Of a stretch of 64,000 nucleotides of DNA, positions 1-64,000 are shown in pieces. The position numbers were made by a program, and so were the translations under genes. The DNA is taken from NCBI GenBank assembly GCA_965261165.1, contig OZ253445.1, positions 1,369,082 to 1,433,081 on the forward strand, in the 5' to 3' direction. Every line of letters starts with the position of its first letter. Within the stretch, counting starts at the first letter, position 1. The stretch is from Gammaproteobacteria bacterium. Its GTDB lineage: Bacteria; Pseudomonadota; Gammaproteobacteria; Eutrophobiales; Eutrophobiaceae. Under the pieces are notes generated by a model that saw only the letters and a program-made list of their open reading frames with translations, was not told the origin of the DNA and searched no databases.

Positions 1-1019
1 AACTATTACCTCAAGAGATCATTGATAAGGATTATGGTTGTGGAGATCCTTCGCGTTATGTTCAGGAAGGAGATGTTGTCCTTGATCTTGGAAGTGGCAG
101 CGGTAAGATATGTTATATGGCAGCACAGTTAGTCGGTGATAAAGGCAAGGTCATCGGCGTTGATATGAATGATGATATGTTGGAGCTAGCGGGCAAATAT
201 CAGGCAGAGATGGCAGAGAAATTAGATGGTGATCGTGTTGAGTTTCGCAAAGGTCATATTCAGGATTTGGCTCTGGATTTAGCAGCGATGGATGCATGGT
301 TGGCAGAAAATCCGGTGACAGATGTGGAAGGTGCGCATCAACTGGAGCTATGGCAGGCAACACAACGTAATGATAGACCTTTGGTTGCAGATAATTCGGT
401 TGATTTGATTATTTCAAACTGTGTTTTGAATCTGGTGGGCGATCAACAAAAACAACAACTGGTCGATGAAATATTTCGTGTGTTGAAGCCTGGTGGTCGC
501 ATCGCTATATCAGATATTGTCAGTGATGAACCCGTGCCAGAATATCTGAAGGCAGATGATGAATTATGGAGTGGCTGTATCTCTGGAGCTTTTGAGGAAG
601 AGGAGATGTTAAATACATTTCATGACATCGGATTTCTTTCTGTCAGTCTGGATAAATGGGATGCTGAACCTTGGCAGGTGGTCGAGGGCATAGAGTTTAG
701 GTCGGTGACGGTGACAGCGGTAAAGGGCAGTGGCAAAGAATGTCTGGATTATGGTCAGGCCGTAATCTATAAAGGCCCATTCCAGACAGTTTTTGATGAT
801 GAAGGACACGAGTTTCCACGGGGTGTCAGAATGGCGGTGTGCGAACGTACCTTTAAATATTTAACAGAAGGTCGGCATAAGAATGATTTCATTGGTATCA
901 CGCCAGCAGAAAAGCAGCAAGCTGTCACATGGTGTGCGCCGATGGGAACAAGGCGACCAGCGAGCGAAACCAAAGGTGGCGTGCACAAGCAAACTGGTAA
1001 AAAAACCGGCTGTTGTTAA
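1..1019 (+). CDS. arsM: SAM-dependent methyltransferase, arsenite methyltransferase (ArsM/AS3MT)-like. The 5' end is outside the window; the frame is open from position 3.
   Basis: The frame is open from the window edge. It contains the VLDLGSGSG SAM-binding motif, the SNCVLNL motif and LKPGGRIAISD, all characteristic of ArsM/UbiE-type methyltransferases. The C-terminus is Cys-rich (GCC). Confidence 0.6.
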   Translation, partial: LLPQEIIDKDYGCGDPSRYVQEGDVVLDLGSGSGKICYMAAQLVGDKGKVIGVDMNDDMLELAGKYQAEMAEKLDGDRVEFRKGHIQDLALDLAAMDAWLAENPVTDVEGAHQLELWQATQRNDRPLVADNSVDLIISNCVLNLVGDQQKQQLVDEIFRVLKPGGRIAISDIVSDEPVPEYLKADDELWSGCISGAFEEEEMLNTFHDIGFLSVSLDKWDAEPWQVVEGIEFRSVTVTAVKGSGKECLDYGQAVIYKGPFQTVFDDEGHEFPRGVRMAVCERTFKYLTEGRHKNDFIGITPAEKQQAVTWCAPMGTRRPASETKGGVHKQTGKKTGCC

Positions 1020-1053
1020 GTATTAAGCGAATAAAAGAACAGGAAGAAAAATC

Positions 1054-1908
1054 ATGGTTGCAAAAATAATTGACGGTAAAGAGATTTCACAGGAAGTGCG
1101 TGAAAAATGGCGGCATCGTGCTGATAAATTAAAAGATAATGGTGTATTGCCAGGTCTTGCGGTGATTATTGTTGGTGATAATCCGGCATCGCGAGTTTAT
1201 GTCCGTAATAAGGTTAAGGCTTGTCACGAAGTCGGTCTGCATTCTGAATCTCACGATATGCTGGAAGATGCCTCTGAAGAAATGGTCTTAAACCAGATCG
1301 AAGAATTGAATCAGAATGACAAGATTCACGGTATCCTAGTGCAACTTCCCCTGCCTGAGCACATTGATGAGAAGAAAGTGCTGGAGGCTATTTCTCCTAA
1401 GAAAGATGTTGATGGTTTTCATTATTATAATCTTGGTGCCTTGTTGACAGGCAATGCGATATTTTCTCCATGTACGCCCTATGGCGTAATATGTATGCTG
1501 GAGCATATGAATATTCCATTAGAAGGTAAAGAAGCCGTGGTGGTTGGAAGAAGTAACATCGTTGGTAAACCTATGGCCTTATTATTACTTGAGAAAAATG
1601 CCACGGTGACGATATGTACTTCAAGAACACAGTCTCTGAAGAGTCATACATCAAGGGCAGATATCCTGGTGGCTGCTATAGGTCGCCCGGAAATGATTAC
1701 AGGCGACATGATCAAGAAAGGTGCAGCTGTGATCGATGTTGGTATCAATCGTAATGATGATGGTCGTTTAGTTGGTGATGTTGAATTTGCCAGTGCCAGA
1801 GAAAAGGCAGCCTACATCACGCCAGTGCCAGGCGGAGTCGGCCCCATGACCATTGCGCTCTTGGTTGCCAATACAGTATTGTCTGCGGAAAAATTCTCGG
1901 GTTTATAG
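1054..1908 (+). CDS. folD: bifunctional methylenetetrahydrofolate dehydrogenase/cyclohydrolase FolD
   Basis: The 284-aa product begins [17 protein letters not shown] and contains [20 protein letters not shown] and [14 protein letters not shown], which are typical FolD motifs. There is a GGAAGAAAAA RBS upstream. Confidence 0.9.
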
Positions 1909-1915
1909 CTCTAAA

Positions 1916-2965
1916 CTAGCGGCTGAATTCATGTCTGACCCAAAGCATCGCGGTCAACAATACTAACGCGCCTGCCTGATGTGCTGCTGCCAGTGGTACA
2001 GGCACAGCAAGCAGTAATGTTGAAATACCCAAGGTCATTTGCAGAATGACTGCTGCCAACAGGCAATGTAGTGCGATACGAATGCGCGCCGGAAGATCCT
2101 GATTTAAGGTTTTAAACCAGAAGCCAACAACAGATATAAAAATTAAGGTTGTTAATATACGATGTGTGAATTGAATCGTTACAGTATTCTCAAAGAAATT
2201 TTTGATCCAAGGATCAAATACGAATAAATCTTTTGGCAGGAGCGTGTCACCCATTAAAGGAAAGGTATTGTAAATCAAACCTGCGTCAGTCCCAGCCATA
2301 AAACCACCTGACATAATAGCGATCACCAGCAGACAAATTAATGCTGATAGGAAACCTTTGTAAGTATGTAGAGACTGTTTGATGCCATGTGGTTTGGGAA
2401 ATAATAAGTCCAGTCCAGTCCAGAGCACCCAACCATAAAGAAAAAAGGCGAGAATCAAATGTGCCGTTAAACGATATTGGCTAACATCCGGCCGATCAGA
2501 TAAACCGCTCTTGACCATGAACCAGCCCAAGGCCCCTTGTAGGCCGCCGAGGATAAATATGGTGATTAACTTCGGAATCAGTTGTCTGCCCAGTTTTTTC
2601 CTGAATAAAAAAAACATAAATGGCGCGAAGAATACAATACCGATACTACGACCCCAGAGACGATGTATAAATTCCAGCCAGAAAATAGACTTAAATCCAG
2701 CCAGATCCATGTCTGGGTTTTTAATCTTGAATTCCGGGTACTGCTGATATTTTGCAAAGGTGTCTTGCCAGACCAATTCGGTCATCGGCGGCAAAAAACC
2801 AGTAACAGGCTCCCATTCAACCATGGATAGACCGGAATGAGTCAGGCGTGTGACACCACCCAGTACCACCATGACGAAGATCATAATAGTGCAGATAAAC
2901 AGCCAGATGGCGACGGCGTGTGAATCGGCATTGGTATTTGAAATATTAGGGTTATCTTGGGGCAT
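1916..2965 (-). CDS. ctaA: heme A synthase (COX15/CtaA family)
   Basis: The 349-aa polytopic membrane protein contains GGVTRLTHSGLSMVEWEPVTG, QYPEF and a conserved His pattern (FTHR, HRL). Confidence 0.7.
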   Translation of the reverse strand: MPQDNPNISNTNADSHAVAIWLFICTIMIFVMVVLGGVTRLTHSGLSMVEWEPVTGFLPPMTELVWQDTFAKYQQYPEFKIKNPDMDLAGFKSIFWLEFIHRLWGRSIGIVFFAPFMFFLFRKKLGRQLIPKLITIFILGGLQGALGWFMVKSGLSDRPDVSQYRLTAHLILAFFLYGWVLWTGLDLLFPKPHGIKQSLHTYKGFLSALICLLVIAIMSGGFMAGTDAGLIYNTFPLMGDTLLPKDLFVFDPWIKNFFENTVTIQFTHRILTTLIFISVVGFWFKTLNQDLPARIRIALHCLLAAVILQMTLGISTLLLAVPVPLAAAHQAGALVLLTAMLWVRHEFSR

Positions 2966-3286
2966 TATGTCAGGCTGATTAAGTGTTAGAGATTAGTCTT
3001 ATTGTTTTAATTTTGAGGGCAGAATTATACTCGGGATACTCCCGATTCATAGGTATGAAAACAGGCAAATTTTATGTCTATATTTATGAAATCCAGTGCT
3101 GGCAAGCTTATGCAAAAGTCGTCTAAAAATAGATGAGAAAATCGATGTTATTTAGGTTTTTAAAATGCTATAAAACTGGGTCTGAAAAGTTTATACGAGG
3201 CTTCATCGGTACTCTTGAATGTCGATACCAGAGATTACATTAATGGTGTTGTGATTTTTTTGTCATCTACGAAGGTTCAATGGCGT

Positions 3287-3316
3287 GCCCAAGGCGCATT
3301 TTGGGCTGTTTTTTTT
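3287..3316 (+). terminator. orphan Rho-independent terminator-like hairpin
   Basis: GCCCAA-ggcgcatt-TTGGGC (6-bp perfect stem) is followed directly by TGTTTTTTTT. It lies on the + strand with no + strand CDS upstream within about 1.3 kb, since ctaA is on the opposite strand. Confidence 0.5.
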
Positions 3317-3466
3317 GCAGGGGGTGTGAGTGGCGCTTTAACAGCAGTGACTATTAAAGTTTAATTTTAAGTTTCAATTATTAAATTAAAACAATGGGTT
3401 AGAGAGTATTTGAATTAGTTATCTAGGACAGCTACCTTAAATTTAGTTGTTGCTTTGTTTCCAAAA

Positions 3467-3515
3467 CCACTATATATTGTGTTTTATTCAGGCAGAAAAC
3501 CACTATATGTTGTGT
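3467..3515 (+). promoter_or_regulatory. tandem NrdR boxes upstream of nrdJ
   Basis: Two copies of ccACTATAT(A/G)TTGTGT start about 33 bp apart and fit the palindromic NrdR box consensus (acaCwAtATaTwGtgt). They sit about 90-140 bp upstream of the nrdJa start. Confidence 0.7.
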
Positions 3516-3604
3516 ATTTTGCTGTGCCTAAAAATTTTAGAATCATAATAATATACTTAAATTTGGGTAATTTGTTTGAGAAATTCAAAGAGGAAGATTT
3601 TTTG

Positions 3605-5755
3605 ATGAATATAGTGCCAGCTGAAATCGTTCAAACCACTGCTGCTGAAGTACCATTTCAACTGGCTTCCGAGGATATTTGGGAAAAGAAATATCGCCTT
3701 GTAAAGAAGGATGGGACGCCGGTTGATAGGTCCGTGGATGACACCTATATGCGTGTCGCTAGAGCACTCGCGGATGTCGAAGAAACCGAAGAAAAAAAAG
3801 AGTCTTGGTATCATGAATTTGTCTGGGCATTACGCCGTGGTGTGATCCCTGCTGGCAGGATCATTTCCAATGCCGGCGCTACCAAATACAAGCCTTCAAC
3901 ATCAACAATTAACTGTACTGTTTCAGGCGTCATTGAAGACTCTATGGACGATATTTTGAAAAAGAATCATGAAGCTGGTTTAACATTAAAAGCTGGTTGC
4001 GGAATTGGTTATGAGTTTTCAACACTGCGTCCTAAAGGTGGCTATGTCTCTGGTGCCGGCGCTTATACTTCTGGCCCACTTTCCTTCATGGATATCTTTG
4101 ACAAGATGTGTTTCACCGTTTCCTCAGCAGGAGGACGTCGCGGTGCACAGATGGCAACCTTTGATGTTGGTCATCCGGATGTCATGGAATTTATTCGTGC
4201 CAAACGTGAAGATGGTCGTTTGCGCCAATTTAATCTTTCCCTGTTGATTACCGACGAGTTCATGGCCGCAGTCAAAAATGACGGTGACTGGAAACTCGCT
4301 TTTCCAGTTAGTGGGAAAGAAAGTAAAACAATCGATCTGAAAGATCCTGAGCAGGTTATCTGGCGTGAATGGCCAAGCCATTACAGAGACTATATTGTTA
4401 ACGACGAAGGTCTGGTGGCCTGTAAGGTTTATAAGACTATCCGTGCGCAACGTCTATGGGATGTCATCATGTCATCTACCTATGACTATGCTGAACCGGG
4501 CTTTATCCTCATTGATAAAGTCAATGAAATGAATAACAACTGGTTTTGCGAAGATATTCGCACAACCAACCCCTGTGGAGAACAACCACTGCCACCCTAT
4601 GGTTCCTGTTTACTCGGTTCGGTTAACCTTACACGCTTCGTGATTGAGCCATTTACTGATCGTGCTCGTTTCGATTGGGATGAATTTCACAAGGCGGTCA
4701 AGGTCTTTACCCGCATGCTGGATAACGTCGTTGAAGTTAATGGGCTGCCTCTGGAGGGTCAGCGTGATGAAATTTTGCGTAAGCGTCGTCATGGCATGGG
4801 CTTCCTTGGTCTGGGTTCAACCATCACTATGTTAAAGATGAAATATGGCAGCGAAGAGTCTGTTGATTTCGCTGAGAAGATTAGCCGTGAACTTGCTGTT
4901 GCGGGTTGGCAAGAAGCCCTGGAACTGGCTAAAGAAAAAGGCGCCGCACCGATTATGGATGAGGAATTTACCGTCACTGGTGAAATGTTACGCATCCGCC
5001 CGGCAATGAAAGATGATGGATTCAGGATTGGCGACAAGGTTAAAGGCAAAGTTCTACATGCAAAATACAGTAAATACATGCGGCTTATCGCTGAGGTGGC
5101 ACCAGATCTGGTCAAGGAAATAGAGGAAGTAGGCGCTCGATTCACGCATCATAATTCCATTGCGCCGACAGGCACAATCTCTCTGTCGTTGGCGAATAAT
5201 GCCAGTAATGGTATCGAGCCAAGCTTCGCACATCACTATTCACGAAATATAATTTGTGAAGGTAAAAAGACTAAGGAAAAAGTCGATGTTTACTCTTTTG
5301 AGTTGTTGGCCTATCGTGAATTGATTAATCCAGATGCCATGCCATTTTCAGAAGATGAAGAAAATGCTCTGCCAGATTATTTTATTGCAGCAGATGATGT
5401 CACGCCGATTCAGCATGTGGATATTCAGGCAGCCTCACAGAAATGGGTCGATTCCTCTATTTCAAAAACAGCCAACGTACCGGCTGATTTTGCCTTCGAT
5501 GAATTCAAGGATATTTATGAATATGCTTATGATAAAGGTTTAAAAGGTTGTACGACTTTCAGATTTAATCCAGAAGCATTTCAGGGCGTGTTGGTGAAAG
5601 AAGATGACCTGGAAAATACGATATATAAATTTAAACTTGAGAACGGTGAAACAGTAGAAATAAAAGGTAATGAAGAAGTAGATTACGATGGTGAAATACA
5701 TACCGCAGCAAATCTCTTCGATGCACTCAAGGAGGGCTACTACGGCAAGCTCTGA
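3605..5755 (+). CDS. nrdJ: class II (adenosylcobalamin-dependent) ribonucleotide reductase, large fragment NrdJa
   Basis: The ORF track frame 3455..5755 has an internal ATG at 3605 preceded by an AAAGAGGAAG RBS. The 716-aa product contains ISNAGATKYKPSTSTINCTVSG and NPCGEQPLPPYGSCLLGSVNL, RNR class II active-site motifs. Its size matches the split NrdJa of Pseudomonas. Confidence 0.85.
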   Translation: MNIVPAEIVQTTAAEVPFQLASEDIWEKKYRLVKKDGTPVDRSVDDTYMRVARALADVEETEEKKESWYHEFVWALRRGVIPAGRIISNAGATKYKPSTSTINCTVSGVIEDSMDDILKKNHEAGLTLKAGCGIGYEFSTLRPKGGYVSGAGAYTSGPLSFMDIFDKMCFTVSSAGGRRGAQMATFDVGHPDVMEFIRAKREDGRLRQFNLSLLITDEFMAAVKNDGDWKLAFPVSGKESKTIDLKDPEQVIWREWPSHYRDYIVNDEGLVACKVYKTIRAQRLWDVIMSSTYDYAEPGFILIDKVNEMNNNWFCEDIRTTNPCGEQPLPPYGSCLLGSVNLTRFVIEPFTDRARFDWDEFHKAVKVFTRMLDNVVEVNGLPLEGQRDEILRKRRHGMGFLGLGSTITMLKMKYGSEESVDFAEKISRELAVAGWQEALELAKEKGAAPIMDEEFTVTGEMLRIRPAMKDDGFRIGDKVKGKVLHAKYSKYMRLIAEVAPDLVKEIEEVGARFTHHNSIAPTGTISLSLANNASNGIEPSFAHHYSRNIICEGKKTKEKVDVYSFELLAYRELINPDAMPFSEDEENALPDYFIAADDVTPIQHVDIQAASQKWVDSSISKTANVPADFAFDEFKDIYEYAYDKGLKGCTTFRFNPEAFQGVLVKEDDLENTIYKFKLENGETVEIKGNEEVDYDGEIHTAANLFDALKEGYYGKL

Positions 5756-5787
5756 TTGGGGGAATGCCAGCGGGGGAGAATATAGTA

Positions 5788-6483
5788 ATGGTTACAAAAA
5801 TTACAAAAGATATTGTTGGTTTTGAAGTTACTAAAAAAAGCACTGAAGAAGAAAAGCTAGAAGCAGCAAAAAAAGAAGCGTTAGATAATGTTGTGCAAAT
5901 GCATGAGAATGTTGAACGTCCGGAAATGCTCTTGGGTTCGACTTATAAAATCAGCACGCCGTTATCTGATCATGCCTTATATGTGACAGTGAATGATATT
6001 ATTCTTAATCTGGATACGGAGCATGAACTACGCCGCCCATTTGAGATGTTCATCAACTCAAAGAACATGGATCACTTCCAATGGATCGTTGCCCTGACAA
6101 GAATTATTTCAGCCGTGTTCAGAAAAGGTGGCGATATAAATTTTCTCGTTGAAGAATTACGCTCGGTGTTTGACCCTAGCGGTGGCTATTTCAAAAAAGG
6201 CGGCAAATTTATGCCTTCATTGGTAGCCGAGATTGGTGATGTACTGGAAAGCCATTTACGTATGATTGGCATGATGACAGATAGCGGTCTGGACGAGCAT
6301 CGGAAAAAGCTGATTGATGAAAAACGTGCAGAATACGAAAGCACCTTGAAAAATGCAGAAGCGAGTTCCTCAAGAGATTTTCCTGATGGCGCAAATCTAT
6401 GTATGAAATGTAGCACCAAGGCTACGATTTTGATGGATGGGTGCATGACTTGTCTCAACTGCGGTGAGTCTAAATGCAGCTAA
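5788..6483 (+). CDS. nrdJ: class II ribonucleotide reductase small fragment NrdJb (C-terminal zinc-ribbon part)
   Basis: The ORF track gives 5764..6483. The ATG at 5788 has the better RBS (GGGGGAG plus a 9-nt spacer). The C-terminus is CMKCSTKATILMDGCMTCLNCGESKCS, a CxxC...CxxC pattern, as in the C-terminal domain of class II RNRs. It lies immediately downstream of nrdJa. Confidence 0.7.
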   Translation: MVTKITKDIVGFEVTKKSTEEEKLEAAKKEALDNVVQMHENVERPEMLLGSTYKISTPLSDHALYVTVNDIILNLDTEHELRRPFEMFINSKNMDHFQWIVALTRIISAVFRKGGDINFLVEELRSVFDPSGGYFKKGGKFMPSLVAEIGDVLESHLRMIGMMTDSGLDEHRKKLIDEKRAEYESTLKNAEASSSRDFPDGANLCMKCSTKATILMDGCMTCLNCGESKCS

Positions 6484-6551
6484 GGAAGAAATTCCACAGT
6501 TCTAAAGGACGTAAATGAAAATTCAAAAGTTGCCTGATGCTTCCTATGAGG

Positions 6552-7816
6552 GGACTTGTCGGTTAATAGCCCGAAAGCATGAGATAATAGCCGAAATTCA
6601 AAACGGGTCTTATTGATGCGCAAACGCCAACAAAACACGCTGTTTATAGCACTAGACTGTCTGGTGGTAGCAAACCATCCCTAGCCTAAGCTTGAGGCCT
6701 TATTGTCATTCGATGAGCTGGCCAAACCTTAGGTTAAGCTCTATTCGGTTAAAGGTCATAAAGAAAAGGGGTTGCCTTTGGCTTACGCGCCCTGGTGTTA
6801 CAATTCATGGAAGATAGTAGTGATCGTGAAATGGAACGTTTTTTGCGAATGGATTTTTTTGCAAGAGAACACTTCTGGAACATGCTGTTACCCATTGGGC
6901 TTAGGAGAGAAGACCCCAGATCACAGTAATCTTGGTGATTGTCGAAAACGTGATGATCTTCGAGAACGCTTGGACACAGAAAACTGAATGACGGTTCTTA
7001 ACCGTGTTGGTGAAGAACTGAAGTCTATGGGTTTAATGCGCCAAGTGTTGACCTTTGTTGCTGCCAGTCACTTAGGTGAGTCAGCTAAGCACTTGGGACG
7101 ATAGAGATCGTGCCATTCAGGCCGGTTTAGAGAAGTTTAATCATAAGACCGCTGAAACAATAACGGTTGCTCAGCAGGCACGCTTTGGTGGTAAGGGCGG
7201 TAACAAGTTTTGCTAGGGCGATAAAGAACACATATTGATTGCTAGGCGAAGTGGTTTAATCAATAAGATTGCGGCTACATCGGCGGAAGTTACCGATGCT
7301 GAAGGGCTTGCCCACGTTGCCCCACAGGAGGTGCTTTTTTTGGTGATAAGGGTACTGTGTGAACCTGGGCAAAACCACACTCAAGCGCCAAGGCTGTCAT
7401 GATGCAACGATCAAGCCAGCCAATATGCAAGGCAAAGAGACTAAATAAAGAGCGTTGGCTTGCAGCCATGCGTTCACCTTATGAACGTGTCTTTGCTCAC
7501 CGTAACCGGCGGGTTGGTTATCGTGGTTTGCAGAAGGTGCAATCTCAGGTAGGCATGCGCACACTGACTTTCAACCGCAAAAGAGTGATGACACTGGGTT
7601 TGAAGACATAGATAGATTGGGTTTTGAAGACATCAATTCAATACCTGCCCAGGGTAAATACTAGGGTAAATCTGCCTTAAATTTGCCTAAAGGGCAGACC
7701 TAAGGCACTAATAGCCTAAAATAGCCCATTGGGACTTAAATAAAGCGGACTATTGTCGTTTATTTGAACCAATATTTGCATCTTGACATTGTTTTTCGAT
7801 TAACCGACAAGGCCTT
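6552..7816 (+). mobile_element. IS5-family-like insertion sequence relic (copy 1), about 1.27 kb, with imperfect terminal inverted repeats and a degraded transposase frame
   Basis: It is near-identical to 35990..37276. The ends are GGACTTGTCGGTTAAT on the left and ATTAACCGACAAGGCC on the right. Internal translated fragments resemble IS5-type DDE transposase pieces (DATIKPANMQGKE similar to DATIIEAPSSTKN; FGDKGH similar to ADxGY; RVFAHRNRRVGYRGLQK similar to the IS5 C-terminal motif). They are interrupted by multiple stops and frameshifts, and no ORF exceeds 77 aa. Confidence 0.6.
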
Positions 7817-7839
7817 AATTGTTACACGGAAAATTATTA

Positions 7840-9201
7840 ATGACGACAAAACGACAATCAATTCATGGTCAATGGTCTTCGCGCTGGGCGTTTATCCTGG
7901 CCGCGACGGGTTCTGCTGTCGGTTTAGGCAATATTTGGCGGTTTCCTTACATTACGGGTGAATATGGTGGTGGTGCATTTGTGTTGATGTATCTCGGCTG
8001 CGTTTTACTGGTGGGCATACCGATTATGATATCCGAGGTGTTGCTCGGTCGAAGAGGGCGTCAAAGCCCCATCAACACCATGGAGTCACTGGCCAAGGAA
8101 GAAGGCTTGAATCCGGCATGGCGTTATCTTGGTTGGATGGGTGTCGTTGCTGGTTTTCTCATTCTTTCTTTCTATAGTGTGGTTGCTGGGTGGACATTGG
8201 AATATATCTTTCAGTCGGGCTCAGGTAATTTTCTCACCGCGACTGATGACGAAATCGGTGAGATATTCGATAGCCTGCTAAGAGATCCCGGCCAACTATT
8301 GGCGATGCATACTTTATTTATGGCTCTGACGGTTGTAGTTGTTGCCATGGGCATTAAGAATGGCTTGGAACGTGCGGTTAAATTTCTAATGCCCGCACTT
8401 TTTATCTTGTTATTGATCATGGTGGGCTATGCTATGTCCACTGATGGTTTTCAGGAAGGTCTATATTATTTGTTTTATCCAGATTGGAGCAAGTTATCCG
8501 GCGAAGGCTTCTTGGTGGCATTGGGCCAGGCATTTTTTAGTCTGAGTCTGGGGATGGGTGCGATTATGGTTTATGGATCTTATCTGCCTGATGATGCTTC
8601 GATTGGACATACGTCGGTCAATATTGCTTTGGTCGATATGCTCGTAGCCATAATGTCTGGACTCGCTATATTTCCGCTGGTTTTTGCGTACGGTTTGGAT
8701 CTTAGCGAGGGTCCGGGCTTGATATTTGTGACGTTGCCGATTGCCTTTGGTCAAATGCCCTATGGGCAGATATTTGGCACGGGTTTCTTTATCTTGTTGA
8801 TGTTTGCCGGATGGACTTCATCAATTTCCTTGCTTGAACCTGCCGTCACCTGGTTAGTAGAAAATCGCGGTATTGCCAGAACCAAATCAGCAGCGATCAC
8901 GGGATTGATTGCATGGACTTTGGGTATCGGTTCTGCCCTATCCTTTAATCTTTGGCAAGACTACAAAATATTCGACAAAACCTATTTTCATATCATGGAC
9001 TATGTAACCTCGAATATATTGTTGCCTCTCGGAGGGTTACTCATCGCTGTCTTTGCCGCATGGTTAATGTCGAAAAAATCCCTAGCATCAGAACTTGGTT
9101 TGGGAGGAGGGTTTTTATTTCATGCCTGGTTATTTGTCCTTCGTTTTGTCACACCTATCGGTGTAGTTGCTATATTTCTACATGCGATTGGTATTATTTA
9201 A
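7840..9201 (+). CDS. sodium-dependent transporter, neurotransmitter:sodium symporter (NSS/SNF) family
   Basis: The product has the motif WSSRWAFILAATGSAVGLGNIWRFPY plus about 12 TM segments. The start was moved to the internal ATG at 7840 within the 7819 ORF. Confidence 0.85.
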   Translation: MTTKRQSIHGQWSSRWAFILAATGSAVGLGNIWRFPYITGEYGGGAFVLMYLGCVLLVGIPIMISEVLLGRRGRQSPINTMESLAKEEGLNPAWRYLGWMGVVAGFLILSFYSVVAGWTLEYIFQSGSGNFLTATDDEIGEIFDSLLRDPGQLLAMHTLFMALTVVVVAMGIKNGLERAVKFLMPALFILLLIMVGYAMSTDGFQEGLYYLFYPDWSKLSGEGFLVALGQAFFSLSLGMGAIMVYGSYLPDDASIGHTSVNIALVDMLVAIMSGLAIFPLVFAYGLDLSEGPGLIFVTLPIAFGQMPYGQIFGTGFFILLMFAGWTSSISLLEPAVTWLVENRGIARTKSAAITGLIAWTLGIGSALSFNLWQDYKIFDKTYFHIMDYVTSNILLPLGGLLIAVFAAWLMSKKSLASELGLGGGFLFHAWLFVLRFVTPIGVVAIFLHAIGII

Positions 9202-9203
9202 GT

Positions 9204-9641
9204 ATGACTGAAATAAGTAAAACAACTATTGTGCCTTATACCTCGGAAGAGATGTATGTGCTGGTGAATGATATCGAATCATATCCAATCTTTTTGCCCT
9301 GGTGTACTGCTGCGAAGATAACCTCTCAAGAAGAGGAAAGATTGACGGCATCACTTTCGCTGGCATTAGGAAAGATTAAACAATCATTCACGACAGAAAA
9401 TACCATGCATAATAGTTCTCGAATTGATATGCAGTTAATCGAAGGACCATTCAAACACCTGACTGGTTATTGGCGATTTATTCAGGAAGGCGATCGATCC
9501 TGCCATATTCATTTACATATGCATTTTGAATTCAAAAATAAAATCATCAAACATATTTTAGGCAAGGTATTTTATAAGGTGATGGATACACTGATTGATT
9601 CCTTTGCGCAAAGAGCACAACATATCTATGGCAGTAGGTAG
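9204..9641 (+). CDS. ratA: SRPBCC-family protein RatA (YfjG/Coq10-like ubiquinone-binding / ribosome association toxin)
   Basis: The ATG at 9204 lies in frame within the longer 8952 ORF. The product begins MTEISKTTIVPYTSEEMYVLVNDIESYPIFLPWC and is about 145 aa, typical of RatA. It has conserved ratA-ratB-bamE neighbourhood. Confidence 0.7.
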   Translation: MTEISKTTIVPYTSEEMYVLVNDIESYPIFLPWCTAAKITSQEEERLTASLSLALGKIKQSFTTENTMHNSSRIDMQLIEGPFKHLTGYWRFIQEGDRSCHIHLHMHFEFKNKIIKHILGKVFYKVMDTLIDSFAQRAQHIYGSR

Positions 9642-9945
9642 TGAACCATCGAACCTTATATCCATTGAGGTTGCTTACGCCTCAGTTGATCAAGGTTGGT
9701 TGATTTCATTCGAAGTCGAAGAAGGTACTACAGTTCAACAGGCCATCGTAAATTCTGGGATACTGGATCAATGTTCTGATATTGATCTGCAAATAAATAA
9801 AGTTGGACTCTTCAGTCGCATTGTTGGTCTCGATGTTCTGATCAGGGCAGGTGACCGTATTGAAATATATCGACCTCTGATCTTTGATCCAAAAAAAGCC
9901 AGACGCCTGCGTGCAGAAAAAGAAAAACAGAAAAATAAGGGATAG
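9628..9945 (+). CDS. ratB: RnfH family protein (RatB/YfjF, UPF0125)
   Basis: The product begins ...ISIEVAYASVDQGWLISFEVEEGTTVQQAI and ends in a Lys/Arg-rich tail. It overlaps the ratA end as in other gammaproteobacteria. Confidence 0.65.
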   Translation: MAVGSEPSNLISIEVAYASVDQGWLISFEVEEGTTVQQAIVNSGILDQCSDIDLQINKVGLFSRIVGLDVLIRAGDRIEIYRPLIFDPKKARRLRAEKEKQKNKG

Positions 9946-10203
9946 TATTTTTTTCAATATCCGGATGATTGGCATCACCAATGCGTGTGATTGATTTTAC
10001 TGCTGCTGGATAATTACCGTATTCGTCAACGCTGACTATTTTTTCAGCACCCCGCCGAATATATTAATTCGGTAATATAATGATCTGAAAAGATTTTTAA
10101 AAATTGGATAATGCTTAAAATTCTTCTTCTATTTATTCGAGGACTTCAAAATCGCGTTTGACTTTGTCCGCATCCCATTCATTGACTTCTTCTGCCAAGG
10201 CTT

Positions 10204-10740
10204 CTAATTCTTTCTGAGTTTCTTCATCTCTGGTTTCGTCGGCTTTTTTTTGAGTTCTTCATCACTGCCGAACCAATCATCAAAGAAGCCACTGAAGAAA
10301 CCTTCTTTTTTTCTTGTATCTGTAATGAGAATATTTAAAGACTCGTTAGCATCTTCTTCGGAATGTTTAGAACCATGTGTAATGTCACCTTCAAGATGCG
10401 TTAGTTTATCGTTTTTAAAAAATAAAGCGACGTGACGTTGAGCACGCTCACCATCACCTGGCTCGTTACTGTAGATATAATCCCAACGATTACTATGAAA
10501 AGAATCAGCCAGTAATGGTGTGCCCATAATAAATTTAACTTTTGCTCTGGTCATTCCAGGTTCGAGTTTATTTATCATCGACTGTTCAATGACATTGCCC
10601 TGCTGGACATCAATACGGTAAACAAATGGTATTTTGAGACTGCCGTCAGGGCGCCGATCACAACCAGTAATATGACTGGAAATAAAGACAAAAAGAACAA
10701 TAAGTAATATGATTTTATTCAACAAAAATTCCTGATTCAA
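10204..10740 (-). CDS. bamE: outer membrane protein assembly factor BamE (SmpA/OmlA) with an acidic C-terminal extension
   Basis: It has a signal peptide plus lipobox (LIVLFVFISSHITGC). It contains IDVQQGNVIEQSMINKLEPGMTRAKVKFIMGTP and HSNRWDYIY, the BamE core. It sits opposite ratAB and next to fur as in Pseudomonas (omlA-fur). Confidence 0.8.
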   Translation of the reverse strand: MNQEFLLNKIILLIVLFVFISSHITGCDRRPDGSLKIPFVYRIDVQQGNVIEQSMINKLEPGMTRAKVKFIMGTPLLADSFHSNRWDYIYSNEPGDGERAQRHVALFFKNDKLTHLEGDITHGSKHSEEDANESLNILITDTRKKEGFFSGFFDDWFGSDEELKKKPTKPEMKKLRKN

Positions 10741-10863
10741 AAACCTGTGATGTCTAAAGCGGGTAGATTGTATCGTAATGTAAAGGACACGTCATACCCC
10801 AAAACTACTCTTTCAAGTTAGCAACACACAAACTGTCCAGTTTTCATAGTATCCCGAGGAGGG

Positions 10864-11943
10864 GTGCTTATGAGACGGACAGAATGGTTACAGGAGACTC
10901 GATTGATGAGATTCGAGGAAGCTTATAGAGGCTGGACGGAGAGCCATCTAACCCAAGAGGCGGCGGCGTTATTGCTGGGTGTTTGTGCCCGGACATTTCG
11001 TCGCTACATAGATCAATATAAAGACGAGGCCTGGAGAGGGTCTCATCGACAAACGCTTATCGCAGGTAACGCCCTGGTCGACGAGGTCATGCGCATGGTG
11101 GACTGCTATCGCAGCCGACACGAGGGCTGGAATGTAAAGCACCACTACCACGCTTGGTACAAACGAGACGGCAGTCAGCACAGCTACTCGTGGGTAAAAC
11201 AGTCACTGCAAGCGGCTGGTGCCGTAAACAGCGTGATCGGTCACCCTGGTGATCGGTCACCCTGGCCGGGATGATGTTGCATCAGGACGGCAGTCAAGCA
11301 TTTATGGGTACCGGACAGTACTGGGATCTGATTGTCACTATGGATGATGCACCAATGAACCCTGCTCAATGTTCTTCTGCGATGAGGTAAGGAACGCAGA
11401 GCAGTTTTCAGGGTGTTGGTGACGTCATCGAAGGTCAGGGGGGCTGTTTTGCTCTTTGTAGACAGACCGAGGCAGCCATTACTGGACTACGGGAGGCGGA
11501 TGGGAAAGCAGACTAGGCGAACCTGACCCAGTTTGGGCGGGCTATGGGCCAATTAGGCATTGAGATGATCCTGGTCTATTCGCCAGAGGCTAGAGGCGGT
11601 TCCGAGCGTGTATTCAGCACGCACTAGGATCGCCTGGGCAAAGAATTGGCTCTGGGAATTGGCTCTGGTGGGCATCACGGATATAGAAGAAGCCAATACC
11701 CATCTGGCAGAGACCTACCTACCAGCTTACAACGTGGAGTTTACACAGCCGCCGCCAGAAGATGGCTCAGCCTTTGTGGCGTGCCGGGATTTATCGGTGC
11801 TGGATGACATCCTGGGCGAGCGTTTCGAGCGGACGGTGAGAAAGGACAACTATGTGCACTTTGAAGGACGGGTATTGCAGATCCCAGCAGATCGTCACCG
11901 CTGCCATTATGTGAAGGCGAAGATCCGGGTTCTGCGTTTATAG
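10864..11943 (+). pseudogene. ISNCY-family (IS1202/ISPlu15-like) transposase pseudogene, broken into at least 3 frames
   Basis: The N-terminal frame 10864..11274 begins MRRTEWLQETRLMRFEEAY...TFRRYIDQY (HTH). The middle carries HQDGS..WDLIVTMDDA in another frame. The C-terminal frame 11608..11943 reads NYVHFEGRVLQIPADRHRCHYVKAKIRVL. All are typical of ISNCY transposases. A 17-bp tandem duplication (GTGATCGGTCACCCTG x2) lies at about 11237..11270. Confidence 0.6.
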
Positions 11944-12110
11944 CGATGGTAGCTTATCCATTCACCACAGCCCCGGGAGCTGGCAAGGTATGACGCCCTA
12001 AGGTCATGAGCTCTCAGATAAACTACTGGTTGCAGTATTAATGTCTGCGGCTCAGCCGGTAGTTGCGAGGCACCTCTGGGAGCCTTCTAGCAATCAAACC
12101 AAAAGCGGAC

Positions 12111-12144
12111 AATCGTGGATAATCCCAATCGTGGATAATCTATG
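12111..12144 (+). promoter_or_regulatory. candidate Fur box (autoregulation) upstream of fur
   Basis: A direct repeat AATCGTGGATAATC x2 contains GATAAT hexamers of the Fur-box consensus (GATAATGATAATCATTATC). It is about 120-150 bp upstream of the fur start. Confidence 0.4.
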
Positions 12145-12261
12145 TGTTACAGAACTGGATATTTCTATTTGTTGCTAACACGTAGGCGCATAGATCATGA
12201 CATCGGCATGTGATTTCAGTATAATTGGCCGACGATTTTGCTCATCCTAAGGAGCCATTAA

Positions 12262-12672
12262 TTGGAAACACAAGATTTAAAAGATGCCGGACTCAAGGCA
12301 ACCCTGCCAAGATTACGCATTCTTCAGATCATGGAAGAATCCTATCAAAAACATCTAAGTGCGGAAGACGTTTACAAGGCCTTGCTGGAACTCCATGAAG
12401 ATGTGGGGCTGGCTACTGTTTATCGTGTATTGACCCAGTTTGAAGCGGCAGGGCTGGTGATTCGTCATCATTTTGATTCCGGTCATTCAGTATTTGAAAT
12501 TAATAGTGGTGGGCATCATGATCATATGATCTGCCTGAAAACAGGCAAAGTGATTGAATTCAAGAATGATGAAATTGAACGGATACAAAAAGAAATTGCT
12601 GAACAGCATGGATATAAGCTGGAAGAGCATAGCCTAGTGTTGTATGTGACACCGAAGGATGAGGATAGCTAA
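12262..12672 (+). CDS. fur: ferric uptake regulator Fur
   Basis: The 136-aa product contains LKATLPRLRILQIMEE, HLSAEDVYKAL, ATVYRVLTQFEAAGLV and HHDHMICLKTG, canonical Fur. Confidence 0.9.
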   Translation: METQDLKDAGLKATLPRLRILQIMEESYQKHLSAEDVYKALLELHEDVGLATVYRVLTQFEAAGLVIRHHFDSGHSVFEINSGGHHDHMICLKTGKVIEFKNDEIERIQKEIAEQHGYKLEEHSLVLYVTPKDEDS

Positions 12673-12679
12673 GGAATTT

Positions 12680-14356
12680 TTAGTTCTTTAACATTTCTTT
12701 TGCGTGAGCTAAAGTTTGTTCTGTGATTTTTACGCCGCCTAGCATACGGGCGATTTCATCGATTCGTTCTTCATCGTTTAATTCACCGACACGAGTCAAT
12801 GTTGTCCCTGCATGCGTGGCCTTGGAAACTTGCAGATGGTAATCTCCCCGAGTGGCAACCTGTGCTAGGTGTGTGACACAAAAGACTTGTCGCTTGTCAG
12901 ACAGACTATGTAAAAGTTTGCCGACAATTTCAGCAACGCCACCACCAATACCGCTGTCTACTTCGTCAAATATTAATGTTGGAATGCCTTTGTCCTTACT
13001 CCCCGTAACCTGTATTGCTAGACTAATACGAGACAACTCGCCACCAGAGGCAACTTTATTCAAAGGCTGTAAAGGCTGACCGGGGTTTAAAGATACCAGA
13101 TACTCAATTTTATCCATGCCATTTTGTAGCAATATGTCTTTTTCAATTTCGTTTACTTCAATAGCAAATTGCCCGCCAAGCATTCCCAACTCGTTTAATT
13201 TTTCAGTAATATCTTCACTGAGTTTTTTGGCTGCTCGTCGACGACACATACTTAATCTATTGGCTGCCCTGCGATAGTTTTTAGTTGAGGACTTTTGTAG
13301 CGCGATTAATTTTTCAAAACGAGCTTCACTGTTTTCGAGAGAGTGTAATTCATCTTTTAGTGTTTCGAGGTGATCAGTCAGTGCCTCCGGCTGAAGCTTA
13401 TGTTTGCGTGCCATGTCATGAAAAGCAGCAAGCAGATCTTCAACCATTTTCAATCGTTCAGGGTCCAGTTCAAGCCCGTCCAGATAATGACGCAATTCAT
13501 TGCTGGCTTCTTCAATTTGAATGCTTGCACCATTCAGTAATTCGATCACTGTTTCTAAAGAAGGATCAAATTTTTGCATGTCCTGAAGTTCGTTTAGATT
13601 GTGGCTAATCTGACTTTGAGTTGACCGTTCACCTTCAGAAAGTTGCTGAAGGTTTTGTTGACACGCTTCTATCAAACGATTGGCATTAGCTAATTTGCCA
13701 TATTCTTTTTCGATGTCACTGAATTTTGATCCACTCGGATTAAGTGCCTCTAATTCCTGAATCTGATATTGAATTAATGCAATCTGTGCGTCGTGGTCGC
13801 GCTTACCTCCGCTCAAGCTCTGTAGTTCAATTTTGGCTGCATTCCAGATTTTCCAGGCATCTTTCACTTCACTTAATTCCTGCGGATGGTTGCCAAATTC
13901 ATCGATAATATTTCTTTGCACATCAGCTTTTAGTAAAGATTGATGCGCATGCTGGCCGTGAATATCCACCATACATTCACCCAGCGAGCGTAACAATTGT
14001 GCTGGTACAGAACTACCATTGACATAAGCACGGGAGCGGCCATCTTTATTAATTACGCGACGTAGGATCAATTCATCTTCGCAGTCGAGCTCCTGTTCTG
14101 CCAACACAGACTGGATATCGTTCTCATTTTCGATATCAAAGATCGCGGTTATTTCAGTTCGTTCACAGCCAGCACGGACAATGCCACTATCCGAGCGATC
14201 ACCTAATACCAAGCCAAGTGCGCCAACCATAATCGATTTACCAGCGCCCGTTTCACCAGTAAAAATGGTCATGCCTGCATTAAACTGAATATCCAGTTCT
14301 TCAATTACGGCGAAATTTCTGATGTGCAGGTGTTTCAACAAACTTCGGTGCCCCAC
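12680..14356 (-). CDS. recN: DNA repair protein RecN
   Basis: The 558-aa product has a Walker A motif (FTGETGAGKSIMVGALGLVLG) and the SMC-like signature LSGGE. It uses a GTG start at 14356 and is convergent with fur. Confidence 0.85.
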   Translation of the reverse strand: MGHRSLLKHLHIRNFAVIEELDIQFNAGMTIFTGETGAGKSIMVGALGLVLGDRSDSGIVRAGCERTEITAIFDIENENDIQSVLAEQELDCEDELILRRVINKDGRSRAYVNGSSVPAQLLRSLGECMVDIHGQHAHQSLLKADVQRNIIDEFGNHPQELSEVKDAWKIWNAAKIELQSLSGGKRDHDAQIALIQYQIQELEALNPSGSKFSDIEKEYGKLANANRLIEACQQNLQQLSEGERSTQSQISHNLNELQDMQKFDPSLETVIELLNGASIQIEEASNELRHYLDGLELDPERLKMVEDLLAAFHDMARKHKLQPEALTDHLETLKDELHSLENSEARFEKLIALQKSSTKNYRRAANRLSMCRRRAAKKLSEDITEKLNELGMLGGQFAIEVNEIEKDILLQNGMDKIEYLVSLNPGQPLQPLNKVASGGELSRISLAIQVTGSKDKGIPTLIFDEVDSGIGGGVAEIVGKLLHSLSDKRQVFCVTHLAQVATRGDYHLQVSKATHAGTTLTRVGELNDEERIDEIARMLGGVKITEQTLAHAKEMLKN

Positions 14357-15207
14357 TGTAATTTTGCGCGGAGGGTGCTGAAATGGTCGTGATTTTCAGG
14401 GTGAATGAGGCGAATTTTCTTATCTTTTTTCTGGATACAAACGCGGTCTCTAGGGGCAAGTTCACGCTCAATATGGCCATCACAGGTTAAGCGCACATGA
14501 TCAACCTCACGTGTGCCGACAACAATTTCAATCAAGCTATTGCCAGCAATTACAATCGGTCTGTTAGTGAGTGTATGTGGACAAATAGGTACCAGCGCCA
14601 AGGCATCCAGTGAAGGATGTAAAATTGGTCCGCCACCAGATAGTGCATAGGCCGTTGAACCTGTAGGTGAAGATATAATAAGTCCATCTGAACGTTGTCG
14701 ATGAACGAAACTGTCATCCACGTAGGTTTCTAATTCAACCGGTCTGGCGACGTTCCATTTTTGCAAGATGACATCATTAAAGGCATTGCTCTCCATGAGC
14801 GACCTACCCCCTCTGAGTACCTCAACATGGAGCAGAAAGCGTTCGTCTTCGACGAAGGTCCCTGCAAAAATAGTATCAAGATATTCTTCGAAGGCATTTG
14901 CTGGGATATCAGCTAAAAAACCTAGGCGACCTCTGTTGATTCCGAGCAAAGGGATGTCACGTAGGCAAGCAAGGTGAGCGGCTTTCAGCATGGTGCCATC
15001 ACCGCCGATGGCAATGGCCAGGTCACAGTCCGCATCAAATTCATTTTCTTTCATGTTAGGCAAATCTGATTGTTTTGCCAGTACTGCACTATCGTTATCC
15101 AGAATAAAATCTATTTCATTGGATTGCAGATATATAATCAGGTTGTTGAGTGTTTCAGCAACTTTTTTGGTGTCGGAATTGCTTATTAAGGCGATACGTT
15201 TGAACAT
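14335..15207 (-). CDS. nadK: NAD(+) kinase
   Basis: The product contains the GGDGTML motif, NRGRLGFL and DGLIISSPTGSTAYALSGGGPI. The start was set at the internal Met (MFKRIALI) of the 14335..15246 ORF. The 3' end overlaps the recN start by about 20 nt. Confidence 0.8.
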   Translation of the reverse strand: MFKRIALISNSDTKKVAETLNNLIIYLQSNEIDFILDNDSAVLAKQSDLPNMKENEFDADCDLAIAIGGDGTMLKAAHLACLRDIPLLGINRGRLGFLADIPANAFEEYLDTIFAGTFVEDERFLLHVEVLRGGRSLMESNAFNDVILQKWNVARPVELETYVDDSFVHRQRSDGLIISSPTGSTAYALSGGGPILHPSLDALALVPICPHTLTNRPIVIAGNSLIEIVVGTREVDHVRLTCDGHIERELAPRDRVCIQKKDKKIRLIHPENHDHFSTLRAKLQWGTEVC

Positions 15208-15275
15208 GTGGCTACCATTGCTAAATAATATCCATAAACTTAGCATGATAGATAGTCGACCGCCAAATGATGATT

Positions 15276-15302
15276 TTGCACTCTTGACAATAGAGTGCTA
15301 AA
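15276..15302 (+). promoter_or_regulatory. CIRCE element (HrcA operator) upstream of hrcA
   Basis: TTGCACTC-ttgacaata-GAGTGCTAA matches the CIRCE consensus TTAGCACTC-N9-GAGTGCTAA in 17 of 18 positions. It lies about 50 bp upstream of the hrcA start. Confidence 0.8.
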
Positions 15303-15349
15303 TTTTGCAATAATACAAGGTATAACCATATGAGCAAGAAATAGTAGGC

Positions 15350-16402
15350 ATGCCTAAATCTAATAAATCCCCGGAACTGAATGAGCGCAGCCTGTTTCTG
15401 TTTAAGTCATTAGTCGATCATTTTATCAATGATGGCCAGCCAGTCGGTTCTCGCACATTGGCGCGGAGTCTGGATCTGGATCTCAGTGCCGCGACGATTC
15501 GTAATATCATGTCAGATCTGGAGGATTTTGGCTTACTGCATTCACCTCACACATCAGCAGGGCGTGTCCCCACAGCTAGGGGTTACCGTTTGTTCGTTGA
15601 TAGTTTGTTGCGGGTGGGAGACATCGGCAATGAAGAGATACATCGTATGGCAAAGGAAATGGATGCGGTGAACAACACACAAAGTCTGATGCAAAGAACA
15701 TCATCAATGCTATCAGACATTACCCATCTTGCTAGTGTGGTGATGTTACCTCGTATTGAGCAAAATACATTAAATCAGGTTGAATTCGTTTCCCTATCTG
15801 ATAATCGCATTCTGGTTATTTTTGTGATGAGTGATAATGAAATTCAAAACAGGATCATTCACACAGCACGAATATATAGTGCGTCAGAGCTTGAGCAAGC
15901 AGCTAATTATCTAAATCAAATGTTCACGGGCAAGGGTTTGAGAGATATTCGCAAAAATATGCTGGATGAACTTAAGAGCATGAAAGAAAATGTCAATAAA
16001 CTGATGCAGGCAGCCATCGAAATGACGCAGCAGGCGATTGATACAAATTCACAGGGTGGCGACTATGTGCTTGCAGGTGAAACCAATCTCATGGGGGGGG
16101 TGTCGGGATGGGGTGATATAGAACGACTTAAGTGCTTATTTGACACCTTCAATCAGAAGCGTGATATTTTACATCTGCTGGAACAATCTATTAACGCCAA
16201 AGGCGTTCAAATCTTTATTGGCGAGGAATCAGGTTATGAGGTATTGGATGATTGCAGTATCGTTACCTCAGCTTATGAGTCTGATGGTCAGATACTGGGT
16301 GTGTTGGGTGTGATTGGGCCTACGCGTATGGATTATGAACGCGTTATACCCATTGTCGATTTAACTGCAAAAATGTTGGGATCAGCCTTGAATTCCGGAT
16401 AA
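15350..16402 (+). CDS. hrcA: heat-inducible transcription repressor HrcA
   Basis: The 350-aa product contains ERSLFLFKSLVDHFINDGQPVGSRTLA and IRNIMSDLEDFGLL. Confidence 0.85.
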   Translation: MPKSNKSPELNERSLFLFKSLVDHFINDGQPVGSRTLARSLDLDLSAATIRNIMSDLEDFGLLHSPHTSAGRVPTARGYRLFVDSLLRVGDIGNEEIHRMAKEMDAVNNTQSLMQRTSSMLSDITHLASVVMLPRIEQNTLNQVEFVSLSDNRILVIFVMSDNEIQNRIIHTARIYSASELEQAANYLNQMFTGKGLRDIRKNMLDELKSMKENVNKLMQAAIEMTQQAIDTNSQGGDYVLAGETNLMGGVSGWGDIERLKCLFDTFNQKRDILHLLEQSINAKGVQIFIGEESGYEVLDDCSIVTSAYESDGQILGVLGVIGPTRMDYERVIPIVDLTAKMLGSALNSG

Positions 16403-16510
16403 GTAGCCCCACCTAAGAAACAATGTAATATTTAGACGAATGATGTATTGGAGAATCCCGTATTTAGGGGTTTCTTGTTGTTTTTAATAGAGAAATACTT
16501 GAGGAAAGTC

Positions 16511-17137
16511 ATGACAGGCAAGCAGCAAAATGAAGTAAGTCCAGAAGAAATACGGCAGGAAGAAGTGGCTGAAGAGGCTGAAGAGGCTGAAGAACAATTT
16601 GTTGAAGACGACGTATATGGCAAGATGGAAACTGAAGTAGCTGGGCCAGATATTGCTGAACCAGGGGTCACAGTCGAATCGCTTTCAGAGCAGATTGAGG
16701 CCTTAAAGAAATCGGCAGCAGATAGTCTGGATAAGGCGGTTCGTGCACAGGCGGAATTAGATAACGTACGAAAACGTACTGCTCGAGATGTTGAGAACGC
16801 GCATAAGTATGCTCTGGATAAGTTTATTAATGAGCTATTGCCAGTGTTAGATAGTATGGAATTAGGTATTAATGCTTCTGGAGATGCGACCGATATTAGT
16901 AGTTTACGTGAAGGCTTGGAGCTGACCATGAAGATGTTCTGCTCATCTCTAGAGAAATCCGGAGTCAAGCCTATCGAGCCACAGAAAGGTGATAAATTTA
17001 GTCCGGATCAACATGAAGCGGTGACTATGCAAGAAGTGGATGGTGCCGAATCCGGTACTGTTATCAATACGTTGCAGAATGGATATGAGCTAAACGGACG
17101 TTTGATCAGGCCCGCCATGGTGATTGTTGCGAAATAA
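16511..17137 (+). CDS. grpE: nucleotide exchange factor GrpE
   Basis: The product has an acidic N-terminus followed by LRAQAELDNVRKR and a GrpE C-terminal domain. The start was set at the ATG at 16511 (GAGGAAAG RBS) within the 16448 ORF. Confidence 0.85.
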   Translation: MTGKQQNEVSPEEIRQEEVAEEAEEAEEQFVEDDVYGKMETEVAGPDIAEPGVTVESLSEQIEALKKSAADSLDKAVRAQAELDNVRKRTARDVENAHKYALDKFINELLPVLDSMELGINASGDATDISSLREGLELTMKMFCSSLEKSGVKPIEPQKGDKFSPDQHEAVTMQEVDGAESGTVINTLQNGYELNGRLIRPAMVIVAK

Positions 17138-17151
17138 TTTTTTGTGCTGCC

Positions 17152-17180
17152 CTTGAAAAAACAGGCAACAGACACATATA
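17152..17180 (+). promoter_or_regulatory. candidate sigma-32 heat-shock promoter for dnaK
   Basis: CTTGAAA-N14-CACATATA resembles the sigma-32 consensus CTTGAAA-N13-15-CCCCATnT. It is about 70 bp upstream of dnaK. Confidence 0.45.
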
Positions 17181-17248
17181 CGAAACAATAGAAAGAATTA
17201 CAGATATTTAAAGTCTAATTAATTGATAGCAGTTTTGGAGAATATCAG

Positions 17249-19171
17249 ATGAGTAAAATAATTGGAATTGACCTTGGAACGACAAATTCCTGTGTCTCAG
17301 TGTTAGAAGGCGGTCAGGTCAAAGTAATTGAAAATAATGAAGGCGGAAGAACCACTCCTTCTGTCGTTGCGTATGTGGAAGGTGATGAGGTTCTGGTTGG
17401 GCAATCAGCCAAGCGTCAGTCTGTTACAAATCCAGAAAACACCTTGTTTGCCGTCAAACGTTTGATCGGCCGTCGTTTTGAGGACGATGTGGTGCAGAAA
17501 GATATCCATATGGTGCCCTACAAGATCGTCAAGGCTGATAATGGCGATGCCTGGGTTGAAGTTAATGGCAAAAAGATGGCCTCACCTGAAATTTCTGCAC
17601 GCGTGCTGATGAAGATGAAACAGACGGCAGAAGATTATCTTGGTGAAGAAGTCGCCGAAGCTGTTGTGACTGTGCCTGCATACTTTAATGATTCGCAGCG
17701 TCAGGCAACCAAGGATGCTGGCAAGATTGCCGGTCTTGATGTGAAACGCATTATTAATGAGCCTACCGCTGCGGCACTAGCATTTGGTATGGACAAGAAA
17801 GAAGGCGATTCCAAGATTGCTGTTTACGATTTGGGTGGTGGGACCTTTGACGTATCCATCATCGAAATTGCCGAGATTGATGGTGAACATCAGTTTGAGG
17901 TGTTGTCTACCAATGGCGATACCTTTCTCGGTGGTGAAGATTTTGACCTGCGTATCATTGATTTCATTTGTGATGAATTCAAGAAAGAGCAAGGTGTTGA
18001 TTTGCATAATGATCCATTGGCGCTGCAACGACTCAAGGAAGCTGCAGAAAAGGCCAAGATTGAATTATCTTCAACTCAACAAACCGATATTAATCTTCCA
18101 TACATCACGGCAGATGCCAGTGGTCCGAAACATCTTAATGTCAAGCTGACGCGTGCCAAGTTGGAAGCATTGGTTGAAGATTTGATTGATCGCACCGTTG
18201 AACCATGTCGTATGGCCATAGAAGATGCAGGCATAGGCACCTCTGGTATTACTGACGTAATTCTGGTTGGTGGTCAAACGCGCATGCCGAAGGTGCAGGA
18301 AGCAGTTGAGCAATTTTTTGGCAAGAAACCACGTAAAGATGTGAATCCTGATGAAGCTGTGGCTTCTGGTGCTGCGATTCAGGCGGGCGTATTAGGCGGT
18401 GATGTTAAAGATGTTTTATTATTAGATGTCACGCCATTGTCTTTAGGTATTGAAACCATGGGTAGTGTGATGACTCGATTGATCGACAAGAATACAACCA
18501 TTCCGACTAATGCCAGTCAGGTTTTCTCTACGGCTGAGGATAATCAGAGTGCCGTGACTGTGCATGTCTTACAGGGCGAACGTGAGATGGCAGCAGGCAA
18601 TAAATCTCTGGGTCGATTTGATTTGTCGGATATCCCATCAGCTCCACGTGGTGTTCCCCAGATTGAAGTCAGCTTTGATATTGACGCCAACGGTATTTTG
18701 AATGTTTCTGCCAAAGATAAGGCAACTGGCAAAGAGCAGTCCATTGTTATCAAGGCATCCAGTGGTCTTTCGGATGAAGAAGTTAAAAAAATGATTAAGG
18801 ATGCTGAAGCTCATGCTGAGGAAGATCGTTTGGCCAAGGAAATGATTGAGTCTCGTAATATGGCAGAGAACATGATTCATGCTTCAAAGAAGTCTATGGA
18901 TGATCTGGGCGACAAGGTTGAAGATCAGGAAAAAACTGATGTAGAAGTCGCGATTGCCGATGTCGAAGAAGCTCTGAAGGGTGATAGTAAGGAAGCCATT
19001 GATGAGAAAACCACAAAACTAACAGAAGTTGCCGGAAAATTAGCTGAGCGTGTTTATCAGCAAAGTGCCAAGGAAGAGCAGGCTGAAACTGGCACGACCA
19101 AAGGCAGCACTGAACCTCAGGATGACGTGGTTGATGCTGAGTTTGAGGAAGTTAAAGACGAGGATAAGTAA
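17249..19171 (+). CDS. dnaK: molecular chaperone DnaK (Hsp70)
   Basis: The 640-aa product contains [20 protein letters not shown] and the acidic C-terminal tail EEVKDEDK. Confidence 0.95.
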
Positions 19172-19232
19172 GCAATCATCATTAAAGCGCTACTAAATTA
19201 AAATAGAGTTTATTTGAAATAACCATGGCACG

Positions 19233-19270
19233 GCCCGAAAGAGATGGCTTTTCTTTCGGGCTTGTTTGCG
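19233..19270 (+). terminator. Rho-independent terminator after dnaK
   Basis: The stem GCCCGAAAGA/TCTTTCGGGC has a 9-nt loop and is followed by TTGTTTG. Confidence 0.6.
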
Positions 19271-19310
19271 TAAAGTTAATGGAATTCAAGATTAAAATAT
19301 AAAGTAAATC

Positions 19311-20426
19311 ATGGCAAAACGAGATTATTACCAAGTACTAGGTGTGCCAAAGAACGCGACAGATGTTGAATTAAAAAAAGCGTACCGACGATTGGCGATG
19401 AAATATCACCCGGATCGGAATGAGGGAGATGCATCAGCGGAAGAAAAGTTCAAGGCAGCAAAAGAAGCCCACGATATATTATCTGATGAGCGTAAGCGCG
19501 CTGCCTATGATCAGTTCGGTCAGGCAGGCGTTGATAATAGTGCAGGCTCGGGTGCTGGTGGTGCTGGCGTCGGTGATATATTTGATAGTGTTTTTGGTGA
19601 CATCTTTGGTGGTGGTGGCAGACAACGTGTTTATCGCGGTGCTGATTTACGTTATGACATGGAATTAAGTCTGGAAGATGCTGTTGCTGGGACCACAGTC
19701 AAAATCAGAATACCAAAATTTGTCGAATGTAATGGCTGCATTGGCTCAGGCGCAAAAAAAGGCAGTACGCCAACAACTTGTCCTACTTGTACAGGTCAGG
19801 GACAGGTACGTATGCAACAGGGATTTTTTTCCTTGCAGCAAACTTGCCCGCAATGCCGTGGACAAGGTAAGATTATTAAAGATCCTTGTAGCGCTTGTCA
19901 TGGACAAGGTCGGATCAAAGACACGAAAACAATTTCAGTAAAGGTGCCTCCTGGTGTTGATAATGGAGATCGCATTTGTTCATCAAATGAAGGTGAAGCT
20001 GGTGAAAATGGAGGCCCCCCAGGTGATCTGTATGTACATGTGAATATAAAAGATCATGCGATCTTTACTAGGGATGATATCCATCTCCATTGTAATGTGC
20101 CGATCAGCTACACAACCGCAGCATTGGGCGGTGAATTAGAAGTGCCAACATTAGGGGGTCGGGTAAAGCTGGTGATTCCTGCTGAAACCCAGAGTGGAAA
20201 ATTATTGCGTCTGCGAGGTAAGGGGGTAAAATCAGTGCGTTCTTCTTCTAAAGGAGATTTGCTCTGTCGTGCTATCGTAGAGACACCAGTCAATCTGACT
20301 AAAGAACAAAAGGGAATACTCAAAGATCTTGAACGTGCCATGGGACAGGGAGGAACAAAACATAGCCCGCAAGCTTCATCATGGTTGAATGGAGTCAAGA
20401 AATTCTTTGATGATATGACGAGTTAA
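19311..20426 (+). CDS. dnaJ: molecular chaperone DnaJ
   Basis: The product has a J domain (DYYQVLGV...HPDRN), a Gly-rich linker and four CxxCxGxG zinc-finger repeats. Confidence 0.95.
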
Positions 20427-20428
20427 AT

Positions 20429-20476
20429 TTTAAGATCAAGATTAAGATCAAGATTAAGATCAAGATCAAGATCATG
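20429..20476 (+). repeat. short tandem repeat (AAGATC-based 6/12-mer units) immediately downstream of the dnaJ stop
   Basis: The sequence reads TTAAGATCAAGA x3, then TCAAGATCAAGATCATG. Confidence 0.7.
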
Positions 20477-20806
20477 GGAACACTGATGATTTAATGACTT
20501 GATTGAAACAGATAGGTTAATGTTAATATCCTAGTCTCTTTTGTATGCCAAGATAGGGACGACTGCATATTACAAGTGGTTATCATCATGTTATGGGCCG
20601 TGGACTTGATGGTGGTGATGTGTTAAAGGGGGCATATTAATGGCATTGAAGGGTTTTAGGGTTTTAGCTAAACCCATGGCTAGGTAAATTTAAAGGAATG
20701 CACCCAACAACATTAGCGAAGATATGTATGAATTAGTATTGAAAATAATTAGAAATCACCCGCTGTTCTAGGGATAACCCTGAATTAATAAAGCTGATAA
20801 ATATTC

Positions 20807-21610
20807 ATGGCAATTAAAATTGGGGTCTGTGGTGCAGTGGGTAGAATGGGCAAAACCATTCTGGAAGTTTGTAATGAGACAGATAATGTTGAGGTAGGAG
20901 CTGCTATTGAATATAGCGGTTCTTCCATGATTGGTGCTGATGCTGGTGAGCAAGCAGGGATCGGTCAGCTCGGCGTTGCGATCACGGATGATATTTCCAA
21001 AGTAACCGATCAATTTGATGTGCTTATCGATTTTACTGTAGCAACGTCCTTTACAGATAATCTTGAAAAATGTCATGCTGCCAAGAAAAATATGATCATC
21101 GGCACAACAGGGCTTGATGATAATCAAAAAGAATTGATAAACAAAGCAGCTCAGGATATTTCTATTGTTTTTGCGCCAAACATGAGTATTGGTGTGAATC
21201 TTTGTTTAAAGCTCCTGGAAATGGTTGCGCAAGTCATTGGTGGTGATACCGATATTGAAATCATTGAAGCTCATCACAAACACAAAAAAGATGCGCCTTC
21301 AGGCACAGCATTACGCATGGGTGAAGTGATTGCAGATACACTTGGACGTAACCTAAAAGAATGTGCAATTTATGGACGTGACGGCATTACTGGTGAGCGC
21401 GATAAAAATACCATCGGTTTTGAGACCATCCGTGCCGGCGATATTGTTGGTGAACATACTGTTATGTTTGCATCAGCAGGTGAGCGCGTTGAGATTACCC
21501 ACAGAGCAACATCACGTAAAACTTTTGCCTCTGGTGCAGTAAGGGCTGCGCAATGGCTGACGGGTAAAGACAAAGGTTTGTTTGATATGCAAGACGTTTT
21601 GGGTTTCTAG
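20807..21610 (+). CDS. dapB: 4-hydroxy-tetrahydrodipicolinate reductase
   Basis: The 267-aa product contains [16 protein letters not shown] and [15 protein letters not shown]. Confidence 0.9.
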
Positions 21611-21782
21611 AAATAATATTAGAGTTAAGTGACCGAGTGATTAGCGAGACCATGACTTGAGCGAATTGTTATGGTTATTTCTCATTTAATTTTTGATTCT
21701 AATGATTTAATGTCACCAACAACCCATAAGTTTTGAATCTTGTTGCCTTTGAAATGAAATAAGGCCAAACCATTCTTATGGT

Positions 21783-21980
21783 TTGATAGTATCAACCGTG
21801 ATTGCTGCCTCATTCGCATTTATGTTGCCAGTTGCTACATCTCCAAACGCAATTATTTCAGTAGTCGTAATGATGAAAGCGGATATATGGTTAAATCTTC
21901 TGGGTTCTGTATTGATAATATTTTTTGTCATGTTTCTGTTACCTACTGTTGGGGGGGATAGACATACAAGTATTTCCTGA
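21783..21980 (+). pseudogene. C-terminal remnant of an anion permease (ArsB/NhaD/DASS superfamily)
   Basis: Only the last roughly 60 codons are present. They contain the FMLPVATSPNAII signature (LPxATPPNA) typical of the last TM hairpin of DASS/ArsB-type permeases. There is no upstream coding continuation, and the start is a TTG by default. Confidence 0.45.
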
Positions 21981-21993
21981 AATATATGTAATG

Positions 21994-22146
21994 TAGAGAT
22001 CTTTGCGTAATTCACGCTGATTCTACCGAAACAGACAAAATTAAGACTATTCTAATAAACCTTAAAGATTATTCATCCATGTCCTAGGAAAAAGTCCTAG
22101 GAAATAATATCTTAAAAAAACTGCCCAAGGTTGGTTCGCAGATAAA
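21994..22146 (+). repeat. partial copy (copy C, about 150 bp) of noncoding repeat family R3
   Basis: It aligns with 60048..60200, with about 80-85% identity by eye: AGAGAyCTTTGCrTAATyCACrCTrATTCTACCGAAACAG...ACCTTAAAGATTATTCATCCAT...AAAAACTGCCCAAGGTTsGTTCGCAGATA. Confidence 0.7.
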
Positions 22147-22289
22147 GATAATAACTAGAATAAACAATAACCAGAGAGACAATTAAGTGGTTGAACCTAC
22201 CTTGCTGATGGCAATGAGTCATCAGCTTAAATCATTCATCACCTTTAGAGAGGGGAAGGGAATGAACCTACAGTAACAAATACGTTATC

Positions 22290-22438
22290 TGTAGATGTAT
22301 TGTGTCTGAATGCTCGATAATGGATAAGTAATAACTAAAACACGCTCATTGAGGGGTTTTATGCTATTGCTGTGACGATTAAAGGAGAATTCTCGCAAAA
22401 TGAAACTGTTTCATACAAACTTTATAAATTAATGCTAT
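22290..22438 (-). repeat. inverted copy of 150-bp repeat family R2
   Basis: The reverse complement is identical, apart from about one mismatch, to 35850..35987. That sequence reads TTATAAAGTTTGTATGAAACAGTTTCATTTTGCGAGAATTCTCC...CATCTACA and contains the palindrome ATGAAAC-AG-GTTTCAT. Confidence 0.8.
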
Positions 22439-22684
22439 TGCCTATACGTCTTATTCAGTGGTTTTGAATGATGTGAAGGTTTCATGAAGAAAATTTTGCC
22501 TAAGCTTTCAGGAACTATCTTGCTTTAATCGCTTCGACTTTCTTATTCCATTTATCCAAGGCTTTCTGATAATAAACAAAGACGCAATTAACACAGTTGC
22601 GTTGACAACATTCAGATAATTCCGGCTCCCTTGGTTTGAGTGGGAGCCCATTTGAGTTATTAGCCTCTGCGGACATGTCGCCTT

Positions 22685-24079
22685 CTAATTATCCTGTGGT
22701 TCGAACCATGACAGGCTTTCATGTAATTTAACTACCTCACCAATAATTATCATTGTTGGTGGCTTGATATCATGTTGTTTAGGTATTTCAGGCAATGTGC
22801 CTAAATCTCCAATATAAACTTTTTGCTCATGTGTCGTGCCTTGCTGAACCAGTGCCGCAGGCATTGTCTCTGGCAACCCACGTGCAATCAGTCCTCGACA
22901 GAGTACTTTCAAACCGATAATCCCCATATAAACTACGATGGTTTGTTTAGGCTGGATCAAGGTTTTCCAATTCAGATCCATACTGCCATCTTTTAGATGG
23001 CCAGTAATAAACACGCAGGTATGCGCATAATCTCTATGTGTTAACGGGATACCTGCATAACTTGCACAACCAGAAGCAGCAGTGATTCCAGGAATTACCT
23101 GAAAAGGAATATTTTCTGCAGAAAGTAATTCTATTTCTTCTCCGCCTCGACCAAAAATAAAAGGATCCCCGCCTTTAAGTCTCAATACACGTTTGCCTTG
23201 TTTGGCTAAGTCCACTAGAAGCTGGTTAATTTCAGTCTGTGGTAATACATGTTGATCACGTTTCTTGCCCACATAGATACGTTCAGCATCTTTACGACAC
23301 AGATCAATAATCGCTGATGCAACTAATCTATCGTAAAGCACGACCTCGGCCTGTTGCATGAGTCTTAATGCCCTGAAAGTTAACAGATCAGGATCGCCCG
23401 GCCCGGCACCGACCAGATAAACTTCTCCGGCTTTATCAATAACGGCATCTTCTTTCTCTAGTGTTTTCCCTAATGCCTTTAAAGCAGCTTTATCCTGTCC
23501 GGCATAGATCATCTCAGCTACGGGGCCTTGCAAGATATGCTCCCAGAATCTGCGTCGTTCTAACATTTTTGGATAATGTTGCTTTACACGCCCACGAAAT
23601 TTACCCATTAATTGCGCTAATCTACCGTAGGATATGGGTATTAATGTTTCTAACCGCGCACGAAGCAAGCGTGCTAGAACGGGAGATGCGCCTCCAGTCG
23701 AAATTGCGATCTGAACCGGATCGCGATCGACAATAGAAGGCATGATAAAACTGCATAGCTTAGGATTATCAACAACATTGACAGGAATATTTCTCGCTTT
23801 GGCCAGTTCGGAAACTTGTCTATTCACTTCCTGATCATTCGTCGCGGCAATCACCAACATTTTGTCATCAAGCATTTCATCTGAGAATTTTTCTGTGATG
23901 TGAATAATCTCATTACTCTCTGAAAGAGCTTTTAGCTCTTTACAAATTTCTGGTGCAATCACGGTGATATTGGCTTCAGATTTTCGTAACTGTCGAACCT
24001 TGCGTGCAGCGATATCTCCAGCCCCAATTACCAGGCAAGGGCCTACAGTTAAATCGTAAAAGATTGGTAAATATTTCAT
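22685..24079 (-). CDS. cysG: siroheme synthase CysG (uroporphyrinogen-III C-methyltransferase / precorrin-2 dehydrogenase / ferrochelatase)
   Basis: The 464-aa product has an N-terminal NAD-binding domain (VIGAGDIAARKV) and a C-terminal SUMT domain (LVGAGPGDPDLLT, VVYMG). Confidence 0.9.
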   Translation of the reverse strand: MKYLPIFYDLTVGPCLVIGAGDIAARKVRQLRKSEANITVIAPEICKELKALSESNEIIHITEKFSDEMLDDKMLVIAATNDQEVNRQVSELAKARNIPVNVVDNPKLCSFIMPSIVDRDPVQIAISTGGASPVLARLLRARLETLIPISYGRLAQLMGKFRGRVKQHYPKMLERRRFWEHILQGPVAEMIYAGQDKAALKALGKTLEKEDAVIDKAGEVYLVGAGPGDPDLLTFRALRLMQQAEVVLYDRLVASAIIDLCRKDAERIYVGKKRDQHVLPQTEINQLLVDLAKQGKRVLRLKGGDPFIFGRGGEEIELLSAENIPFQVIPGITAASGCASYAGIPLTHRDYAHTCVFITGHLKDGSMDLNWKTLIQPKQTIVVYMGIIGLKVLCRGLIARGLPETMPAALVQQGTTHEQKVYIGDLGTLPEIPKQHDIKPPTMIIIGEVVKLHESLSWFEPQDN

Positions 24080-24126
24080 GGCAACAATGATAAGAGTAAA
24101 ACGCGGAACAAACGAGAATTAGTTTT

Positions 24127-24474
24127 TTATTCTGAAGAATTTCCTGCAATACGACATTTATCCACAGTAATGACAGGCGCTTCCCACGGATGATCAGGAC
24201 GAATCCCTTCTGCGATAATCTGATCTAGGAGTTCTTTGTTTCTGGGTATCAAAAATTTCAATTCAATAGAATCCATTTGGCTTAACTCACCGATAGATCC
24301 AGACGAAGGGTTCGATCCTTCGAGCGGTCTAAACTGTTCAATTCCGGGTGCCGACCACCAAAACCCCTCACTATATTTACTATCATTCTTAGGTAAAACC
24401 TTGGTAATGGAAACAAGTACCGCTTCAAGTTGGGCCGGAGGGACAAAGACTGTAATACGATAAACTTTTTCCAT
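24127..24474 (-). CDS. hypothetical small conserved protein (115 aa), possibly with a CutA/PII-like fold
   Basis: It is a clean ORF. HPWEAPVITV weakly resembles the HPYEVPEI motif of CutA-like proteins. No confident family assignment is possible. Confidence 0.4.
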   Translation of the reverse strand: MEKVYRITVFVPPAQLEAVLVSITKVLPKNDSKYSEGFWWSAPGIEQFRPLEGSNPSSGSIGELSQMDSIELKFLIPRNKELLDQIIAEGIRPDHPWEAPVITVDKCRIAGNSSE

Positions 24475-24780
24475 TTTTCACTTTAGGGTGCTTAACTCTG
24501 TAATCAATCCATTCTAAGTTGTGTTTGCTTAAGTTATCTTCTGTTTGAACCGCTCGGGGTCCGTTGTAATGGTCTTTTTAAAATCTGACTCCAATGATTT
24601 TTCTAACCAATATTAGCTTTTCTCAATGTTCTGCTCTACCCCTTTACCACCTGCAATGTAAAGAACACATAATTTATATGCGGCATGACTACTCCCTAAC
24701 TCTGAAATTATCATTCTCAAAGTGTTCTACTTGAGTTTGCATTAAGAAGAATTATTGGATCTTAATTTTGATTTCATTCC

Positions 24781-25347
24781 CTAAATTTTCGGAAGTGTCA
24801 CGCCAGTCTGTCCCTGATACTTGCCAGCACGATCTTTATACGAGGCTTCACAAACTTCATCAGATTCAAAAAAGATCATCTGTGCGACTCCCTCATTGGC
24901 GTATATCTTTGCTGGTAAAGGAGTCGTGTTAGAAAATTCCAGTGTAACATGACCTTTCCATTCAGGTTCTAGAGGTGTAACGTTCACAATGATCCCACAT
25001 CGTGCGTAAGTTGATTTCCCCAGACAGATAGTCAACACACTTCTTGGAATTCGAAGATATTCAACGGTTCTTGCCAAGGCAAACGAATTGGGCGGTATAA
25101 TACAAACATCTGAATCGATATCAACAAAACTACCTGAGTCAAAATCTTTGGGGTCAACTACTGCCGAATTAATATTGGTAAAAATTCTGAATTCTGTGGC
25201 ACAACGAACATCATAGCCATAGCTGGAAGTGCCATAGGAAACAATTCTGCCCGAACCATTTTCCTTGATCTGTTCTGGTTCAAATGGCCTGATCATGTCT
25301 TCATTTTTTGCCATTCGTCTTATCCAAGAATCACTTTTTATGCTCAT
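24781..25347 (-). CDS. dcd: dCTP deaminase
   Basis: The product is near-colinear with Pseudomonas Dcd (MSIKSD.WIRRMA...SYGYDVRCA...[25 protein letters not shown]). Confidence 0.9.
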
Positions 25348-25484
25348 AATCTTACTTTCTCTCAGTTTTATATTCATTTATGGCCACCATGGATGGCAGA
25401 AGCACTGGCAACACAGGAGCGATTGCCAGTGCTAATTTTACTGTCAGGTCTTCGTCCCTGTATGTGTATTAATAATTATTTTAA

Positions 25485-26576
25485 TTAATCATTTTCGATC
25501 ACAATCTTTGGGAATTTATTTGAGTAGTCTTTTGCCATCAGTGAAAGTCTTGCCGATGATTTTCTGGCAATCTCACGATAGAGCAAAGAGATATCCGAAT
25601 CAGGTTCCATGACAACAGTCGGCTTGCCTTCGTCTGCCCCTTCGCGAATTCTGATATCTAAAGGTAAAGATCCTAATAGATCCACGCCGTATTGTTTCGA
25701 CATTTTTTCGCCACCGCCCGCACCAAAGATATGTTCCTCATGACCACATTGACTACAAATATGCGTACTCATATTTTCAATAACACCTAAGACAGGCACA
25801 CCAACTTTTCCAAACATGTTATGGGCTTTGCGTGCATCTGATAGGGCGATATCCTGGGGTGTGGTCACAATTATCGCAGCACTCACGGGTATCTTCTGGC
25901 AAAGCGTTAATTGAATATCACCAGTACCAGGTGGAAGATCAATAATCAGATAATCCAGATCCTTCCAATTGGTATCACTTAATAATTGTTCCAATGCACC
26001 TGTCACCATCGGACCGCGCCAGATCATCGGTGTGTCTTCATCAATCAAATAGCCAATCGACATAGATTGAATATCGTAAGATAGTTTGGGTTCGGTAGAT
26101 TTACCATCTGCAGAATCCGGTTTACCACTACATCCCAGCATCTTGGGTTGGCTTGGTCCATAAATATCGGCATCAAGAATACCGACCTTGGCACCTTCTG
26201 CCTGTAATGCCAGCGCCAAATTAACTGATGTAGTTGATTTACCAACTCCCCCCTTACCTGAAGCAATGGCAATGGTATTTTTTATTTCTGGTAATATTTG
26301 CACACCCTTTTGCACCGAATGCGAAGTGATTTTAGTTTCAATTCCTACTGAGACATTGCCTATATCAAGGATACTGCTTAGTTCGTCCTTCAATATCTGA
26401 GTCAAAGCTTCATGATAACCATCGGCAGGGAATCCTAAGGATAATGTCAAATCAACATCAGCACCTTTTATTTCAATATTTCTAATAACTCCTGCGGAGA
26501 CCAGATCTTGTCCTAAACTAGGTTCTATATAGCTTTGCAGCTGTGTTTCTATATTTTCTTGTGTGATTTCAGTCAT
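25485..26576 (-). CDS. apbC: iron-sulfur cluster carrier ATPase ApbC/Mrp
   Basis: The product contains IAIASGKGGVGKSTTSVNLALAL and a CxxC motif (CSQCGHEE). Confidence 0.9.
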   Translation of the reverse strand: MTEITQENIETQLQSYIEPSLGQDLVSAGVIRNIEIKGADVDLTLSLGFPADGYHEALTQILKDELSSILDIGNVSVGIETKITSHSVQKGVQILPEIKNTIAIASGKGGVGKSTTSVNLALALQAEGAKVGILDADIYGPSQPKMLGCSGKPDSADGKSTEPKLSYDIQSMSIGYLIDEDTPMIWRGPMVTGALEQLLSDTNWKDLDYLIIDLPPGTGDIQLTLCQKIPVSAAIIVTTPQDIALSDARKAHNMFGKVGVPVLGVIENMSTHICSQCGHEEHIFGAGGGEKMSKQYGVDLLGSLPLDIRIREGADEGKPTVVMEPDSDISLLYREIARKSSARLSLMAKDYSNKFPKIVIEND

Positions 26577-26719
26577 TCTTTAAACAATCCAGATCCTATT
26601 CATGATTCTTATCATGATGGCGATTCTACCTTTTCGCGTCTTTAGCTTCACCCTTAACCTCAACAATGGTAACTTACCCCGCTATTTTTTATAAAGATTT
26701 ATCTCTAAACGGCCTATTT

Positions 26720-28753
26720 ATGACTGATACGCAAAAAACATTACTGGTGACAAGCGCCCTGCCCTATGCCAATGGGTCAATCCATATGGGACACATGGTG
26801 GAATATATTCAAACAGACATCTGGGTGCGGTTTCAGAAAATGCAGGGACATGATTGTTATTACGTCTGTGCAGATGATGCCCACGGCACACCGATTATGC
26901 TTTGCGCCCAAGAAGAAGGTATCAGTCCTGAGACCTTGATCGAGAAGATCAGTCAAGAACATCAAGCTGATTTTGCTGATTTTTCAATCGCTTTTGACCA
27001 TTTCCATAGTACGCATTCAGAAGAAAATCGTGAACTGTCCTGCATGATTTACGAACGCTTGCGTGATGCTGGTCATATCAAAAAACGCACCATCAAGCAG
27101 GCATTCGACCCTGAAAAGGAAATATTTCTGCCCGACCGATTTATTCGTGGTGAATGCCCAAAATGTGGTGCGATGGATCAGTATGGTGATAATTGTGAGG
27201 TTTGTGGGGCGACTTACAGCCCGACAGAACTGATTAACCCTGTCTCGGTAGTATCTGGTGCGATACCTATCGAAAAAGAATCCGAACATTATTTTTTTAA
27301 ACTGCCTGATTTCGAAGACATGTTGCATGATTGGACACGTGCCGGCCATCTGCAAAAAGAAGTCGCCAATAAACTGGACGAATGGTTTGAAACAGGCCTT
27401 CAGGAATGGGATATTTCCCGAGATGAACCTTATTTCGGTTTTGAAATTCCAGAAGCACCAGGTAAATATTTTTATGTCTGGTTGGATGCGCCAGTTGGTT
27501 ACTTTGCCAGTCTGAAATATCTATGTGAGCAGAAGAATCTGGATTTTGACAGTTTTGTCAAAGAAGACAGCAATATCGAGGTTCATCATTTTATCGGTAA
27601 AGACATCGTCTACTTTCACGCACTTTTCTGGACAGCCATGCTTAAGGGCAGTGGCTTGCGTACGCCTACTTCTATTCATGCCCACGGCTTCCTCACCGTG
27701 AATGGCGAAAAAATGTCAAAATCCAGAGGCACCTTCATTAAGGCACGCACTTATCTGGAGCATCTGGATCCTGAATATCTGAGATATTATTTTGCAGCTA
27801 AATTGGGTAATGGTGTTGATGATATTGATCTCAATATGGAGGATTTTCTGCAGAGGGTAAATTCTGATCTGGTGGGCAAGGTTGTCAATATCGCCAGTCG
27901 TTGTACAGGATTCATTAAAAAACGATTTGCAGGCAAACTTGCAGCAGAGATCCATAAACCTGAATTATTTTCGGAATTTGTCAGTGCGGGAGATAGCATC
28001 GCTTCGGCATATGAGGGGAAAGAATATGCCAAGGCCATGCGTAAAATCATAACTCTGGCCGATAAGGCAAATCAATATATTGATGACAATAAACCCTGGG
28101 TAATTGCCAGACAGGAAAATAGCGACGATGAATTACAAGCCATCTGCACCATGGGTCTGAATCTTTTTCGCCTATTGATTATTTATCTCAAACCAGTGTT
28201 GCCTGTAATGGCAGAAAAGACTGAACAATTTCTGAATGTCGAGACATTTAGCTGGGAAGATAGCCAAACTTCATTATTAGCGCATGAAATAAACAAATTT
28301 AAACCGTTGACAATACGCATAAAACAGGAGCATATCGATGCCATGATAGAAGGAAGCAAAGAAGATTTAAGTCCAGCTACAAGCGCTTCGGAAGAATCTG
28401 GACTATTACATGATGAGCCTATTGCTGACATCATGTCTATCGATGATTTCGCAAAAGTTGATTTAAGAATTGCCAAAATTATTAAGGCTGAACATGTAGA
28501 AGGTGCGGACAAGTTACTTCAATTAACGCTGGATGTCGGTGGTGAAATCCGCAATGTCTTTGCTGGTATTAAATCAGCCTATTCTCCTGAAGACCTTAAA
28601 GGCCGACACACCGTCATGGTAGCCAATCTTGCCCCTCGTAAAATGCGCTTCGGTGTTTCTGAGGGCATGGTACTGGCTGCTGGTCCGGGTGGTAACGATC
28701 TGTTTATTTTAAGCCCGGACGAAGGCGCAATATCTGGTATGAAAGTGAAATGA
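26720..28753 (+). CDS. metG: methionine--tRNA ligase
   Basis: The product contains the HMGH and KMSKS motifs, a CPKC...CEVC zinc knuckle and a C-terminal tRNA-binding (EMAP-like) domain. The start was set at the ATG at 26720 ([19 protein letters not shown]). Confidence 0.9.
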
Positions 28754-28784
28754 GAATAAAATAGAATCAGAGTAAAATGGACGA

Positions 28785-29354
28785 ATGGAAGAGATCTTTC
28801 TTGTTCTGATTAGTTCTGCTCTGATTAACAACATCGTTGTTGGCCATGTCATCGGCGCTGACCCTGCATTAGTATCAATTCAAAGATGTAATGTCACTCG
28901 CGGTATCTCAAGCATCATGCTCATCCTGTTACCAGTCACAACTGTCATTGCTTCTGCAATGACACGAGTCATACTAATTCCATTACAGCTAGAATATATG
29001 CAAACCTTAGCGTTTGTAATATTGATCATTATATTTGTTTCCGCTCTCAGGATGCAGTCTAAACCTTTAAGCAAATATGGTTCTGAAATTTTTCTACCAC
29101 TTGCCGGTATCAATGCAACTGTGCTTGGTACTCTGCTTCTGAATCAACAGCAAGATAACAATTTATTTTTCTCTTTCATTTTTGGTCTGGGTACGGCAAT
29201 TGGTTTCGCATTCATGCTTGCCTTGTTAAATGCGATTAATACACGGTTGGAAATGGCTGATGTCCCAACACCCTTCAGAGGACTTTCCATTACTCTGATT
29301 ACATTAGGTCTGATTTCGATGGCATTCCTTGGCTTTTTAGGACTTGTGAAATAG
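28785..29354 (+). CDS. rnfA: electron transport complex subunit RnfA/RsxA
   Basis: The 189-aa polytopic product contains ADVPTPFRGLSITLITLGLISMAF, typical of RnfA. Confidence 0.85.
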   Translation: MEEIFLVLISSALINNIVVGHVIGADPALVSIQRCNVTRGISSIMLILLPVTTVIASAMTRVILIPLQLEYMQTLAFVILIIIFVSALRMQSKPLSKYGSEIFLPLAGINATVLGTLLLNQQQDNNLFFSFIFGLGTAIGFAFMLALLNAINTRLEMADVPTPFRGLSITLITLGLISMAFLGFLGLVK

Positions 29355-29843
29355 ATGCTTGCCGTTTTCATCGTTTTTCTACTGGCTCTGATAAATGGCT
29401 TCCTTATTTCCATATCTCCCGAATCAACAGCGCAGAAAAACAAGATAGAAGAAATTCTTTCTGCCTTACCACAAACGCAATGTGGTCAATGTAATTACAT
29501 TGGTTGCCGACCCTACGCAGAGGCCATTATTCAAGGCAAGGCCGATATCAATCAGTGTCCGCCTGGTGGCGCTGCAACGATAAAAACATTAGCTAATTTA
29601 TTGGGTCGCCGGAGCAAACCGCTTAACCCTGAAAATGGTTTGGAAAAAGAAAAACATGTTGCCTTAGTTGATGAAGCACTCTGCATCGGTTGCGTAAAGT
29701 GCATTAAGGTCTGTCCCACGGATGCCATACTCGGTGCTGCCAAACAGATGCATTCTGTTCTTAGCAAAGAATGTACCGGATGTGAGCTTTGTATTGCTCC
29801 CTGCCCAATGGATTGTATCAGTATGCAAGTGGTTACAAGTTAA
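29355..29843 (+). CDS. rnfB: electron transport complex subunit RnfB
   Basis: The product has an N-terminal TM segment, a [12 protein letters not shown] cluster and two 4Fe-4S ferredoxin motifs ([24 protein letters not shown]). Confidence 0.85.
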
Positions 29844-29863
29844 GTGAATGAGTAAATAGCAAA

Positions 29864-31375
29864 ATGAACAGGGAAATAGAGAGGGAATTACATTCTTTTC
29901 CAGGCGGACTTGACCTTAGAACCTATAAAAAATTAGCCAATAATAAAGAATCATTAATCACACCGCTTCCAGATAAGATCATCCTGCCATTGCGACAACA
30001 TATCGGCAACCCTTCAGTACCATCACTTAAAATAGGAGATAAAGTTCTTAAAGGGCAAAAAATTGCGCAAGCTGATGGTTACGTCAGTGTCCCTGTACAT
30101 GCCAGTACCTCTGGAAAAATTATTGAAATCAGTACTTGCCCATCCGCACAAAATCAATCGATAAAAACACCCTGCATAATTATCGAGCCAGATGGCAACG
30201 ATACATGGTTTGATATCGAACCCGTTAAAGATTATCTATCAGTAGATCCAGAAAAACTACAGCACTTGATATGCGAAGCAGGCATGGTCGGTATGGGAGG
30301 CGCAGGCTTCCCAGCACATGTAAAACTAAATGAAGGCACCACCACAGAAGTGGATACATTAATCATCAACGGTGTTGAGTGCGAACCATATATCAGTTGT
30401 GACGATAGAATTATTCGAGAGAAAGCCAACTATATCGTTTCAGGAACACGCATGCTGCAACATGCGATTCAAGCAAAACATTGTGTGATTGCCGTTGAAG
30501 AAGATATGCCTGAGGCCTTTGATGCATTGGATGCCTTGGTTGACGACGATATAGAACTGGTAAAAGTCCCTACACGTTACCCTACGGGTGGAGAGAAGCA
30601 ACTCATTAAAGTTTTAACTGATAAAGAAGTCCCCAGTGGCGGTTTGCCGATCCATATTGGTGTAGTTATGCACAATGTAGGGACAGCCGCTTCTGCTTTT
30701 CGGGCTGTCACCCGTGGAGAACCTCTGCTTTCTCGTTACGTCACCGTGTCTGGAGATATTGATAATCCGCGTAATCTACAGGTCCTACTAGGAACGCCTG
30801 TCGAACATTGTCTCAAGCAAGTTGGTTACCAACAATCTGAAGATGGAATCGTGATCATGGGCGGCCCAATGATGGGTAAGCACGTCCATGATATTTCCAT
30901 GCCAGTAATTAAAACCACAAACAGTATTCTTGTTACTTCAGGTCCTATCCATAGCAAAGAGATGCCCTGTATAAATTGTGGACAATGTATTGATGTTTGT
31001 CCTGCAAAACTACTTCCCCAGGAATTATTCGCCTACGCTCGTATGGGAGATATTCAACAAACACAGGAACTACATTTATTTGATTGTATTGAATGTGGTT
31101 GTTGCGCCTATGTCTGCCCAAGTAATATTCCTTTGGTGCAATATTACAGACAGGCAAAAATTGACATTGCCATCCATGAAAAAAAACAGGTTGAATCCAA
31201 TTATGCTCGCTCTCGATTCGAAGCACGGAACAAACGACTGAACCGCGTGGATGATCGTTTTAATAAAAAGAAAACAAATTTTTCTAAGAAGGAGTCAGAT
31301 GGTCTCGCAGATAAGCAATCGTATATTCAGGCAGCTGTCGAACGTATGAAACAAAAACGTAATAAAGATAAGTAA
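29864..31375 (+). CDS. rnfC: electron transport complex subunit RnfC
   Basis: The 503-aa product contains GMVGMGGAGFPAHVKL (an NADH/FMN-binding-like motif) and two ferredoxin motifs (CINCGQCIDVCP, CIECGCCAYVCP). Confidence 0.85.
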   Translation: MNREIERELHSFPGGLDLRTYKKLANNKESLITPLPDKIILPLRQHIGNPSVPSLKIGDKVLKGQKIAQADGYVSVPVHASTSGKIIEISTCPSAQNQSIKTPCIIIEPDGNDTWFDIEPVKDYLSVDPEKLQHLICEAGMVGMGGAGFPAHVKLNEGTTTEVDTLIINGVECEPYISCDDRIIREKANYIVSGTRMLQHAIQAKHCVIAVEEDMPEAFDALDALVDDDIELVKVPTRYPTGGEKQLIKVLTDKEVPSGGLPIHIGVVMHNVGTAASAFRAVTRGEPLLSRYVTVSGDIDNPRNLQVLLGTPVEHCLKQVGYQQSEDGIVIMGGPMMGKHVHDISMPVIKTTNSILVTSGPIHSKEMPCINCGQCIDVCPAKLLPQELFAYARMGDIQQTQELHLFDCIECGCCAYVCPSNIPLVQYYRQAKIDIAIHEKKQVESNYARSRFEARNKRLNRVDDRFNKKKTNFSKKESDGLADKQSYIQAAVERMKQKRNKDK

Positions 31376-31384
31376 ATAAATATC

Positions 31385-32395
31385 ATGGACAAAATAACAT
31401 CACCTCATATTCATTCGCATGCATCAGTTAATGAAGTAATGTGTCAGGTGATATTTGCGCTTATTCCAGGAATTATCGTATCTATATGGTTCTTGGGATG
31501 GGGCATACTTATTCACGGCTTGCTTGCGGTTAGTTTTGCCTTAGCTTTCGAAGCTATTATGTTGATTCTCAGGAAACGTCCGCTTCATGACTTTATATAT
31601 GATGGCAGTGCTATCATTACCGGTTTGTTATTTTCCCTAACTATTACGCCCTTCGCACCCTGGTGGGTCACGTTATCCGGTATTTTTTTTGCTATTGTTA
31701 TTGCAAAACATCTCTATGGCGGGCTTGGCTACAATATTTTCAATCCAGCCATGACTGGCTACATCTTTGTACTGATTTGTTTTCCAGTCGAGTTAAATTA
31801 TTGGCCGTTAATAGATGGAGATAGCAGTTTCATTGATGGCCTGAAAATAATATTCGTCGGCTTGCCTCATGAAACCTTGGATAGTCTAAGTGGGGCAACT
31901 CCGCTAGCATTTACCAAATCTCAAATCAGTGATATGGCCATGCTTTCTGAATTCTCCAACGGCCCCATATTTGGTGTACTAGGAGGCAAAGATTGGGAAT
32001 GGATTGGTATTGCCTTTCTAGCAGGTGGCGTGTGGTTAATAATAAAGGGAATCATTAAATGGCAAATACCTCTGACCTTGATATTCGTTTTATTTGCACT
32101 GAGTTTAATTTTTCATGGCTATGACCCAGAAAGGTATACCTCATCAGCATTCAACCTGTTTACTGGAGGGACATTACTCGCCGCTTTTTTTATTGCAACA
32201 GATCCTGTCACCGCTTCAGCCACACCGCGTGGGAAAATTATCTACGCCATTGGTATCGGCCTATTAACCTATGTTATTAGAACATGGGGAGGCTACCCTG
32301 ATGGGATCGCTTTTGCCGTGCTAATCATGAATGCTGCAGTACCATTTATTGATAATGTTACACGACCCAATGTCTTTGGCAAAACTACATCATGA
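31385..32395 (+). CDS. rnfD: electron transport complex subunit RnfD
   Basis: The 336-aa membrane protein of the NqrB/RnfD family contains FNPAMTGYIFVLI and SGATPL. Confidence 0.85.
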   Translation: MDKITSPHIHSHASVNEVMCQVIFALIPGIIVSIWFLGWGILIHGLLAVSFALAFEAIMLILRKRPLHDFIYDGSAIITGLLFSLTITPFAPWWVTLSGIFFAIVIAKHLYGGLGYNIFNPAMTGYIFVLICFPVELNYWPLIDGDSSFIDGLKIIFVGLPHETLDSLSGATPLAFTKSQISDMAMLSEFSNGPIFGVLGGKDWEWIGIAFLAGGVWLIIKGIIKWQIPLTLIFVLFALSLIFHGYDPERYTSSAFNLFTGGTLLAAFFIATDPVTASATPRGKIIYAIGIGLLTYVIRTWGGYPDGIAFAVLIMNAAVPFIDNVTRPNVFGKTTS

Positions 32396-32997
32396 ATATT
32401 TCAACTAAAGAAATAATCCTTTTTAGTATTATCGCAGCTCTATGTGCAATTTTTTTATTGTTTAGCCATGAGCTGACCAAGGAACGTATTTCTGAAAATA
32501 TAAAAATGCAAAGGTTGCAGGTAATTACTGCAGTCATGACAGATGATTTTGATAATGATATTTACCACGATGTGAAACTTATTGATTATACGGATGATTC
32601 TGGAAACAAATTAACAACCAACGCCTACAGAGCACGAAAATCTGACAACTCTGTCGGTGTAGTCTTTATGCCCATCCTTGCCACAGGTTATAACGGTTCA
32701 ATTCAGTTATCGATTGGTATTCTTGAGAATGGTTCTATATTTGGCGTTCAAGTATTGTCACATCATGAAACAGAAGGTCTTGGTAGCAATATTCATCAGG
32801 ACGAGACGGACTGGTTGAGTAATTTTGCACAGCAGTCTTTCGATATCACTACAATGGGACAATGGACTGTCAAAGATAAATCTGGCAAATTTGATCAGCT
32901 GAGTGGCGCAACAATTACCTCTTGTGGTGTTATCAACGCTGTTAAAAATAGTCTAAAACTGTACATGACCAATCAGGACACCTTGTTTCTAGATTAA
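32392..32997 (+). CDS. rnfG: electron transport complex subunit RnfG
   Basis: The product has an N-terminal TM segment and an FMN-binding domain signature (SGATITSCGVINAV). It overlaps the rnfD stop. Confidence 0.8.
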   Translation: MNISTKEIILFSIIAALCAIFLLFSHELTKERISENIKMQRLQVITAVMTDDFDNDIYHDVKLIDYTDDSGNKLTTNAYRARKSDNSVGVVFMPILATGYNGSIQLSIGILENGSIFGVQVLSHHETEGLGSNIHQDETDWLSNFAQQSFDITTMGQWTVKDKSGKFDQLSGATITSCGVINAVKNSLKLYMTNQDTLFLD

Positions 32998-33237
32998 GGT
33001 TTTTCAGACAATTTATTGAGATATGGAAATAAATACTTGAGGGTAAAGATTATGACGCTAACCGAAGACCTACCTGATTCACCGAAGAAGATGTTGTACA
33101 TCAACGTAAGCTTGCAAAGACAACTCTTGCATTTATCTTTGCAGTCAATGATCTGCCATGTAAAAATTTAAGACAAAACTATCAGACAGAACGATTCTCG
33201 TTTCTGGTATTTAAAACGCCCGTAGACTCTGAATGAT

Positions 33238-34362
33238 ATGTCATTAGCTATATCAGAACTTGTTGCACAAGCTAGCTCAGGTGACCTTGATACTCAGCTC
33301 CAGCTTGCAGAATTATATGAGAGCGGGTTTGGTATGCCTGTTGATTTTGCTCAGGCTACCTATTGGTATCGCAAAGCTGCGAAGGCAGGATCGGCAAAGG
33401 CACAGAATCAATTAGGATTGTTCTTTATCAATGGCAAAGGCGTAGTACAAGACAATGCAAAAGCATTTCTTTGGTTCTCTTTATCGGCAAATCAAGATTA
33501 TGATAGTGCCCAGGCAAACCTAGCTTGGTGCTATCAATGTGGCATTGGCGCGGAGAAAGACTATGTAAAAGCCTTTAAATGGTATTTAAAAGCTGCAAAT
33601 AATGGGCATGCTGGGGCCAGATATAATCTGGGATACATGCATGCACATGGTCATGGCACCGATAAAAATTATACAGACGCCTTTCGATGGTATGCCCGAG
33701 CCGCTAGACAAGGGCACGTAAAAGCACAACTGAATGCCGGGCTAATGTGCATGAACAGTCAAGGAACAGAACAAAATTATGAACAGGCATTCGAGTGGTA
33801 TCAAGATGCTGCTATGCATGGATATGATAAGGCTCAATATAATCTTGGACTTTTATACCATCACAGTCTTGGCGTTGAGCAGGATTATGCCAAGGCGGCG
33901 AAATGGTTTCAGAAGGCGGCTGAACAGAGCTACGCAAAGGCAAATTATCAACTGGGGAAAATCTATCTGGAAGGGCTTGGCTTTCCTTCAGATGATGTAA
34001 AGGCAGCCAAATTTTATCAACTAGCCGCTGATGCTGGTTATGCCAAGGCGCAGTACCGAATGGGGCGGCTTTACCAAAAGGGCTTGAGTGCAGATCAAGG
34101 CGAAAAGACTGCCTACAACTGGTTTAGAAAGTCAGCAAAGAAAGGATATTTAAAGGGTCAATATGCCACCTCAATACACCTAGCAAAAGGGCTTGGCGTT
34201 ACTAAAGATTATGTCAAGGCATATGCTTGGGCGCTACTCGCCAACGAATCAAAAAATCCTTATGCCAAAAAACTATTATCTAAAATTAGCGCAAAATTGA
34301 CTGAGTGCCAAATCATTGAGGCTAGGGCACTTGCGGGAAAATGGTATGATGAGCAAAGTTAA
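33238..34362 (+). CDS. Sel1-repeat (TPR-like) protein
   Basis: It has about 9 tandem Sel1 repeats (AxxWYRKAAxxGxAxAQxxLGxxY). Confidence 0.75.
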   Translation: MSLAISELVAQASSGDLDTQLQLAELYESGFGMPVDFAQATYWYRKAAKAGSAKAQNQLGLFFINGKGVVQDNAKAFLWFSLSANQDYDSAQANLAWCYQCGIGAEKDYVKAFKWYLKAANNGHAGARYNLGYMHAHGHGTDKNYTDAFRWYARAARQGHVKAQLNAGLMCMNSQGTEQNYEQAFEWYQDAAMHGYDKAQYNLGLLYHHSLGVEQDYAKAAKWFQKAAEQSYAKANYQLGKIYLEGLGFPSDDVKAAKFYQLAADAGYAKAQYRMGRLYQKGLSADQGEKTAYNWFRKSAKKGYLKGQYATSIHLAKGLGVTKDYVKAYAWALLANESKNPYAKKLLSKISAKLTECQIIEARALAGKWYDEQS

Positions 34363-34377
34363 CTAACTTTGAAATAG

Positions 34378-35808
34378 TCATAACACTGGAGAATTGATAG
34401 TCGGTGATACTTTATTTTTTCCCTCGCCATTTTCCCAATTATGCTGTTCATCAATTCTTTTAGTTTCAACATTTTTCCATTTCAGAATGTCATAATAGCG
34501 TCTAATATTTTCCACATAAGTCACAGGTTCGCCCCCTCTGGCATGGCCATGCTCAGTTTTCTGATGCCATTGCTCATCTGCTAACAAAGGTAATCTTTCT
34601 CTTACATCCGACCATTTATCAGGATCGTCGCCCTGAGATTGGGTTAATATTCTGGCATCTTCCAGATGCCCAAAACCTACATTGTAGGCAGCAAGAGCAA
34701 GCCATAGCCTATTCTCTCCCTGAACCCTTTCCGGTATTTTATTTATCATTTTAATCAGATAACGTGCACCCCCTAGAATGCTCTGTTCCGGATCGAGTCT
34801 GTTCTCAACACCCAATGATTTAGCTGTATCTGTTGTTAACATCATCAACCCTCGTACGCCTGTAGAAGATTTTGCTTCTGGATTCCAGTGGGATTCCTGA
34901 TAACTCATTGCTGCCAGGAGTAGCCAATCCAGTTCTGTTTCTCTGGCTGATTTTATAAATAGATTTCTGAATTTCGGCAGGTTGTTATGAATACTCTCTA
35001 TAAACACACGCGTATCAATATAATCAAAAGATTTTGCATGCCTGTAATAACGGTTGATTAATTTATCCAACGAACCATCATTATTAATGCGTTTGAAAAA
35101 ACTTTCAACCGCATTACCTAGTGAGCGATCATTATTTCGTCGATATACCCATGCGACAGGTAATTCCCCGGTGATATCGAAAGCAACCCTGACTTCAGGA
35201 AAGATATAACGATACATGGCTACCCAATTAGAATCCGCAATTGCAATTGGCGCATTTTCATCATTTACCATCTTGAGAATCTCTGTCATGCTCTTATTTT
35301 CAAGCACGCGCCAAGCAAGATCCGGATGATAAAAACTTATTTTTTTTAACAGTGTTTGATAAGACTCATCTTCACCAATAATGATCTCATCTTCTTTGAG
35401 GTATGCAATTGATCTTGGTTTTCTATTTTTCTGATGATAAATGAGCTGTCTCTTCGCCGTAATATAAGCTGGGGCATATTCAAGCGTATTGTTAGGGTAA
35501 TCAGATAAGGCTAATGCGGAAGAGCCTATATGGGCTTTATTATTATTGATCAGTGAAGACACATCATGCTTGTTTTCCGCAATAATTAAATTCAAATCGA
35601 GGTCCAGACTATCAGCAAACATGCTGGCCAATTCGTATTCAAGACCTTCGGCCTTACCATCTGAACCTTTATAGTAGGTTAGTGGACTTTCTACAGTGAC
35701 GAACCGTAACTCGCCAGACTCACGGATTTTTTCCAGTAGTGTCTTCTGATCACTACAAACCGAAAGCGCCAATACGCAGAAAATAAATAATAGAGACCTT
35801 TGCATCAT
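34378..35808 (-). CDS. mltF: membrane-bound lytic murein transglycosylase F
   Basis: The product has a signal peptide, a solute-binding-protein-like domain and an SLT domain (AAMSYQESHWNPEAKSSTGVRGLMMLT). Confidence 0.8.
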   Translation of the reverse strand: MMQRSLLFIFCVLALSVCSDQKTLLEKIRESGELRFVTVESPLTYYKGSDGKAEGLEYELASMFADSLDLDLNLIIAENKHDVSSLINNNKAHIGSSALALSDYPNNTLEYAPAYITAKRQLIYHQKNRKPRSIAYLKEDEIIIGEDESYQTLLKKISFYHPDLAWRVLENKSMTEILKMVNDENAPIAIADSNWVAMYRYIFPEVRVAFDITGELPVAWVYRRNNDRSLGNAVESFFKRINNDGSLDKLINRYYRHAKSFDYIDTRVFIESIHNNLPKFRNLFIKSARETELDWLLLAAMSYQESHWNPEAKSSTGVRGLMMLTTDTAKSLGVENRLDPEQSILGGARYLIKMINKIPERVQGENRLWLALAAYNVGFGHLEDARILTQSQGDDPDKWSDVRERLPLLADEQWHQKTEHGHARGGEPVTYVENIRRYYDILKWKNVETKRIDEQHNWENGEGKNKVSPTINSPVL

Positions 35809-35849
35809 TCAAAACCGCTGAATAAAGCGTACAAACAATATCATTATTT

Positions 35850-35987
35850 TTATAAAGTTTGTATGAAACAGTTTCATTTTGCGAGAATTCTCCTTTAATC
35901 GTCACAGCAATAGCATAAAACCCCTCAATGAGCGTGTTTTAGTTATTACTTATCCATTATCGAGCATTCAGACATAATACATCTACA
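35850..35987 (+). repeat. 150-bp repeat family R2 (forward copy), abutting the left end of IS relic copy 2
   Basis: It is near-identical to the reverse complement of 22290..22438. Confidence 0.8.
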
Positions 35988-35989
35988 AG

Positions 35990-37276
35990 GACTTATCGAT
36001 TAATAGCTCGAAACATGAGATGACCCGACATGCAAAACGGGTCTTATTGATGCGCAAACACCAACAAAATAGGTTGTTTATAACACTAGACGATCTTATA
36101 GCAGCAGAGCATCCCTAGCCTAAGCTTGAGGCCTTATTGTCATTCGATGAGCTGGCTAAACCTTAGGTTAAGCTCTATTCGGTTAAAGGTCATAAAGAAA
36201 AAGGGGTGGCCTTTGGCTTACGCGCCCTGGTGTTACAATTCATGGAAGATATGAGCGCTCGTGAAATGGAATGTTTTTTGCGAATGGATTTTTTTGCAAG
36301 AGAATGTTCTTTGCAAGAGAACATTTCTGGAACATGCTGTTACCCATTGGGCTTAGGAGAGAAGACCCCAGATCACAGTAATCTTGGTGATTGTCGAAAA
36401 CGTGATGATCTTCGAGAACGCTTGGACACAAAAAACTGAATGGCGATTCTTAACCGTGTTGGTGAAGAACTGAAGTCTATGGATTTAATGCGCCAAGTGT
36501 TGACCTTTGTTGCTGCCAGTCACTTAGGTGAGTCAGCTAAGCACTTGGGACGATAGAGATCGTGCCATTCAGGCCGGTTTAGAGAAGTTTAATCATAAGA
36601 CCGCTGAAACAATAACGGTTGCTCAGCAGGCACGCTTTGGTGGTAAGGGCGGTAACCAGTTTTGCTAGGGTGATAAAGAACACATATTGATTGCTAGGCG
36701 AAGTGGTTTAATCAATAAGATTGCGGCTACATCGGCGATAATAACCGATGCTGAAGGACTTGCTCACGTTTGCCCCACAGGAGGTGCTGTCTTTGGTGAT
36801 AAGGGGCACTGTGTGAACCTGGGCAAAACCACCATCAAGCGCAAGGGCTGTCATGATGCCACGATCAAGCCAGCCAATATGCAAGGCAAAGAGACTAAAT
36901 AAAGAGCGTTGGCTTGCAGCCATGCGTTCAGCCTATGAACGTGTCTTTGCTCACCGTAACCGGCGGGTTGGTTATCGTGGTTTGCAGAAGGTGCAATCTC
37001 AGTAGGCATCCGTGTACTGACTTTCAACCGCAAAAGAGTGATGACACTGGGTTTGAAGACATAGATAGATTGGGTTTTGAAGACATCAATTCAATACCTA
37101 CCCAAGGTAAATACCAAGGCAAATACTAGGGTAAATCCGCCTTCCATTTACCTAAAGGGCAGACCTAAGGCACTAATAGCCTAAAATAGCCCATTGGGCC
37201 TTAAATAAAGCGGACTTATTGTCGTTTATTTGAACAAATATTTGCATTTTGACATTGTTCTAGATTAACCGACAAG
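35990..37276 (+). mobile_element. IS5-family-like insertion sequence relic (copy 2), about 1.29 kb
   Basis: It is colinear and near-identical with 6552..7816, including the same frame disruptions. Its ends are GGACTTATCGATTAAT and ATTAACCGACAAGGCC. A few small indels separate it from copy 1, for example a GAATGTTCTTTGCAAGA duplication. Confidence 0.6.
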
Positions 37277-37373
37277 GCCATGAGGTGAGTAATAAGGTCA
37301 GTGATATATCGAGATAGATTGCCATTATTTTGGTTACGGTGGCATCTCATCTTCTAACGAAGTGATATAAGAA

Positions 37374-37739
37374 ATGATTACATACGCTTACTGGTTTTTG
37401 GTGATTGCGTTGATTGGTGCGACTGCATTTTTTGTTGGATTTCGAATGGATGCATGGAAGGCAACCTTCGTAGTCTCTGCACTCATCCTGTTAACAGGAT
37501 GGGGGGCTTATTATTTTCACTTCCAACAGATCTTTGTTAAGAAATGGGGCGGGGTGATGTCGGTGTCCGTGCCTGATGGTCAGCGGCATATTCATTCAAC
37601 CTGGAAAGATGAAAATCTATGGATTGAGAATTACGATCCGCAAACAAATACCTGTCATTTCAATGAATACTCCAGAGGCAATCTGTTACAGGGCAATGTG
37701 CAGATAAAAAACTGTAATCCCTTATTAGATCAGGAGTAA
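37374..37739 (+). CDS. hypothetical small membrane protein (2 predicted TM segments)
   Basis: The 121-aa ORF starts about 100 bp downstream of the IS relic right end. It has a hydrophobic N-terminal half. No recognisable family was found. Confidence 0.4.
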   Translation: MITYAYWFLVIALIGATAFFVGFRMDAWKATFVVSALILLTGWGAYYFHFQQIFVKKWGGVMSVSVPDGQRHIHSTWKDENLWIENYDPQTNTCHFNEYSRGNLLQGNVQIKNCNPLLDQE

Positions 37740-37937
37740 ATAGAGATTACTTTACTGAAACCTTCTGCTGATTAAGGGGGTGTAATGTGATGAGCTTGGT
37801 AAAGCCGTTAATAGTCCTGTGAATAATGGCGAAGAATTGATCAAGAGAATATAGTAAGCCTATTAAACAGATTTTGAATTTTTAGGCGCTGATATTAACA
37901 TCACCTATCTCAATAATTCCAAAGGGTTGTCATTTTT

Positions 37938-38711
37938 ATGCTAATTGTCATATCCCCAGCGAAGACGCTTGATTTCGAAACGGTACCGATGACGAAAATT
38001 CATACGCAACCTGAATTTTTGAAACAATCTCGGCAACTGATTAAGCAGCTCAAGGAATTAACACCCGTTGAAATCTCCTCATTAATGAAGATCAGCGACA
38101 AACTTGGTGCGCTAAATTCCGCGCGTTTTAATGCGTGGAAAACACCTTTTACTTTAGATAATGCCAAACAGGCTTTATTGGCATTTAGAGGTGATGTTTA
38201 CACGGGTATTAATGTGGAATCTTTTACTAACCAAGATCTCAAGTTTGCACAGCAGCATTTAAGAATATTGTCTGGGCTTTATGGTGTATTGCGGCCACTA
38301 GATTTGATTCAGGCATATCGATTGGAAATGGGAACAGGCCTTGAGAACAAGAAAGGTAAGGATTTGTATAAATTTTGGTCAGTAAAATTGACTGATCAAA
38401 TCAATCAGGATATCAAGGCCAGCAAAAGCAAACATTTAATTAATCTGGCATCAAATGAATACTTTAAGTCTCTACAAGCAAAAAACATTAATGCTGAAAT
38501 CATTGTCCCGGTGTTCAAAGATTATAAAAATGGGCAGTATAAAATCATTAGTTTCTTTGCCAAGAAGGCACGAGGCTTAATGAGCACATATATCATCAAG
38601 AACAGGATAAAAGACCCCGAAGAGATCAAAGCCTTTAATGTCAATGGCTATAAATTTTGCAAATCAGAATCTAACGATAAGAATAAGGTGTTTCAACGTA
38701 AGCAAAATTGA
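37938..38711 (+). CDS. yaaA: peroxide stress protein YaaA (UPF0246)
   Basis: The product begins MLIVISPAKTLDF and contains AYRLEMG. Confidence 0.85.
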   Translation: MLIVISPAKTLDFETVPMTKIHTQPEFLKQSRQLIKQLKELTPVEISSLMKISDKLGALNSARFNAWKTPFTLDNAKQALLAFRGDVYTGINVESFTNQDLKFAQQHLRILSGLYGVLRPLDLIQAYRLEMGTGLENKKGKDLYKFWSVKLTDQINQDIKASKSKHLINLASNEYFKSLQAKNINAEIIVPVFKDYKNGQYKIISFFAKKARGLMSTYIIKNRIKDPEEIKAFNVNGYKFCKSESNDKNKVFQRKQN

Positions 38712-38882
38712 TAAAAAGATGGTTTTCAGGCGCGGAATGGGATAAGTTTCATGTATTAGCAGTTTTTGTGGCGGTTTCGGTTAGCTCTTCGCAATGTATA
38801 GCAGTAGGCATTCCGTGATGTTTCGTAAACAATATGCATGCTAATACATTGTTTTTTTATTAATTAATAAGGGGTTAAAGAA

Positions 38883-39086
38883 ATGGCTATGGGTACAGTG
38901 AAATGGTTTAACGATAGTAAAGGTTTCGGATTTATTACACCAGATGATGGCAGTGCAGATGTATTTGTTCATCATAGTTCTATTAATGCCGAAGGATTCA
39001 AGTCTCTCTCTGAAGGTCAGGCTGTAAGTTTTGATGTTGAGATGGGCGCTAAAGGTCCAAGTGCATCCAACGTGACTGCGCAATAG
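38883..39086 (+). CDS. cspA: cold-shock protein CspA family
   Basis: The product contains [15 protein letters not shown] (RNP1) and VFVHHS (RNP2). It is 67 aa. Confidence 0.95.
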
Positions 39087-39132
39087 AAGAATAGGCTAGA
39101 AGTTTTTAGCATATTTTTTAGCATATGAAAGA

Positions 39133-39157
39133 GGCCTCGTAATGTGAGGCTTTTTTT
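39133..39157 (+). terminator. Rho-independent terminator after cspA, possibly bidirectional
   Basis: The stem GAGGCCTC...GAGGC is followed by TTTTTTT. It lies between convergent cspA and the GGDEF gene. Confidence 0.55.
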
Positions 39158-39220
39158 ATGGAGAATAAATATTGAGGTCGAGCGCCTGATTAAGCAGCCT
39201 ATGATTTATTCTTGAGAAAT

Positions 39221-40012
39221 TTATGATTTATTCTTGAGAAATTCGATGGTATTCCCACCTTTCTCTTTTGCTATTACTAATGCTTTATCTGCGATAGCTA
39301 TAATTTCATGGACATCTAGTTCATCGCCTGCACTGGGCTTGACTTCTGTAATACCTATACTGACAGTTAAATTGATTACTCCATCCTCACTGCCAGTATC
39401 AAATTTTTCTCCTTCTATGACGGAGCGCAATCTTTTTGACACAAACATGGTTGGTTTAATATCTGTTTCAGGCAAAAGACAAATATATCTATCGCTATCA
39501 CGCGCTATGATATCAGTCGCTCTTAAGTCATCTCTGAGGATTTCTGCGGTATCCTGAAAGATTTCGTCACTAACTTGACGTCCATATTTTTCTTTCATTT
39601 TATTATACTCATCAATTTCTACTACAGCACAGCAAAAGACTCTATCGTAACGTTTTGCCCTGACCATCTCGTTTTGAAATAAAGAATCAAAATGCGTCTT
39701 GGTATAGAGCTGGGTTAATGCATCTGTGATGGCCATGAACTGCATTTTGAGAAAAGTTTCGTACTGCTTCTTTACCAATTTTCTGACGTACAAATAAGCC
39801 GTTAACAGGAAAATAATAAGGACAATGCCTCCAGTCGTAGCGATAATACTTGGATCTGCAAGTTGTTTCTCGTAAACGATCAATCCTATAATTGCGATAA
39901 AAATAGGCATCAGGAAGAAGATGCTTATTTTCTGAGTAATTGGCACCTTAAGGTTTGGCTGATTTGATAGTTCAAGGTTTGGCTGATTTGATAGTTCTTC
40001 GTTATCAGGCAC
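39221..40012 (-). CDS. membrane-anchored GGDEF-domain protein with a degenerate active site (SDRYI in place of GG[DE]EF)
   Basis: It has 2 N-terminal TM segments. The GGDEF fold is recognisable (QLYTKTHFDSL, RAKRYDRVFCCAVVEID, LTVSIGIT, ADKALVIAKEKGGNTIEF), but the motif position reads ARDSDRYICLLPET. Confidence 0.7.
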   Translation of the reverse strand: MPDNEELSNQPNLELSNQPNLKVPITQKISIFFLMPIFIAIIGLIVYEKQLADPSIIATTGGIVLIIFLLTAYLYVRKLVKKQYETFLKMQFMAITDALTQLYTKTHFDSLFQNEMVRAKRYDRVFCCAVVEIDEYNKMKEKYGRQVSDEIFQDTAEILRDDLRATDIIARDSDRYICLLPETDIKPTMFVSKRLRSVIEGEKFDTGSEDGVINLTVSIGITEVKPSAGDELDVHEIIAIADKALVIAKEKGGNTIEFLKNKS

Positions 40013-40634
40013 TGAAAGACCCCCTCCCTAATCAAAAGAAATTTGAATCTGTATTTTAAAATCTTAACTCGTAAGCAACAGATAATAACACTATTAATGT
40101 GACGATATTATCACAGATATGTCTCATTCTGACCTAACAAAATGTTGTAAATTGAATTTAGGGCAAGCTCGTTAATTACTGATATTGCAATGGCATCTTA
40201 CTACATATTTAAAGTAGCGAGAACAATTCCGCTTAATGAAATGGAAAACGGTATTGTGATTTTTAAGTTGAAATTCATTTAGACGGGAAAATAGTTAAAC
40301 AGGATATGGGTTAGCCGCGTTTCAAATAATTCATTCATTGGTGGGCAATGTATATGACTCATGCGCCCTGATGTAATTAGCTGTGTTTTTAATTGAGAGC
40401 TTCGCATAAATCAACTTAGCGACAAAATGTTCCTGATTTTTTGTCAAAAACCGGTCATTAGCTTGTTAAAAACGACATTTTTGTCGCAATAGGAACAGGT
40501 TTAATCTCTCTTCTGTCAACATTTTGAATTATGTAAAGGTCTCTAATTATTTTATTTAAAATTATTTCAATGATAAATCAATGTTACATTATAATGTATA
40601 ATTTCCTTATTTAAATCAAACTTTTATATCTTTT

Positions 40635-41702
40635 ATGACCTCTGAATTAAAAAATGATCGGTTTATCCGGGCATTACTCCGACAATCTGTTGATGTCACG
40701 CCTGTCTGGATGATGCGGCAGGCTGGCCGTTACTTACCTGAGTATAGGAAGACTCGAAAACGGGCTGGTAATTTCTTAAATTTGTGTAAAACACCAGAGT
40801 TGGCTTGCGAGATCGCCTTACAACCACTTGAGCGCTACTCATTGGATGCTGCAATCCTTTTTTCAGATATCCTGACCATTCCTGATGCGATGGGGCTTGG
40901 ATTGAACCTTATTGAGAAAGTTGGCCCTCAGTTTGATAAACCGGTGAGGACAGCAAGTGAAATTAGAGTCTTATCAGTCCCTGATCCTGAATCCGATCTA
41001 GGTTATGTGATGGATGCAGTCAGGCTAATTCGTAAAGAATTGGATGGTCGTGTGCCGTTGATTGGTTTCTCCGGCAGTCCGTGGACATTGGCAACCTATA
41101 TGGTTGAGGGTGGGCCGACCAAGGAATTTGGCCTAGTTAAAGGGTTGATGTATGACGACCCTGCGTCTATGTATCATTTATTAGATGTTCTGGCAGATTC
41201 CATTGTTTTGTATCTGAATGCACAGATTGCAGCAGGCGCTCAAGCGGTCATGATTTTTGATACCTGGGGTGGAATTTTAACTCCGGCAAGTTACCAACAA
41301 TTTTCCTTGCAATACATGCAGAAGATAGTGAGTCAGCTTGATCGAGAGTATGATGGACAAGTGATACCTGTAACATTGTTTACCAAAGGTGGTGGTGACT
41401 GGATCAAGGATATTGCAGCCACAGGATGTGATGCTATTGGCGTTGATTGGAGCAAAAACATGAATGATGCCCGTTCTGAAGTTGGTAATCAGGTGGCTTT
41501 GCAGGGTAATCTTGATCCCTGCGTTTTATATGCTTCTCCCGAAGTGATTAAACGGGAAATTGCTACAGTACTGGAAAGTTTTGGGCACGGGAATGGCCAT
41601 GTATTTAATCTCGGACATGGCATACATCAACATATTGATCCTGAAAATGTTGCTGTTTTTGTCAACGCAGTGCATGAATTGAGTGGGCAGTATCACACAT
41701 AA
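40635..41702 (+). CDS. hemE: uroporphyrinogen decarboxylase
   Basis: The product contains [31 protein letters not shown]. Confidence 0.95.
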
Positions 41703-41711
41703 GGATCAAAA

Positions 41712-42635
41712 TTGGGACCATGGCAGCAAACATTGAAGTCACACCTTAAATTAATTGCCAAAGGTTTTGGCATGGGTGCAGCAGATGTAGTGCCCGGAGT
41801 GAGTGGGGGTACCATGGCATTAATATTAGGGATATATCCTCGTTTAATTAATGCCATTAAATCTTTTGATGCCGGTTGGATTAAGGGCCTGCTCAAATTT
41901 GATCTTGAGGTCATATTGTATCGGCCACATTTCACATTTTTGATTCCTTTGTTTGTTGGTATTTTCGCCGCGATATTATTTTTTACACGGGTTATTCCAC
42001 TGACCATTCTGATTCGTACGCATCCTGAAATAATCTATGGGCTATTTTTTGGATTAATCCTGGGTTCAGTTCTGATTCTGATGCAGGAAGCAGGAAGCCA
42101 GTCATTCAAAGAATTTCGATTTGTTATCGCCGGTATCGCTATTGGTCATCTGATTTTCAATGTGGTACCCATGGAAACACCAGATGCCAGTTGGTTTATA
42201 TTTTTAAGTGGCGCCATTGCGATTAGCGCCATGATCCTACCGGGCATTTCTGGATCTTTTATATTATTAATGCTGAAAAAATATGCCTATATTTTTAATG
42301 CAATTGGACATTTTAATTTTACAGTAATTATTCCTTTTGCGATTGGAATAATTGCCGGGCTTGTATTATTTAGTCGTGTTTTATCTTGGTTGTTAAAGAC
42401 TTGGCATCAGGAAACACTGTCAACGATTATTGGATTGTTGATTGCCTCTTTATGGGTGATATGGCCATTTCAGGAACGTATTTACGAAATGATAAGGGGA
42501 AAAGAGCGACTGCTTGAATCGAACCCTTATATACCTCAGCAGATAAATGCAAATGTAAATATCTCCATCGCAATGATAATCGCTGGTTTATCATTGGTAT
42601 TAATTTTAAATCATTACCCAAAGAGGAATGAGTAA
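41712..42635 (+). CDS. DUF368 family membrane protein (putative undecaprenyl-phosphate translocase-type)
   Basis: The product contains GAADVVPGVSGGTMALILG and the repeated PGISGSF motif, typical of DUF368. It is polytopic. Confidence 0.75.
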   Translation: MGPWQQTLKSHLKLIAKGFGMGAADVVPGVSGGTMALILGIYPRLINAIKSFDAGWIKGLLKFDLEVILYRPHFTFLIPLFVGIFAAILFFTRVIPLTILIRTHPEIIYGLFFGLILGSVLILMQEAGSQSFKEFRFVIAGIAIGHLIFNVVPMETPDASWFIFLSGAIAISAMILPGISGSFILLMLKKYAYIFNAIGHFNFTVIIPFAIGIIAGLVLFSRVLSWLLKTWHQETLSTIIGLLIASLWVIWPFQERIYEMIRGKERLLESNPYIPQQINANVNISIAMIIAGLSLVLILNHYPKRNE

Positions 42636-42846
42636 GAGAGTGGAGGAAATTGATGCTTTAATGACTTGGTTAGCCCGCCTAGTTACGGGTCTCGCTGAAA
42701 CTGAAAACAACCGCTCAGCGTCTGTCAGATGTTGTGTGGGTAATTTTGCCTGAGCGCGATAATTTTAGGCATGGAATGAATTAATCATGAATATCATGGC
42801 CATTTGTGTACAATAAAATTGTTTAAAAATATATGAAATAAATACC

Positions 42847-44130
42847 ATGAACTCCAACCCTGCCCCTCATCTAACAACGGCACTGGCTGGTCCATTACAC
42901 CAGGTTGAACGACATTTGGTTGAACACCAGACAGACATCGAGTCATGGTTTCGCAACCAGTGGCGAATAACGCCCGCACCTTTTTATGCTTCTGTTGATT
43001 TGCGCAATGCTGGATATAAGTTGGCACCGGTAGATACGAATCTTTTCCCGGCAGGTTTTAATAATCTCAATCCAGCATTCGAAGCATTGTGTATACAAGC
43101 GGTTCAATTAGCCGTTGAGCATTTGCCCCATCAAATAGACAGGGTTTTACTCATTCCTGAGAATCATACTCGCAATCTCTTTTACCTAGAAAATTTGGCG
43201 ACCCTCCAGCAAATCATAGAGAAAGCAGGCTTTGAGGTGAAATTGGGCTCAATGATGGAGGATATGTCAGAACCGCTCACCATTGAATTGGAATCAGGTA
43301 AATCAGTGCTTCTGCAGCCATTACAAAGAAGTAGAGACAAGGTATTCGTCGGTGATTTTATTCCTGAATTAATTATTCTGAATAATGACATTTCCTCAGG
43401 GCGCCCCGAAATCCTTGAGTCTCTAGGGCAGACAGTAACACCTAGGCTTGGCTTAGGATGGTCTAATCGCTTGAAATCCGTTTATTTCAGACACTATCAG
43501 AAAACAGCCGCCGAATTTAGTGAGCATATTGGCATTGATTCCTGGTTTATTGATCCCTTATTCAGAAACTGTGGCGAGATTGATTTCATGCAGCGTGAAG
43601 GTGGTTCTTGTCTGAAAAAAAATGTTGATGCCCTGCTAAAAGAGGTACAGATGAAATATGATGAGTACGAGATAAAATGTCAGCCTTATGTCATCGTTAA
43701 AGCAGATAGCGGTACCTATGGTATGGGCATCATGACCGTTAATAGCGTTGATGATATTACCGAGTTAAATCGTAAGCAGCGTACTCGCATGTCAACGATT
43801 AAAGAGGGTCAGAAAGTAAGCAAAGTAATTATTCAGGAAGGCATCTATACCCATGAAACCTGGGGGAGGGAGGAAACGGTAGCTGAGCCTGTTGTCTACA
43901 CGATTGATCACAATGTAGTTGGAGGATTTTATCGGGTTCATGATGTTCGTGCCGCGAACGAGAATCTCAACTCGCCTGGGATGCGTTTTGAGCCTTTGGC
44001 ATTTGACGATTGCTGTATTTCTCCTGAAAGAAACCTAGGTGCTGATGCTCATCCAAATCGTTTTTATGCCTATGGTGTGATCGCTAGGCTGGCATCGCTG
44101 GCAGCAGCGAGAGAGTCTGTGGCGCTTTGA
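42847..44130 (+). CDS. gshA: glutamate--cysteine ligase of the rare proteobacterial GshA type (PF08886-like)
   Basis: The product is 427 aa. I recall the motif FYASVDLRNAGYKLAPVDTNLFPAGFNNL as diagnostic of the Acidithiobacillus-type GshA family; this is a recollection, not a database result. Confidence 0.5.
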   Translation: MNSNPAPHLTTALAGPLHQVERHLVEHQTDIESWFRNQWRITPAPFYASVDLRNAGYKLAPVDTNLFPAGFNNLNPAFEALCIQAVQLAVEHLPHQIDRVLLIPENHTRNLFYLENLATLQQIIEKAGFEVKLGSMMEDMSEPLTIELESGKSVLLQPLQRSRDKVFVGDFIPELIILNNDISSGRPEILESLGQTVTPRLGLGWSNRLKSVYFRHYQKTAAEFSEHIGIDSWFIDPLFRNCGEIDFMQREGGSCLKKNVDALLKEVQMKYDEYEIKCQPYVIVKADSGTYGMGIMTVNSVDDITELNRKQRTRMSTIKEGQKVSKVIIQEGIYTHETWGREETVAEPVVYTIDHNVVGGFYRVHDVRAANENLNSPGMRFEPLAFDDCCISPERNLGADAHPNRFYAYGVIARLASLAAARESVAL

Positions 44131-44151
44131 ATCTGGAACTGCTGAATTAGC

Positions 44152-44886
44152 TTATAAATGTTTAAGCACTTTTCTGATGTGACTGGCATGACGTCTACTT
44201 ACCGGTAGTCGTGTTTCTGTCCCTTGCAATTTGATGCAGAGGCCGCCTTCCCTGTCTTTTTCCAGTGCCGCAATATATTTGAGCGCCACCAGTGTATTAC
44301 GGTGGATACGTGTGAATTTTGAGGAAAATTCCTGTTCAAGAGATTTGAGTGAATCATCAAGCAATAACTCCCCTTCAGACCAGACCACTGCGACATATTT
44401 TTGATCTGCTTTCAGATAGTAAATTTTCTCTATGGGAATGATTTGCAGGTTTCCATGAACGATTGTGCTCAGGTGAGAGCGGCTATTATCCGACCTAGGA
44501 TTGTCTCTTAATTCGTTAATATTGATTCTATTCATAGTTTTGGCTCTATCAATAGCTTCTTGCAAGCGTTCCTTTCGAATTGGTTTCATTAAATAATCGA
44601 CCGCATGCGCATCGAAGGCGTCCAGAGCATAGTCTTGATAAGCGGTGGTAAAAATAATTGCAGGAGGCGCTTCCAGTCCTGCAAGGTGGTGTGCAACTTC
44701 GAGACCATCCATCACTGGCATACGAATATCCAATAATATAAGTTCTGGCGATTCTTTACTGATTAGCCTGAGTGCAGCAATACCGTTTTCAGCCTCCGAG
44801 ATTGAAAAATCAGCGTTTAATTCGGAAAGCAGGTTCACCAGCCGTTCTCTGGCCAGCATTTCGTCATCAACGATCAGTATTTTCAT
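44152..44886 (-). CDS. algR: LytTR-family response regulator (AlgR-like)
   Basis: The product has a receiver domain (MKILIVDDE...LLDIRMP) and a C-terminal LytTR DNA-binding domain. It is adjacent to algZ and argH as in Pseudomonas. Confidence 0.8.
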   Translation of the reverse strand: MKILIVDDEMLARERLVNLLSELNADFSISEAENGIAALRLISKESPELILLDIRMPVMDGLEVAHHLAGLEAPPAIIFTTAYQDYALDAFDAHAVDYLMKPIRKERLQEAIDRAKTMNRININELRDNPRSDNSRSHLSTIVHGNLQIIPIEKIYYLKADQKYVAVVWSEGELLLDDSLKSLEQEFSSKFTRIHRNTLVALKYIAALEKDREGGLCIKLQGTETRLPVSRRHASHIRKVLKHL

Positions 44887-45943
44887 AGGGATAGGGCCAA
44901 ATTATTTTGGTGATGTAATGGCAATCTTCCACCTGTGTCAGCAATCGTCCCTTGCCCCCATAATATGCCGACAGACGTTGTCGAATATTATCCTGTGCCA
45001 TTTGATTACCTTTTTGATGTTCAGCACTTTCTCTGGAAGGCAGCGGATTCTCAATCGTGATAATTATTTCATTTGATGATAATCGGCCTAGAATATGAAT
45101 CACACCACCCTCAGGCAAGGGCTCGATACCATGATAAATTGCATTCTCAATGACAGGTTGAAGTATCAGATTGGGGAGTTGTGCATGTTCAGGTAAATCA
45201 TCCGTTTCCCAGACGGTTTTCAATCTGTCGCCGAAGCGATGAGACTCGATACGCAGGTAGCGTTTACACAGTGAGATTTCTTCGGCCACGGTAGACATGC
45301 GTTTGGCTTCCTGTAGACTAACGCGAAATAAATCAGCCATATCTTCGGTGGCCTCTTCAGCGAGTTTTGGAGCTTTACGTGTTAGGCTGGCAATCGTATT
45401 CATGCAATTGAAAAGGAAATGTGGCCGTATGCGAGATTGTAGCGCCTGTACCCGTGCTTCGGCCTCTGATTCAATATTTTTCCGCCATTGATGCTGTATA
45501 TAAAAATAGCGCAATGAAAGTGCGCTAACAATAGCGCTGATGCTCATACATTCGAAGAGAAAGGCGCCATGTCCTAGAGGTCTGTCCGTCAGTGCTGGTT
45601 TGACATGGAACATCCACCAAGCCAGTTCTGTGATCAGCAGAGATATCAGCAGGGTCAAGCAATAACTCAGGCTGGCCGCCCAAAAATCGGATAGGCGGCT
45701 CAAGTGGTTTCTGCTCAGACATAGCGCGGCTGCGCAAGACAAGGCAATCCATTGTATAAAGAGTGAGTATAAGGCCAGATCTATAATGCGCTCCTGCGCT
45801 AGTGTTGAGTGCGTTAGTGTTAGAACAATAGCGAGTAATTCGCCGAGGAGAAGCACGACAAAAAGCATACGGACATCACAGAAATCCGGTAGAAAAGAAT
45901 GTGCTAGCTGTCGGCTCATTGGCATAAAATAATGAATTTTCAA
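44867..45943 (-). CDS. algZ: sensor histidine kinase of the LytS/AlgZ/FimS type
   Basis: The product has a multi-TM N-terminus and a His kinase internal region (HPHFLFNCMNTIASL) plus an HATPase-like C-terminus. It overlaps the algR start. Confidence 0.75.
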   Translation of the reverse strand: MKIHYFMPMSRQLAHSFLPDFCDVRMLFVVLLLGELLAIVLTLTHSTLAQERIIDLALYSLFIQWIALSCAAALCLSRNHLSRLSDFWAASLSYCLTLLISLLITELAWWMFHVKPALTDRPLGHGAFLFECMSISAIVSALSLRYFYIQHQWRKNIESEAEARVQALQSRIRPHFLFNCMNTIASLTRKAPKLAEEATEDMADLFRVSLQEAKRMSTVAEEISLCKRYLRIESHRFGDRLKTVWETDDLPEHAQLPNLILQPVIENAIYHGIEPLPEGGVIHILGRLSSNEIIITIENPLPSRESAEHQKGNQMAQDNIRQRLSAYYGGKGRLLTQVEDCHYITKIIWPYPYENTDR

Positions 45944-46011
45944 AGACAGCTTACGTTATACTGCTGGCTATTATCAAACATAGAGTCGAGAATACTGGTT
46001 GTACGTAAAAA

Positions 46012-47475
46012 GTGACCAATAAAACCAAGCAAGATAAGGGCAAAAAAAGCAAACTCAGTCAAGAAAAGCCCACTAAAGATAAGCTTTGGGGCGGGCGTTT
46101 CTCTGCATCTACTAATGCTTTTGTAGAACAGTTCACACAGTCTGTTTCTTACGATCAACGCCTCTACCATTATGATATTACGGGGTCGGTAGCTCATGTC
46201 AGCATGTTGGCAAAGGTCGGTGTACTTTCACGCCAGGAATCTAAACAAATTATTACAGGCCTGCAATCAATCGAATTGGAGATTGAACAAGGAAGTTTTA
46301 AGTGGGATAGCACGCTGGAAGATGTGCATATGAATATTGAAACAGCACTGGTTGCTCATGTTGGTGATGTTGGAAAAAAACTGCATACAGGGCGTTCACG
46401 GAATGAGCAGATCGCGACAGATATTCGTCTTTATTTGCGTGATGAAGTGGCCGGCATTCAGTCCTTGTTGGCTAATGTTATGTCAGCTTTACTGGACCTC
46501 GCTGAATGCGAGGCTGAAACAATCATGCCTGGTTTTACTCATATGCAAACGGCACAACCTGTGACATTTGGTCATCACATGATGGCTTGGTTTGAAATGC
46601 TGTATCGGGATTGCCAGCGTCTCGTTGATTGTCATACGCGTATCAATGTGATGCCGCTGGGTTCTGCAGCACTGGCTGGCACCAGTTATCCTATTGATCG
46701 GCAGTACATGGCTGAATTATTAAATTTTCCAGCCGTGACGAATAATTCTCTGGATGCCGTCAGTGATCGGGATTTTGCAATCGAGTTCAGCAGTTGTTCC
46801 GCCTTGATCATGATGCATTTGTCGCGTTTCTCGGAAGAATTGGTGCTATGGATGACGCAACAATTTAGTTTTATTGATTTGGGCGATGCTTGGTGTACGG
46901 GATCTTCAATCATGCCGCAGAAAAAAAATCCGGATATCCCTGAATTGGTTCGCGGCAAAACTGCGCGGGTGTACGGTCATTTGATGGGCTTGTTAACATT
47001 AATGAAGTCTCAACCATTAGCCTACAACCGGGATAACCAGGAAGATAAGGAATCTTTATTTGATGTGATAGACACTATCAAAAGCTGTTTGCATGCTTAC
47101 GCTGGTTTGGTGCCTGAAATAGCGGTGAACAGGGAACGCATGCGTGAAGCGGCCATGCAAGGTTTTACCACAGCAACTGATCTGGCAGACTATTTGGTAC
47201 GTAAAGATATTGCTTTCCGGGATGCACATGCGGTGGTGGGACAATCCGTACAGTATGCCATTGAGGCAGGAAAGGATTTATCTGAATTAACCCTAAATGA
47301 ATTACAGCAATTCAGTGAAGTCATAGAGGATGATGTCTTTGGCTGTCTGAGCTTGGAAGGCTCAGTTGCGGCGCGTGCTCATCAGGGAGGTACCGCCCCT
47401 GAACAAGTTTATAAGGCTATACATAATGGACGCGAACGTCTTGGGTCGGTTCTCATATACGGGGATTCTTGGTAA
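46012..47475 (+). CDS. argH: argininosuccinate lyase
   Basis: The product contains WGGRFS, the fumarate lyase signature [12 protein letters not shown] and a Lys-rich N-terminal extension. Confidence 0.9.
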
Positions 47476-50400
47476 TGAGTAAATTGATTAAGCTTTTATT
47501 GGGCGGAACTATTCTGGTTGGATTGCTGTTCGGCATGGTTGTTCTTGCTGCTGTGATGTACTTCGACCCGAACGATCATAAAGATAGAATCATTGCCAAG
47601 GTTGAAGAAGAAACCGGACGTACGCTCAAGCTAGAAGGGGATATCAGTATTAGCTATTACCCATGGCTAGGGCTTGAAGTTAGCGGTGTGACCGTGGGTA
47701 ATGCAGAAGGTTTTGGAGATGCTCCTTTTATACATGCTGATGTCGTAGCTTTGCGTATTAAAACTATGCTGTTACTAAAAAAACAATATGAACTGGATAC
47801 CTTGAAGCTACACGGTGTCGAGATCAATCTGACAAAAAACAAGGAAGGGGTGAGCAACTGGGACGATCTTGTGCGCGAAGAAAAGGATGATTCGGAAAAG
47901 CAGGGGCATATTAAACTGGCTGCTGTGGTATTAGGCGGTGTTGATATAAAAGACGCTCGATTCACTTGGGATGATCAGAGTGCAGGTCAAACATTCAAGA
48001 TCAGCGGGATGAATATGTCTACCGGAGAGCTAATTTTTGGCGAACCTATCGATATCAAGATGAATTTAAAGGCAGAGTCCAATAAGCCTGCGATTAGCGC
48101 GGATGTAAATATGCAGGGAACTGCCTCGTACGATCTTGATGCAGAAACTTACGCGTTTAACCCAATAGGGGTGACAGCAAAACTAACAGGAAAAAACCTC
48201 CCTAAGGAGAAAGCTGAGCTTAAATTTAATACGGGCATCTTGTTTGATCTGAAAAGTGATGCCGCATCGATTGACAATCTGACATTTAATGGTCTTGGGG
48301 TACTCATCAAGGCGCAATTAAATGTCAGTGGCGTCAAATCAGGTAGGCCGACGACTGCAGGGCAATTATCGGTTGTTGGAGATGACTTGGCGCACCTGTT
48401 TAAGGTTGCAGGGATCGAACCTTTGGCGAGTCAGTTATCGAAATTAAAAGACCGAGCTTTCAATCTGCAAACCAGTCTGAGTGCTGATATGGGGAAAGGC
48501 AATGTTGCTATCTCTGATCTGAATGCGAAGTTAATTGGTGCTGTGATCGAGGGTCAGGTTGTGGTCAGTAATATGGGATCAGACACGCCTGCATTGAAGG
48601 GAAAGTTAAACGCTTCATGCCCAGATTTGCCAATCTTATTACAGGTTGCAGGCCAGTTTGAGGGTGGTGATGATCCTAAACTCAGAACCTATGGTGAGAA
48701 ATTATCTAAAGCCGCCAACAAAAAATTTGAAGTTAATACGGAATTTGACGCAGATCTTGCCTCTGGTCATATCAATGTGCCTACTTTGTCATTGAAAACC
48801 TTGGGAGTCACTATTGATGGCCACTTGAAGGCTAATGCCATCAACAGTAATAGTAGCAATATTGACGGTAAGTTATTACTGCGAGGTGAAAAATTGACCG
48901 ATGTGCTTGCTGCTCTGGGGCAACATGGTCTGGCGCAGAATTTAAGTACGGTCTCTATGGATGTTGCCGTTCAGGGCAGCCGAAACGATATCAAAATGAG
49001 CCCACTCAAAGCTGAAGCAATTTTTACCGGAAAACAAGTACCTGATTCACCTGCAAAGATTACACTGAATGCTGATACAAAAATAAATTTGGACAAACAG
49101 GCATTATCGATTACGAGAATGGCAGTGACTGGACTTGGCCTGAATGTTAAAGCTGACCTAAATGTCAGTAAATTTTTCTCGGAAAGCCCGAGCGTGAAAG
49201 GTAAGCTTGATGCCCGTGGAAAAGATCTGGGCATAATATTCAGGCTCTTTGGTAACGAGCCCCTTGCAAAACAGATAAACGACCTCAAAAAAAAATCCTT
49301 TGCAGTTAAAATGAATTTTGATGCGAACATGAGAGAAGGGAATATAAATCTACCTTCTCTATCTGCGGAAGGGTTGGGGCTGACAGTTAATGGAAAGATG
49401 CTTGCGACAGATTTTAGTGGCGGCAAAGGTCACGTTGATGGCCAACTAGCGATAAAGGGTGAAGATCTATCTGCCGTTCTAACGGCTTTTGATCAAGGTG
49501 CTCTCGCAAATGTGTTAAAGAAAATTTCAATCGATATTGGTGTCAAAGGTGCTAATAACAACATCAATCTGAATCCGCTAAATATCAGAGCCACCGTTGC
49601 TGGAAAAGATATGCCGAACTTTCCCGTTGATCTGACTATGACAGCAAATACAAAAATGAACTTGGACAAGCAGACACTCTCCGTTAATAACATAAAATTA
49701 AATGGCTTGGGTCTGGACTTAAAGGCGAATATCAGTGCAAATCAAGTGACAGATAAACCAACATTTAATGGCGATCTCACGGTGTCTGAATTTAATCTTC
49801 GCAAGTTAATGCAGCAGATGAAACAAGAAGCTCCCATCACGGCAGATAAGAAGGTGCTGACTAAAGTTGCTTTGCAGACAAAATTTTCAGGTTCCGCTAA
49901 CAGTATTGAATTCAAAGACTTTGCTTTATTGCTGGATGATACAAACTTAAAAGGTAACCTTACGGTCAAACATTTTACGCAGCCGAGATTCGATTTTGGT
50001 ATCGGCATCGATAATATCAACGCAGATAGATATTTGCCGCCATCAGTAAAGGCAGGAGAAAAACAGAAAGCTGAAGAGGCAGCAACGCCCGCAGCTGACT
50101 TACCGCTAGAAACATTAAGAAAACTCAATGGCAAAGGCGAGATGCTAATTGGAAAACTAGCCTACTCAAATCTTGGTTTAAGTAATATCAAGTTAGGTAT
50201 CAATGCCAAGGATGGGCTTGTTAAGCTAGATCCGATAGTGGCTGATCTTTATCAAGGTAAATATAATGGCATTATCACGGTTGATGCCAGAGGAAACTCA
50301 TTAGAAGTTAAGCAAGAGACGCAACTGAGTGGCGTGCAAATTGAGCCACTCCTGAGAGACCACACTCAGTCTCCAGAAAGCCAACTTGCCGGAGCCGCCA

Positions 50401-51116
50401 ATATTAGCATTAAGGTGTCATCAAAAGGAAAGAATACACTCCAACTTAAACATGGGTTGAGTGGACAGGCCAAACTTGCCGTAACAAAAGGTATTTTGCG
50501 TGGTATTGATATCAGGAAAACTCTGGAACAAGCGGAGGTGTTGCTTGAGAGCAAGCGACTTGGGACAGTGAAGCAAGGTGGTGAAACCCGATTCGAGCAA
50601 TTAACGGGCACATTGAATATCAAGGATGGTGTGGTTAAAAATGATGATCTGTTAATGACGGCGCCTGGTTTCAGGGTTAATGGTGGTGTTGATAAAAGAG
50701 ACACGCTCGGGAATCTTCGTAATAACTCTATTAAATATAACCTGAGCGTTGCTGTCGTCGAAGAAAACGTAGTGCGCGGCGAAGAAAATTATAATATTGG
50801 TGGTTATGTGATTCCTATTAGATGCCGTGGCTCATTGGACGATCTTGCCGGAGCCTGTAAACCTGATTATGGGAAGCTTCTGAGTGCGGCTGTTCAAAAA
50901 GGTGCGCTCGATAAATTAGGGGAAGTAATTAATATAGGCATTTCAGGTAAAAACGAATCAACTGTGGATTCTGGCACAACAAGCACTGGCACAACAAGCA
51001 CTGGCACAACTACGACAAAAGAATCATCTCAGCAGGAAGTAACACCAGAGTCGAAAGATCCTGCAAAGGAACTGATCGATAAAGCGCTGGAAGGTGTCTT
51101 CGATAAACTATTTTAG
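47469..51116 (+). CDS. AsmA-family outer-membrane biogenesis protein, unusually long (1215 aa) with internal module repeats
   Basis: It has an N-terminal TM anchor plus an AsmA N-domain ([30 protein letters not shown]). Several roughly 150-200-aa segments recur ([15 protein letters not shown]...; ..[16 protein letters not shown]..). It carries an AsmA-like C-terminal region and a (GTTST)x3 low-complexity tail encoded by a 15-bp tandem DNA repeat at about 50975..51020. Confidence 0.75.
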
Positions 51117-52159
51117 TGACCAATTTGTTCTCAGATAAGTTAGTTGCATGGTTTGATATTTGTGGCAGACATGATTTGCCCTGGCAACAGGAACCAGCTC
51201 CTTATCAAGTCTGGCTTTCCGAAATCATGTTGCAACAAACACAAGTGGCGACTGTCATTCCCTATTTCAATCATTTTATAGAACAATTTCCCGATATAAA
51301 GCTACTTGCGAATGCAAACATTGATGAGGTTCTAAGTCTTTGGACTGGTCTTGGGTACTATGCGCGAGGGCGGAATCTACATCATGCTGCGAAAATAATT
51401 TGTAATGATTTTGATGGGAATCTTCCTGCCGATAAAGAAAAGCTCTTAACATTACCTGGCATTGGACGCTCAACTGCTGGCGCAATCATGGCGTTGGCTT
51501 TCGGACAACACCATGTCATTCTTGATGGTAATGTAAAACGAGTACTGTGCCGTTTTTATGCAGTGAATGGTTGGCCAGGAAAGCCGGCAGTGGAAAAACA
51601 TTTGTGGCAATTAGCAGAGGATCTTACTCCGAAAAAGGATGTTGCTAAATACACTCAGGCGATAATGGATTTGGGTGCAACCGTATGTACACGGTCAAAG
51701 CCACAATGTAATATTTGTCCTGTATCAAAAGAGTGTCTTGCCAGAAAGCAAGAATTACAACATAAATACCCAGTATCCAAACCAAAAAAAATAATTCCCT
51801 TACGCAAGATAATTTTCCTCTTATTGGAAAACAAGGACGGTGAAATATTGATTCAAAGGCGTCCTGCAGCAGGGATATGGGGTGGCTTATGGTGCTTTCC
51901 GGAATGCTCGCTTGATGATGATATTGAAAAATGGCTGCTGACTGAAACGGGTCTTAGTGGAACTATTATCAGAAAATTATCGGTGATAAAACATACGTTA
52001 ACGCATTTCCGTATGGAAATTTTACCCATCCATTTAAAAGTAAAACGATGTAATAATGTAAAAGAGAAGGACGATCAGCAGTGGTGTTTAACTGATGGTG
52101 CCTTAAAATTTGGCATTCCAACACCAGTAAAGAAAATACTAAAGATAATCGCAGAATAA
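51116..52159 (+). CDS. mutY: A/G-specific adenine DNA glycosylase
   Basis: The product has an HhH-GPD domain and a 4Fe-4S cluster loop (CTRSKPQCNICPVSKEC), plus a C-terminal NUDIX-like domain. Confidence 0.9.
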   Translation: MTNLFSDKLVAWFDICGRHDLPWQQEPAPYQVWLSEIMLQQTQVATVIPYFNHFIEQFPDIKLLANANIDEVLSLWTGLGYYARGRNLHHAAKIICNDFDGNLPADKEKLLTLPGIGRSTAGAIMALAFGQHHVILDGNVKRVLCRFYAVNGWPGKPAVEKHLWQLAEDLTPKKDVAKYTQAIMDLGATVCTRSKPQCNICPVSKECLARKQELQHKYPVSKPKKIIPLRKIIFLLLENKDGEILIQRRPAAGIWGGLWCFPECSLDDDIEKWLLTETGLSGTIIRKLSVIKHTLTHFRMEILPIHLKVKRCNNVKEKDDQQWCLTDGALKFGIPTPVKKILKIIAE

Positions 52160-52220
52160 CTAACATAAACACAGCTATACCTATGGATGACTCTGGGTAT
52201 AGGCAATGATGGGGTGACTA

Positions 52221-52490
52221 ATGAGTAGAATAGTGAAGTGTGTAAAGCTGAATAAAGAAGCGCAAGGACTTAAGGTTGCACCCTATCCTGGTGAGCTGGG
52301 TAAAAGAATTTATCAGAATGTTTCCCAAGAGGCATGGCAAGAATGGTTGCAGCATCAAACTATGTTGATTAATGAATATCGTTTAACGCCGATTGAGCCC
52401 AAGGCACGTAAATTTCTGGAAGAAGAAATGGAGAAATTCTTTTTTGGTTCTGGTTCCAGGCGACCTGATGAATTCGTTGCACCTGAATAA
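52221..52490 (+). CDS. yggX: Fe(2+)-trafficking protein YggX
   Basis: The 89-aa product begins [17 protein letters not shown] and contains [14 protein letters not shown]. It follows mutY as in E. coli. Confidence 0.9.
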
Positions 52491-52565
52491 AAATTCCAGA
52501 GGATGGCTCTGGACTTGACGAACCTAGTCAAGGACTGTTTAATACGCCCTCTTTGAACCTACCTT

Positions 52566-52641
<76 letters not shown>

Positions 52642-52870
52642 GCCACCATTATCAACAGGCTAGCAGCCTCTGTTCTTCCTCACTAAGAAAATATAATTAT
52701 CCCTGAAAGCATCTGGAAAGATGAATAACTATCCCATAGAAAATCAGATGCGATTAAATGTACTACACCAGCAGTCAGTATCTTGTCCTGTGTTACAAGT
52801 AAATTCTGTATCACAGGCAGAGCATGATTTGGTCAATATAGCGCCGAGTGTTTTATGGTGATAAATCAGT

Positions 52871-53623
52871 TCAAGGTGGATTTTTACTACAGACAGGGCA
52901 ATGCGGATCTTTGTTTAGTTTTGCGGTGTGCCATTCCATATGTATGACATCCAGAAGTAATAGCCTGCCTTCCAGTGTTTCACCGATATCCATAATAATC
53001 TTCATTGTCTCACAGGCCTGAACACTGCCAACGATTCCGAGTAAAGGCGATATCACGCCATTCGCTGTACAAGTTTGTTCTATTTCCGCCTCGTCACCAT
53101 ATAGGCATCGGTAACAAGGGGAGTTATCATGTTGACTGTTGAAGACACTAACTTGCGCTTCAAAACGAATTGCTGCGCCAGAAACCAGAGGGGTCTTATG
53201 TTTAACGCAAGCATCATTGATGGCGAATCGAGTTTGAAAGTTATCACTGCAATCAATAACAGCAGTGGATAGTTTTACCTGTTTTTCCAGCTCTTCATCT
53301 TCAATCTTATGAGCAATCTTTGTAATTTGTATTTCAGGATTGAGCTCAAGTAGGTGCTCTTTGGCTGAGTCTACCTTGAGTCGGCCAATGTCTTTGGTTG
53401 CATGAACAATTTGTCTTTGTAGGTTGGAGATATCAACTTCATCAAAATCAACCAATATCAGATGACCAACGCCAGCCGCAGCAAGATACACAGATGAAGA
53501 TGAGCCTAGTCCACCCAGCCCTATAATCAGAACACGTGCATCTGCCAGCCGTTGCTGACCTTCTGCATCGATCTCCGGCAGCATCATTTGCCTGCTATAA
53601 CGTAATAGTTGATCGTTATTCAT
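52871..53623 (-). CDS. moeB: molybdopterin-synthase adenylyltransferase MoeB (ThiF/HesA family)
   Basis: The product contains LIIGLGGLGS (nucleotide-binding), a CxxC...CxxC zinc motif and a C-terminal CPVC. Confidence 0.8.
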   Translation of the reverse strand: MNNDQLLRYSRQMMLPEIDAEGQQRLADARVLIIGLGGLGSSSSVYLAAAGVGHLILVDFDEVDISNLQRQIVHATKDIGRLKVDSAKEHLLELNPEIQITKIAHKIEDEELEKQVKLSTAVIDCSDNFQTRFAINDACVKHKTPLVSGAAIRFEAQVSVFNSQHDNSPCYRCLYGDEAEIEQTCTANGVISPLLGIVGSVQACETMKIIMDIGETLEGRLLLLDVIHMEWHTAKLNKDPHCPVCSKNPP

Positions 53624-53649
53624 AATTTATAATGCATGTATTAAGATCG

Positions 53650-54489
53650 TCAATCTGGTGATTGACCTATGGTCACTCTATCTTGTTTGGATAAATCCTG
53701 GAATATATTCACCTGTCTAAAGTAATTTTTCAGAAAAATATTTTGTATTAAAGCCTTTTGATCATAGCCGTGTTCAATCAGTAGATAAGCATCGTTGGCA
53801 AGATAGTATTTTGCATTCTCAAGAATTACATTGATTGCTTGTAAGCCATCTGTACCTGCGACAAGTGCAAGTTCAGATTCAAATCGCACATCTCCTTGTG
53901 ATAAATGTTCATCACCTTGCTTAATATAAGGAGGATTACTCACTATCAAATCAAATAATTGTGGGAGAATATTTTGGTACCAATCACTGAGGTAAAACTG
54001 AATATTTTTCAATTGATGAGTCTCGGCATTTTTCTTCGCCATCGTTAATGCATTTGTGTTGATGTCGGTGGCGACAATTCTGCAATTTGGTCTTTCAGAG
54101 GCAATGGCAATGGCAATGGCGCCGCTGCCTGTACCGAGATCTAGAATGTTAAATGCCGCATTGATAGGAATCATTTGTAATGCTACTTCCACCAAGAGTT
54201 CTGTTTCTGGTCTTGGTATCAATGTGTCTTTATTGATATTCAGCTCAAGGGACCAGAATTCTTTCTTGCCTGTAAGATGAGCTATTGGATGCCCCTGTTG
54301 CCGTTGTTCAACCAGCGATTTAAATAGTGCCGACTTATCATCGGGGATAGGCTGCTCTGGATGCGAATAAATTCTAGTTCGATTCCATTGCATAACATCA
54401 CAGAATAATATTTCTACATCCAGCCGTGCACTAGCAGAAGAATTAATACTCTGTTCCGCTTGTAACAGTAACTCAGTGACGGTTGTCAT
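53650..54489 (-). CDS. prmC: release factor glutamine methyltransferase PrmC (HemK)
   Basis: The product contains DLGTGSGAIAIA and NPPY. Confidence 0.85.
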   Translation of the reverse strand: MTTVTELLLQAEQSINSSASARLDVEILFCDVMQWNRTRIYSHPEQPIPDDKSALFKSLVEQRQQGHPIAHLTGKKEFWSLELNINKDTLIPRPETELLVEVALQMIPINAAFNILDLGTGSGAIAIAIASERPNCRIVATDINTNALTMAKKNAETHQLKNIQFYLSDWYQNILPQLFDLIVSNPPYIKQGDEHLSQGDVRFESELALVAGTDGLQAINVILENAKYYLANDAYLLIEHGYDQKALIQNIFLKNYFRQVNIFQDLSKQDRVTIGQSPD

Positions 54490-54516
54490 GGCGATGTGCT
54501 GTGCTTTAATGATTAT

Positions 54517-55614
54517 TCACGGCAAATTGTCTTGTTCGGCGAATGCGGCTAACTGGTCTGCCTGATACTCACTGATGAGAGGGTCAATGATCGTATCAAT
54601 ATCGCCTTCAACGAATTCATCAAGCTTATATAAAGTGAGGTTGATACGGTGATCTGTCACACGTCCCTGGGGAAAGTTGTAAGTGCGAATTCTTTCTGAA
54701 CGATCGCCACTGCCGATCAGATTTCTACGATTTTCCGCCTGTTCCGCAGTCTTTCTCTCTCTTGCCGCATTGGTAAGCCGAGCTTGAAGGAGTGACAAGG
54801 CACGTGCCTTGTTCTTGTGTTGGGAGCGTTCGTCCTGACATTCAACAACAACCCCGGTTGGGATATGCGTCAGTCGAATAGCAGAGTCAGTTTTATTTAC
54901 GTGCTGTCCACCAGCTCCTGATGCGCGGAAAGTATCAATCCGTAAATCATCCATATTAATTTCGGTTTCACCGACATCAGAGATTTCCGGCATGACTGCG
55001 ACAGTACATGCAGAAGTATGAATACGTCCCTGTGATTCTGTTTCAGGCACACGTTGTACACGATGCGCACCAGATTCAAATTTCAATCTTGAATAAGCTC
55101 CTTCACCAATGATACGCATGATGACTTCTCGATAGCCACTGAGATCACTTAATGTTTTGCTCATGATCTCGACTTGCCAGCCACGTAGCTCCGCATAGCG
55201 AACATACATTTTTAATAGTATTGATGAGAACAAGGCAGCTTCTTCACCACCAGTCCCTGCACGAATCTCAAGAAATATATTGCTGTTGTCTGCGGGATCT
55301 CTGGGGAGCAACAATATTTGCAATTCCTTTTTCAGTGATCCATTTTCCTCTTCCGCAAGCTTCAATTCATCGTGTGCAAGTTCACGAATTTCCTTATCAC
55401 TGTCATTCATCATTTCCTTTGCCGAAGTGATGTTCTCTAGTGTGCTGGTGTAGTTTTCAAAACTCGCAACCACAGGTTTTATATCAGCATGTTCTTTTGC
55501 ATACTCACGAAATTTATTTTGATTATTGATAACGTGAGGATCAGATAATAACGCTTCCAGTTCTTGTAAACGCTCGCTGAGGTTATCCAATTTATTAAGT
55601 AGACTTTTTTTCAT
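54517..55614 (-). CDS. prfA: peptide chain release factor 1
   Basis: The product contains the GGQ motif ([16 protein letters not shown]) and PET (RF1-specific). Confidence 0.95.
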
Positions 55615-55682
55615 TTGATTTAATGTTAATACAATAAATAATAAGGGTTAAATACAGGGTGAAAATAAATAGCCTGATCAGG

Positions 55683-56963
55683 TTATTTATTTGGATCTTG
55701 TGTAGAGTGATCTGTATTCAGGTCAAAGAGTTCGTAAGCAGCTGAAAGTAGATCGCTTCTTCCTTCTGCATCGGCAGCACGTAACTGGCTACTTGGGGAA
55801 TGGATTAATTTATTGGTTAAGGTTCGAGTGACATCCTGCAACACCTCTTCAGGATCCGCGCCTTTGCGTAATTCTTTTTGTGCTAGAATCATTACTTCTT
55901 CCTGAAAGGATTGCGCTTGATTACGTATTGCACGGATCGTCGAAACCGCATCTAGTGAACCTAACCAATCCATAAAATGAGTTACTTGAGTATCAATAAT
56001 TTCTTCTGCTTGTTGTGCCGCTTTTTCACGGCTCCGCATATTATCTTGAATGACATTCTTCAGATCATCTACAGTATATAAATAAACATCATCCAGATCA
56101 CCTGCCTCTGGTTCAATATCGCGAGGTACTGCAATATCCACAACAAATATAGGTCTGTGTTTACGTGCCTTAACGGCACTTTCAAAAGCGCCCTTACCGA
56201 GGATAGGTAACTGGCTCGCCGTTGATGAAATAATAATGTCTGCCTCTGCCAGGTGTTGAGGGATATCACCCAGTGCGATGGCATAGGCTGAATATTCACT
56301 AGCTAGGTGTTGTGAATGCTCCAGAGTTCGGTTGGAAATAATCATACGTGACAGTCCATTTTCGTGAAGATGCCTTGCTGTTAACTTGATGGTATCTCCT
56401 GCACCGATTAATAAAGCAGTTTGTCCAGAGAGATCGCCAAAAATCTGTTGAGCCAGTCTGACGGCAGCAAATGCGATGGAAACTGGATGATTGCCTATTG
56501 TTGTTGTTGTTCTTATTTCTTTGGCGACCTTGAATGAATGTTGGAAAAGTCGCCCTAACAATTTACCAATGCTGCCTGCTTTGAGTCCGGCCTGGTAGGC
56601 GGATTTCAACTGACCCAGAACCTGTGGTTCGCCAAGCACCATAGAATCAAGACCACTGGCGACACGAAGTATATGTTTGACAGCATGGGCATCAGGATGT
56701 CTATAGAGGAAAGGAGACAACTGATCCTGTTTTAAGCCATGGTATTCAGACAACCACTTGATGGGTTTTTCATTTCTCGCTTCTTCCAGGCTGCAATAGA
56801 CTTCAGTGCGGTTGCAAGTCGATAGTATTGCGGCTTCATTCACCCCCTGCTGGTGAGCGAGTTCTCCTAGAGCTTCAGGCACGGCATCGTTGCCGAAGAT
56901 GACCTTTTCTCTAAGATCAACTGGAGCAGTTGCGTGATTTATGCCAAAAGCCAAGATAGTCAT
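55683..56963 (-). CDS. hemA: glutamyl-tRNA reductase
   Basis: The product begins MTILAFGINHATAPV and contains a catalytic Cys (STCNRTE) and an NADPH-binding motif (LLIGAGD). The gene order hemA-prfA-prmC is conserved. Confidence 0.9.
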   Translation of the reverse strand: MTILAFGINHATAPVDLREKVIFGNDAVPEALGELAHQQGVNEAAILSTCNRTEVYCSLEEARNEKPIKWLSEYHGLKQDQLSPFLYRHPDAHAVKHILRVASGLDSMVLGEPQVLGQLKSAYQAGLKAGSIGKLLGRLFQHSFKVAKEIRTTTTIGNHPVSIAFAAVRLAQQIFGDLSGQTALLIGAGDTIKLTARHLHENGLSRMIISNRTLEHSQHLASEYSAYAIALGDIPQHLAEADIIISSTASQLPILGKGAFESAVKARKHRPIFVVDIAVPRDIEPEAGDLDDVYLYTVDDLKNVIQDNMRSREKAAQQAEEIIDTQVTHFMDWLGSLDAVSTIRAIRNQAQSFQEEVMILAQKELRKGADPEEVLQDVTRTLTNKLIHSPSSQLRAADAEGRSDLLSAAYELFDLNTDHSTQDPNK

Positions 56964-57033
56964 AAATTAATATAAGCGGTTACTAACACATAGGCTGCTA
57001 ATTCTGAGTGATGAAGTGTCGGAAAACAAGGGC

Positions 57034-57308
57034 ATGTATGAGTCCACCACATATTGCACTTCCCGCGTGGCTGAACATTGTCTTGGTCTGTTTCCAATTG
57101 ATAATCTCTCTGTGCAGCATCTATTTCAAACAATGATTTATATCCTACTTAAAGGCATATCTGCGAACGAACCTTGGGCAGTTTTTTCCAGGAATTTTTT
57201 TTCAAGACTTTAATTTCCAAGACATGACGAAATAATCTTTAAGGTCTTTAGAATGGTCTTATTTTACCTGTTTTGGTAGAATTAGTGTGAATTATGCAAA
57301 AGGTCTCT
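57034..57308 (-). repeat. repeat family R3, copy A (inverted relative to copy B)
   Basis: Its reverse complement aligns with 60048..60340, with about 85-90% identity over shared blocks by eye. Two internal indel blocks separate the copies. Confidence 0.75.
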
Positions 57309-57333
57309 ATGTATTTTTTTTGATGTATTTTTT

Positions 57334-58038
57334 TTGAAAATACATACAATAACGCCCATGGCAAAAATCAGTTATTTTTCACGAATCTTTGGCAACTCCC
57401 CAGTCTCACCACTGCAGAAACATATTGCTAGTGTTATCGCCTGTGTCGAGCAACTCATTCCTTATTTTGAGACTGTATTTAAAGGTGATTGGGATGAGGC
57501 AACAAAGATTCGGGAAAAACTTGCCTCACTTGAAAGTGAGGCCGATGATACCAAGAATGAATTGCGCATGAGTCTACCCAAAAATCTATTCATGCCTATT
57601 GATCGAAGAGATATTCTTGAGCTTCTGAATATGCAGGATCTGATTGCGAATCGAGCCAAGGATATTTCTGGCCTTACCCTTGGCCGCAAAATGGCTATCC
57701 CAAATGTGCTTGCAGATGACTTTATGGCATTTCTGCATCGTTGCATCGATGCCACAAAGCAAGCCCAAATTGCCATCAACGAACTGGATGGATTGGTTGT
57801 CACAGGATTCCGTGGCGACGAAGTGACTCGTGTTAAAAAGATGATTGTTGAGCTCCACGTTATCGAGAAAGAAACCGACGAGATTCAGGTCAAGCTTCGG
57901 GCCTCATTATTTGCAATTGAAAATGAATTACCCCCTATCGATGTCATGTTTATATACAAAATCATCGAGTGGATTGGTGATCTTGCTGATACGTCACAGA
58001 GTACTGGCAACCGTCTGCAGTTAATGCTTGCCAAATAA
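57334..58038 (+). CDS. DUF47 / PhoU-like (TIGR00153) phosphate transport regulator-type protein
   Basis: The 234-aa product has the helical-bundle PhoU-like pattern (EADDTKNELRMSL, IDRRDILELL). It is the usual partner located immediately upstream of a PiT transporter. An alternative start lies at 57358. Confidence 0.75.
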   Translation: MKIHTITPMAKISYFSRIFGNSPVSPLQKHIASVIACVEQLIPYFETVFKGDWDEATKIREKLASLESEADDTKNELRMSLPKNLFMPIDRRDILELLNMQDLIANRAKDISGLTLGRKMAIPNVLADDFMAFLHRCIDATKQAQIAINELDGLVVTGFRGDEVTRVKKMIVELHVIEKETDEIQVKLRASLFAIENELPPIDVMFIYKIIEWIGDLADTSQSTGNRLQLMLAK

Positions 58039-58083
58039 TTTCACAATATATTTAACCCTCTTATAATAAATATAGTCGTAGCT

Positions 58084-59334
58084 ATGGAACATGCAACACT
58101 ACTACTAATATTTGCTGCTGTATTCGGTTTGTTTATGGCCTGGGGGATTGGTGCTAATGACGTTGCTAATGCCATGGCAACTTCAGTTGGCTCCAGAGCG
58201 CTTACCATCAAATCTGCTATTTTAGTTGCGGCAATATTTGAATTCTCAGGTGCTTTCCTTGCTGGCGGGGAAGTTACTTCAACCATCAGAAAAGGAATAG
58301 TCGATGCTTCTTCTCTAGCTAGCTCTCCTGAAATTTTAGTCTATGGGATGTTGGCTTCATTACTTGCTGCGGGCACTTGGTTATTGATCGCTTCTCGCTA
58401 TGGACTCCCTGTATCAACGACACATTCTATTGTTGGCGCTATCGTTGGCTTTGCTGCAATTGTCGTTGGTGTTGATGCCGTTAAATGGGGGAAAGTTGGC
58501 TCAATCGCAGTGAGTTGGGTGGTTTCACCGGTACTCGCCGGGGTCCTTTCTTACTTTTTATATCGTAGCGTTCAGAAACTCATCCTAGACACAACGAACC
58601 CATTTAAATATGCACAAAGATATGTCCCTTTCTATATTTTTTTAACTGGTTTTATAATTTCCCTTGTAACCTTCTTTAAAGGTTTGAAACATGTCGGACT
58701 TGAGATGTCACAACAGGAATGCTACCTATCCGCTATGTTTATTGGCTTGCTCGCCGCGACCATTGGCAAGATATTGATCAGCCGCATTTCACAAGAAACT
58801 GGAAAAGGAAACAGCGATCATTTTCATAGCGTTGAAAAAATTTTTGGTATTCTCATGATCTTTACTGCATGTGCCATGGCATTTGCACACGGCTCGAATG
58901 ATGTCGCGAATGCAGTTGGTCCTGTCGCTACTGTGGTTAGCATTGTGAATAATGATGGAATGATTGGGCAAAAATCATCCCTGCCAACCTGGGTTTTATT
59001 TTTAGGCGCAACAGGTATTGTGATTGGTCTGATGATGTATGGACATAAGGTGATCGCTACCGTTGGCAAAAGTATCACTGAGCTCACGCCAAGCCGTGGT
59101 TTCTGCGGAGAATTAGCCGCATCCACCACTGTCGTTCTTGCCTCGGGGACAGGTATTCCTATTTCAACCACGCACACATTAGTCGGTGCGGTCCTCGGCG
59201 TTGGTATGGCGCGCGGTATTTCTGCGCTGAATCTACATGTGATTGGCTCGATCTTTATGTCATGGATAATCACACTTCCAGCCGGCGCGATTCTGGCGAT
59301 TATTTTCTTTTACATCCTTAAAATGCTGCTCTAG
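58084..59334 (+). CDS. pit: inorganic phosphate transporter, PiT family
   Basis: The product has duplicated GANDVANAM/GSNDVANAVGP signature motifs and about 10 TM segments. Confidence 0.9.
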   Translation: MEHATLLLIFAAVFGLFMAWGIGANDVANAMATSVGSRALTIKSAILVAAIFEFSGAFLAGGEVTSTIRKGIVDASSLASSPEILVYGMLASLLAAGTWLLIASRYGLPVSTTHSIVGAIVGFAAIVVGVDAVKWGKVGSIAVSWVVSPVLAGVLSYFLYRSVQKLILDTTNPFKYAQRYVPFYIFLTGFIISLVTFFKGLKHVGLEMSQQECYLSAMFIGLLAATIGKILISRISQETGKGNSDHFHSVEKIFGILMIFTACAMAFAHGSNDVANAVGPVATVVSIVNNDGMIGQKSSLPTWVLFLGATGIVIGLMMYGHKVIATVGKSITELTPSRGFCGELAASTTVVLASGTGIPISTTHTLVGAVLGVGMARGISALNLHVIGSIFMSWIITLPAGAILAIIFFYILKMLL

Positions 59335-59984
59335 ATCCAGTAAGCAGTTTTTGTCATCACCTTCGAACACAGTCGCATCAATTTTTTAACCTGCGCTGGT
59401 AATTCCGAAGCGCCCGCATGGTATGCGACACTGGCATGATGGGCTTCATCATCGCGCATTTGTTGTAGAATCGCCCGACTTCGTAAATCTTTTTCAGTAA
59501 TCTCCTGTAAGTGCTTATCCAAATGCGCCACCACCTGTTCCTCGGTTTCAACCACAAAGCCTAGGTTCCATTTATCACCAATCAAACCCGCTAAAGAGCC
59601 AATGCTAAGTGAACCAAGAAACCAGAAATGCCCAAGAAGACTTGTGCGCCCACCCAGCTCACGTAAACGCTCTTCACACCAAACCAGATGATCAATCTCT
59701 TCCTCTGCCGAATGCTTCATCGCCTCCCGCACCTGACTGTCTCGCGCAGTCAGTGCCTGAGCCCTATACAGTGCCTGAGCAGAGACCTCACCCGCGTGGT
59801 TAACCCGCATAAGACCTTCGCTTTGCCGACGCTCGGTTTCTGACAGCACAGAATGCCCAACTTTTTCGGCAGGATAGGTACGTAATGTCTGTTGTGGCTG
59901 AACCATGAATGCCTCTAAATGCTCATCAATCGTATTGATGAAACCGTCCAGAACACTGTAATTTCGTTCACTCATACCGGACAA
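59331..59984 (-). CDS. coq7: demethoxyubiquinone hydroxylase Coq7 (di-iron carboxylate family)
   Basis: The product is near-colinear with Pseudomonas Coq7 (LMRVNHAGEVSAQALYRAQALTAR, EEEIDHLVWCEERL, LAKVMTKTAYWI). Confidence 0.85.
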   Translation of the reverse strand: MSGMSERNYSVLDGFINTIDEHLEAFMVQPQQTLRTYPAEKVGHSVLSETERRQSEGLMRVNHAGEVSAQALYRAQALTARDSQVREAMKHSAEEEIDHLVWCEERLRELGGRTSLLGHFWFLGSLSIGSLAGLIGDKWNLGFVVETEEQVVAHLDKHLQEITEKDLRSRAILQQMRDDEAHHASVAYHAGASELPAQVKKLMRLCSKVMTKTAYWI

Positions 59985-60047
59985 TACGTCATTCTTCCCA
60001 ATTTTTCATAGGGTGATTCACGGTAATTTCCAGTTTTTAGAATAAAC

Positions 60048-60340
60048 AGAGACCTTTGCATAATCCACACTAATTCTACCGAAACAGGTAAAATAAGACC
60101 ATTCTAAAAACCTTAAAGATTATTCATCCATATACTGGGAAAAACTGCCCAAGGTTCGTTCGCAGATATGCCTTTAGTAGGATATAAATCATTGTTTGAA
60201 CTAGACGCTGTACAGAGAGATTGTCAATTGAAAACAGATTAAAACAATGTTCAGCCATCTTTATGCTTCTCGGCATCCCCGCCCTAAAGAAGTGCGGCTT
60301 CAGCCGCGCAGAAAGTGCAATATGTGGTGGACTCATACAT
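60048..60340 (+). repeat. repeat family R3, copy B, in the coq7 / deaD intergenic region
   Basis: See copies A and C. It contains the shared core AAAAACTGCCCAAGGTTCGTTCGCAGATATGCCTTTAGTAGGATATAAATCATTGTTTGAA and a copy-specific insertion of about 57 nt with a GCGGCttcaGCCGC hairpin. Confidence 0.75.
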
Positions 60341-60434
60341 AGGCTACATTTCCAAGTAGTATGGTATACAATACGCGCCCATTTCCATAGCTTCCTGATA
60401 AACCTCGGCGGCTGATATAAGGCAGATAACTCTG

Positions 60435-62237
60435 ATGATCGAAGAAGTAAATCCTGTAAGTTTCGATGACATGAATCTAAGCGTGCCAGTAATGAAGGCG
60501 CTAAAAGATGTCGGTTATGAGAGTCCATCTCCTATTCAGAAAAAAACCATTCCCTTGGTCATGGCCGGTAAAGATCTGGTTGGACAGGCGCAAACCGGTA
60601 CTGGAAAAACTGCGGCCTTTGCATTACCTCTTTTGTCACGTATTGACCTGAAAAAGAAAATTCCACAGGTATTGGTATTGGCACCGACAAGAGAGCTGGC
60701 GATTCAAGTTGCCGAAGCATTTCAAACCTATGCAAAATACATCAAAGGTTTTCGCGTATTGCCTATCTACGGTGGTCAGGAGTACGGCACGCAATTAAGA
60801 ACTTTAAAAAGAGGAGTGCATGTTGTAGTCGGCACGCCTGGTCGAGTTATGGATCACATGCGGCGTGGCACTTTAAAATTGGATGTCTTGGAATGTCTGG
60901 TGCTTGATGAAGCCGATGAAATGTTGCGCATGGGTTTTATTGATGATGTTGAATGGATACTGGGACGATTGCCAGAAAGCAGGCAAATAGTATTGTTTTC
61001 GGCAACCATGCCAAGCGAGATTCGCAAGATTGCGAAGAAGCATCTGCAATATCCTGAGCAAGTCACGATTAAAAATAAAACTGCCACCGTTGAAACGATT
61101 AATCAACGCTACTGGTTGGTTAGTGGCGCCCATAAACTTGATGCTTTAACAAGAATCATGGAGGCTGAAACTACAGACGGCGTGATTATCTTTGTGCGTA
61201 CCCGAATCAGCACCGTGGAGTTGGCAGAAAAATTACAGGCGCGCGGTTATGCGGCTGTTGCCTTGAATGGCGATTTACAACAGAAACAACGCGAACGGAC
61301 TATTACGCAATTGAAATCCGGTAAGCTGGATATATTAATTGCCACCGATGTTGCTGCGCGTGGCCTAGATGTCGAACGTATCAGTCATGTGATTAACTAT
61401 GACGTTCCAAATGAAACAGAAGCCTATATACATAGAATAGGGCGCACGGGTCGTGCTGGTAGAGCAGGTGAAGCAATTTTATTTATTACGCCTAGAGAAA
61501 AGCACTGGCTACATCGAATAGAAAAGGCAACCAGACAAAGAATCAAAATGATGGAATTGCCGTCAACAGACATGATCAACGACAAACGCGTGGCTCGTTT
61601 CAAACAAAACATTACCGATGCCTTGGCCAGAGAAGGGTTGGATTTTTATCAAAACCTGATCGAAGAATATCAACAGGAACATAACATTCCAGCAACAGAG
61701 ATTGCCGCCGCCCTGGCGAAACTGACCCAAGGTAAAGAGCCTTTACTGTTAAAGCCAATCCCCGCTGGCAAGAGAGAACGCCAAGCACGAAATGACAGAG
61801 GCCGGAATGAATCAAGAGGCCGGGACAGATCAAGAGGAAGTGAAGATTTTGAAGAAGGCAGAAGATCGCCCAGAGACAAAGGCAAGCAAAGAAAACCAGA
61901 GGCAGGGATGGAAACCTATCGTATCGAAGTCGGGCATGATCATGATGTTCAGCCAGGAAGTATTGTTGGCGCAATCGCAAACGAAGCTGGGTTAGAGAGC
62001 AAGAATATTGGACGTATCGATATTCATGATGACTACAGCCTAGTTGACTTACCCGAAGGCATGCCGAAAGAAGTCTTTGCAGACCTTAAGAAGACCCGGG
62101 TCTCAGGCCAGAAATTAAACATTACTTGCGTGAAAGAAGCAGGTAACAAACAAGTCCCGCAACGAAAAAATAGATCTGGCAAGCCCAGAAAACCTCGTAC
62201 AAAATTAAAATCTAAGGACAAGAAGAAAAGAAAGTAA
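60435..62237 (+). CDS. deaD: cold-shock DEAD-box RNA helicase DeaD/CsdA
   Basis: The product carries the Q motif, AQTGTGKT, DEAD, SAT and HRIGRTGRAG, plus a C-terminal DbpA-like RNA-binding domain and an Arg/Lys-rich tail. Confidence 0.9.
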   Translation: MIEEVNPVSFDDMNLSVPVMKALKDVGYESPSPIQKKTIPLVMAGKDLVGQAQTGTGKTAAFALPLLSRIDLKKKIPQVLVLAPTRELAIQVAEAFQTYAKYIKGFRVLPIYGGQEYGTQLRTLKRGVHVVVGTPGRVMDHMRRGTLKLDVLECLVLDEADEMLRMGFIDDVEWILGRLPESRQIVLFSATMPSEIRKIAKKHLQYPEQVTIKNKTATVETINQRYWLVSGAHKLDALTRIMEAETTDGVIIFVRTRISTVELAEKLQARGYAAVALNGDLQQKQRERTITQLKSGKLDILIATDVAARGLDVERISHVINYDVPNETEAYIHRIGRTGRAGRAGEAILFITPREKHWLHRIEKATRQRIKMMELPSTDMINDKRVARFKQNITDALAREGLDFYQNLIEEYQQEHNIPATEIAAALAKLTQGKEPLLLKPIPAGKRERQARNDRGRNESRGRDRSRGSEDFEEGRRSPRDKGKQRKPEAGMETYRIEVGHDHDVQPGSIVGAIANEAGLESKNIGRIDIHDDYSLVDLPEGMPKEVFADLKKTRVSGQKLNITCVKEAGNKQVPQRKNRSGKPRKPRTKLKSKDKKKRK

Positions 62238-62243
62238 GAATTT

Positions 62244-62909
62244 TTATTTATATGGCGTTGGGTCAGAAATATTCGCGTTTTCAAATCCTTCTTTTCTAAA
62301 TCTGCAAGAATCACAAACACCACAGGCGCTGCCATCTTCATCTGCCTGATAACAAGAAATGGTTAAGGCATAATCAACTTTAAGTTTGTTCCCTTGTTGA
62401 ATAATCTCAGCCTTATTAAGCTTAATAAGCGGAGTGTATATGGTTAATTTTTTGCCTTCAACACTGGTTTTTGTGGCAAGGTTTGCCATGTGTTCGAAGG
62501 CTTGAATATATTCCGGACGACAATCCGGATAGCCAGAATAATCAACGGCATTAACACCAATAAAAATATTATTGATGTCAAGTACCTCTGCCCAGGCCAG
62601 GGCATATGAGAGAAAAATGGTGTTTCTTGCAGGCACATAGGTTATCGGAATGCCATTCGTTGGTAATTCAGGAATATCGACATTATTGTCAGTCAGTGCA
62701 GAACCGCCAATCTGCGCCAGATGCAAATCAATAGTTTTGTGTTCAATGACATTAAATTCACTCGCCACCTTTATTGCTGCACCCAGTTCCGCGACATGTC
62801 TCTGACCATAATTAAAGCTCAAGGCATAACATTCATAGCCTTGATCCTTTGCAATAGCTAGTGCTGTGGCGGAATCAAGTCCACCGGAGAGAAGAATAAC
62901 TGCTTTCAC
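62244..62909 (-). CDS. queC: 7-cyano-7-deazaguanine synthase
   Basis: The product has the PP-loop SGGLDS and a C-terminal zinc motif CxxC..C (CGVCDSC). Confidence 0.9.
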
Positions 62910-62912
62910 TAT

Positions 62913-63578
62913 TTATTTACTTGGAATATCGCCCCAAAGATATTTATGTAATTGTATCTGTAATCTGACGGGTAATTGATCTTTCAGTATCCAGTCTGCT
63001 AATTGCGAGTTTTGAATTTCACCATGGTTGGCGGAGAAGAGGACTTCACATCGTTCGTTTAGATTATATTCATTTAATTTTTCTTTTGACCATTTATAGT
63101 CTTGGCGATCACAAATTACAAATTTTACTTGATCATTTGCTGTCAGGTATTGCATATTTTCATACATATTTTTATCGACTTCGCCCGAAGCTGGCGTTTT
63201 CAGGTCGACAATTCTGGCAACACGATTATCAATGTCTTGAATATCCAGGGTGCCACTGGTTTCCAATGAAACATCGTATCCAGCATTGCAAAGTATCTCC
63301 AACAGAGGTCTGCAATTTTTTTGTGCCAGAGGTTCTCCGCCAGTAACAGTAATTTGTTCGGTCTTATAGCCACAAATCTTTTCCATGATTTCATTAAGTG
63401 TCATTTTGTCGCCATCATGAAAGGCATATTCAGTATCACAATAAACGCAACGTAGTGGACATCCAGTTAAACGAATAAAGACAGTGGGTAATCCTGATCT
63501 GGTGGTTTCTCCCTGAATCGAAAAAAATATTTCATTGATCTTTAAGGTGCAGTCGTTGTTTGGTGTAGGTTGTGACAT
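62913..63578 (-). CDS. queE: 7-carboxy-7-deazaguanine synthase (radical SAM)
   Basis: The product contains the radical-SAM variant CPLRCVYCDT and FFSIQGE. Confidence 0.9.
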   Translation of the reverse strand: MSQPTPNNDCTLKINEIFFSIQGETTRSGLPTVFIRLTGCPLRCVYCDTEYAFHDGDKMTLNEIMEKICGYKTEQITVTGGEPLAQKNCRPLLEILCNAGYDVSLETSGTLDIQDIDNRVARIVDLKTPASGEVDKNMYENMQYLTANDQVKFVICDRQDYKWSKEKLNEYNLNERCEVLFSANHGEIQNSQLADWILKDQLPVRLQIQLHKYLWGDIPSK

Positions 63579-63648
63579 TATTGAATAGATGATTCTATCG
63601 GCCTAGATATTATTTCAGGGCCTATTAAGAAATATAAATTGTGGTTCT

Positions 63649-64000
63649 TTATGAATTATTGATGTGTTTTAAACGATCATTCGCAAGTCGTGATGCAGTC
63701 GTGCCAGGAAAGCGTTGTCTGACCTCAGTGTACCAGAGCTTGGCTTCATCGGTCTTCCCCATTTCTTGATAACTATAACCAATCTTTAGTAGTCCATGGG
63801 GGACTTTCTGGCTGTCTGGATAATGGGTAACCAGATTATTGTATTCTCTAATCGCATCTTCGTATTGACGTTTTACATATAATGTTTCTGCCATCCAGTA
63901 TTGGGCATTATCTGAATATTGGTTATTCGGGTGTGCCTGCAGGAATGCGTCAAAGGCTTTAATGGCCTGGTCATACTCAGATTTTTTCAGCAGCTTAAAC
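63649..64000 (-). CDS. cpoB: Tol-Pal system protein CpoB/YbgF, C-terminal TPR part only; the N-terminus lies beyond the window end
   Basis: The frame remains open to position 64000. The TPR-like sequence is YDQAIKAFDAFLQAHPNNQYSDNAQYWMAETLYVKRQYEDAIREYNNLVTHYPDSQKVPHGLLKIGYSYQEMG. The cpoB-queE-queC order is as in Pseudomonas. Confidence 0.75.
   Translation of the reverse strand, partial: FKLLKKSEYDQAIKAFDAFLQAHPNNQYSDNAQYWMAETLYVKRQYEDAIREYNNLVTHYPDSQKVPHGLLKIGYSYQEMGKTDEAKLWYTEVRQRFPGTTASRLANDRLKHINNS

Follow-up and report, generated by a model that had tools for sequence, protein, structure and literature searches.

In the IS5 family, which ISfinder divides into the subgroups IS5, IS903, IS427, IS1031, ISL2 and ISH1, known target duplications of the subgroups measure 2-4, 8 or 9 bp, and the tip of IS903 reads GGCTTTGTTGAATAAATC. 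Tabulated values are 2 bp for the IS427 group, 9 bp for the IS903 group and 4 bp for an IS1182 element (PMC3281130). In composite transposons such as Tn9, Tn10, Tn5 and the IS1 composites of E. coli, one IS in two copies flanks a DNA segment, the target duplication lies on the outside only and the unit is absent from the site in relatives. Mutation-accumulation lines of E. coli provide direct observations of such movement: in them, IS1-bounded composite transposition affects chromosomal segments tens of kb long and accounts for 25 of 40 duplications, with a median duplication size of 40 kb (PMC12065110).

The locus described here shares these traits, but it carries essential core genes in place of accessory ones, its two arms have been dead for a long time, the block would have disappeared from its first location, making the net outcome a translocation, and the arms are direct, whereas the E. 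coli IS1 composites quoted are inverted pairs (PMC12065110). Like MITEs and other defective IS mobilised in trans, its arms have no working transposase, have kept their terminal repeats and carry common lesions; unlike them, the element has its full length of 1.26-1.29 kb instead of being miniature, and only two copies are known here, neither with a duplication of its own. Finally, at synteny breakpoints made by homologous recombination between IS copies, for instance in Neisseria gonorrhoeae (PMC3454330), the IS are located exactly at the junctions and without their own duplications, as found here, although a simple exchange between two copies produces inversions or deletions and swaps their duplications.

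Two decayed IS copies and their family

The window (the whole stretch of 64,000 nt that was analysed) contains two colinear direct copies of one element and, according to alignment and blastn, no others. Their features are as follows.

6552..7814, + strand: IS copy 1, 1263 bp, decayed IS5/IS1182-type, left arm of the putative unit (ruler reading, alignment, blastn, colinear match to the intact transposase P0001)
6552..6567, + strand: left inverted repeat of copy 1, GGACTTGTCGGTTAAT (ruler reading, blastn)
7799..7814, + strand: right inverted repeat of copy 1, ATTAACCGACAAGGCC (ruler reading, blastn)
35989..37279, + strand: IS copy 2, 1291 bp, right arm of the putative unit (ruler reading, alignment, blastn)
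35989..36004, + strand: left inverted repeat of copy 2, GGACTTATCGATTAAT, degenerate, with two G-to-A changes relative to copy 1
37264..37279, + strand: right inverted repeat of copy 2, ATTAACCGACAAGGCC, the same as in copy 1

The first-pass annotation had recognised two colinear copies with imperfect 16-bp inverted repeats and no clean target-site duplication at either, and all three points hold; its coordinates (6552-7816 and 35990-37276) are replaced by those above, and the copies are not "almost identical" as it stated, base-by-base alignment giving 94.8% identity (65 of 1258 aligned columns mismatched) and, in addition, 10 indel events. In copy 1, GGACTTGTCGGTTAAT matches the reverse complement of ATTAACCGACAAGGCC at 15 of 16 positions, the corresponding figure for GGACTTATCGATTAAT in copy 2 being 13 of 16. 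Homology between the copies ends exactly at the inverted-repeat tips, and the two flanks of each copy agree at only 2/6 and 1/6 positions. Along the element, divergence is mosaic (16%, 4.3%, 1.8% and 5.4% in successive segments) and includes a run of 173 nt without mismatch (permutation P = 0.0035).

Sequence comparison assigns the element, in its decayed state, to an outlying clade of IS5/IS1182 type. Its frameshift-corrected protein is up to 65% identical, over 97% of the length, to intact transposases of 326-329 aa, in agreement with its earlier description as an IS5-type DDE relic. Intact clade relatives measure 1176-1187 bp and encode one 326-aa DUF772 + DDE_Tnp_1 transposase exceeding the Pfam thresholds for PF05598 and PF01609, and their termini read GGGCTTGTCGG(A/T)TAAT (L001, L086-L102, L186-L191). 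In all seven reliable insertions the clade duplicates 5 bp (AACAT, ATCAA, TCATT, ATTTT, ATATT, TATTG and AAGGT), and in the AAGGT case deleting the element together with 5 bp restores the interrupted ORF. With the IS5 family the clade shares a single-ORF element of ca. 1.2 kb, the order DUF772 then DDE_Tnp_1 catalytic domain, short terminal inverted repeats starting with GG (the IS903 tip being similar to GGCCTTGTCGGTTAATC here) and the JGI label "IS5 family transposase", but its 5-bp duplication sets it apart and the intact relatives stay below every NCBIfam IS5 cut-off (IS5_4: 115-127 versus 140). The N-terminal 145 residues match the IS1182 model with E = 1e-40 to 1e-48, although this match is limited to the N-terminal third of a 488-position model and scores below the 270-bit cut-off, and the clade protein (326 aa) and element (1.18 kb) contrast with a listed IS1182 element of ca. 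1.65 kb (PMC3281130).

Transposase pseudogenes and their lesions

Residues 4-321 of P0001 are colinear with each copy, through changes of frame, in tblastn and frameshift-aware alignment, so that the fragments do not lie in the "scrambled order" previously reported. The lesions, placed by alignment to P0001 unless indicated, are listed below.

6616..7611, + strand: transposase pseudogene of copy 1 (frameshift-aware protein-to-DNA alignment to P0001, tblastn)
6682, 6730, 6985 and 7214, + strand: shared stops, copy 1
7075 and 7446, + strand: shared +1 frameshifts, copy 1
6771, 7315 and 7347, + strand: private -1 frameshifts, copy 1
6885, + strand: private frameshift of copy 1, where 17 nt present in copy 2 are missing
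36050..37064, + strand: transposase pseudogene of copy 2
36116, 36164, 36437 and 36666, + strand: shared stops, copy 2
36527 and 36900, + strand: shared frameshifts, copy 2
36996, + strand: private -1 frameshift, copy 2
near 36305, + strand: private 17-nt tandem duplication, copy 2 (alignment between copies)

Four stops and two frameshifts are thus common to both copies, while four frameshifts are private to copy 1 and one to copy 2. Among 143 family-invariant residues 28 are altered in both copies, 25 of them identically (including D141A in the FVDAS motif), as opposed to three altered only in copy 1 and seven only in copy 2. Where the copies differ, third codon positions are not favoured (18/9/19, p = 0.14), and a stop-to-stop scan detected no ORF longer than 77 aa in either, as had been claimed for a dead transposase.

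Since shared lesions outnumber private ones, most of the decay predates the split, or the last homogenisation, of the copies, and both arms appear to descend from, or to have been homogenised to, a single dead template; any transposase acting later would then have had to be supplied in trans. No intact source was seen in the window or in close relatives. The proposal that the element spread after its inactivation agrees with the predominance of shared lesions, but gene conversion, which the first-pass annotation had left out of account, is a live alternative explanation of those lesions. The mosaic divergence indicates that sequence has been exchanged between the copies, and the shared lesions could partly reflect such conversion rather than descent.

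Outer repeat, synteny and the putative translocation

The features that relate the pair to its surroundings are these.

5764..6483, + strand: nrdJb, left boundary gene of an insertion hotspot; homology to relatives stops at 6482-6487
6546..6551, no strand: left outer direct repeat ATGAGG, containing a 5-bp duplication ATGAG or TGAGG
7815..35988, no strand: putatively translocated 28.2-kb core-gene block (NCBIfam and Pfam annotation, synteny in relatives)
37280..37285, no strand: right outer direct repeat ATGAGG
37374..37739, + strand: ORF121, conserved small gene and right boundary of the hotspot; relatives' homology covers 37358-37743

The block carries the genes for an NSS transporter, ratA, rnfH, bamE, fur, recN, nadK, hrcA, grpE, dnaK, dnaJ, dapB, cysG, dcd, apbC, metG, rnfABCDGE, a Sel1-repeat protein and mltF. 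In five relatives' contigs (L107, L109, L118, L125 and L179) the order is arsM-folD-ctaA-nrdJa-nrdJb, variable cargo, ORF121, and nrdJb, variable cargo and ORF121 also follow one another in L106 and L111, so that nrdJb and ORF121 are neighbours in seven relatives' contigs. The inner block (NSS…dnaK…mltF) starts beside smpB in three relatives' loci (L103, L104 and L105), with nucleotide homology to these beginning at 7816, 1-2 nt from the right tip of copy 1; smpB itself was not found in the window, and one relative of 2.31 Mb has NSS and yaaA 570 kb apart. Judged from this gene order, the ancestral position of the block is beside smpB. An empty site was not recovered at nucleotide level, the nrdJb–ORF121 spacers of relatives carrying different cargo and aligning no better than shuffled sequence.

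ATGAGG adjoins only the outer ends of the IS pair, with a chance of ca. 1e-3 after allowing four flank pairings; the match is one nucleotide longer than the 5-nt coincidence noted before, and the earlier remark that it "may be chance" does not hold, chance being a very unlikely cause. Given that the outer flanks adjoin each other in relatives and that target duplications of the clade measure 5 bp, ATGAG(G) is read here as the outer target duplication of the whole 30.7-kb unit. That the repeat has 6 nt when the clade duplicates 5 bp implies either that one terminal base belongs to the element or that the sixth position agrees by a coincidence of 1 in 4; should the G at 6551 be part of the element, its tip would be GGGACTT…, i.e. 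the family tip GGGCTT with one inserted A.

Altogether, IS–block–IS is probably a fossil, composite-transposon-like translocation of 30.7 kb into the hypervariable nrdJb–ORF121 spacer. IS copies would have inserted on both sides of the block, the left one 25 nt upstream of the NSS start, within a TATAAT-like box; the whole would then have transposed via its outer ends into the hotspot, giving a 5-bp duplication, and the original block would have been lost. Neutral decay of both arms would have followed, with a past conversion-like tract in their centre. Of the two origins suggested earlier for the copies, mobilisation in trans or segmental duplication, the latter is excluded by homology stopping at the inverted-repeat tips, and one translocated, IS-bounded block is a better reading of the pair than two separate insertions mobilised in trans. 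The same final structure would result whether the unit moved by composite transposition or a circle with an IS recombined into a resident IS.

Alternative readings and downstream genes

An outer-only duplication in direct orientation requires either composite transposition or insertion of an IS-bearing circle. The latter would involve an IS already resident between nrdJb and ORF121 and flanked by an ATGAG duplication of its own, with which a circle of block plus one IS, looped out between two further direct copies beside smpB, recombined. It accounts equally well for the outer-only duplication and duplication-less inner junctions, requires no transposase when both arms are already dead, and agrees with the mosaic divergence, which shows that the copies recombine; nevertheless it demands at least three direct copies of one dead lineage, with no third seen in the window, and re-integration of a circle that does not replicate yet holds essential genes (dnaK, metG), which makes it possible but rather doubtful. 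Somewhat easier to entertain, if still a minority view, is that the shared lesions result from overwriting by one decayed copy, the elements having still been functional at the time of their insertion and of the unit's move. No trans mobilisation of a dead element is then required, the copies are directly oriented 29 kb apart, and the low divergence of the centre (1.8%, against 4-16% elsewhere) and the 173-nt run would fit a conversion tract; yet, of the shared lesions, the stops at residues 26 and 42 and the frameshift at residue 269 fall in the 4.3% and 5.4% segments, outside that centre, and the 25 identical replacements across the whole ORF would require essentially full-length conversion. 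Two independent, trans-mobilised insertions of a dead element, with eroded duplications, a coincidental ATGAGG and unrelated synteny differences, would also explain the common lesions and the limits of homology, but are very improbable: not even a degraded 5-bp duplication is seen, when most should persist at ca. 5% divergence, the outer match is rarely expected by chance, and both copies sit at synteny junctions. Contiguous outer flanks and an inner block beside smpB in relatives together indicate that the insertions were not independent. A duplicated intergenic segment of non-mobile origin, for which only the duplication itself speaks, has practically no standing and is refuted by full-length colinear transposase similarity, family-typical inverted repeats and homology ending at the tips.

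It is also unlikely that the relics were retained as promoters or 5' leaders domesticated from their right ends. A + strand gene does lie downstream of each copy, the NSS ATG (7840) 25 nt after copy 1 and the ORF121 ATG (37374) 94 nt after copy 2 (rather than 24 and 98), and each right end contains the TTGACA proposed as an outward -35 element, albeit at 7783-7788 and 37249-37254 instead of about 7787 and 37247. These hexamers lie 25-26 nt from the tip, however, with no usable -10 hexamer; no consensus-type + strand promoter was found in the right ends or elsewhere in copy 1, and the last 200 nt of the copies, with ca. 6% divergence and 3 indels, are no better conserved than the rest, so that the outward -35 proposal finds no support in the sequence. 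NSS nonetheless retains only 25 nt of its native upstream region, the TATAAT-like box being split by copy 1, and with that region lost its transcription must now come from within or through copy 1; no + strand terminator was detected between nrdJb and NSS.

The process is well known and the event of an ordinary kind, of which this locus offers an unusually well documented and well preserved example: as a composite-transposon-like unit, it would have brought ca. 28 kb of DNA with housekeeping genes such as dnaK, metG and rnf into a variable hotspot.

Two decayed copies of a single insertion sequence

The window holds two copies of one IS, both in the same orientation, and a search of its whole length found no more. 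Their extents, read against a position ruler, are:

6552-7814: IS copy 1, 1263 bp, direct orientation relative to copy 2
35989-37279: IS copy 2, 1291 bp, direct orientation relative to copy 1

The pair recognised in the first-pass annotation stands, with its ends displaced by 1-3 nt, while its description as almost identical does not, as base-by-base alignment gives 65 differences over 1258 aligned positions (94.8% identity) and 10 indel events. Similarity between the copies ends exactly at the terminal inverted repeats, which are 16 bp long and, as had been reported, imperfect in both copies. In copy 1 the left repeat GGACTTGTCGGTTAAT and the reverse complement of the right repeat ATTAACCGACAAGGCC agree at 15/16 positions; in copy 2 the match is 13/16, the left repeat (GGACTTATCGATTAAT) having two additional G-to-A changes. 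The same type of repeat is present in all of the relatives' elements.

The longest stop-to-stop ORF in the copies is 77 aa, exactly the limit given before. Once frameshifts are repaired, the translation shows, over 97% of its own length, at most 65% identity to intact transposases of 326-329 aa, the 65% being to P0001, the intact relative used here for residue numbering. Residues 4-321 of P0001 align colinearly and in order along each copy, and only the frame changes from fragment to fragment, which corrects the earlier view that the fragments lie in scrambled order. The DUF772 motif region LVLQFMED.S.REME is kept in both copies.

That the transposase is dead and that both copies carry the same lesions was confirmed. 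Common to the two are stops at residues 26, 42, 116 and 192, +1 frameshifts after residues 145 and 269, and an 18-nt in-frame insertion. Copy 1 alone has three 1-nt deletions and one frameshift at a 17-nt indel; copy 2 alone has one 1-nt deletion, a 17-nt tandem duplication and a 12-nt repeat expansion. Conservation in at least 97% of 110 intact relatives defines 143 positions; both copies are altered at 28 of these, with the same residue at 25 of the 28, and private alterations number 3 (copy 1) and 7 (copy 2). The family-invariant D141, D177 and D201 are alanine in both copies, D141 in FVDAS presumably being the first catalytic aspartate. Asp-to-Ala changes (GAY to GCY) are oddly concentrated among the 25 identical shared replacements, at the following sites:

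7058-7063: Asp-to-Ala site in copy 1, with two more sites in this copy
36510-36515: Asp-to-Ala site in copy 2, with two more sites in this copy

Because shared lesions outnumber private ones, most of the decay is older than the split of the copies or their last homogenisation. Differences between the copies are evenly spread over codon positions (18/9/19, p = 0.14), as expected under neutral decay. Their distribution along the element is a mosaic (16%, 4.3%, 1.8% and 5.4% divergence) that includes a mismatch-free run of 173 nt (P = 0.0035), so the copies must have exchanged sequence at least once. Some of the shared lesions may accordingly come from gene conversion rather than from common descent.

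An outlying clade of IS5/IS1182-type elements

The intact relatives P0001, P0106 and P0090 pass the gathering score of PF01609 (DDE_Tnp_1; 40-42 bits, cut-off 23), and intact relatives also pass that of the N-terminal PF05598 (DUF772; 54-64 bits, cut-off 23.1). None of the curated NCBIfam transposase cut-offs is reached by them. The best model, NF033581 (IS5_4), matches full-length with 115-127 bits against a required 140, and the IS1182 model NF033551 gives 139-164 bits against 270, with only its N-terminal third matched (positions ~2-150 of 488). The repaired window protein scores 41.9 bits with NF033581 and 17.9 bits with PF01609, the latter a low value of the kind that a pseudogene would be expected to give.

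Elements of the intact relatives measure 1176-1187 bp and have the termini GGGCTTGTCGG(A/T)TAAT. Six insertions in one long-read assembly (L186-L191) are flanked by perfect 5-bp duplications (AACAT, ATCAA, TCATT, ATTTT, ATATT and TATTG). A seventh (locus L001, duplication AAGGT) disrupts an IS256-type gene whose frame is restored by excising 1181 bp, the element plus 5 bp; this restoration is compatible with a 3-, 5- or 6-bp duplication, and 5 bp is settled by the other six. The duplication length of the clade is thus 5 bp in 7/7 reliable insertions of intact relatives. Left out of this count were the short metagenome contigs for P0012 and P0086, which are chimeric across IS copies, one left flank being paired with differing right flanks.

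Subgroups of the IS5 family generate target duplications of 2-4, 8 or 9 bp. Lengths for these subgroups are also tabulated in PMC3281130. The clade of the window element is related to the IS5 family and similar in its working, but differs from the named subgroups and models in the 5-bp duplication and in the curated scores. The profile of the intact relatives together with their 5-bp duplications places the window element in an outlying IS5/IS1182-type clade, which may represent an unnamed subgroup. This clade is common in marine metagenomes, TARA included, and is brought to notice here as one without a name in current curated models.

Unlike MITEs and other non-autonomous derivatives, which are internally deleted, shorter than ~600 bp and found in many copies each with its duplication, the copies here are full length, two in number within the window and devoid of per-copy duplications. 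A 22-mer specific for the dead lineage (shared D-to-A change and shared frameshift) had no match in 185,579 species genomes, a scan of viral contigs with P0001 found nothing, and tblastn against plasmids returned two records only, distant or partial. Neither the element nor the repeats matched a known RNA family in Rfam.

A core-chromosome block inserted between nrdJb and ORF121

Annotation identifies the 28.2-kb interval that separates the copies as core chromosome, with genes for an NSS transporter, ratA, rnfH, bamE, fur, recN, nadK, hrcA, grpE, dnaK, dnaJ, dapB, cysG, dcd, apbC, metG, rnfA-E and mltF. In three loci of relatives (L103, L104 and L105; NSS proteins 89-90% identical) the same gene series adjoins smpB and an integrase island, and smpB is absent from the window. 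Nucleotide homology of these relatives to the window begins at 7816, 1-2 nt past the right tip of copy 1 and within their TATAAT-like box upstream of the NSS gene. Upstream of smpB, the three loci carry differing integrase-bearing islands with restriction-modification and transposase genes; tmRNA-associated islands usually occupy this position, which ancestrally bordered the block on its left.

On the outer side, 82-90% relatives of ORF121, the gene that follows copy 2 on the right, occur on metagenome contigs. Five of these contigs have the order arsM-folD-ctaA-nrdJa-nrdJb-[0.65-1.7 kb]-ORF121 and two more have nrdJb followed by ORF121, so that the two genes adjoin in 7 contigs; the homology of the window to them breaks off at 6482-6487 and picks up at 37358-37361. 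In the relatives, then, the sequences that border the IS pair on the outside lie next to each other. The spacer is hypervariable there (L106, L107, L109, L111, L118, L125 and L179), its cargo differing between contigs (a RelE toxin and an HTH protein; a Schlafen/AlbA_2 protein; a GST and a LysR regulator; two unknown ORFs), and is regarded as an integration hotspot of the lineage. At the nucleotide level no empty site was recovered, as the reconstructed one scored within the shuffled range against the relatives' spacers. A scan of species genomes with NrdJa returned only 70-78% relatives, in which nrdJb was the sole conserved neighbour. The gene orders show that presence of the IS–block–IS unit (6552-37279) in the nrdJb–ORF121 hotspot is the derived state, the result of an insertion, and that the block lay ancestrally beside smpB.

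The immediate flanks of the unit share a direct repeat:

6546-6551: ATGAGG, outer direct repeat at the left end of copy 1
37280-37285: ATGAGG, outer direct repeat at the right end of copy 2

As noted in the first-pass annotation, neither copy has a clean duplication of its own, and TTAAT and CTACA(A), the flanks on the inner side, differ from their partners. The ATGAG coincidence, considered there as possibly fortuitous, is in fact a 6-nt match confined to the outer ends, with a chance of ~3e-4, or ~1e-3 when four flank pairings are allowed. A 5-bp duplication (ATGAG or TGAGG) fits the register once a single terminal base is counted as element; for instance, the element would read GGGACTTGTCGGTTAAT after ATGAG, which differs from the family tip GGGCTTGTCGGTTAAT by a single inserted A. 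Duplication at the outer ends only, direct copies and outer flanks contiguous in relatives together form the signature of a unit inserted whole.

The 30.7-kb unit has the structure of a composite transposon, with the same IS in direct orientation on both flanks, the IS-typical duplication on the outside only (one terminal base being given to the element) and, at gene level only, a site without the unit in relatives (7 contigs) and its cargo elsewhere (3 loci). No transposase able to act on the outer ends is in view, as both arms are dead and no other IS copy that could serve as a source was found in the window or in 2.27 Mb of the relatives' loci. In IS-activated E. coli, chromosomal segments of 5-370 kb have been seen directly to move by composite transposition, which accounted for 25/40 duplications (PMC12065110). 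We consider the chances about even that the unit moved in this manner, in which case use of the outer ends of the pair would have carried all 30.7 kb into the hotspot and the block would afterwards have been lost from its original position. Alternatively, the insertion might have come about by recombination between an IS-bearing circle and a resident IS, one with its ATGAG duplication already in place; the final structure would be the same, and we regard this course as less likely.

Replacement of the left neighbour also bears on the NSS gene, whose native upstream region is reduced to 25 nt; its transcription must now come from within or through copy 1, and no + strand terminator was found between nrdJb and NSS. 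An outward -35 element had been proposed in the right end of each copy:

7783-7788: TTGACA in copy 1, 25-26 nt from the tip
37249-37254: TTGACA in copy 2, 25-26 nt from the tip

The hexamers are present, but a promoter is not apparent. Their distance from the flank is too great for any -10 hexamer there to serve as a partner, no acceptable -10 occurs 16-18 nt downstream, and a consensus scan covering the two right ends and the whole of copy 1 found no promoter on the + strand. The right ends are conserved no better than the rest of the element.

Other junctions and repeats occur in the window. A third synteny junction, without an IS, lies at 37743-37752, where homology to ORF121 relatives stops (37743) and homology to yaaA relatives begins (37752). 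In relatives these genes are more than 10 kb apart, and no overlap was found between the DNA downstream of ORF121 and that upstream of yaaA. A 195-nt intergenic repeat occurs in inverted orientation at 22290-22483 and 35793-35987 (93% identity overall, 139 nt at 99%), its two copies being far more alike than the two IS copies. Rfam gave no match for it, and none of the relatives' loci examined contains it. The second of these copies ends exactly at the left tip of copy 2 and the first runs on into a CTACAG…CTGTAG hairpin; that first copy was rejected as an empty site for copy 2 because its continuation is unlike the right flank of copy 2. A second intergenic family (80-97% identity) occupies the dapB|cysG (21994-22144), hemA|phoU_div (57034-57315) and coq7|deaD (60041-60340) spacers, the last two copies being inverted around a 2.7-kb phoU_div–PHO4–coq7 segment. 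Finally, compared with close relatives, fecCD–ABC–periplasmic-binding-protein genes have been lost between rnfH and bamE (9949-10078, a 130-nt remnant), and ~6 kb (8 genes) is missing between a GGDEF gene and hemE (39940-40560). Both losses fit a smaller genome, of 2.13 Mb against 2.31-2.41 Mb in relatives.

Core genes as cargo

Rearrangements bounded by IS copies are textbook material, as are composite transposons, and knowledge of their mechanism is unchanged by this case; its value is in the clear fossil evidence and the core-gene cargo. Our combined reading, a tentative one, is that a 30.7-kb composite transposon brought the essential core genes of the block (~28 kb, among them the dnaK operon, metG, recN and the rnf operon) into a hotspot occupied in relatives by toxin-antitoxin and other variable accessory genes. 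The pair would have been either dead already and mobilised in trans, or still alive and homogenised afterwards, with the intact 5-bp duplication as the fossil of the event. Its IS would belong to a marine clade outside the curated IS5/IS1182 models that, with its 326-aa transposase, 5-bp duplication and termini GGGCTTGTCGGWTAAT, may form a subgroup not yet described.

For annotation, the lesson is that a missing per-copy duplication does not equate with missing transposition, and the outer flanks of IS pairs should therefore be checked. For the genome itself, the relocated block holds essential chaperone, tRNA-synthetase and respiratory genes, and the traces of its move have outlasted ~5% sequence decay, which makes it a clean natural case of insertion sequences reshuffling the core genome, beyond accessory genes.

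Follow-up and report, generated by a model that had tools for sequence, protein, structure and literature searches.

A divergent rnf operon that ends at rnfG in uncultured marine Gammaproteobacteria

In most of the gammaproteobacterial loci that we retrieved and that keep both cysteines of RnfA, the genes run in the order apbC(-)-metG-rnfABCDGE-nth, the canonical order to which an earlier note on the present DNA had referred. In the 64-kb stretch of gammaproteobacterial DNA analysed here (the window), the operon ends after rnfG. This raises the question of what became of rnfE: whether it was cut off by mobile DNA lying nearby, was lost outright or is encoded elsewhere in the genome, and whether a complex built from the remaining subunits would function.

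Gene content of the operon and its surroundings

ORF calls and family matches confirmed that rnfA, rnfB, rnfC, rnfD and rnfG are contiguous and in canonical order at 28785-32997, as the earlier note had claimed. Upstream lie apbC/mrp, encoding an Fe-S cluster carrier ATPase (25485..26576, minus strand; PF10609 and PF01883), which is a conserved neighbour, and metG (26666..28753, plus strand; PF09334, E = 7e-155), which ends 31 bp before the divergent rnfA (rnfA*). This apbC(-)-metG-rnf synteny was seen in canonical and divergent loci alike, among those reaching far enough upstream. The gene rnfA* (28785..29354, 189 aa) matched PF02508 with 73 bits, where the cut-off is 23.8. It is followed, all on the plus strand, by rnfB (29355..29843, 162 aa; PF04060 and Fer4), rnfC (29864..31375, 503 aa; RnfC_N, Complex1_51K and Fer4), rnfD (31385..32395, 336 aa; PF03116) and, as the last gene, rnfG (32392..32997, 201 aa; FMN_bind). 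RnfC passed its NCBIfam equivalog cut-off (NF003454, 625 bits against 345), and RnfB, RnfD and RnfG passed NCBIfam TIGR subfamily models (200 against 69; TIGR01946, 382 bits against 207; and TIGR01947, 148 bits against 102, respectively). RnfA, RnfB, RnfD and RnfG all scored below the Rsx equivalog cut-offs. A scan for promoters and terminators around the operon gave sites no commoner than expected by chance.

The absence of rnfE and nth after rnfG, also claimed in the earlier note, was borne out: nothing RnfE-like or Nth-like was found in the 240-bp spacer, nor elsewhere in the 64 kb. E. coli RsxE gave no match in tblastn against the window (best E = 0.15), and the sole match of Nth there was a MutY-type gene at 51116-52159 (HhH-GPD and NUDIX_4). 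Among all stop-to-stop ORFs in the window, profile HMMs of RnfE and RnfA found rnfA only; for RnfE this negative is meaningful, because the same profile detects the most divergent RnfE found in the analysis with 83 bits. By tblastn and profile HMM, then, subunits A, B, C, D and G of the six are present in the 64-kb window and RnfE is missing from it. A second ORF of the Rnf-Nqr family was found neither in the window nor in 27 relatives, searched up to 10 kb from the operon (482 kb in total).

Downstream of rnfG, the features that had been listed before are all real. They are a gene for a Sel1-repeat protein (33238..34362, plus strand; PF08238, 8 repeats), mltF on the opposite strand (34378..35808; NF008112, 555 bits), a 139-nt repeat, R2 (35849..35987; inverted copy at 22290-22428, 99% complementary), and the second copy of a degenerate transposase relic (36025..37216, plus strand; copy 1 at 6591-7751). 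The two relic copies are 89-98% identical, and both are full of stops in all frames and of frameshifts. The stitched translation showed 38% identity over 98% of its length to an annotated transposase (tblastn, E = 6e-36), and a Pfam search with it gave no family match. Homology, the presence of two copies and the inactivating mutations identify the relic as that of an insertion-sequence transposase, an assignment resting on tblastn.

Between rnfG and the Sel1 gene we found the relic of a DUF484 gene (PF04340; 33052..33239, plus strand), of which codons 1-15 and about 76-137 are left in two different frames. In tblastn with the DUF484 protein of a relative (L002), amino acids 76-137 were 52% identical (E = 2e-16) and amino acids 1-15 were 60% identical; blastn against the same locus gave 76% and 67% identity. 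The gene order in relatives is rnfG-DUF484-TM2-ABC(-)-APH(-)-Sel1-mltF(-), intact in two of them (L166 and L170). Sel1 orthologues precede mltF in two more, L005 (55% identical over 412 aa) and L008, and mltF has the same position and strand in all four and in L004. Judged by this synteny in L005, L008, L166 and L170, Sel1 and mltF are ancestral neighbours in the clade. The only local lesion is a deletion of about 3 kb, which wrecked DUF484 and took out TM2, the ABC exporter and the APH kinase; the Sel1-mltF pair adjoins rnfG in this genome because the intervening genes went with it. The earlier note had read the Sel1 gene, mltF and the IS relic as replacing rnfE and nth, which does not hold; the DNA that was deleted is the 3' part of DUF484, TM2, ABC and APH.

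The same layout in relatives

The arrangement metG-rnfABCDG without rnfE within 10 kb was found in more than 30 loci of an uncultured gammaproteobacterial clade, a count made up of at least 27 retrieved loci and of L084, L166, L167, L169 and L170, which were taken from gene tables. In no locus with a divergent RnfA (28-42% identity to E. coli RsxA) does rnfE follow rnfG. Where RnfA is 60-78% identical to E. coli RsxA, rnfE-nth is present in most loci, with seven exceptions. These seven keep the cysteines of RnfA; six have no rnfE in the available sequence (L031, L036, L037, L048, L051 and L068) and in the seventh (L066) rnfE-nth lies 7.9 kb downstream, so that non-adjacency alone says little. 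The E-less loci formed one clade in neighbour-joining trees of RnfD and of RnfA, which are single-protein trees with no support values, built from linked genes whose agreement is not independent. In gene content and order, the operon of the window is the normal, lineage-typical divergent form, metG-rnfA*-B-C-D-G, of a deep clade of uncultured marine Gammaproteobacteria. No description of rnf operons lacking rnfE was found in the literature.

This comparison decides the fate of the idea that the operon was truncated by adjacent mobile DNA. In its full form, insertion of or recombination at the IS would have severed rnfE-nth at this locus and crippled the complex; a transposase relic and a 139-nt repeat do lie 2.9-3.0 kb downstream of rnfG, and a deletion did happen directly after that gene. 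However, the more than 30 loci with the same layout lack this IS, the DNA deleted was DUF484/TM2/ABC/APH, the ancestral Sel1 and mltF genes stand between the IS relic and the operon, and the operon is under purifying selection (see below). Because dozens of uncultured relatives, which normally carry rnfABCDG without E, share the layout, mobile DNA was not the cause of the missing rnfE, and the scenario retains almost no credibility. The rnfG-DUF484 junction is conserved in two sub-clades, which indicates that rnfE, together with nth, left its position after rnfG long before this genome arose. The missing rnfE is therefore no recent accident of mobile DNA.

RnfA* without cluster ligands in a conserved operon

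The two cysteines of RnfA and two of RnfE bind the intramembrane [2Fe-2S] cluster, which carries each electron across the membrane and whose redox state drives conformational switching. To our knowledge, all Rnf and Nqr complexes that have been characterised use this cluster as the relay from RnfB to RnfG. The RnfA cysteines have been described as invariant (Cys25 and Cys113 in 7ZC6 numbering; PMC9588780) and the cysteine region as strictly conserved (PMC12174285).

RnfA* of the window shares only 37% identity with E. coli RsxA, and both cluster ligands are gone from it, as they are throughout the clade: here Cys26 is replaced by Asp (GLCP to GADP) and Cys114 by Ala (TNCAVLG to INATVLG). Not one of the 26 divergent RnfA in the loci has Cys26 (18 Asp, 7 Ser and 1 Lys, the last in L081, which still has rnfE), and the 46 RnfA that keep Cys26 all keep Cys114 as well, including the divergent one of L071. 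Asp26 is nearly invariant in the RnfA* family (77 of the 82 database clusters), and a metal site of an unconventional kind using this residue is conceivable. RnfA* failed both the RsxA and the rnfA cut-offs of NCBIfam (131 against 240 and 121 against 229). Searched against PDB chains, the profile of the RnfA* family was nearer to RnfA (1.6e-52) than to NqrE (1.5e-37), and matched RnfE/NqrD at 7e-13 or weaker. An AF2 model (pLDDT 75) gave Foldseek TM-scores of 0.68-0.73 to RnfA/NqrE and of 0.43-0.55 to RnfE/NqrD. Profile and model comparisons together place RnfA* as a divergent RnfA orthologue of the RnfA/NqrE branch of PF02508 that keeps the RnfA fold. The polar motifs of the broken helices (NN, and the N before position 114) and an RnfA-like orientation are retained.

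The K+R bias of RnfA* is +4 in the window, with a clade mean of +5.2 and a minimum of +3 (n = 26); that of canonical RnfA is +3.6. Dual-topology proteins, according to what Rapp et al. are said to have found in 2006, have a near-zero K+R bias. An antiparallel, dual-topology homodimer of RnfA* might be imagined to replace the RnfA/RnfE heterodimer, a return to the presumed ancestral state, given that RnfA and RnfE go back to the duplication of a single gene and are inverted relative to each other (PMC12174285) and that a single family member was found at the locus. However, the bias of RnfA* is no less one-sided than that of canonical RnfA, and the homodimer was rejected on these grounds; we consider it highly improbable. 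The suggestion that an RnfA paralogue stands in for RnfE is likewise unsupported, given the strongly one-sided bias and the lack of a second Rnf-Nqr family gene in the searches described above.

The other subunits have changed less. The numbers of canonical-invariant positions lost are 34 (of 189) in RnfA, 12 in RnfB, 4 in RnfC, 2 in RnfD and 6 in RnfG, and change is concentrated in RnfA and RnfB. RnfB keeps its N-terminal TM helix, the FeS domain (PF04060) and two 4Fe-4S motifs ([11 protein letters not shown] and [11 protein letters not shown]), but has lost the C-terminal W..W..P tail of canonical RnfB. In RnfC, the GMGGAGF loop and two CxxCxxCxxxC motifs (CINCGQCIDVC and CIECGCCAYVC) are intact. 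The SGAT motif of predicted flavinylation is intact in RnfD (LSGATPL) and in RnfG (LSGATIT), and within the clade every RnfG has it, as does every RnfD but two (L015 and L019). More generally, the cofactor motifs of RnfB, RnfC, RnfD and RnfG persist across the clade. In all clade members the rnf ORFs are intact and conserved in length. In the clade of the window, dN/dS was 0.10-0.18 for all five genes (0.125 for rnfA*), and in a sub-clade that lacks rnfC it was 0.07-0.13; dS was saturated in many pairs, so that these values are approximate. The ratios indicate that all five rnf genes are under purifying selection.

These data also bear on the view that the genome is shrinking in the manner of a symbiont's and that its rnf operon, a remnant in decay, specifies no functional complex. 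Signs of genome erosion are present (transposase relics, the DUF484 relic, a size of about 2.1 Mb), rnfC has been deleted in L003 and L007, and RnfA has lost the 34 otherwise invariant residues. Against this, the ORFs are intact and of conserved length, dN/dS is 0.07-0.18 over synonymous-saturated divergence, B, C, D and G retain all their cofactor motifs, and Asp26 hardly varies. Pseudogenisation was ruled out by the dN/dS values and the intact motifs, decay as an account of the operon is very unlikely, and the non-functional complex that the earlier note had envisaged is unsupported, with every ORF intact. Within the clade, rnfC was lost at least twice. In L003 and L007 its deletion is recent and RnfB has no TM helix, and some lineages such as these may be eroding the rnf system.

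Possible whereabouts of rnfE and the nature of the complex

Taken together, the explanation that we favour, with a probability of roughly 75%, is a lineage-typical divergent rnf operon with an ancient departure of rnfE, a cluster-less RnfA* and a functional complex. Such a complex would be unable to use the canonical step from RnfB through the [2Fe-2S] cluster to RnfG, and electron transfer would most likely be confined to the flavin and Fe-S chain of RnfC/RnfB-RnfD-RnfG. The part left to RnfA* would be that of a membrane module with a structural or ion-handling role, and its partner would probably be an RnfE* free of any cluster, specified by a gene adjoining nth at another place in the genome.

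Candidates for such a partner are known from nearby lineages. In L082 and L165, which come out as sister to the clade of the window, an rnfE* that is very divergent and poor in cysteines is fused to nth, and L168 likewise has rnfE* adjoining nth; the cysteines are not conserved in any of the three. Between L082 and L165, rnfE* shows a pN of 0.34 and a pS of 0.71 (saturated), resembling RnfG. A single loss of rnfE across the whole clade had been considered and was dropped once these members turned up. Phylogenetic and structural reasoning makes it slightly more likely than not that an rnfE* resides elsewhere in the present genome of about 2.13 Mb. When an RnfE profile was run against a database of 5.8 billion proteins, the best 120 of 8000 matches were all canonical RnfE. 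A metagenome scan with an alignment headed by the L082 RnfE* returned only canonical RnfE (about 30% identity), using a search pattern (G[LI]CP[LI]LAV...) that RnfE* itself does not match.

Alternatively, rnfE may be absent genome-wide, leaving RnfA* partnerless and a unit A*BCDG, or A*BDG in the rnfC-less sub-clade. No Rnf-Nqr ORF besides rnfA* was found in the 64 kb or near the operon in the 27 relatives, with five more loci known from gene tables; without the cluster ligands, the best-known reason for keeping the A/E pair falls away; and genes have been shed step by step in the clade, as with rnfC. As a weak indication, the RnfE of the near outgroup L071, used as a query, gave 15 matches, none of them assigned to the clade's complete genomes. 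On the other side, the sister loci L082 and L165 keep an intact rnfE* under constraint. The L010/L084 group has the same ancestral rnfG-DUF484 junction, so that the common ancestor already had rnfE*-nth elsewhere, where it survived. RnfA* has kept its polar motifs and fixed orientation, and a lone half of an inverted pseudo-dimer would be structurally awkward. We regard true loss as quite possible, at a little under even chances.

Compared with the canonical RnfABCDGE complexes of Clostridium tetanomorphum (7ZC6), Azotobacter vinelandii (8AHX) and Acetobacterium woodii (9ERI), subunits A, B, C, D and G are orthologous, and the gene order and metG adjacency are those of canonical gammaproteobacterial rnf. 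The RnfA fold, the flavinylation motifs of RnfD and RnfG and the Fe-S and NADH motifs of RnfB and RnfC are shared, whereas the locus has no rnfE, RnfA lacks both cysteines and scores below the rnfA/RsxA cut-offs, the C-terminal tail of RnfB found in canonical loci is missing, and some clade members have no rnfC either. The closest named NCBIfam equivalogs of all five proteins are those of the SoxR-reducing RsxABCDGE of E. coli, whose operon is followed by nth; identity is only 34-47%, however, rsxE-nth is missing here and the cluster cysteines are gone. Na+-NQR (NqrABCDEF) has a homologous membrane core (NqrB/RnfD, NqrC/RnfG and NqrE/RnfA), but keeps the NqrD/E [2Fe-2S] cluster with its four cysteines, has NqrF instead of RnfB and reduces quinone. 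NqrA, when compared with RnfC, offers a precedent for the loss of cofactor sites from a subunit that stayed on as a structural part (PMC4014512).

What is new is a clade that departs from a cluster so far regarded as invariant in the Rnf/Nqr core. With the ligands lost, the other cofactor sites kept and selection acting, it amounts to a natural knock-out, which bears on the role of the A/E module besides the cluster, on a direct feed from RnfB to RnfD/RnfG and on the minimal functional core. We suggest, tentatively and with more doubt than confidence, that a widespread marine clade has an Rnf-derived complex minus the intramembrane [2Fe-2S] cluster, and that many members of the clade, perhaps with this genome among them, operate it in the absence of RnfE and even of RnfC. 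What remained would then be a minimal module of flavin and Fe-S centres, RnfA*-B-D-G, with an electron path and a physiological role unlike those of any characterised Rnf. Genome annotation pipelines name these RnfA* proteins plainly RnfA or RsxA, so that metabolic reconstructions may be mistaken in crediting these uncultured bacteria with a working ferredoxin:NAD+ pump.

The rnf operon and its downstream region

Each gene from apbC to mltF was identified by an ORF and a family match, and all were found exactly as described in the earlier note. The genes apbC (25485-26576, minus strand) and metG (26666-28753, plus strand) are followed by rnfA (28785-29354), rnfB (29355-29843), rnfC (29864-31375), rnfD (31385-32395) and rnfG (32392-32997), all on the plus strand. 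A spacer of 240 bp separates rnfG from a Sel1-repeat gene (33238-34362, plus strand), which is followed by mltF (34378-35808, minus strand). The reported absence of rnfE and nth was confirmed by tblastn and profile HMMs on the 64 kb. With the E. coli Rsx proteins (NC_000913) as queries, tblastn located no genes other than A, B, C, D and G; RsxE had no match across the 64 kb (best E-value 0.15), and the sole match of Nth in the window was a MutY-type gene (51116-52159), leaving no nth. Profile HMMs of RnfE and RnfA, run against all stop-to-stop ORFs of the window, detected rnfA only. This negative result is meaningful, because the same RnfE profile detects the most divergent RnfE encountered with 83 bits. 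The system is derived from Rnf, its proteins being orthologous to Rnf/Rsx subunits. By present descriptions, a six-gene locus and invariant cluster cysteines are defining features of the family, and this system has neither. Full-text searches of the literature yielded no description of E-less rnf operons.

An RnfD scan of one genome per species resulted in 80 loci (numbered with L), which were annotated by tblastn. Most loci with an RnfA 60-78% identical to E. coli RsxA showed the order (apbC)-metG-rnfABCDGE-nth, in agreement with the canonical order that the earlier note had assumed downstream of metG. In seven of these loci (L031, L036, L037, L048, L051, L068 and L066) rnfE was not adjacent; in L066, rnfE-nth was located 7.9 kb downstream. 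All loci in which RnfA is divergent (28-42% identity to RsxA; L002-L014, L017-L021, L024, L025, L028, L041, L042 and L044) ended at rnfG, as did the gene tables of L084, L166, L167, L169 and L170, obtained via the protein database. In neighbour-joining trees, built for RnfD and for RnfA, the divergent loci form one clade. Their RnfA, which is without Cys26 and mostly also without Cys114, the cysteine ligands of the intramembrane [2Fe-2S] cluster, is referred to as RnfA*.

In the closest relatives of the window, rnfG is followed by a DUF484 gene (PF04340), a gene for a 70-aa TM2 protein, an ABC exporter (minus strand), an APH-family kinase (minus strand), the Sel1 protein (plus strand) and mltF (minus strand). 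In L166 the neighbourhood of the window is complete and undisturbed from cysG to mltF. The 240-bp spacer is a remnant of DUF484, consisting of codons 1-15 (60% identical) and codons about 76-137 (52% identical, E = 2e-16) in different frames and ending at the start of the Sel1 gene. Given the gene order in the relatives, a deletion of ~3 kb has therefore occurred just after rnfG, which took the 3' part of DUF484 and the TM2, ABC and APH genes, not rnfE-nth. Sel1 and mltF are pre-existing neighbours, with the transposase relic beyond them. The proposal that adjacent mobile DNA truncated the operon is wrong, since the relatives also lack rnfE after rnfG; rnfABCDG without E is typical of the lineage at this locus and is not an IS scar.

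RnfE in the relatives

A divergent, cysteine-poor RnfE (RnfE*) is present in the clade, and its cysteines are not conserved. In an uncultured Ca. Thioglobus sp. (GCA_900180375.1; L082/L083), nth and a gene for a 191-aa Rnf-Nqr protein, both on the minus strand, are divergent from rnfA*(Asp26)BCDG-apbE. This RnfE* is shortened and shares no more than 19-30% identity with any other RnfE; its first cysteine is kept and the second is Ser. The sister locus L165 contains an intact orthologue of 180 codons (48-49% identical) with the opposite pattern, the first cysteine being Ser and the second kept. On a 190-kb JGI contig (L168), metG-rnfA*(Gly26, Ser114)-BCDG is followed by two inserted genes, rnfE* (both cysteines lost) and nth. 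A single ancient loss of rnfE for the whole clade was dropped as an explanation, because L082, L165 and L168 carry rnfE*. In all cases the rnfE* gene remains fused to nth, with an overlap of 4 bp in L082; rnfE-nth is likewise joined in L066.

In L082 and L165 the operon is no longer beside metG, and apbE, encoding a flavin transferase, follows it in place of DUF484 (12450-13400 and 15237-16316, respectively). A PP2C-FHA pair flanks nth in both, and is also present in L168, further away.

L082/L165 are sister to the sub-clade of the window in both the RnfD and the RnfA tree, and the rnfG-DUF484 junction is common to this sub-clade and the more distant group of L010, L084, L169 and L170. This is most simply explained if rnfE*-nth was already outside the operon in the common ancestor and survived elsewhere. 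The K+R bias of RnfA* (+5.2) indicates a fixed, RnfA-like orientation, which argues against a self-complementing antiparallel RnfA* homodimer. Based on the placement of L082/L165, the shared DUF484 junction and the fixed orientation of RnfA*, we estimate the probability that rnfE*-nth is located elsewhere in this genome at roughly 55%; a true loss of rnfE from this genome is somewhat less probable.

Loss of the cluster ligands in RnfA*

The clade-wide loss of [2Fe-2S] ligands in an otherwise intact and selected Rnf is a more interesting result than the missing rnfE. The membrane cluster receives an electron from RnfB and passes it to RnfG. Structure and review papers describe the cluster cysteines as invariant (PMC9588780, PMC12174285); those of RnfA lie in a strictly conserved region (PMC9588780), and strict conservation of the membrane cofactors is stated in a 2025 review (PMC12174285).

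The RnfA* of the window shares 37% identity with E. coli RsxA (60-78% for the RnfA of canonical loci) and falls short of the cut-offs of both the RsxA equivalog (131 against 240 bits) and the TIGR rnfA model (121 against 229 bits). Alignment with RsxA and RsxE shows GADP in place of GLCP and INATVLG in place of TNCAVLG. All 26 divergent RnfA proteins lack Cys26 (18 Asp, 7 Ser and 1 Lys, the last in L081), and Cys114 is also missing in most of them. Where Cys26 is kept Cys114 is kept as well, in 46 of 46 RnfA proteins (45 canonical and the divergent L071). In a database of 5.8 billion proteins the RnfA* family comprised 82 clusters, 77 of them with Asp26, and the G-x-D-P motif was nearly invariant. 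RnfA* is still an RnfA: among solved chains its profile matched RnfA (1.6e-52) and NqrE (1.5e-37) before RnfE/NqrD (7e-13 or weaker), and an AF2 model (pLDDT 75) superposed best on RnfA/NqrE. L071 combines a very divergent RnfA (34%) and RnfE (30%) with all four cysteines, and L081 has Lys26, yet rnfE-nth follows rnfG; both are possible intermediates.

Across the clade, RnfB has kept the FeS domain along with its two 4Fe-4S motifs, and RnfC its NADH/FMN loop and both clusters. The SGAT flavinylation motif is present in RnfG of every member and in RnfD of all but L015 and L019. Nei-Gojobori dN/dS values, with many pairs near synonymous saturation, were 0.125, 0.150, 0.099, 0.096 and 0.177 for A*, B, C, D and G in the sub-clade of the window, and 0.07-0.13 for A*, B, D and G in a sub-clade entirely without rnfC (L011-L020). 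RnfA is the most constrained subunit in canonical Methylophaga-type loci (dN/dS 0.03); by comparison, the constraint acting on RnfA* is relaxed, yet clearly present. Residues invariant in the canonical proteins were lost at 34 of 189 positions in RnfA, 12 in RnfB (including a deleted C-terminal W..W..P tail), 4 in RnfC, 2 in RnfD and 6 in RnfG. Since the losses are mostly in RnfA and RnfB, the remodelling is centred on the two subunits responsible for the step from RnfB to the cluster.

The A*BCDG set is intact, conserved and subject to selection. A four-cysteine site can no longer form, and every other cofactor site is kept. The canonical path from RnfB through the [2Fe-2S] cluster of A/E to the FMN of RnfG would not be available. 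Electrons may enter by cytoplasmic Fe-S input via RnfC, RnfB or both, then pass through RnfD with its riboflavin and FMN, and reach the FMN of RnfG on the periplasmic side. We propose this chain as the simplest that fits every variant seen (A*BCDG and A*BDG, with or without E*). RnfA*, and RnfE* where present, would remain in the complex as a scaffold without a cluster. In the solved structure, RnfA and RnfE each contribute one TM helix to a four-helix bundle that is completed by the TM helices of RnfB and RnfG (PMC9588780). NQR offers a precedent in NqrA, which relative to RnfC lost cofactors yet stayed as structure (PMC4014512). RnfA* could in addition serve in ion handling via the conserved intramembrane Asp26; alternatively, it possibly holds an unconventional metal site.

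Nearly all of rnfC was recently deleted in L003 (1520-2200) and L007, whose RnfD is 81% identical to that of the window; a 60-codon ORF in L003 (2013-2195) retains similarity to the N-terminal end of the RnfC of the window. The RnfB ORF of both (139 aa) begins after the usual N-terminal TM helix, and this lineage appears to be undergoing erosion. A whole sub-clade, L010-L014 and L017-L020, has the order metG-rnfA*-rnfB-rnfD-rnfG with rnfB abutting rnfD, and no rnfC was found within 10 kb; purifying selection nevertheless acts on all four rnf genes (dN/dS 0.07-0.13). The complete chromosome OZ252091.1 (L035) carries rnfC, rnfD, rnfG and mltF, with no RnfA-family ORF found within 10 kb and two separate RnfB-like stretches upstream (1794-2189 and 5661-6055); its operon seems to be rearranged.

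In comparison over L002-L044, the clade has TM cysteines that are present in none of the canonical proteins: at RnfD-45 (24 of 26 members; Gly in the window) and RnfD-132 (19 of 26), and, in nearly all members, at position 18 of the RnfG TM helix, or 15 in L024, L025, L028, L035 and L044. Positions 45, 132 and 18 are in window numbering. The cysteines may be chance hydrophobic substitutions or may form a new site.

Repeats and mobile-element relics

The R2 repeat of the earlier note is real, and so is its IS relic. The R2 copies (22290-22428 and 35849-35987) are 139-nt inverted repeats, 99% complementary, and enclose 13.4 kb with cysG, dcd, apbC, metG, the whole rnf operon, Sel1 and mltF; this segment is a possible inversion substrate. 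One of the copies adjoins copy 2 of the transposase relic (36025-37216), an element of ~1.2 kb that is 89-98% identical to copy 1 (6591-7751). Both copies are broken by many stops and frameshifts, and the element was therefore probably inactive by the time of its duplication, or else is mobilised in trans. The stitched translation had no match in Pfam; the closest annotated match was a transposase on a plasmid of Candidatus Bandiella woodruffii (38% identical).

Between bamE and fur lies a GC-rich island (10860-11950; 54.6% versus about 42% elsewhere) with an HTH-containing ORF (weak DUF1670/HTH_23 matches) and a 111-aa ORF without a family; it resembles a third, unrelated mobile-element relic. 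Finally, two adjacent pairs of inverted repeats of 85-87 nt (57068-57300 and 60055-60257; 87-89% complementary) flank the genes for a PhoU_div protein, a PHO4 phosphate transporter and COQ7.

Follow-up and report, generated by a model that had tools for sequence, protein, structure and literature searches.

A membrane-anchored degenerate GGDEF protein with a conserved I-site, and short tandem duplications at its locus in an eroding gammaproteobacterial genome

Organization of the locus

The 64-kb window (the whole stretch of DNA that was analyzed) contains a monocistronic gene for a GGDEF protein, which is preceded by a G-rich ribosome-binding site (AGGGAGGGGG) located 5′ of its start codon and is convergent with cspA. 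The following features were located in the window.

39221..40012, reverse strand: GGDEF-protein gene, 263 aa, GTG start, TAA stop (open reading frame list)
39872..39928, reverse strand: transmembrane helix 1, residues 29-47, ISIFFLMPIFIAIIGLIVY (hydrophobic stretch; model helix H25-48)
39785..39847, reverse strand: transmembrane helix 2, residues 56-76 (translation; model helix H54-99)
39251..39733, reverse strand: GGDEF domain, residues 94-254 (Pfam; Foldseek)
39512..39523, reverse strand: RxxD I-site motif R164-A-T-D167 (aligned with the RxxD of 3ign, 6zxm, 4zve and PleD)
39485..39499, reverse strand: degenerate signature DSDRY, residues 172-176, at the GGEEF position (HMMER alignments; wider-clade alignment; family counts)
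39431..39433, reverse strand: R194, equivalent of PleD I-site R390 (alignment to PleD; 34/34)
39134..39150, no strand assigned: GC-rich hairpin with an A run on one side and a T run on the other (terminator scan; conserved in 7 orthologous loci)
40013..40145, reverse strand: conserved upstream region, promoter and 5′ UTR (alignments)
40255..40353, reverse strand: remnant of a DUF4442 gene, N-terminal part (matches to orthologous locus L020: E = 1.7e-4 by tblastn, 73.6% over 72 bp by blastn)
10733-12195 and ~36200-37130: insertion sequence (IS) relics

The hairpin is probably a bidirectional terminator shared by the convergent cspA and GGDEF genes. Conserved RNA structure was not supported in the ~135-nt upstream region (RNAalifold covariation term -0.45), and Rfam searches of the window at gathering thresholds returned only a tRNA at 52573, with no riboswitch or known RNA near the gene.

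Gene order in orthologous loci L020, L018, and L007 points to the deletion of nine genes (5.9 kb) between hemE and the GGDEF gene, with a junction at ~40145-40255, ~135 bp upstream of the latter. Homology to the orthologues stops at ~40145, and the DUF4442 relic constitutes the hemE-side edge of the deleted block. Together with deletions of 2.3 and 3.2 kb, each of the three being accompanied by a relic, and with the two IS relics, this loss is a sign of erosion, and the locus is an ordinary gene in a decaying genome. The neighbors in orthologous loci L018-L020 are a 151-aa secreted protein, cspA, and yaaA. The gene for the 151-aa protein, which is located upstream of the orthologues and encodes a signal-peptide-like N-terminus, matched no Pfam family and is deleted in the window; it was rejected as a functional partner.

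Protein architecture and the degenerate active site

The GGDEF domain was detected by Pfam PF00990 (E = 8e-25; 87.9 bits, cut-off 23.8; profile positions 1-160 of 161) and by the NCBIfam model TIGR00254 (E = 1.4e-30; 106.2 bits, cut-off 37.4). In an AlphaFold2 model of moderate confidence (mean pLDDT 69; ∼75-85 in the GGDEF domain and <50 for residues 1-24) the predicted fold is GGDEF/nucleotidyl-cyclase-like, and Foldseek aligned it with the GGDEF structures of DosC, PleD, WspR, and GcbC (probability 1.0, target TM-score 0.83-0.86, rmsd 2.7 Å). The reading frame, the two transmembrane helices and the Pfam match bear out the preliminary description of a membrane-anchored 263-residue protein with a GGDEF fold. 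It would be a small inner-membrane protein consisting of a cytoplasmic N-terminal tail, two transmembrane helices separated by an 8-residue loop, a stalk helix and the GGDEF domain. Helix 2 runs on as the stalk helix into the GGDEF domain, and the sequence RKLVKK comes after it. No EAL, DHH or other output domain is attached. Scores for GdpS- and GdpP-type proteins were below threshold (GGDEF_GdpP 22.4 bits, cut-off 30; NF047872 GdpS 48.5, cut-off 400), and every NCBIfam equivalog model scored far under its cut-off.

The motif and ligand positions were mapped using HMMER alignments to solved cyclases (3ign, 6zxm, and 4zve) and to PleD, the numbering of which agreed with published residue numbers. 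These alignments place GGEEF opposite D172-S173-D174-R175-Y176; the replacement of the motif by SDRYI, as originally proposed, is therefore correct with respect to its degeneracy and off by one in its register. The Tyr preceding the signature is deleted in this subfamily, as is evident from the HMMER alignments and the wider clade. Across the 34 orthologues the successive signature positions are D/E, D/G/E/S, D/N, R/K, and F (typically D[DGES][DN][RK]F), and the GG(D/E)EF signature of active diguanylate cyclases is thus degenerate in the family as well as in the window protein.

The PleD ligands D327, N335, D344, E370, E371, K442, and R446 correspond to E132, K140, D149, D174, R175, K249, and G253, respectively; the changes N335 to K, E371 to R, and R446 to G make three of these seven positions incompatible. 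The pattern is family-wide, the E371 position being R or K in 34/34, the R446 position G in 33/34 and the N335 position K in 25/34; the E370 position is D or N among the 34 orthologues, and the position of PleD G368 is likewise replaced across the family. Part of the substrate pocket is kept, since the equivalents of D344 (D149) and R366 are conserved in 34/34 and the D327 position is E in 34/34. The catalytic inactivity proposed in the preliminary description remains a reasonable prediction in view of the family-wide replacements at the positions of PleD G368, E371, N335, and R446, and c-di-GMP synthesis would be beyond this protein. Hypr GGDEF cGAMP synthases have an otherwise active site in which the guanine-binding Asp (PleD D344) is a Ser (PMC7288161); assignment to this group was rejected because the Asp (D149 here) persists in 34/34 and the signature is a dead one.

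The I-site and predicted function

The I-site comprises the RxxD motif, R390, and R313 of a partner domain (PMC7288161). R164, D167, and R194 are invariant in 34/34 orthologues, R118, which is equivalent to the partner-domain arginine R313 of PleD, is R or K in 34/34, and RxxD is present in 16/16 sequences of the wider two-helix clade. Owing to the loss of the Tyr, the motif is located 4 residues before the signature in this subfamily, as against 5 in the wider clade, which could distort the I-site pocket. The dead signature, the RxxD motif and the additional arginines are the sequence features of degenerate-GGDEF I-site receptors of the PelD, PssE, YdaK, and PopA type, and all are present. 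Since the I-site residues are kept in 34/34 although the family is just 56-72% identical overall, c-di-GMP binding is the favored prediction, and this conserved, membrane-anchored dead GGDEF protein probably senses c-di-GMP instead of making it. Binding at the I-site would then be relayed as a signal to a membrane partner, as in PelD, PssE, and YdaK. No linked partner was found, polysaccharide, glycosyltransferase or synthase genes being absent from the window and from the orthologous loci read. The target operon typical of membrane-bound I-site receptors is likewise absent, the neighbors in the window being yaaA, the convergent cspA, and hemE. This receptor reading was judged from 64 kb of genome and presupposes that the organism makes c-di-GMP.

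The preliminary description had suggested a c-di-GMP-independent sensor, effector or scaffold. A dead GGDEF domain could indeed function as a scaffold, or its remnant active site could bind GTP or a different nucleotide, for which the conserved part of the substrate pocket (the D344 and R366 equivalents and E at the D327 position, each in 34/34, with D or N at the E370 position), the sub-threshold matches to GGDEF_GdpP and GdpS and the documented repurposing of such domains, namely the GTP-sensing GGDEF domain of CC3396 and the ATPase GGDEF domain of YybT/GdpP (PMC7288161), can be cited. However, such a role leaves the invariance of three I-site residues and of the R313 equivalent without a reason, and nucleotide sensing in particular sits poorly with a protein that has no output domain and matches GdpP and GdpS only far under the cut-offs. 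We therefore regard this proposal as rather unlikely, and a c-di-GMP receptor resembling PelD, PssE or YdaK as more likely on the residues conserved. It is also conceivable that the gene has taken the first steps toward becoming a pseudogene, with an N-terminal duplication, a C-terminal nonsense change and lost upstream neighbors, given that its surroundings are eroding (the 5.9-kb deletion ends ∼135 bp away), that a CAG-to-TAG change has left the protein three C-terminal residues (QAA) shorter than the orthologues and that three duplications and IS relics are close by. Against this, the reading frame is intact, the ribosome-binding site is kept and both coding changes fall in poorly conserved termini. 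The divergence of the GGDEF protein relative to that of YaaA (ratio ∼2.0-2.7) is also inside the range of other lineages (1.75-4.1). A relative-rate comparison with YaaA and CspA revealed no acceleration in this lineage, on which ground decay was rejected. With all 43 family-invariant residues present in the window protein and a divergence, scaled to YaaA, similar to that seen in other lineages, the gene does not appear to be decaying, and incipient pseudogenization is considered improbable.

The family comprises 33 orthologues at 51-65% identity to the window protein. When genome contigs were scanned with the family alignment only two orthologous loci were recovered, both in metagenome-assembled genomes, and an exact-pattern scan of the contigs with the single protein gave no match.

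Tandem duplications at the locus

Three perfect tandem duplications are found at or beside the gene.

39950..39997, reverse strand: 24-bp duplication, AAGGTTTGGCTGATTTGATAGTTC x2, in frame
39200..39243, reverse strand: 22-bp duplication, TATGATTTATTCTTGAGAAATT x2, across the stop codon
39103..39126, forward strand: 12-bp duplication, TTTTTAGCATAT x2, past the cspA stop codon and short of the shared terminator

The first two had been described previously as perfect, at about 39953..40000 and 39201..39244; both are, at the slightly different positions given here. Through the 24-bp duplication ELSNQPNL occurs twice, as residues 6-13 and 14-21, within the cytoplasmic N-terminal tail, which is disordered. 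In the 22-bp duplication the copy on the gene-body side carries the last seven codons, and the TAA stop (39221..39223) is created at the duplication junction; as the single-copy state would give TAG, this duplication leaves the protein unchanged. The sole effect of the three duplications on the protein is thus eight extra residues in the disordered N-terminal tail. The third duplication, which was missed earlier, lies in the cspA 3′ UTR, 75 bp from the 22-bp duplication, at a position where the orthologues have a gap.

All three are absent from 7/7 orthologous DNA loci, and the 24-bp duplication is absent from 33/33 orthologous proteins. The comparison with orthologues that had been proposed thus agrees with the claim that the duplications are recent, in that they are perfect and the seven loci lack them, and their absence from those loci indicates that they arose in this lineage. 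The microhomology events suggested for their origin are not borne out, microhomology being 0 bp at the three junctions.

Duplications across the window

Eight perfect duplications with units of 12-24 bp were counted in the 64-kb window, versus zero expected from Markov shuffles for units of at least 12 bp. The unit lengths listed across the window, nine in all, are 12, 12, 13, 14, 15, 16, 16, 22, and 24 bp, those at the six further sites being 12, 13, 14, 15, 16, and 16 bp, and junction microhomology is 0-1 bp window-wide. In a comparison set of ∼125 kb a single event was detected in 103 kb of related loci and none in the 22-kb dnaK locus of a relative; a binomial test against the 103 kb alone gives P = 0.003. 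Tandem Repeats Finder (TRF) reported 21 arrays, against 5.0 in shuffles.

The duplications in the window all lie between genes or in an IS pseudogene, or else keep the reading frame. The five units with lengths that are not a multiple of three all lie outside intact coding sequence, for which the chance under random placement is by our arithmetic 0.18^5, or ∼2e-4, and the two in intact genes are 24 and 15 bp. The 15-bp duplication sits in an AsmA-like gene. One IS transposase pseudogene contains a 16-bp and a 13-bp duplication; removal of the duplicate copies leaves three in-frame stops, and these duplications were consequently rejected as the sole lesions of the transposase reading frame. A uniform null gives P = 0.03 for three events inside 900 bp and P = 0.00025 for two clusters of this kind in the window, and some local hot-spot effect may contribute to the cluster.

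Origin of the duplications

Insertion or excision of something at this locus, as initially proposed, would make the repeats target-site footprints of a mobile element at both gene ends. Perfect direct repeats without microhomology do look like target-site duplications, IS relics are present in the window and the locus did undergo rearrangement. The target duplications of bacterial IS elements are, however, usually far shorter than the 22- and 24-bp units found here, and seven unit lengths among nine events are at odds with the fixed length produced by one element. Neither an element sequence nor terminal inverted repeats were detected at or between 39103-39243 and 39950-39997, so that element ends or relics are lacking at the site along with a fixed length, and clean excision would have had to happen twice, independently, at the one gene. 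Duplications of the same kind occur at six other, selection-tolerated sites in the window, and the bracketing of this one gene does not reach significance once selection is built into the null (P = 0.11-0.19). What stands of the proposal is that something was lost, namely the 5.9-kb, nine-gene block; its junction is 150-250 bp from the nearest duplication, and the duplications do not mark it. Footprints of a mobile element are accordingly given hardly any credence.

Assembly or polishing artifacts of a long-read metagenome-assembled genome are also very improbable, although the window is part of one 2.13-Mb contig from an uncultured gammaproteobacterium and none were seen in the regions of sister genomes that were compared. 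Artifacts would not be expected to obey selection, as these duplications do, with non-3n units avoiding intact genes and in-gene events in frame (∼2e-4). Most open reading frames in the window are intact, indicating high consensus quality, and imperfect, older tandem arrays are in excess as well. The gaps between events (410, 467, 97, and 750 bp) show none of the periodicity expected from polishing windows, and a polishing-window artifact was rejected because of this irregularity.

The duplications are best explained, on the sequence comparisons above, as recent and effectively neutral tandem-duplication insertions rather than mobile-element scars. A lineage-specific, genome-wide process would copy 12-24 bp head to tail without junction microhomology, and the copies would survive only where selection tolerates them, that is, in intergenic DNA, pseudogenes and 3′ UTRs, or within tolerant protein tails if the frame is kept; this locus would have collected three such events by happenstance in an eroding genome. 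The combined account, in which a dead GGDEF I-site receptor has acquired recent neutral duplications from such a genome-wide process in an eroding genome, is the best joint explanation and a reasonably probable one. We suggest more tentatively, as a possibility that falls short of probable, that the mutational process is itself unusual, its rate exceeding by an order of magnitude the rate in sister genomes from this uncultured lineage of gammaproteobacteria. A possible cause would be that erosion of the genome removed a repair function that processes flaps or ends.

Relationship to known systems

PelD of Pseudomonas aeruginosa is an inner-membrane protein whose GGDEF site is dead and whose intact RxxD binds c-di-GMP (PMC7288161). 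The window protein resembles it in its membrane anchor, cytoplasmic dead GGDEF domain and intact RxxD. PelD differs in having four transmembrane helices, a GAF domain and a pel polysaccharide operon, whereas the window protein has two helices and no GAF domain, its gene stands by itself beside cspA and hemE, and the two proteins are not orthologues by sequence. PssE of Listeria monocytogenes binds c-di-GMP with a Kd of 0.79 µM (PMC4125290), and binding is also shown for YdaK of Bacillus subtilis, which requires its RxxD (PMC5422440). These two are likewise membrane-anchored degenerate GGDEF proteins (DKDDA and SDERI, respectively, the latter resembling DSDRY) with RxxD shortly upstream of the motif, although by 5 residues in place of the 4 in the window subfamily. 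Both lie in polysaccharide operons that they activate, an arrangement seen neither in the window nor in the orthologous loci whose genes were read, and YdaK has four helices. The best sequence and fold matches are to active cyclases (PleD, WspR, DosC, SiaD, and DgcB), which share the stalk-helix-plus-GGDEF layout and the I-site; unlike these, the window protein lacks GG(D/E)EF and the equivalents of N335, E371, and R446.

A degenerate GGDEF domain that keeps its I-site belongs to a well-known class of receptors and short tandem duplications are a common insertion mutation, so that by itself the result carries little weight. The proteins do form a coherent clade in uncultured marine gammaproteobacteria, with about ten representatives at 50% identity. 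Its members are small degenerate GGDEF proteins with two helices, in which the I-site is invariant and to which no target is linked, and it would be a compact system suited to the question of what a stand-alone I-site receptor controls.

The window in turn displays a clear excess of microhomology-free 12-24-bp duplications over sister genomes, beside multi-kb deletions and IS relics, and where they lie shows that selection has sorted insertions by both their location and their effect on the reading frame. If the mutational process is indeed unusual, the genome would be a natural model for the origin of short tandem duplications in bacteria and for the way in which they give rise to new peptide repeats, with ELSNQPNL x2 and the 15-bp repeat of the AsmA-like gene as examples. 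In bacterial pseudogenes that evolve neutrally, direct repeats are produced by about half of all insertions (PMC6054270). The reductively evolving leaf-nodule symbionts Ca. Burkholderia offer a parallel in their pseudogenes, IS activity and direct-repeat insertions (PMC6054270), but have few insertions of >15 nt, compared with the 12-24-bp units found here at a density clearly above that of sister genomes.

Gene Context and Architecture of the GGDEF Protein

The degenerate-GGDEF membrane protein is encoded between cspA and hemE, in the following arrangement.

Features of the GGDEF locus
38883..39086: cspA, convergent with the GGDEF gene
39134..39150: conserved hairpin, common to the ends of cspA and the GGDEF gene
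39221..40012, minus strand: GGDEF gene, 263 aa, GTG start
40635..41702: hemE, divergent from the GGDEF gene

Residues 94-254 match the Pfam GGDEF profile over nearly its full length (E = 8e-25; 87.9 bits, cut-off 23.8), and a TIGR00254 match concurs with this assignment. The domain is preceded by 28 N-terminal residues, two hydrophobic helices (I29-Y47 and I56-V76) separated by an 8-residue loop, a basic RKLVKK segment and a long helix. Tail, helices and domain are reproduced in an AlphaFold2 model computed from the 34 family sequences (mean pLDDT 69; domain ∼75-85; residues 1-24 below 50), and the modelled domain superposes on the solved GGDEF domains of DosC, PleD, WspR, and GcbC (Foldseek probability 1.0, target TM-score 0.83-0.86). 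The membrane helices and short loop are conserved in the family, with L51 and P54 almost invariant, which hints at a membrane partner. In the ribosome-binding region (40013..40035) the GTG start is preceded by AGGGAGGGGG, in place of AGGAGA(A/G) in all orthologues; the stretch to the start codon is ∼6 nt longer than in these and would represent a further small lineage-specific insertion, at the gene start.

Catalytic Motif and I-site

The preliminary description was right that the GG(D/E)EF signature is replaced, but its reading of the motif as SDRYI is one residue out of register. HMMER alignment of the protein to solved cyclases leaves a one-residue gap at the signature. The Tyr preceding the motif is kept in the wider clade of two-helix relatives found with the family profile (ARYDxxKF), so that the gap corresponds to this Tyr and GGEEF aligns with D172-S173-D174-R175-Y176 (DSDRY). 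Catalytic and I-site positions were mapped onto PleD, using a PleD sequence whose residue numbers agreed with PMC7288161.

PleD positions, window residues and family conservation (34 sequences)
D327: E132; E in 34/34
N335: K140; K in 25/34
D344: D149; D in 34/34
R366: R171; R in 34/34
E370: D174; D in 29, N in 5
E371: R175; R or K in 34/34
K442: K249; K in 27/34
R446: G253; G in 33/34

The replacements are family-wide, indicating that the catalytic machinery has been lost in the entire family, and the window protein is predicted to be catalytically inactive.

The allosteric c-di-GMP pocket (I-site) is preserved. R164 and D167 of the RxxD motif and R194 (PleD R390) are kept in all 34 sequences, the position of R118 (PleD R313) is occupied by R or K in every one, and RxxD is invariant in the wider clade too. 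Since overall identity within the family is just 56-72%, and the protein evolves faster than the neighbouring YaaA, this invariance points to c-di-GMP binding at the I-site; the c-di-GMP-independent role proposed previously is rated less likely. Established membrane-anchored degenerate-GGDEF precedents are PelD (PMC7288161), PssE (motif DKDDA, Kd 0.79 μM; PMC4125290), and YdaK (motif SDERI, RxxD required; PMC5422440). The genes for these three receptors lie inside polysaccharide operons, unlike the window gene; no polysaccharide genes were found beside the GGDEF family in the window or in the orthologous loci whose gene content was read.

The 2.41-Mb sister genome encodes a second small GGDEF paralogue with a membrane anchor (19873..20562 of locus L020), ∼9 kb from the GGDEF orthologue and sharing 40% identity with the window protein. 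It has the degenerate motif GEYSF and RVHD as its RxxD; the window showed no counterpart.

Tandem Duplications

Eight perfect tandem duplications with a unit of at least 12 bp and one near-perfect case were found in the window, where shuffles lead one to expect zero perfect ones.

Tandem duplications in the window
11233: 16-bp unit, IS-transposase relic
11643: 13-bp unit, IS-transposase relic
12110: 16-bp unit, near-perfect, 1.9 copies, IS-transposase relic
20430: 12-bp unit, three copies, dnaJ-dapB spacer
39103..39126: 12-bp unit, TTTTTAGCATAT x2, perfect, cspA 3′ UTR (stop to terminator)
39200..39243: 22-bp unit, TATGATTTATTCTTGAGAAATT x2, perfect, across the GGDEF stop codon into the 3′ UTR, protein unaltered
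39950..39997: 24-bp unit, AAGGTTTGGCTGATTTGATAGTTC x2, perfect, in frame in the GGDEF N-terminal tail, repeating ELSNQPNL (residues 6-13 and 14-21)
50971: 15-bp unit, in frame, C-terminal part of an AsmA-family protein
57309: 14-bp unit, directly upstream of a gene start

The perfect duplications reported at both ends of the GGDEF gene are thus present, and the 12-bp case beyond the cspA stop had been missed. DNA alignment across GGDEF, cspA, and yaaA covered seven orthologous loci (75-77% identity), and in all seven every one of the three extra copies falls exactly opposite a gap. The second ELSNQPNL is absent from 33 of 33 orthologous proteins, the single-copy state having the family length; the three duplications are, from these comparisons, derived in the window lineage. 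On the gene strand, copy 1 of the 22-bp unit comprises the seven terminal codons plus the first two bases (TA) of the stop codon, copy 2 providing the final A; a single copy would give a TAG stop and an identical protein. Where orthologues end ...AAA TCC CAG GCC GCT TAA, the window reads AAA TCA TAG GCT GCT TAA, so a CAG-to-TAG change trimmed three residues before this duplication arose.

The protein retains all 43 family-invariant residues, it has diverged, relative to YaaA, to a degree usual for the family, and the two coding changes are confined to the disordered N-terminal tail and the last three residues. On these grounds the gene is considered functional rather than decaying.

Two duplications elsewhere have additional features. 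The perfect 15-bp repeat CTGGCACAACAAGCA (50971..51010, 2.67 copies), near the C-terminus of the 1215-aa AsmA-family protein, is tolerated owing to a unit length divisible by three. The dnaJ-dapB spacer (20425..20787) measures 363 bp vs. 69 bp in sister genomes, and its three perfect 12-bp copies overlap an AAGATC hexamer array (∼seven copies).

Genome Erosion

The window genome is that of an uncultured gammaproteobacterium whose best named DnaK relatives are MAGs (at most 93% identity), and its contig measures 2.13 Mb vs. 2.31 and 2.41 Mb in two sister genomes. In the 2.41-Mb relative, VCA0040 and hemE lie on one strand; diverging from hemE on the opposite strand are the DUF4442, PpnN, rhodanese, DUF6116, Chalcone_3, alpha/beta hydrolase, Cupin_8, 84-aa, 151-aa, and GGDEF genes, with cspA and yaaA convergent with GGDEF. 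The window order is yaaA, cspA, GGDEF, and directly hemE, the nine intervening genes having been lost.

Deletions and IS relics in the window
40146..40634: ∼5.9-kb deletion vs. sister genomes; DUF4442 N-terminal relic at 40255..40353 (tblastn E = 1.7e-4)
9946..10100: 2.3-kb deletion vs. sister genomes (FecCD, ABC ATPase, periplasmic binding protein); relic 9949..10078
21611..22684: 3.2-kb deletion vs. sister genomes (DUF3095, NUDIX, Na-sulphate symporter); relic 21775..21987
10733..12195: IS transposase relic inserted between bamE and fur, absent from sister genomes
near 36206: DUF772 (IS5-type) transposase fragment, in short broken ORFs (36126..37130)

The relic at 10733..12195 contains three in-frame stops, which make it a pseudogene irrespective of its 16-, 13-, and 16-bp duplications. 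Imperfect tandem arrays of 17 and 12 bp also occur in the 36126..37130 region, which probably represents another decayed IS. Homology to the orthologues' GGDEF upstream region stops at ∼40145, and the 5.9-kb deletion junction falls at or beside the ancestral promoter region of the GGDEF gene. Immediately upstream of GGDEF on the same strand, three orthologous loci encode a protein of 151-152 aa that matches no Pfam family and whose N-terminus resembles a signal peptide (L020 9384..9839; L018 9365..9823; L019 2942..3400), deleted in the window. In 6484..7818 and 7819..9201, the best stretch of an SNF-family symporter ORF covers only profile positions 170-480 of 524, and 1.3 kb lacking long ORFs lies upstream; truncation or a frameshift may have affected the 5′ end of this gene.

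Origin and Clustering of the Duplications

Intact coding sequence is free of all duplication units that are not a multiple of three. Noncoding and pseudogene DNA makes up ∼18% of the window, and by simple arithmetic the probability of all five such units landing there at random is ∼2e-4; this placement favours genuine mutations that passed through selection over random assembly error. The suggestion that they are footprints of insertion or excision of a mobile element is rejected, as unit lengths vary between events, unlike target-site duplications of one element, and the deletion junction lies 150-250 bp from the 24-bp duplication, which is therefore not its scar. Junction microhomology is 0-1 bp in every case, the three events near the GGDEF gene having none. 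About half of insertions in neutrally evolving bacterial DNA are of the direct-repeat type (PMC6054270); the duplications belong to this ordinary, neutral type and occur here, in an eroding genome, at unusual frequency and with unusual length. In ∼125 kb of non-redundant DNA from relatives, perfect duplications with a unit of at least 10 bp number one in 103 kb of related loci and zero in a 22-kb dnaK locus (binomial test against the window on the 103 kb alone, P = 0.003). TRF arrays of period at least 10 number 21 in the window, 5.0 in shuffles and 10 in the relatives' 103 kb, the last being near chance.

Under uniform placement, at least three of eight events fall within 900 bp with P = 0.03, and two clusters of this kind (with the IS relic included) with P = 0.00025; restricting placement to tolerated space gives P = 0.11-0.19 and 0.001-0.004, respectively, so that the bracketing of the GGDEF gene is not significant alone. 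Across the window as a whole, some of the local clustering remains incompletely accounted for. By GC skew, the plus strand would be the leading strand, in which case the GGDEF gene is transcribed head-on to replication, beside cspA. Indels are reported to be raised near collision sites in replication-transcription conflicts (PMC7451550), and such conflict is offered only as a possible contributor.

Follow-up and report, generated by a model that had tools for sequence, protein, structure and literature searches.

Classical bacterial MITEs carry two inverted termini and have defined target duplications. Correia elements of Neisseria and RPEs of Rickettsia are intergenic, multi-copy and non-autonomous, and their ends can provide neighbouring genes with promoters or start codons. 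Composite transposons like Tn10 and Tn5 carry their cargo between two inverted copies of the same element. The Cardinium endosymbiont of Oedothorax gibbosus has MITECca01 together with a 250-bp eroded remnant of ISCca4 (PMC9769881), and IS-mediated genome rearrangement has been described in Amoebophilus asiaticus (PMC3196728) and in laboratory IS-driven restructuring (PMC12065110). Here, we analyze a repeat, R3, within a 64-kb stretch of DNA from an uncultured gammaproteobacterium (hereafter, the window). We consider it probable that the R3 copies are eroded, non-coding, non-autonomous transposable element relics and that a block of housekeeping genes now lies between hemA and deaD via recombination among dispersed copies.

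R3 has the short, non-coding, multi-copy character of a MITE (275–293 bp, three copies in 64 kb, a count that refers to this window of a 2.13-Mb source genome). Copy A (57034..57308, minus strand) and copy B (60048..60340, plus strand) are inverted relative to each other, and pairwise alignment and BLASTN reproduced to the base the coordinates that the initial annotation had given for this pair. The two copies bracket exactly the noted segment (57309–60047, 2739 bp) with DUF47, PiT and coq7. The truncated third copy, C, previously placed at 21994..22146, is present at 21995–22146 on the plus strand, where it retains the canonical terminus and only the ~150 nt adjoining the shared end and lies between the 3′ ends of two genes (a dapB-side fragment and cysG). 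Short ORFs within the copies show no conservation between copies, as had been noted, and the copies have zero Pfam or NCBIfam matches.

Copies A and B are 91.0% identical across 244 ungapped columns, with a longest identical run of 37 nt (BLASTN E = 2e-54; 2e-30 for A versus C), and an R3 profile recovers all three copies at E = 1e-47 or better with nhmmer. The most conserved core, at 57158..57186 (TATCTGCGAACGAACCTTGGGCAGTTTTT), belongs to repeat block I7 (98%). The copies differ through indels: a 49-nt segment bounded by a GGCTGAA direct repeat is present in B and absent from A, and a 29-nt segment is present in A and C and absent from B. In exact scans, neither species-representative genomes nor JGI metagenomes yielded the R3 core (CTGCGAACNAACCTTGGGCAGTTTT).

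A metagenome scan identified the 20 nt at the inner end of R3 (TGAATTATGCAAAGGTCTCT) as the terminal inverted repeat of a MITE family not described before, which is abundant in an uncultured gammaproteobacterium related to the source. The scan found this 20-nt terminus in 55 metagenome stretches (52 came from a single sample), which together hold 45 complete elements of 72–186 bp with terminal inverted repeats of ~24 nt. Nearly all of the complete elements (43/45) are intergenic, and 30/45 have identical 5-bp target duplications, with the family targeting A+T-rich sites. Within the window, the best matches to the terminus position weight matrix (PWM) are the three R3 termini and a second repeat, R2; the top match is the terminus of copy B, which agrees with the metagenome consensus at 19/20 positions. 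The window also contains a complete, degenerate 149-bp MITE (40395..40543, nhmmer E = 1.3e-8) 91 nt upstream of hemE, both termini of which are among the top five PWM matches. A perfect 5-bp target-site duplication, TAATT (40390–40394 and 40544–40548), surrounds this element; its 'solo' motif at 40.5 kb is thus part of a complete MITE and is not a deleted R3 copy. The classical MITE definition thus fits the 72–186-bp metagenome elements and the element at 40395–40543, but it does not fit R3. BLASTN of R3, the MITE consensus and the 5′ end of a longer family member against plasmid and phage collections gave zero matches, and a literature search with the terminus sequence and sample accessions found nothing relevant. 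The previously undescribed family can be defined by its terminus (GAGACCTTTGCATAATTCA), its 5-bp A+T-rich target duplications and its 72–186-bp size classes, a definition that should help to annotate related metagenome-assembled genomes and to explain their assembly breaks.

The initial annotation had suggested a MITE-like mobile repeat, and of its four proposed roles this one comes closest: the inner end of R3 is a genuine MITE-family terminal inverted repeat, but each copy has a single canonical terminus, its two ends form no significant inverted repeat, and its flanks contain no matching target-site duplication. In an alignment test for terminal inverted repeats, 397/500 (A) and 33/500 (B) shuffled sequences scored at least as high as R3 itself, and when the family terminus PWM is used to rank 127,942 window positions, the outer ends come only 253rd–261st. 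The sequences flanking the copies (TGTAT/TATGT for A, 3/5 positions; TGTAT/TGTTT for B, 4/5 positions) do not constitute a target-site duplication, and the outer flanks are G+C-rich, unlike the A+T-rich targets of the family.

Inward from its terminus, R3 aligns colinearly with the longer family member, which we found in three metagenome stretches (L111, L123 and L134): the match runs through that element's leader and into the initial codons of its ORF (MSWK...SFAD). In copy A, the canonical family terminus (57283..57308, minus strand, …GTGAATTATGCAAAAGGTCTCT, with one additional A) is followed at 57214..57226 (minus strand) by a decayed ORF start, CATGTCTTGGAAA, that matches the start of the longer element's ORF at 13/13 positions (ATG TCT TGG AAA, MSWK). 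The alignment also includes TTCGCAGATAT, and translation of the R3 core in the element's sense direction gives …KTAQGSFADM…, which is colinear with …K(S/N)T(T/A)QHSFADI… in the longer element. Semi-global z-scores against the longer element are 2.0 (A), 2.5 (B) and 3.9 (C), which is of moderate significance only. R3 shows, with moderate support, the organization of a partial or eroded IS, that is, one terminus followed by parent-colinear sequence. Given the single terminus and the alignment to the longer member's leader and first codons, the best reading of R3 is as a terminal fragment or derivative of that longer element, eroded and non-autonomous. No transposase was identified for the family. 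The longer-element contigs stop, or are interrupted by a MITE, within 120–135 nt of the terminus. For the decayed R3 frame, Pfam and NCBIfam returned nothing and exhaustive phmmer only two spurious repetitive proteins.

Among the points against the eroded-relic reading, copies A and B have an identical outer end, including ATGTAT, and simple truncation of full-length copies would not give that twice. Nor does this reading account for the multiplication of R3 as a unit, given that a canonical terminus is found at one end only and that the flanks do not form a target-site duplication. If R3 is an eroded relic, GAGTCCACCACATATT is a sequence that the far terminus of a full-length parent could resemble.

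R3 can be compared with the Cardinium elements. As with MITECca01 and ISCca4, short non-coding repeats have a terminal inverted repeat in common with a longer element, a coexisting remnant keeps a small piece of transposase gene, the genome is repeat-rich and the family is lineage-restricted (PMC9769881). The systems differ in that the Cardinium parent IS is identified (IS982 family) and its MITEs have both inverted repeats, whereas the R3 family yielded no parent transposase and R3 has one canonical terminus; furthermore, R3 retains the 5′ part of the ORF, whereas the ISCca4 remnant retains the 3′ part (PMC9769881).

The genes around the R3 pair provide base-level information about how it came to its present position. 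The 2.7-kb block (57309..60047) consists of the native DUF47 leader, DUF47/PhoU_div (57358–58038, plus strand), PiT (58084–59334, plus strand), coq7 (59334–59975, minus strand) and the native coq7 leader, while the outward neighbours are hemA (minus strand) and deaD (plus strand), all assigned with Pfam. Outer end 57034 of copy A abuts the native hemA leader (56964..57033, minus strand), which contains a promoter-like TTGTTT-N17-CAGAAT and is conserved in relatives without R3. Outer end 60340 of copy B abuts the native deaD leader (60341..60434, plus strand), conserved in four relatives' loci without R3, and the native DUF47 and coq7 leaders start directly after the two R3 termini, at 57308 and at 60048 (the latter facing coq7). 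All four ends of the R3 pair thus coincide, within a few bases, with the starts of the native hemA, DUF47, coq7 and deaD leaders. Homology to eight relatives' hemA loci ends at window positions 56990–57034; seven of these end at 57031–57034, and in the eighth (L149) homology is cut by a contig end. Homology to the four relatives' deaD loci begins at 60339–60344.

A check proposed in the initial annotation was the presence of the repeat in related genomes, and the relatives' hemA and deaD loci indeed lack R3: an R3 profile run over about 1.4 Mb of relatives' loci and 402 kb of MITE-rich contigs found no copy beyond the terminus. In relatives, hemA adjoins TPR-lolB-ispE-prs. An SLT-domain gene lies upstream of deaD in three of the four loci examined, with a histidine kinase and response regulators in its place in the other (L088). 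Because this SLT-domain gene is only 26–27% identical to the window's MltF and represents a different paralogue, we discarded it as a link to R3. The block is kept in three relatives' loci (L002, L003 and L007) with different neighbours, a 461-aa gene on one side and a 152-aa gene on the other. In none of the relatives examined does hemA lie next to deaD, and the two are about 234 kb apart in the one relative with both on the same contig. An identical ENA contig (L001) represents the same strain and carries no comparative value. As the four loci have other neighbours in relatives, synteny indicates that the 2.7-kb block is relocated in this lineage, with one R3 copy on each seam. The R3 pair marks a past rearrangement.

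We propose that this rearrangement was probably mediated by R3-type fragments. Each R3 copy would represent one canonical end (GAGACCTTTGCATAATTCA…) of a member of the undescribed IS/MITE family, behind which come the leader and then the decayed initial codons of the element's ORF, with a non-canonical other end. Element copies may have inserted a short distance upstream of several genes' core promoters, after which homologous recombination between dispersed copies would have re-joined different loci. By such a route the DUF47-PiT-coq7 block would have been cut from its ancestral neighbourhood, with an R3 copy placed precisely at both new seams; every gene would have retained its own promoter, each junction would carry a hybrid element copy, and the copies would since have decayed independently. 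The model predicts reciprocal junctions located outside the 64-kb window and R3 copies that are dispensable for flanking-gene expression. Similar to IS-mediated rearrangement in IS-rich or host-restricted bacteria, mobile-element copies lie at synteny breakpoints and are largely decayed, with no sign of current transposition, though the R3 junction copies are ~0.3-kb fragments rather than full ISs and the rearranged unit is a small housekeeping block (PMC3196728, PMC12065110). At base precision, the locus thus shows short, decayed pieces of mobile elements marking the seams of chromosomal rearrangement in an uncultured gammaproteobacterium.

Two inverted copies of one element around a 2.7-kb cargo also recall a composite transposon, in which the R3 pair and its cargo would have moved as a unit into a hemA-deaD intergenic region by means of a transposase acting in trans. 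The two novel junctions are at R3 outer ends and R3's family demonstrably transposes, but we regard this route as unlikely. The canonical, functional-looking termini face the cargo, in contrast to Tn10/Tn5; the outer ends that would be needed are non-canonical (about 250th of 128,000 window positions). Neither outward functional termini nor a target duplication around the unit was found (the left flank is AGGGC and the right flank AGGCT, both G+C-rich), and, again in contrast to Tn10/Tn5, no transposase is present. In addition, since hemA and deaD are nowhere adjacent in the relatives examined, the composite route requires an extra prior rearrangement that fused the intact hemA and deaD leaders. 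A functional invertible segment, in which recombination at the R3 pair would switch the PiT/coq7 block between alternative states, has a suitable substrate in an inverted repeat of about 290 bp with 91% identity and a 37-nt identical run. RecA has minimal processing segments such that an inverted repeat of this kind could support rare homologous inversion. However, the block and the 29 window ORFs scanned with Pfam contain no recombinase gene, A and B show no sequence homogenization, and flipping would alter nothing because each gene takes its own leader along. Both inward genes have their own conserved leaders, and the only other assembly of the region, which may derive from the same data, has the same orientation. 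A dedicated switch is thus very doubtful; at most, RecA may today invert the block on occasion, with the R3 pair as a poor substrate. Equally doubtful is a present or recent mobilizable or invertible cassette, in which the family's putative transposase would recognize the non-canonical outer ends; if such a cassette existed, housekeeping genes (the phosphate transporter pair and coq7) would be moved or flipped as a unit. The initial annotation had also allowed that the pair might be merely an old local duplication. In such a scenario, one copy would have been duplicated in inverted orientation across the block through replication or repair error. The short distance between the copies (2.7 kb) and the two ends that they have exactly in common are compatible with such an event, but B is no closer to A than to C, 38 kb off (90.1% versus 90.1%, with nine informative sites supporting AB|C and nine BC|A). 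Moreover, each outer flank is a different native leader, and in relatives the loci of these two leaders lie far apart. More family members are scattered across the window, and we give local duplication hardly any credence.

Another possibility is that R3 acts on the flanking genes, either as a regulatory module that was duplicated or as a small RNA gene. Both full copies occupy divergent promoter regions, and a central 124 nt is 92% identical with a T-run after a weak hairpin. However, the terminator-like hairpin is not conserved in copy B, the conserved core can be explained as a decayed ORF start, and copy C occupies a 3′–3′ intergenic region. The annotated role as a duplicated regulatory or 5′-UTR module is not supported, because the four flanking genes keep their own leaders, with promoter-like motifs that are conserved in relatives without R3, and because copy C lies between gene 3′ ends. 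An sRNA gene family, also suggested, fares no better: the Rfam search that had been named as a check returned nothing for R3 in either gathering or E-value mode, folding is ordinary rather than in excess of stability (z-scores of +0.41, +0.43, −0.80 and −0.96), and the copies differ through indels. With neither a curated family nor a conserved stable structure of the kind expected for a structured sRNA or cis-regulatory RNA, an RNA-based or regulatory role is highly improbable. The R3 pair appears to be an ordinary footprint of genome reshuffling that reveals no new regulatory or RNA-based mechanism.

Other family members in the window adjoin genes as well. The last ~50 nt of R2 (35793..35987, minus strand) represent the right end of the MITE family to which the R3 terminus belongs (E = 6e-4), and a second R2 copy with a degenerate terminus (22290..22483, plus strand) lies 144 bp from R3 copy C. 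Family members adjoin hemA, hemE and cysG, but we regard this link to tetrapyrrole genes as coincidental, given that the elements are relics whose distances and orientations vary. The R2 terminus at 35793..35987 is fused to a 5′-truncated mltF coding sequence, so that the family terminus again adjoins native sequence. We do not read the shared motif as part of the native mltF coding sequence: orthologue homology ends 2 nt from the motif, and orthologues have ~15 extra N-terminal residues. Similar to the ends of Correia elements and RPEs, the R3-family terminus provides a neighbouring gene, mltF, with its ATG start codon.

Pairwise alignment, BLASTN and a three-copy profile bore out the repeat R3 where the initial annotation had placed it, with copy A at 57034-57308, copy B inverted on the opposite strand at 60048-60340 and a truncated copy C at 21995-22146. 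Full matches to the profile within the window were confined to these three (BLASTN E = 2e-54 for A against B and 2e-30 for A against C). Identity between A and B is 91.0% across 244 ungapped columns and unbroken for at most 37 nt; the two copies also have the same non-canonical outer end (the end facing hemA in A and deaD in B), ATGTAT included. A 49-nt segment of B, bounded by a GGCTGAA direct repeat, is absent from A, and a 29-nt segment present in A and C is absent from B. Pfam places DUF47/PhoU_div, PiT and coq7 within the bracketed interval (57309-60047, hereafter the block), with prfA-hemA outward of copy A and deaD outward of copy B. The same strain has a second assembly (L001, a contig of ENA ERZ26051151), which runs from A through the block into B in the orientation of the window; it breaks at window position 56904, inside hemA and 130 bp from copy A.

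The nearest relatives are uncultured gammaproteobacteria, with best identities of up to 82% for PiT and up to 91% for both HemA and DeaD. When clustered at 90% identity, PiT, DeaD, QueC and DUF47 are each singletons, unlike HemA, whose cluster has 22 members at least 90% identical to the window protein. The block is conserved in three comparison loci (L002, L003 and L007), where its neighbours are a 461-aa gene on one side and a pair of genes (152 aa and 131 aa) on the other; the window lacks all three, and neither hemA nor deaD flanks the block in those loci. TPR-lolB-ispE-prs-rplY-pth-ychF precedes hemA in eight relatives' loci (L082-L084, L146-L150). Nucleotide homology in seven of the eight extends across hemA and ~70 nt into its leader, where TTGTTT-N17-CAGAAT is conserved, and ends at 57031-57034, at the first base of copy A; in the eighth (L149) the end of the contig cuts the homology at 56990. 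At the other seam, homology to deaD in four relatives' loci (L085-L088) begins at 60339-60344, adjoining the last base of copy B, and the one relative with both genes on the same contig has hemA and deaD ~234 kb apart. Native leaders also directly follow the inner ends of the pair: 49 nt for DUF47 after A (conserved with L007 and L002) and 72 nt for coq7 after B (conserved with L007). Judged from these sequence comparisons, the order hemA, R3, block, R3, deaD is derived, because relatives have other neighbours and homology stops at the ends of R3. On the same alignments, each R3 copy exactly fills the gap between two native leaders of different ancestral loci.

The ~20 nt at the inner end of R3, TGAAT[T/G]ATGCAAAGGTCTCT, also end the unrelated repeat R2 (an inverted pair at 22290-22483 and 35793-35987) and occur at 40525-40544. 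Scanning metagenomes for this 20-mer gave 55 stretches, of which JGI sample Ga0164315 contributed 52. Relaxed termini numbered 147 in 402 kb, a density that applies to contigs selected by the terminus scan itself. We identified 45 complete elements in these stretches, in size classes of 72, ~98, 161-164 and 172-186 bp, with terminal inverted repeats of ~24 nt; 43 of the 45 are intergenic, and 30 have identical, A+T-rich 5-bp target-site duplications. The metagenomic repeat is a genuine MITE family. We found no prior description of it in the literature or by BLASTN against plasmid and phage collections, and 1.42 Mb of sequence from other relatives lacks its terminus. A position weight matrix of the terminus ranked the ends of R3 copy B, R2 and R3 copy C highest in the window, followed by both ends of a complete but degenerate 149-bp member of this GAGACC-terminus family at 40395-40543 (MITE profile E = 1.3e-8), which has a perfect 5-bp duplication, TAATT, and is followed 91 nt downstream by hemE/URO-D (40635-41702). 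The metagenome contigs (L091-L145, from Ga0164315 and three other samples) belong to a related uncultured organism very rich in the family; many terminate inside an element, and at L111:10582-10767 a MITE is nested within a longer family member.

This longer member, found at three metagenome loci, has the same terminus followed by ~70 nt and then ATG TCT TGG AAA… (MSWK[S/N]T[T/A]QHS…); its contigs stop, or carry an interrupting MITE, shortly past the ORF start. R3 has only its terminus (20-40 nt) in common with the short MITEs, and read inward from that terminus it aligns colinearly with the longer member (semi-global z-scores of 2.0 for A, 2.5 for B and 3.9 for C). Copy A contains CATGTCTTGGAAA, a 13/13 match, and TTCGCAGATAT is present in all copies. 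The most conserved core of R3, on the sense strand of the element, is its decayed reading frame, …KTAQGSFADM…. Because both terminus and colinear interior match, we interpret R3 as eroded and non-autonomous, either a terminal fragment of the longer member or a deletion derivative of it. Pfam, NCBIfam and phmmer searches on the decayed R3 frame identified no transposase for the family. Among the roles initially proposed, "MITE-like" came nearest to the truth in that the terminus of R3 belongs to a MITE family; the outer end is a very degenerate terminus at best, and no matching target duplication surrounds R3. An sRNA gene family found no support, with no Rfam match to any copy under either gathering or permissive thresholds and no gain in folding stability over shuffled sequence for A or B on either strand (z = +0.41, +0.43, -0.80 and -0.96). 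A duplicated regulatory module fared no better: promoter and terminator scans of A and B revealed no site conserved at equivalent positions, and the site of copy C, bounded by the 3′ side of dapB and the 3′ end of cysG, is no promoter region. A close parallel is provided by Cardinium, in which MITEs occur beside a 250-bp eroded IS remnant that keeps part of its transposase gene (PMC9769881), and a further one by IS-rich genomes, in which decayed elements lie at rearrangement points (PMC3196728).

How the pair arose can be weighed from the three copies. A recent local inverted duplication, or gene conversion between A and B, is argued against by the finding that B resembles C as much as it does A: over the 121 columns common to all three, identity is 90.1% for A-B, 90.1% for B-C and 85.1% for A-C, and informative sites group AB against C nine times, BC against A nine times and AC against B three times. 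The canonical termini point at the cargo and the unit has no flanking direct repeat, which makes a composite transposon carrying the block unlikely. Recombination between dispersed copies requires the fewest coincidences. Insertions would have placed element copies a short way upstream of the hemA, DUF47, coq7 and deaD core promoters, and recombination among them would have joined the block to the hemA and deaD sides, keeping all four promoters and leaving one copy on each new junction. This route predicts reciprocal junctions outside the window.

An open stretch at 21612-21980 (+), ending …VIAASFAFMLPVATSPNAIISVV… and preceded by several in-frame stops, abuts the terminus of copy C. It has no Pfam match; we take it to resemble the C-terminal part of a transporter of the anion/DASS type, and it is possibly a pseudogene remnant. 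L084, one of the hemA loci, is collinear with the window over 44024-47546 and 51128-52490; the 1215-aa AsmA-family ORF that the window carries between these two segments (47469-51116) has no counterpart at that position in L084. The Rfam cspA thermoregulator (RF01766) matches at 38770-39158 (+) with 61.5 bits (E = 4e-13), below its gathering score of 78.

The window also contains two directly oriented, 92% identical copies of R1, a decayed insertion sequence of ~1.27 kb, at 6552-7814 and 35989-37279 (R1b), with 16-bp terminal inverted repeats (GGMCTTGTCGGTTAAT) and no surviving ORF of at least 80 aa. Frame fragments match DUF772, DDE_Tnp_1_6 and the NCBIfam IS1182-family transposase at E values of 6e-5 to 7e-4, below curated cut-offs. 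ATGAGG is both the left flank of the first copy and the right flank of the second, suggesting that recombination exchanged their flanks. The R2 pair is a mosaic, with 99% identity in the distal 139 nt and 81% in the 58 nt beside the terminus; 2 nt separate its 36-kb copy from the end of R1b, and its 22-kb copy stops at the corresponding base with no IS adjoining. An MltF-like lipoprotein gene (34378-35808, - strand) starts at 35792-35808, inside the MITE-family terminus, and its product begins MMQRSLLFIFCVLALSVC|S. Orthologues begin MNDKNYKEKWGQKSNIQRLFLSI… and are ~15 residues longer, and nucleotide homology to them ends at 35790, leaving 2 nt before the terminus. The present mltF start codon appears to have been supplied by the end of a mobile element.
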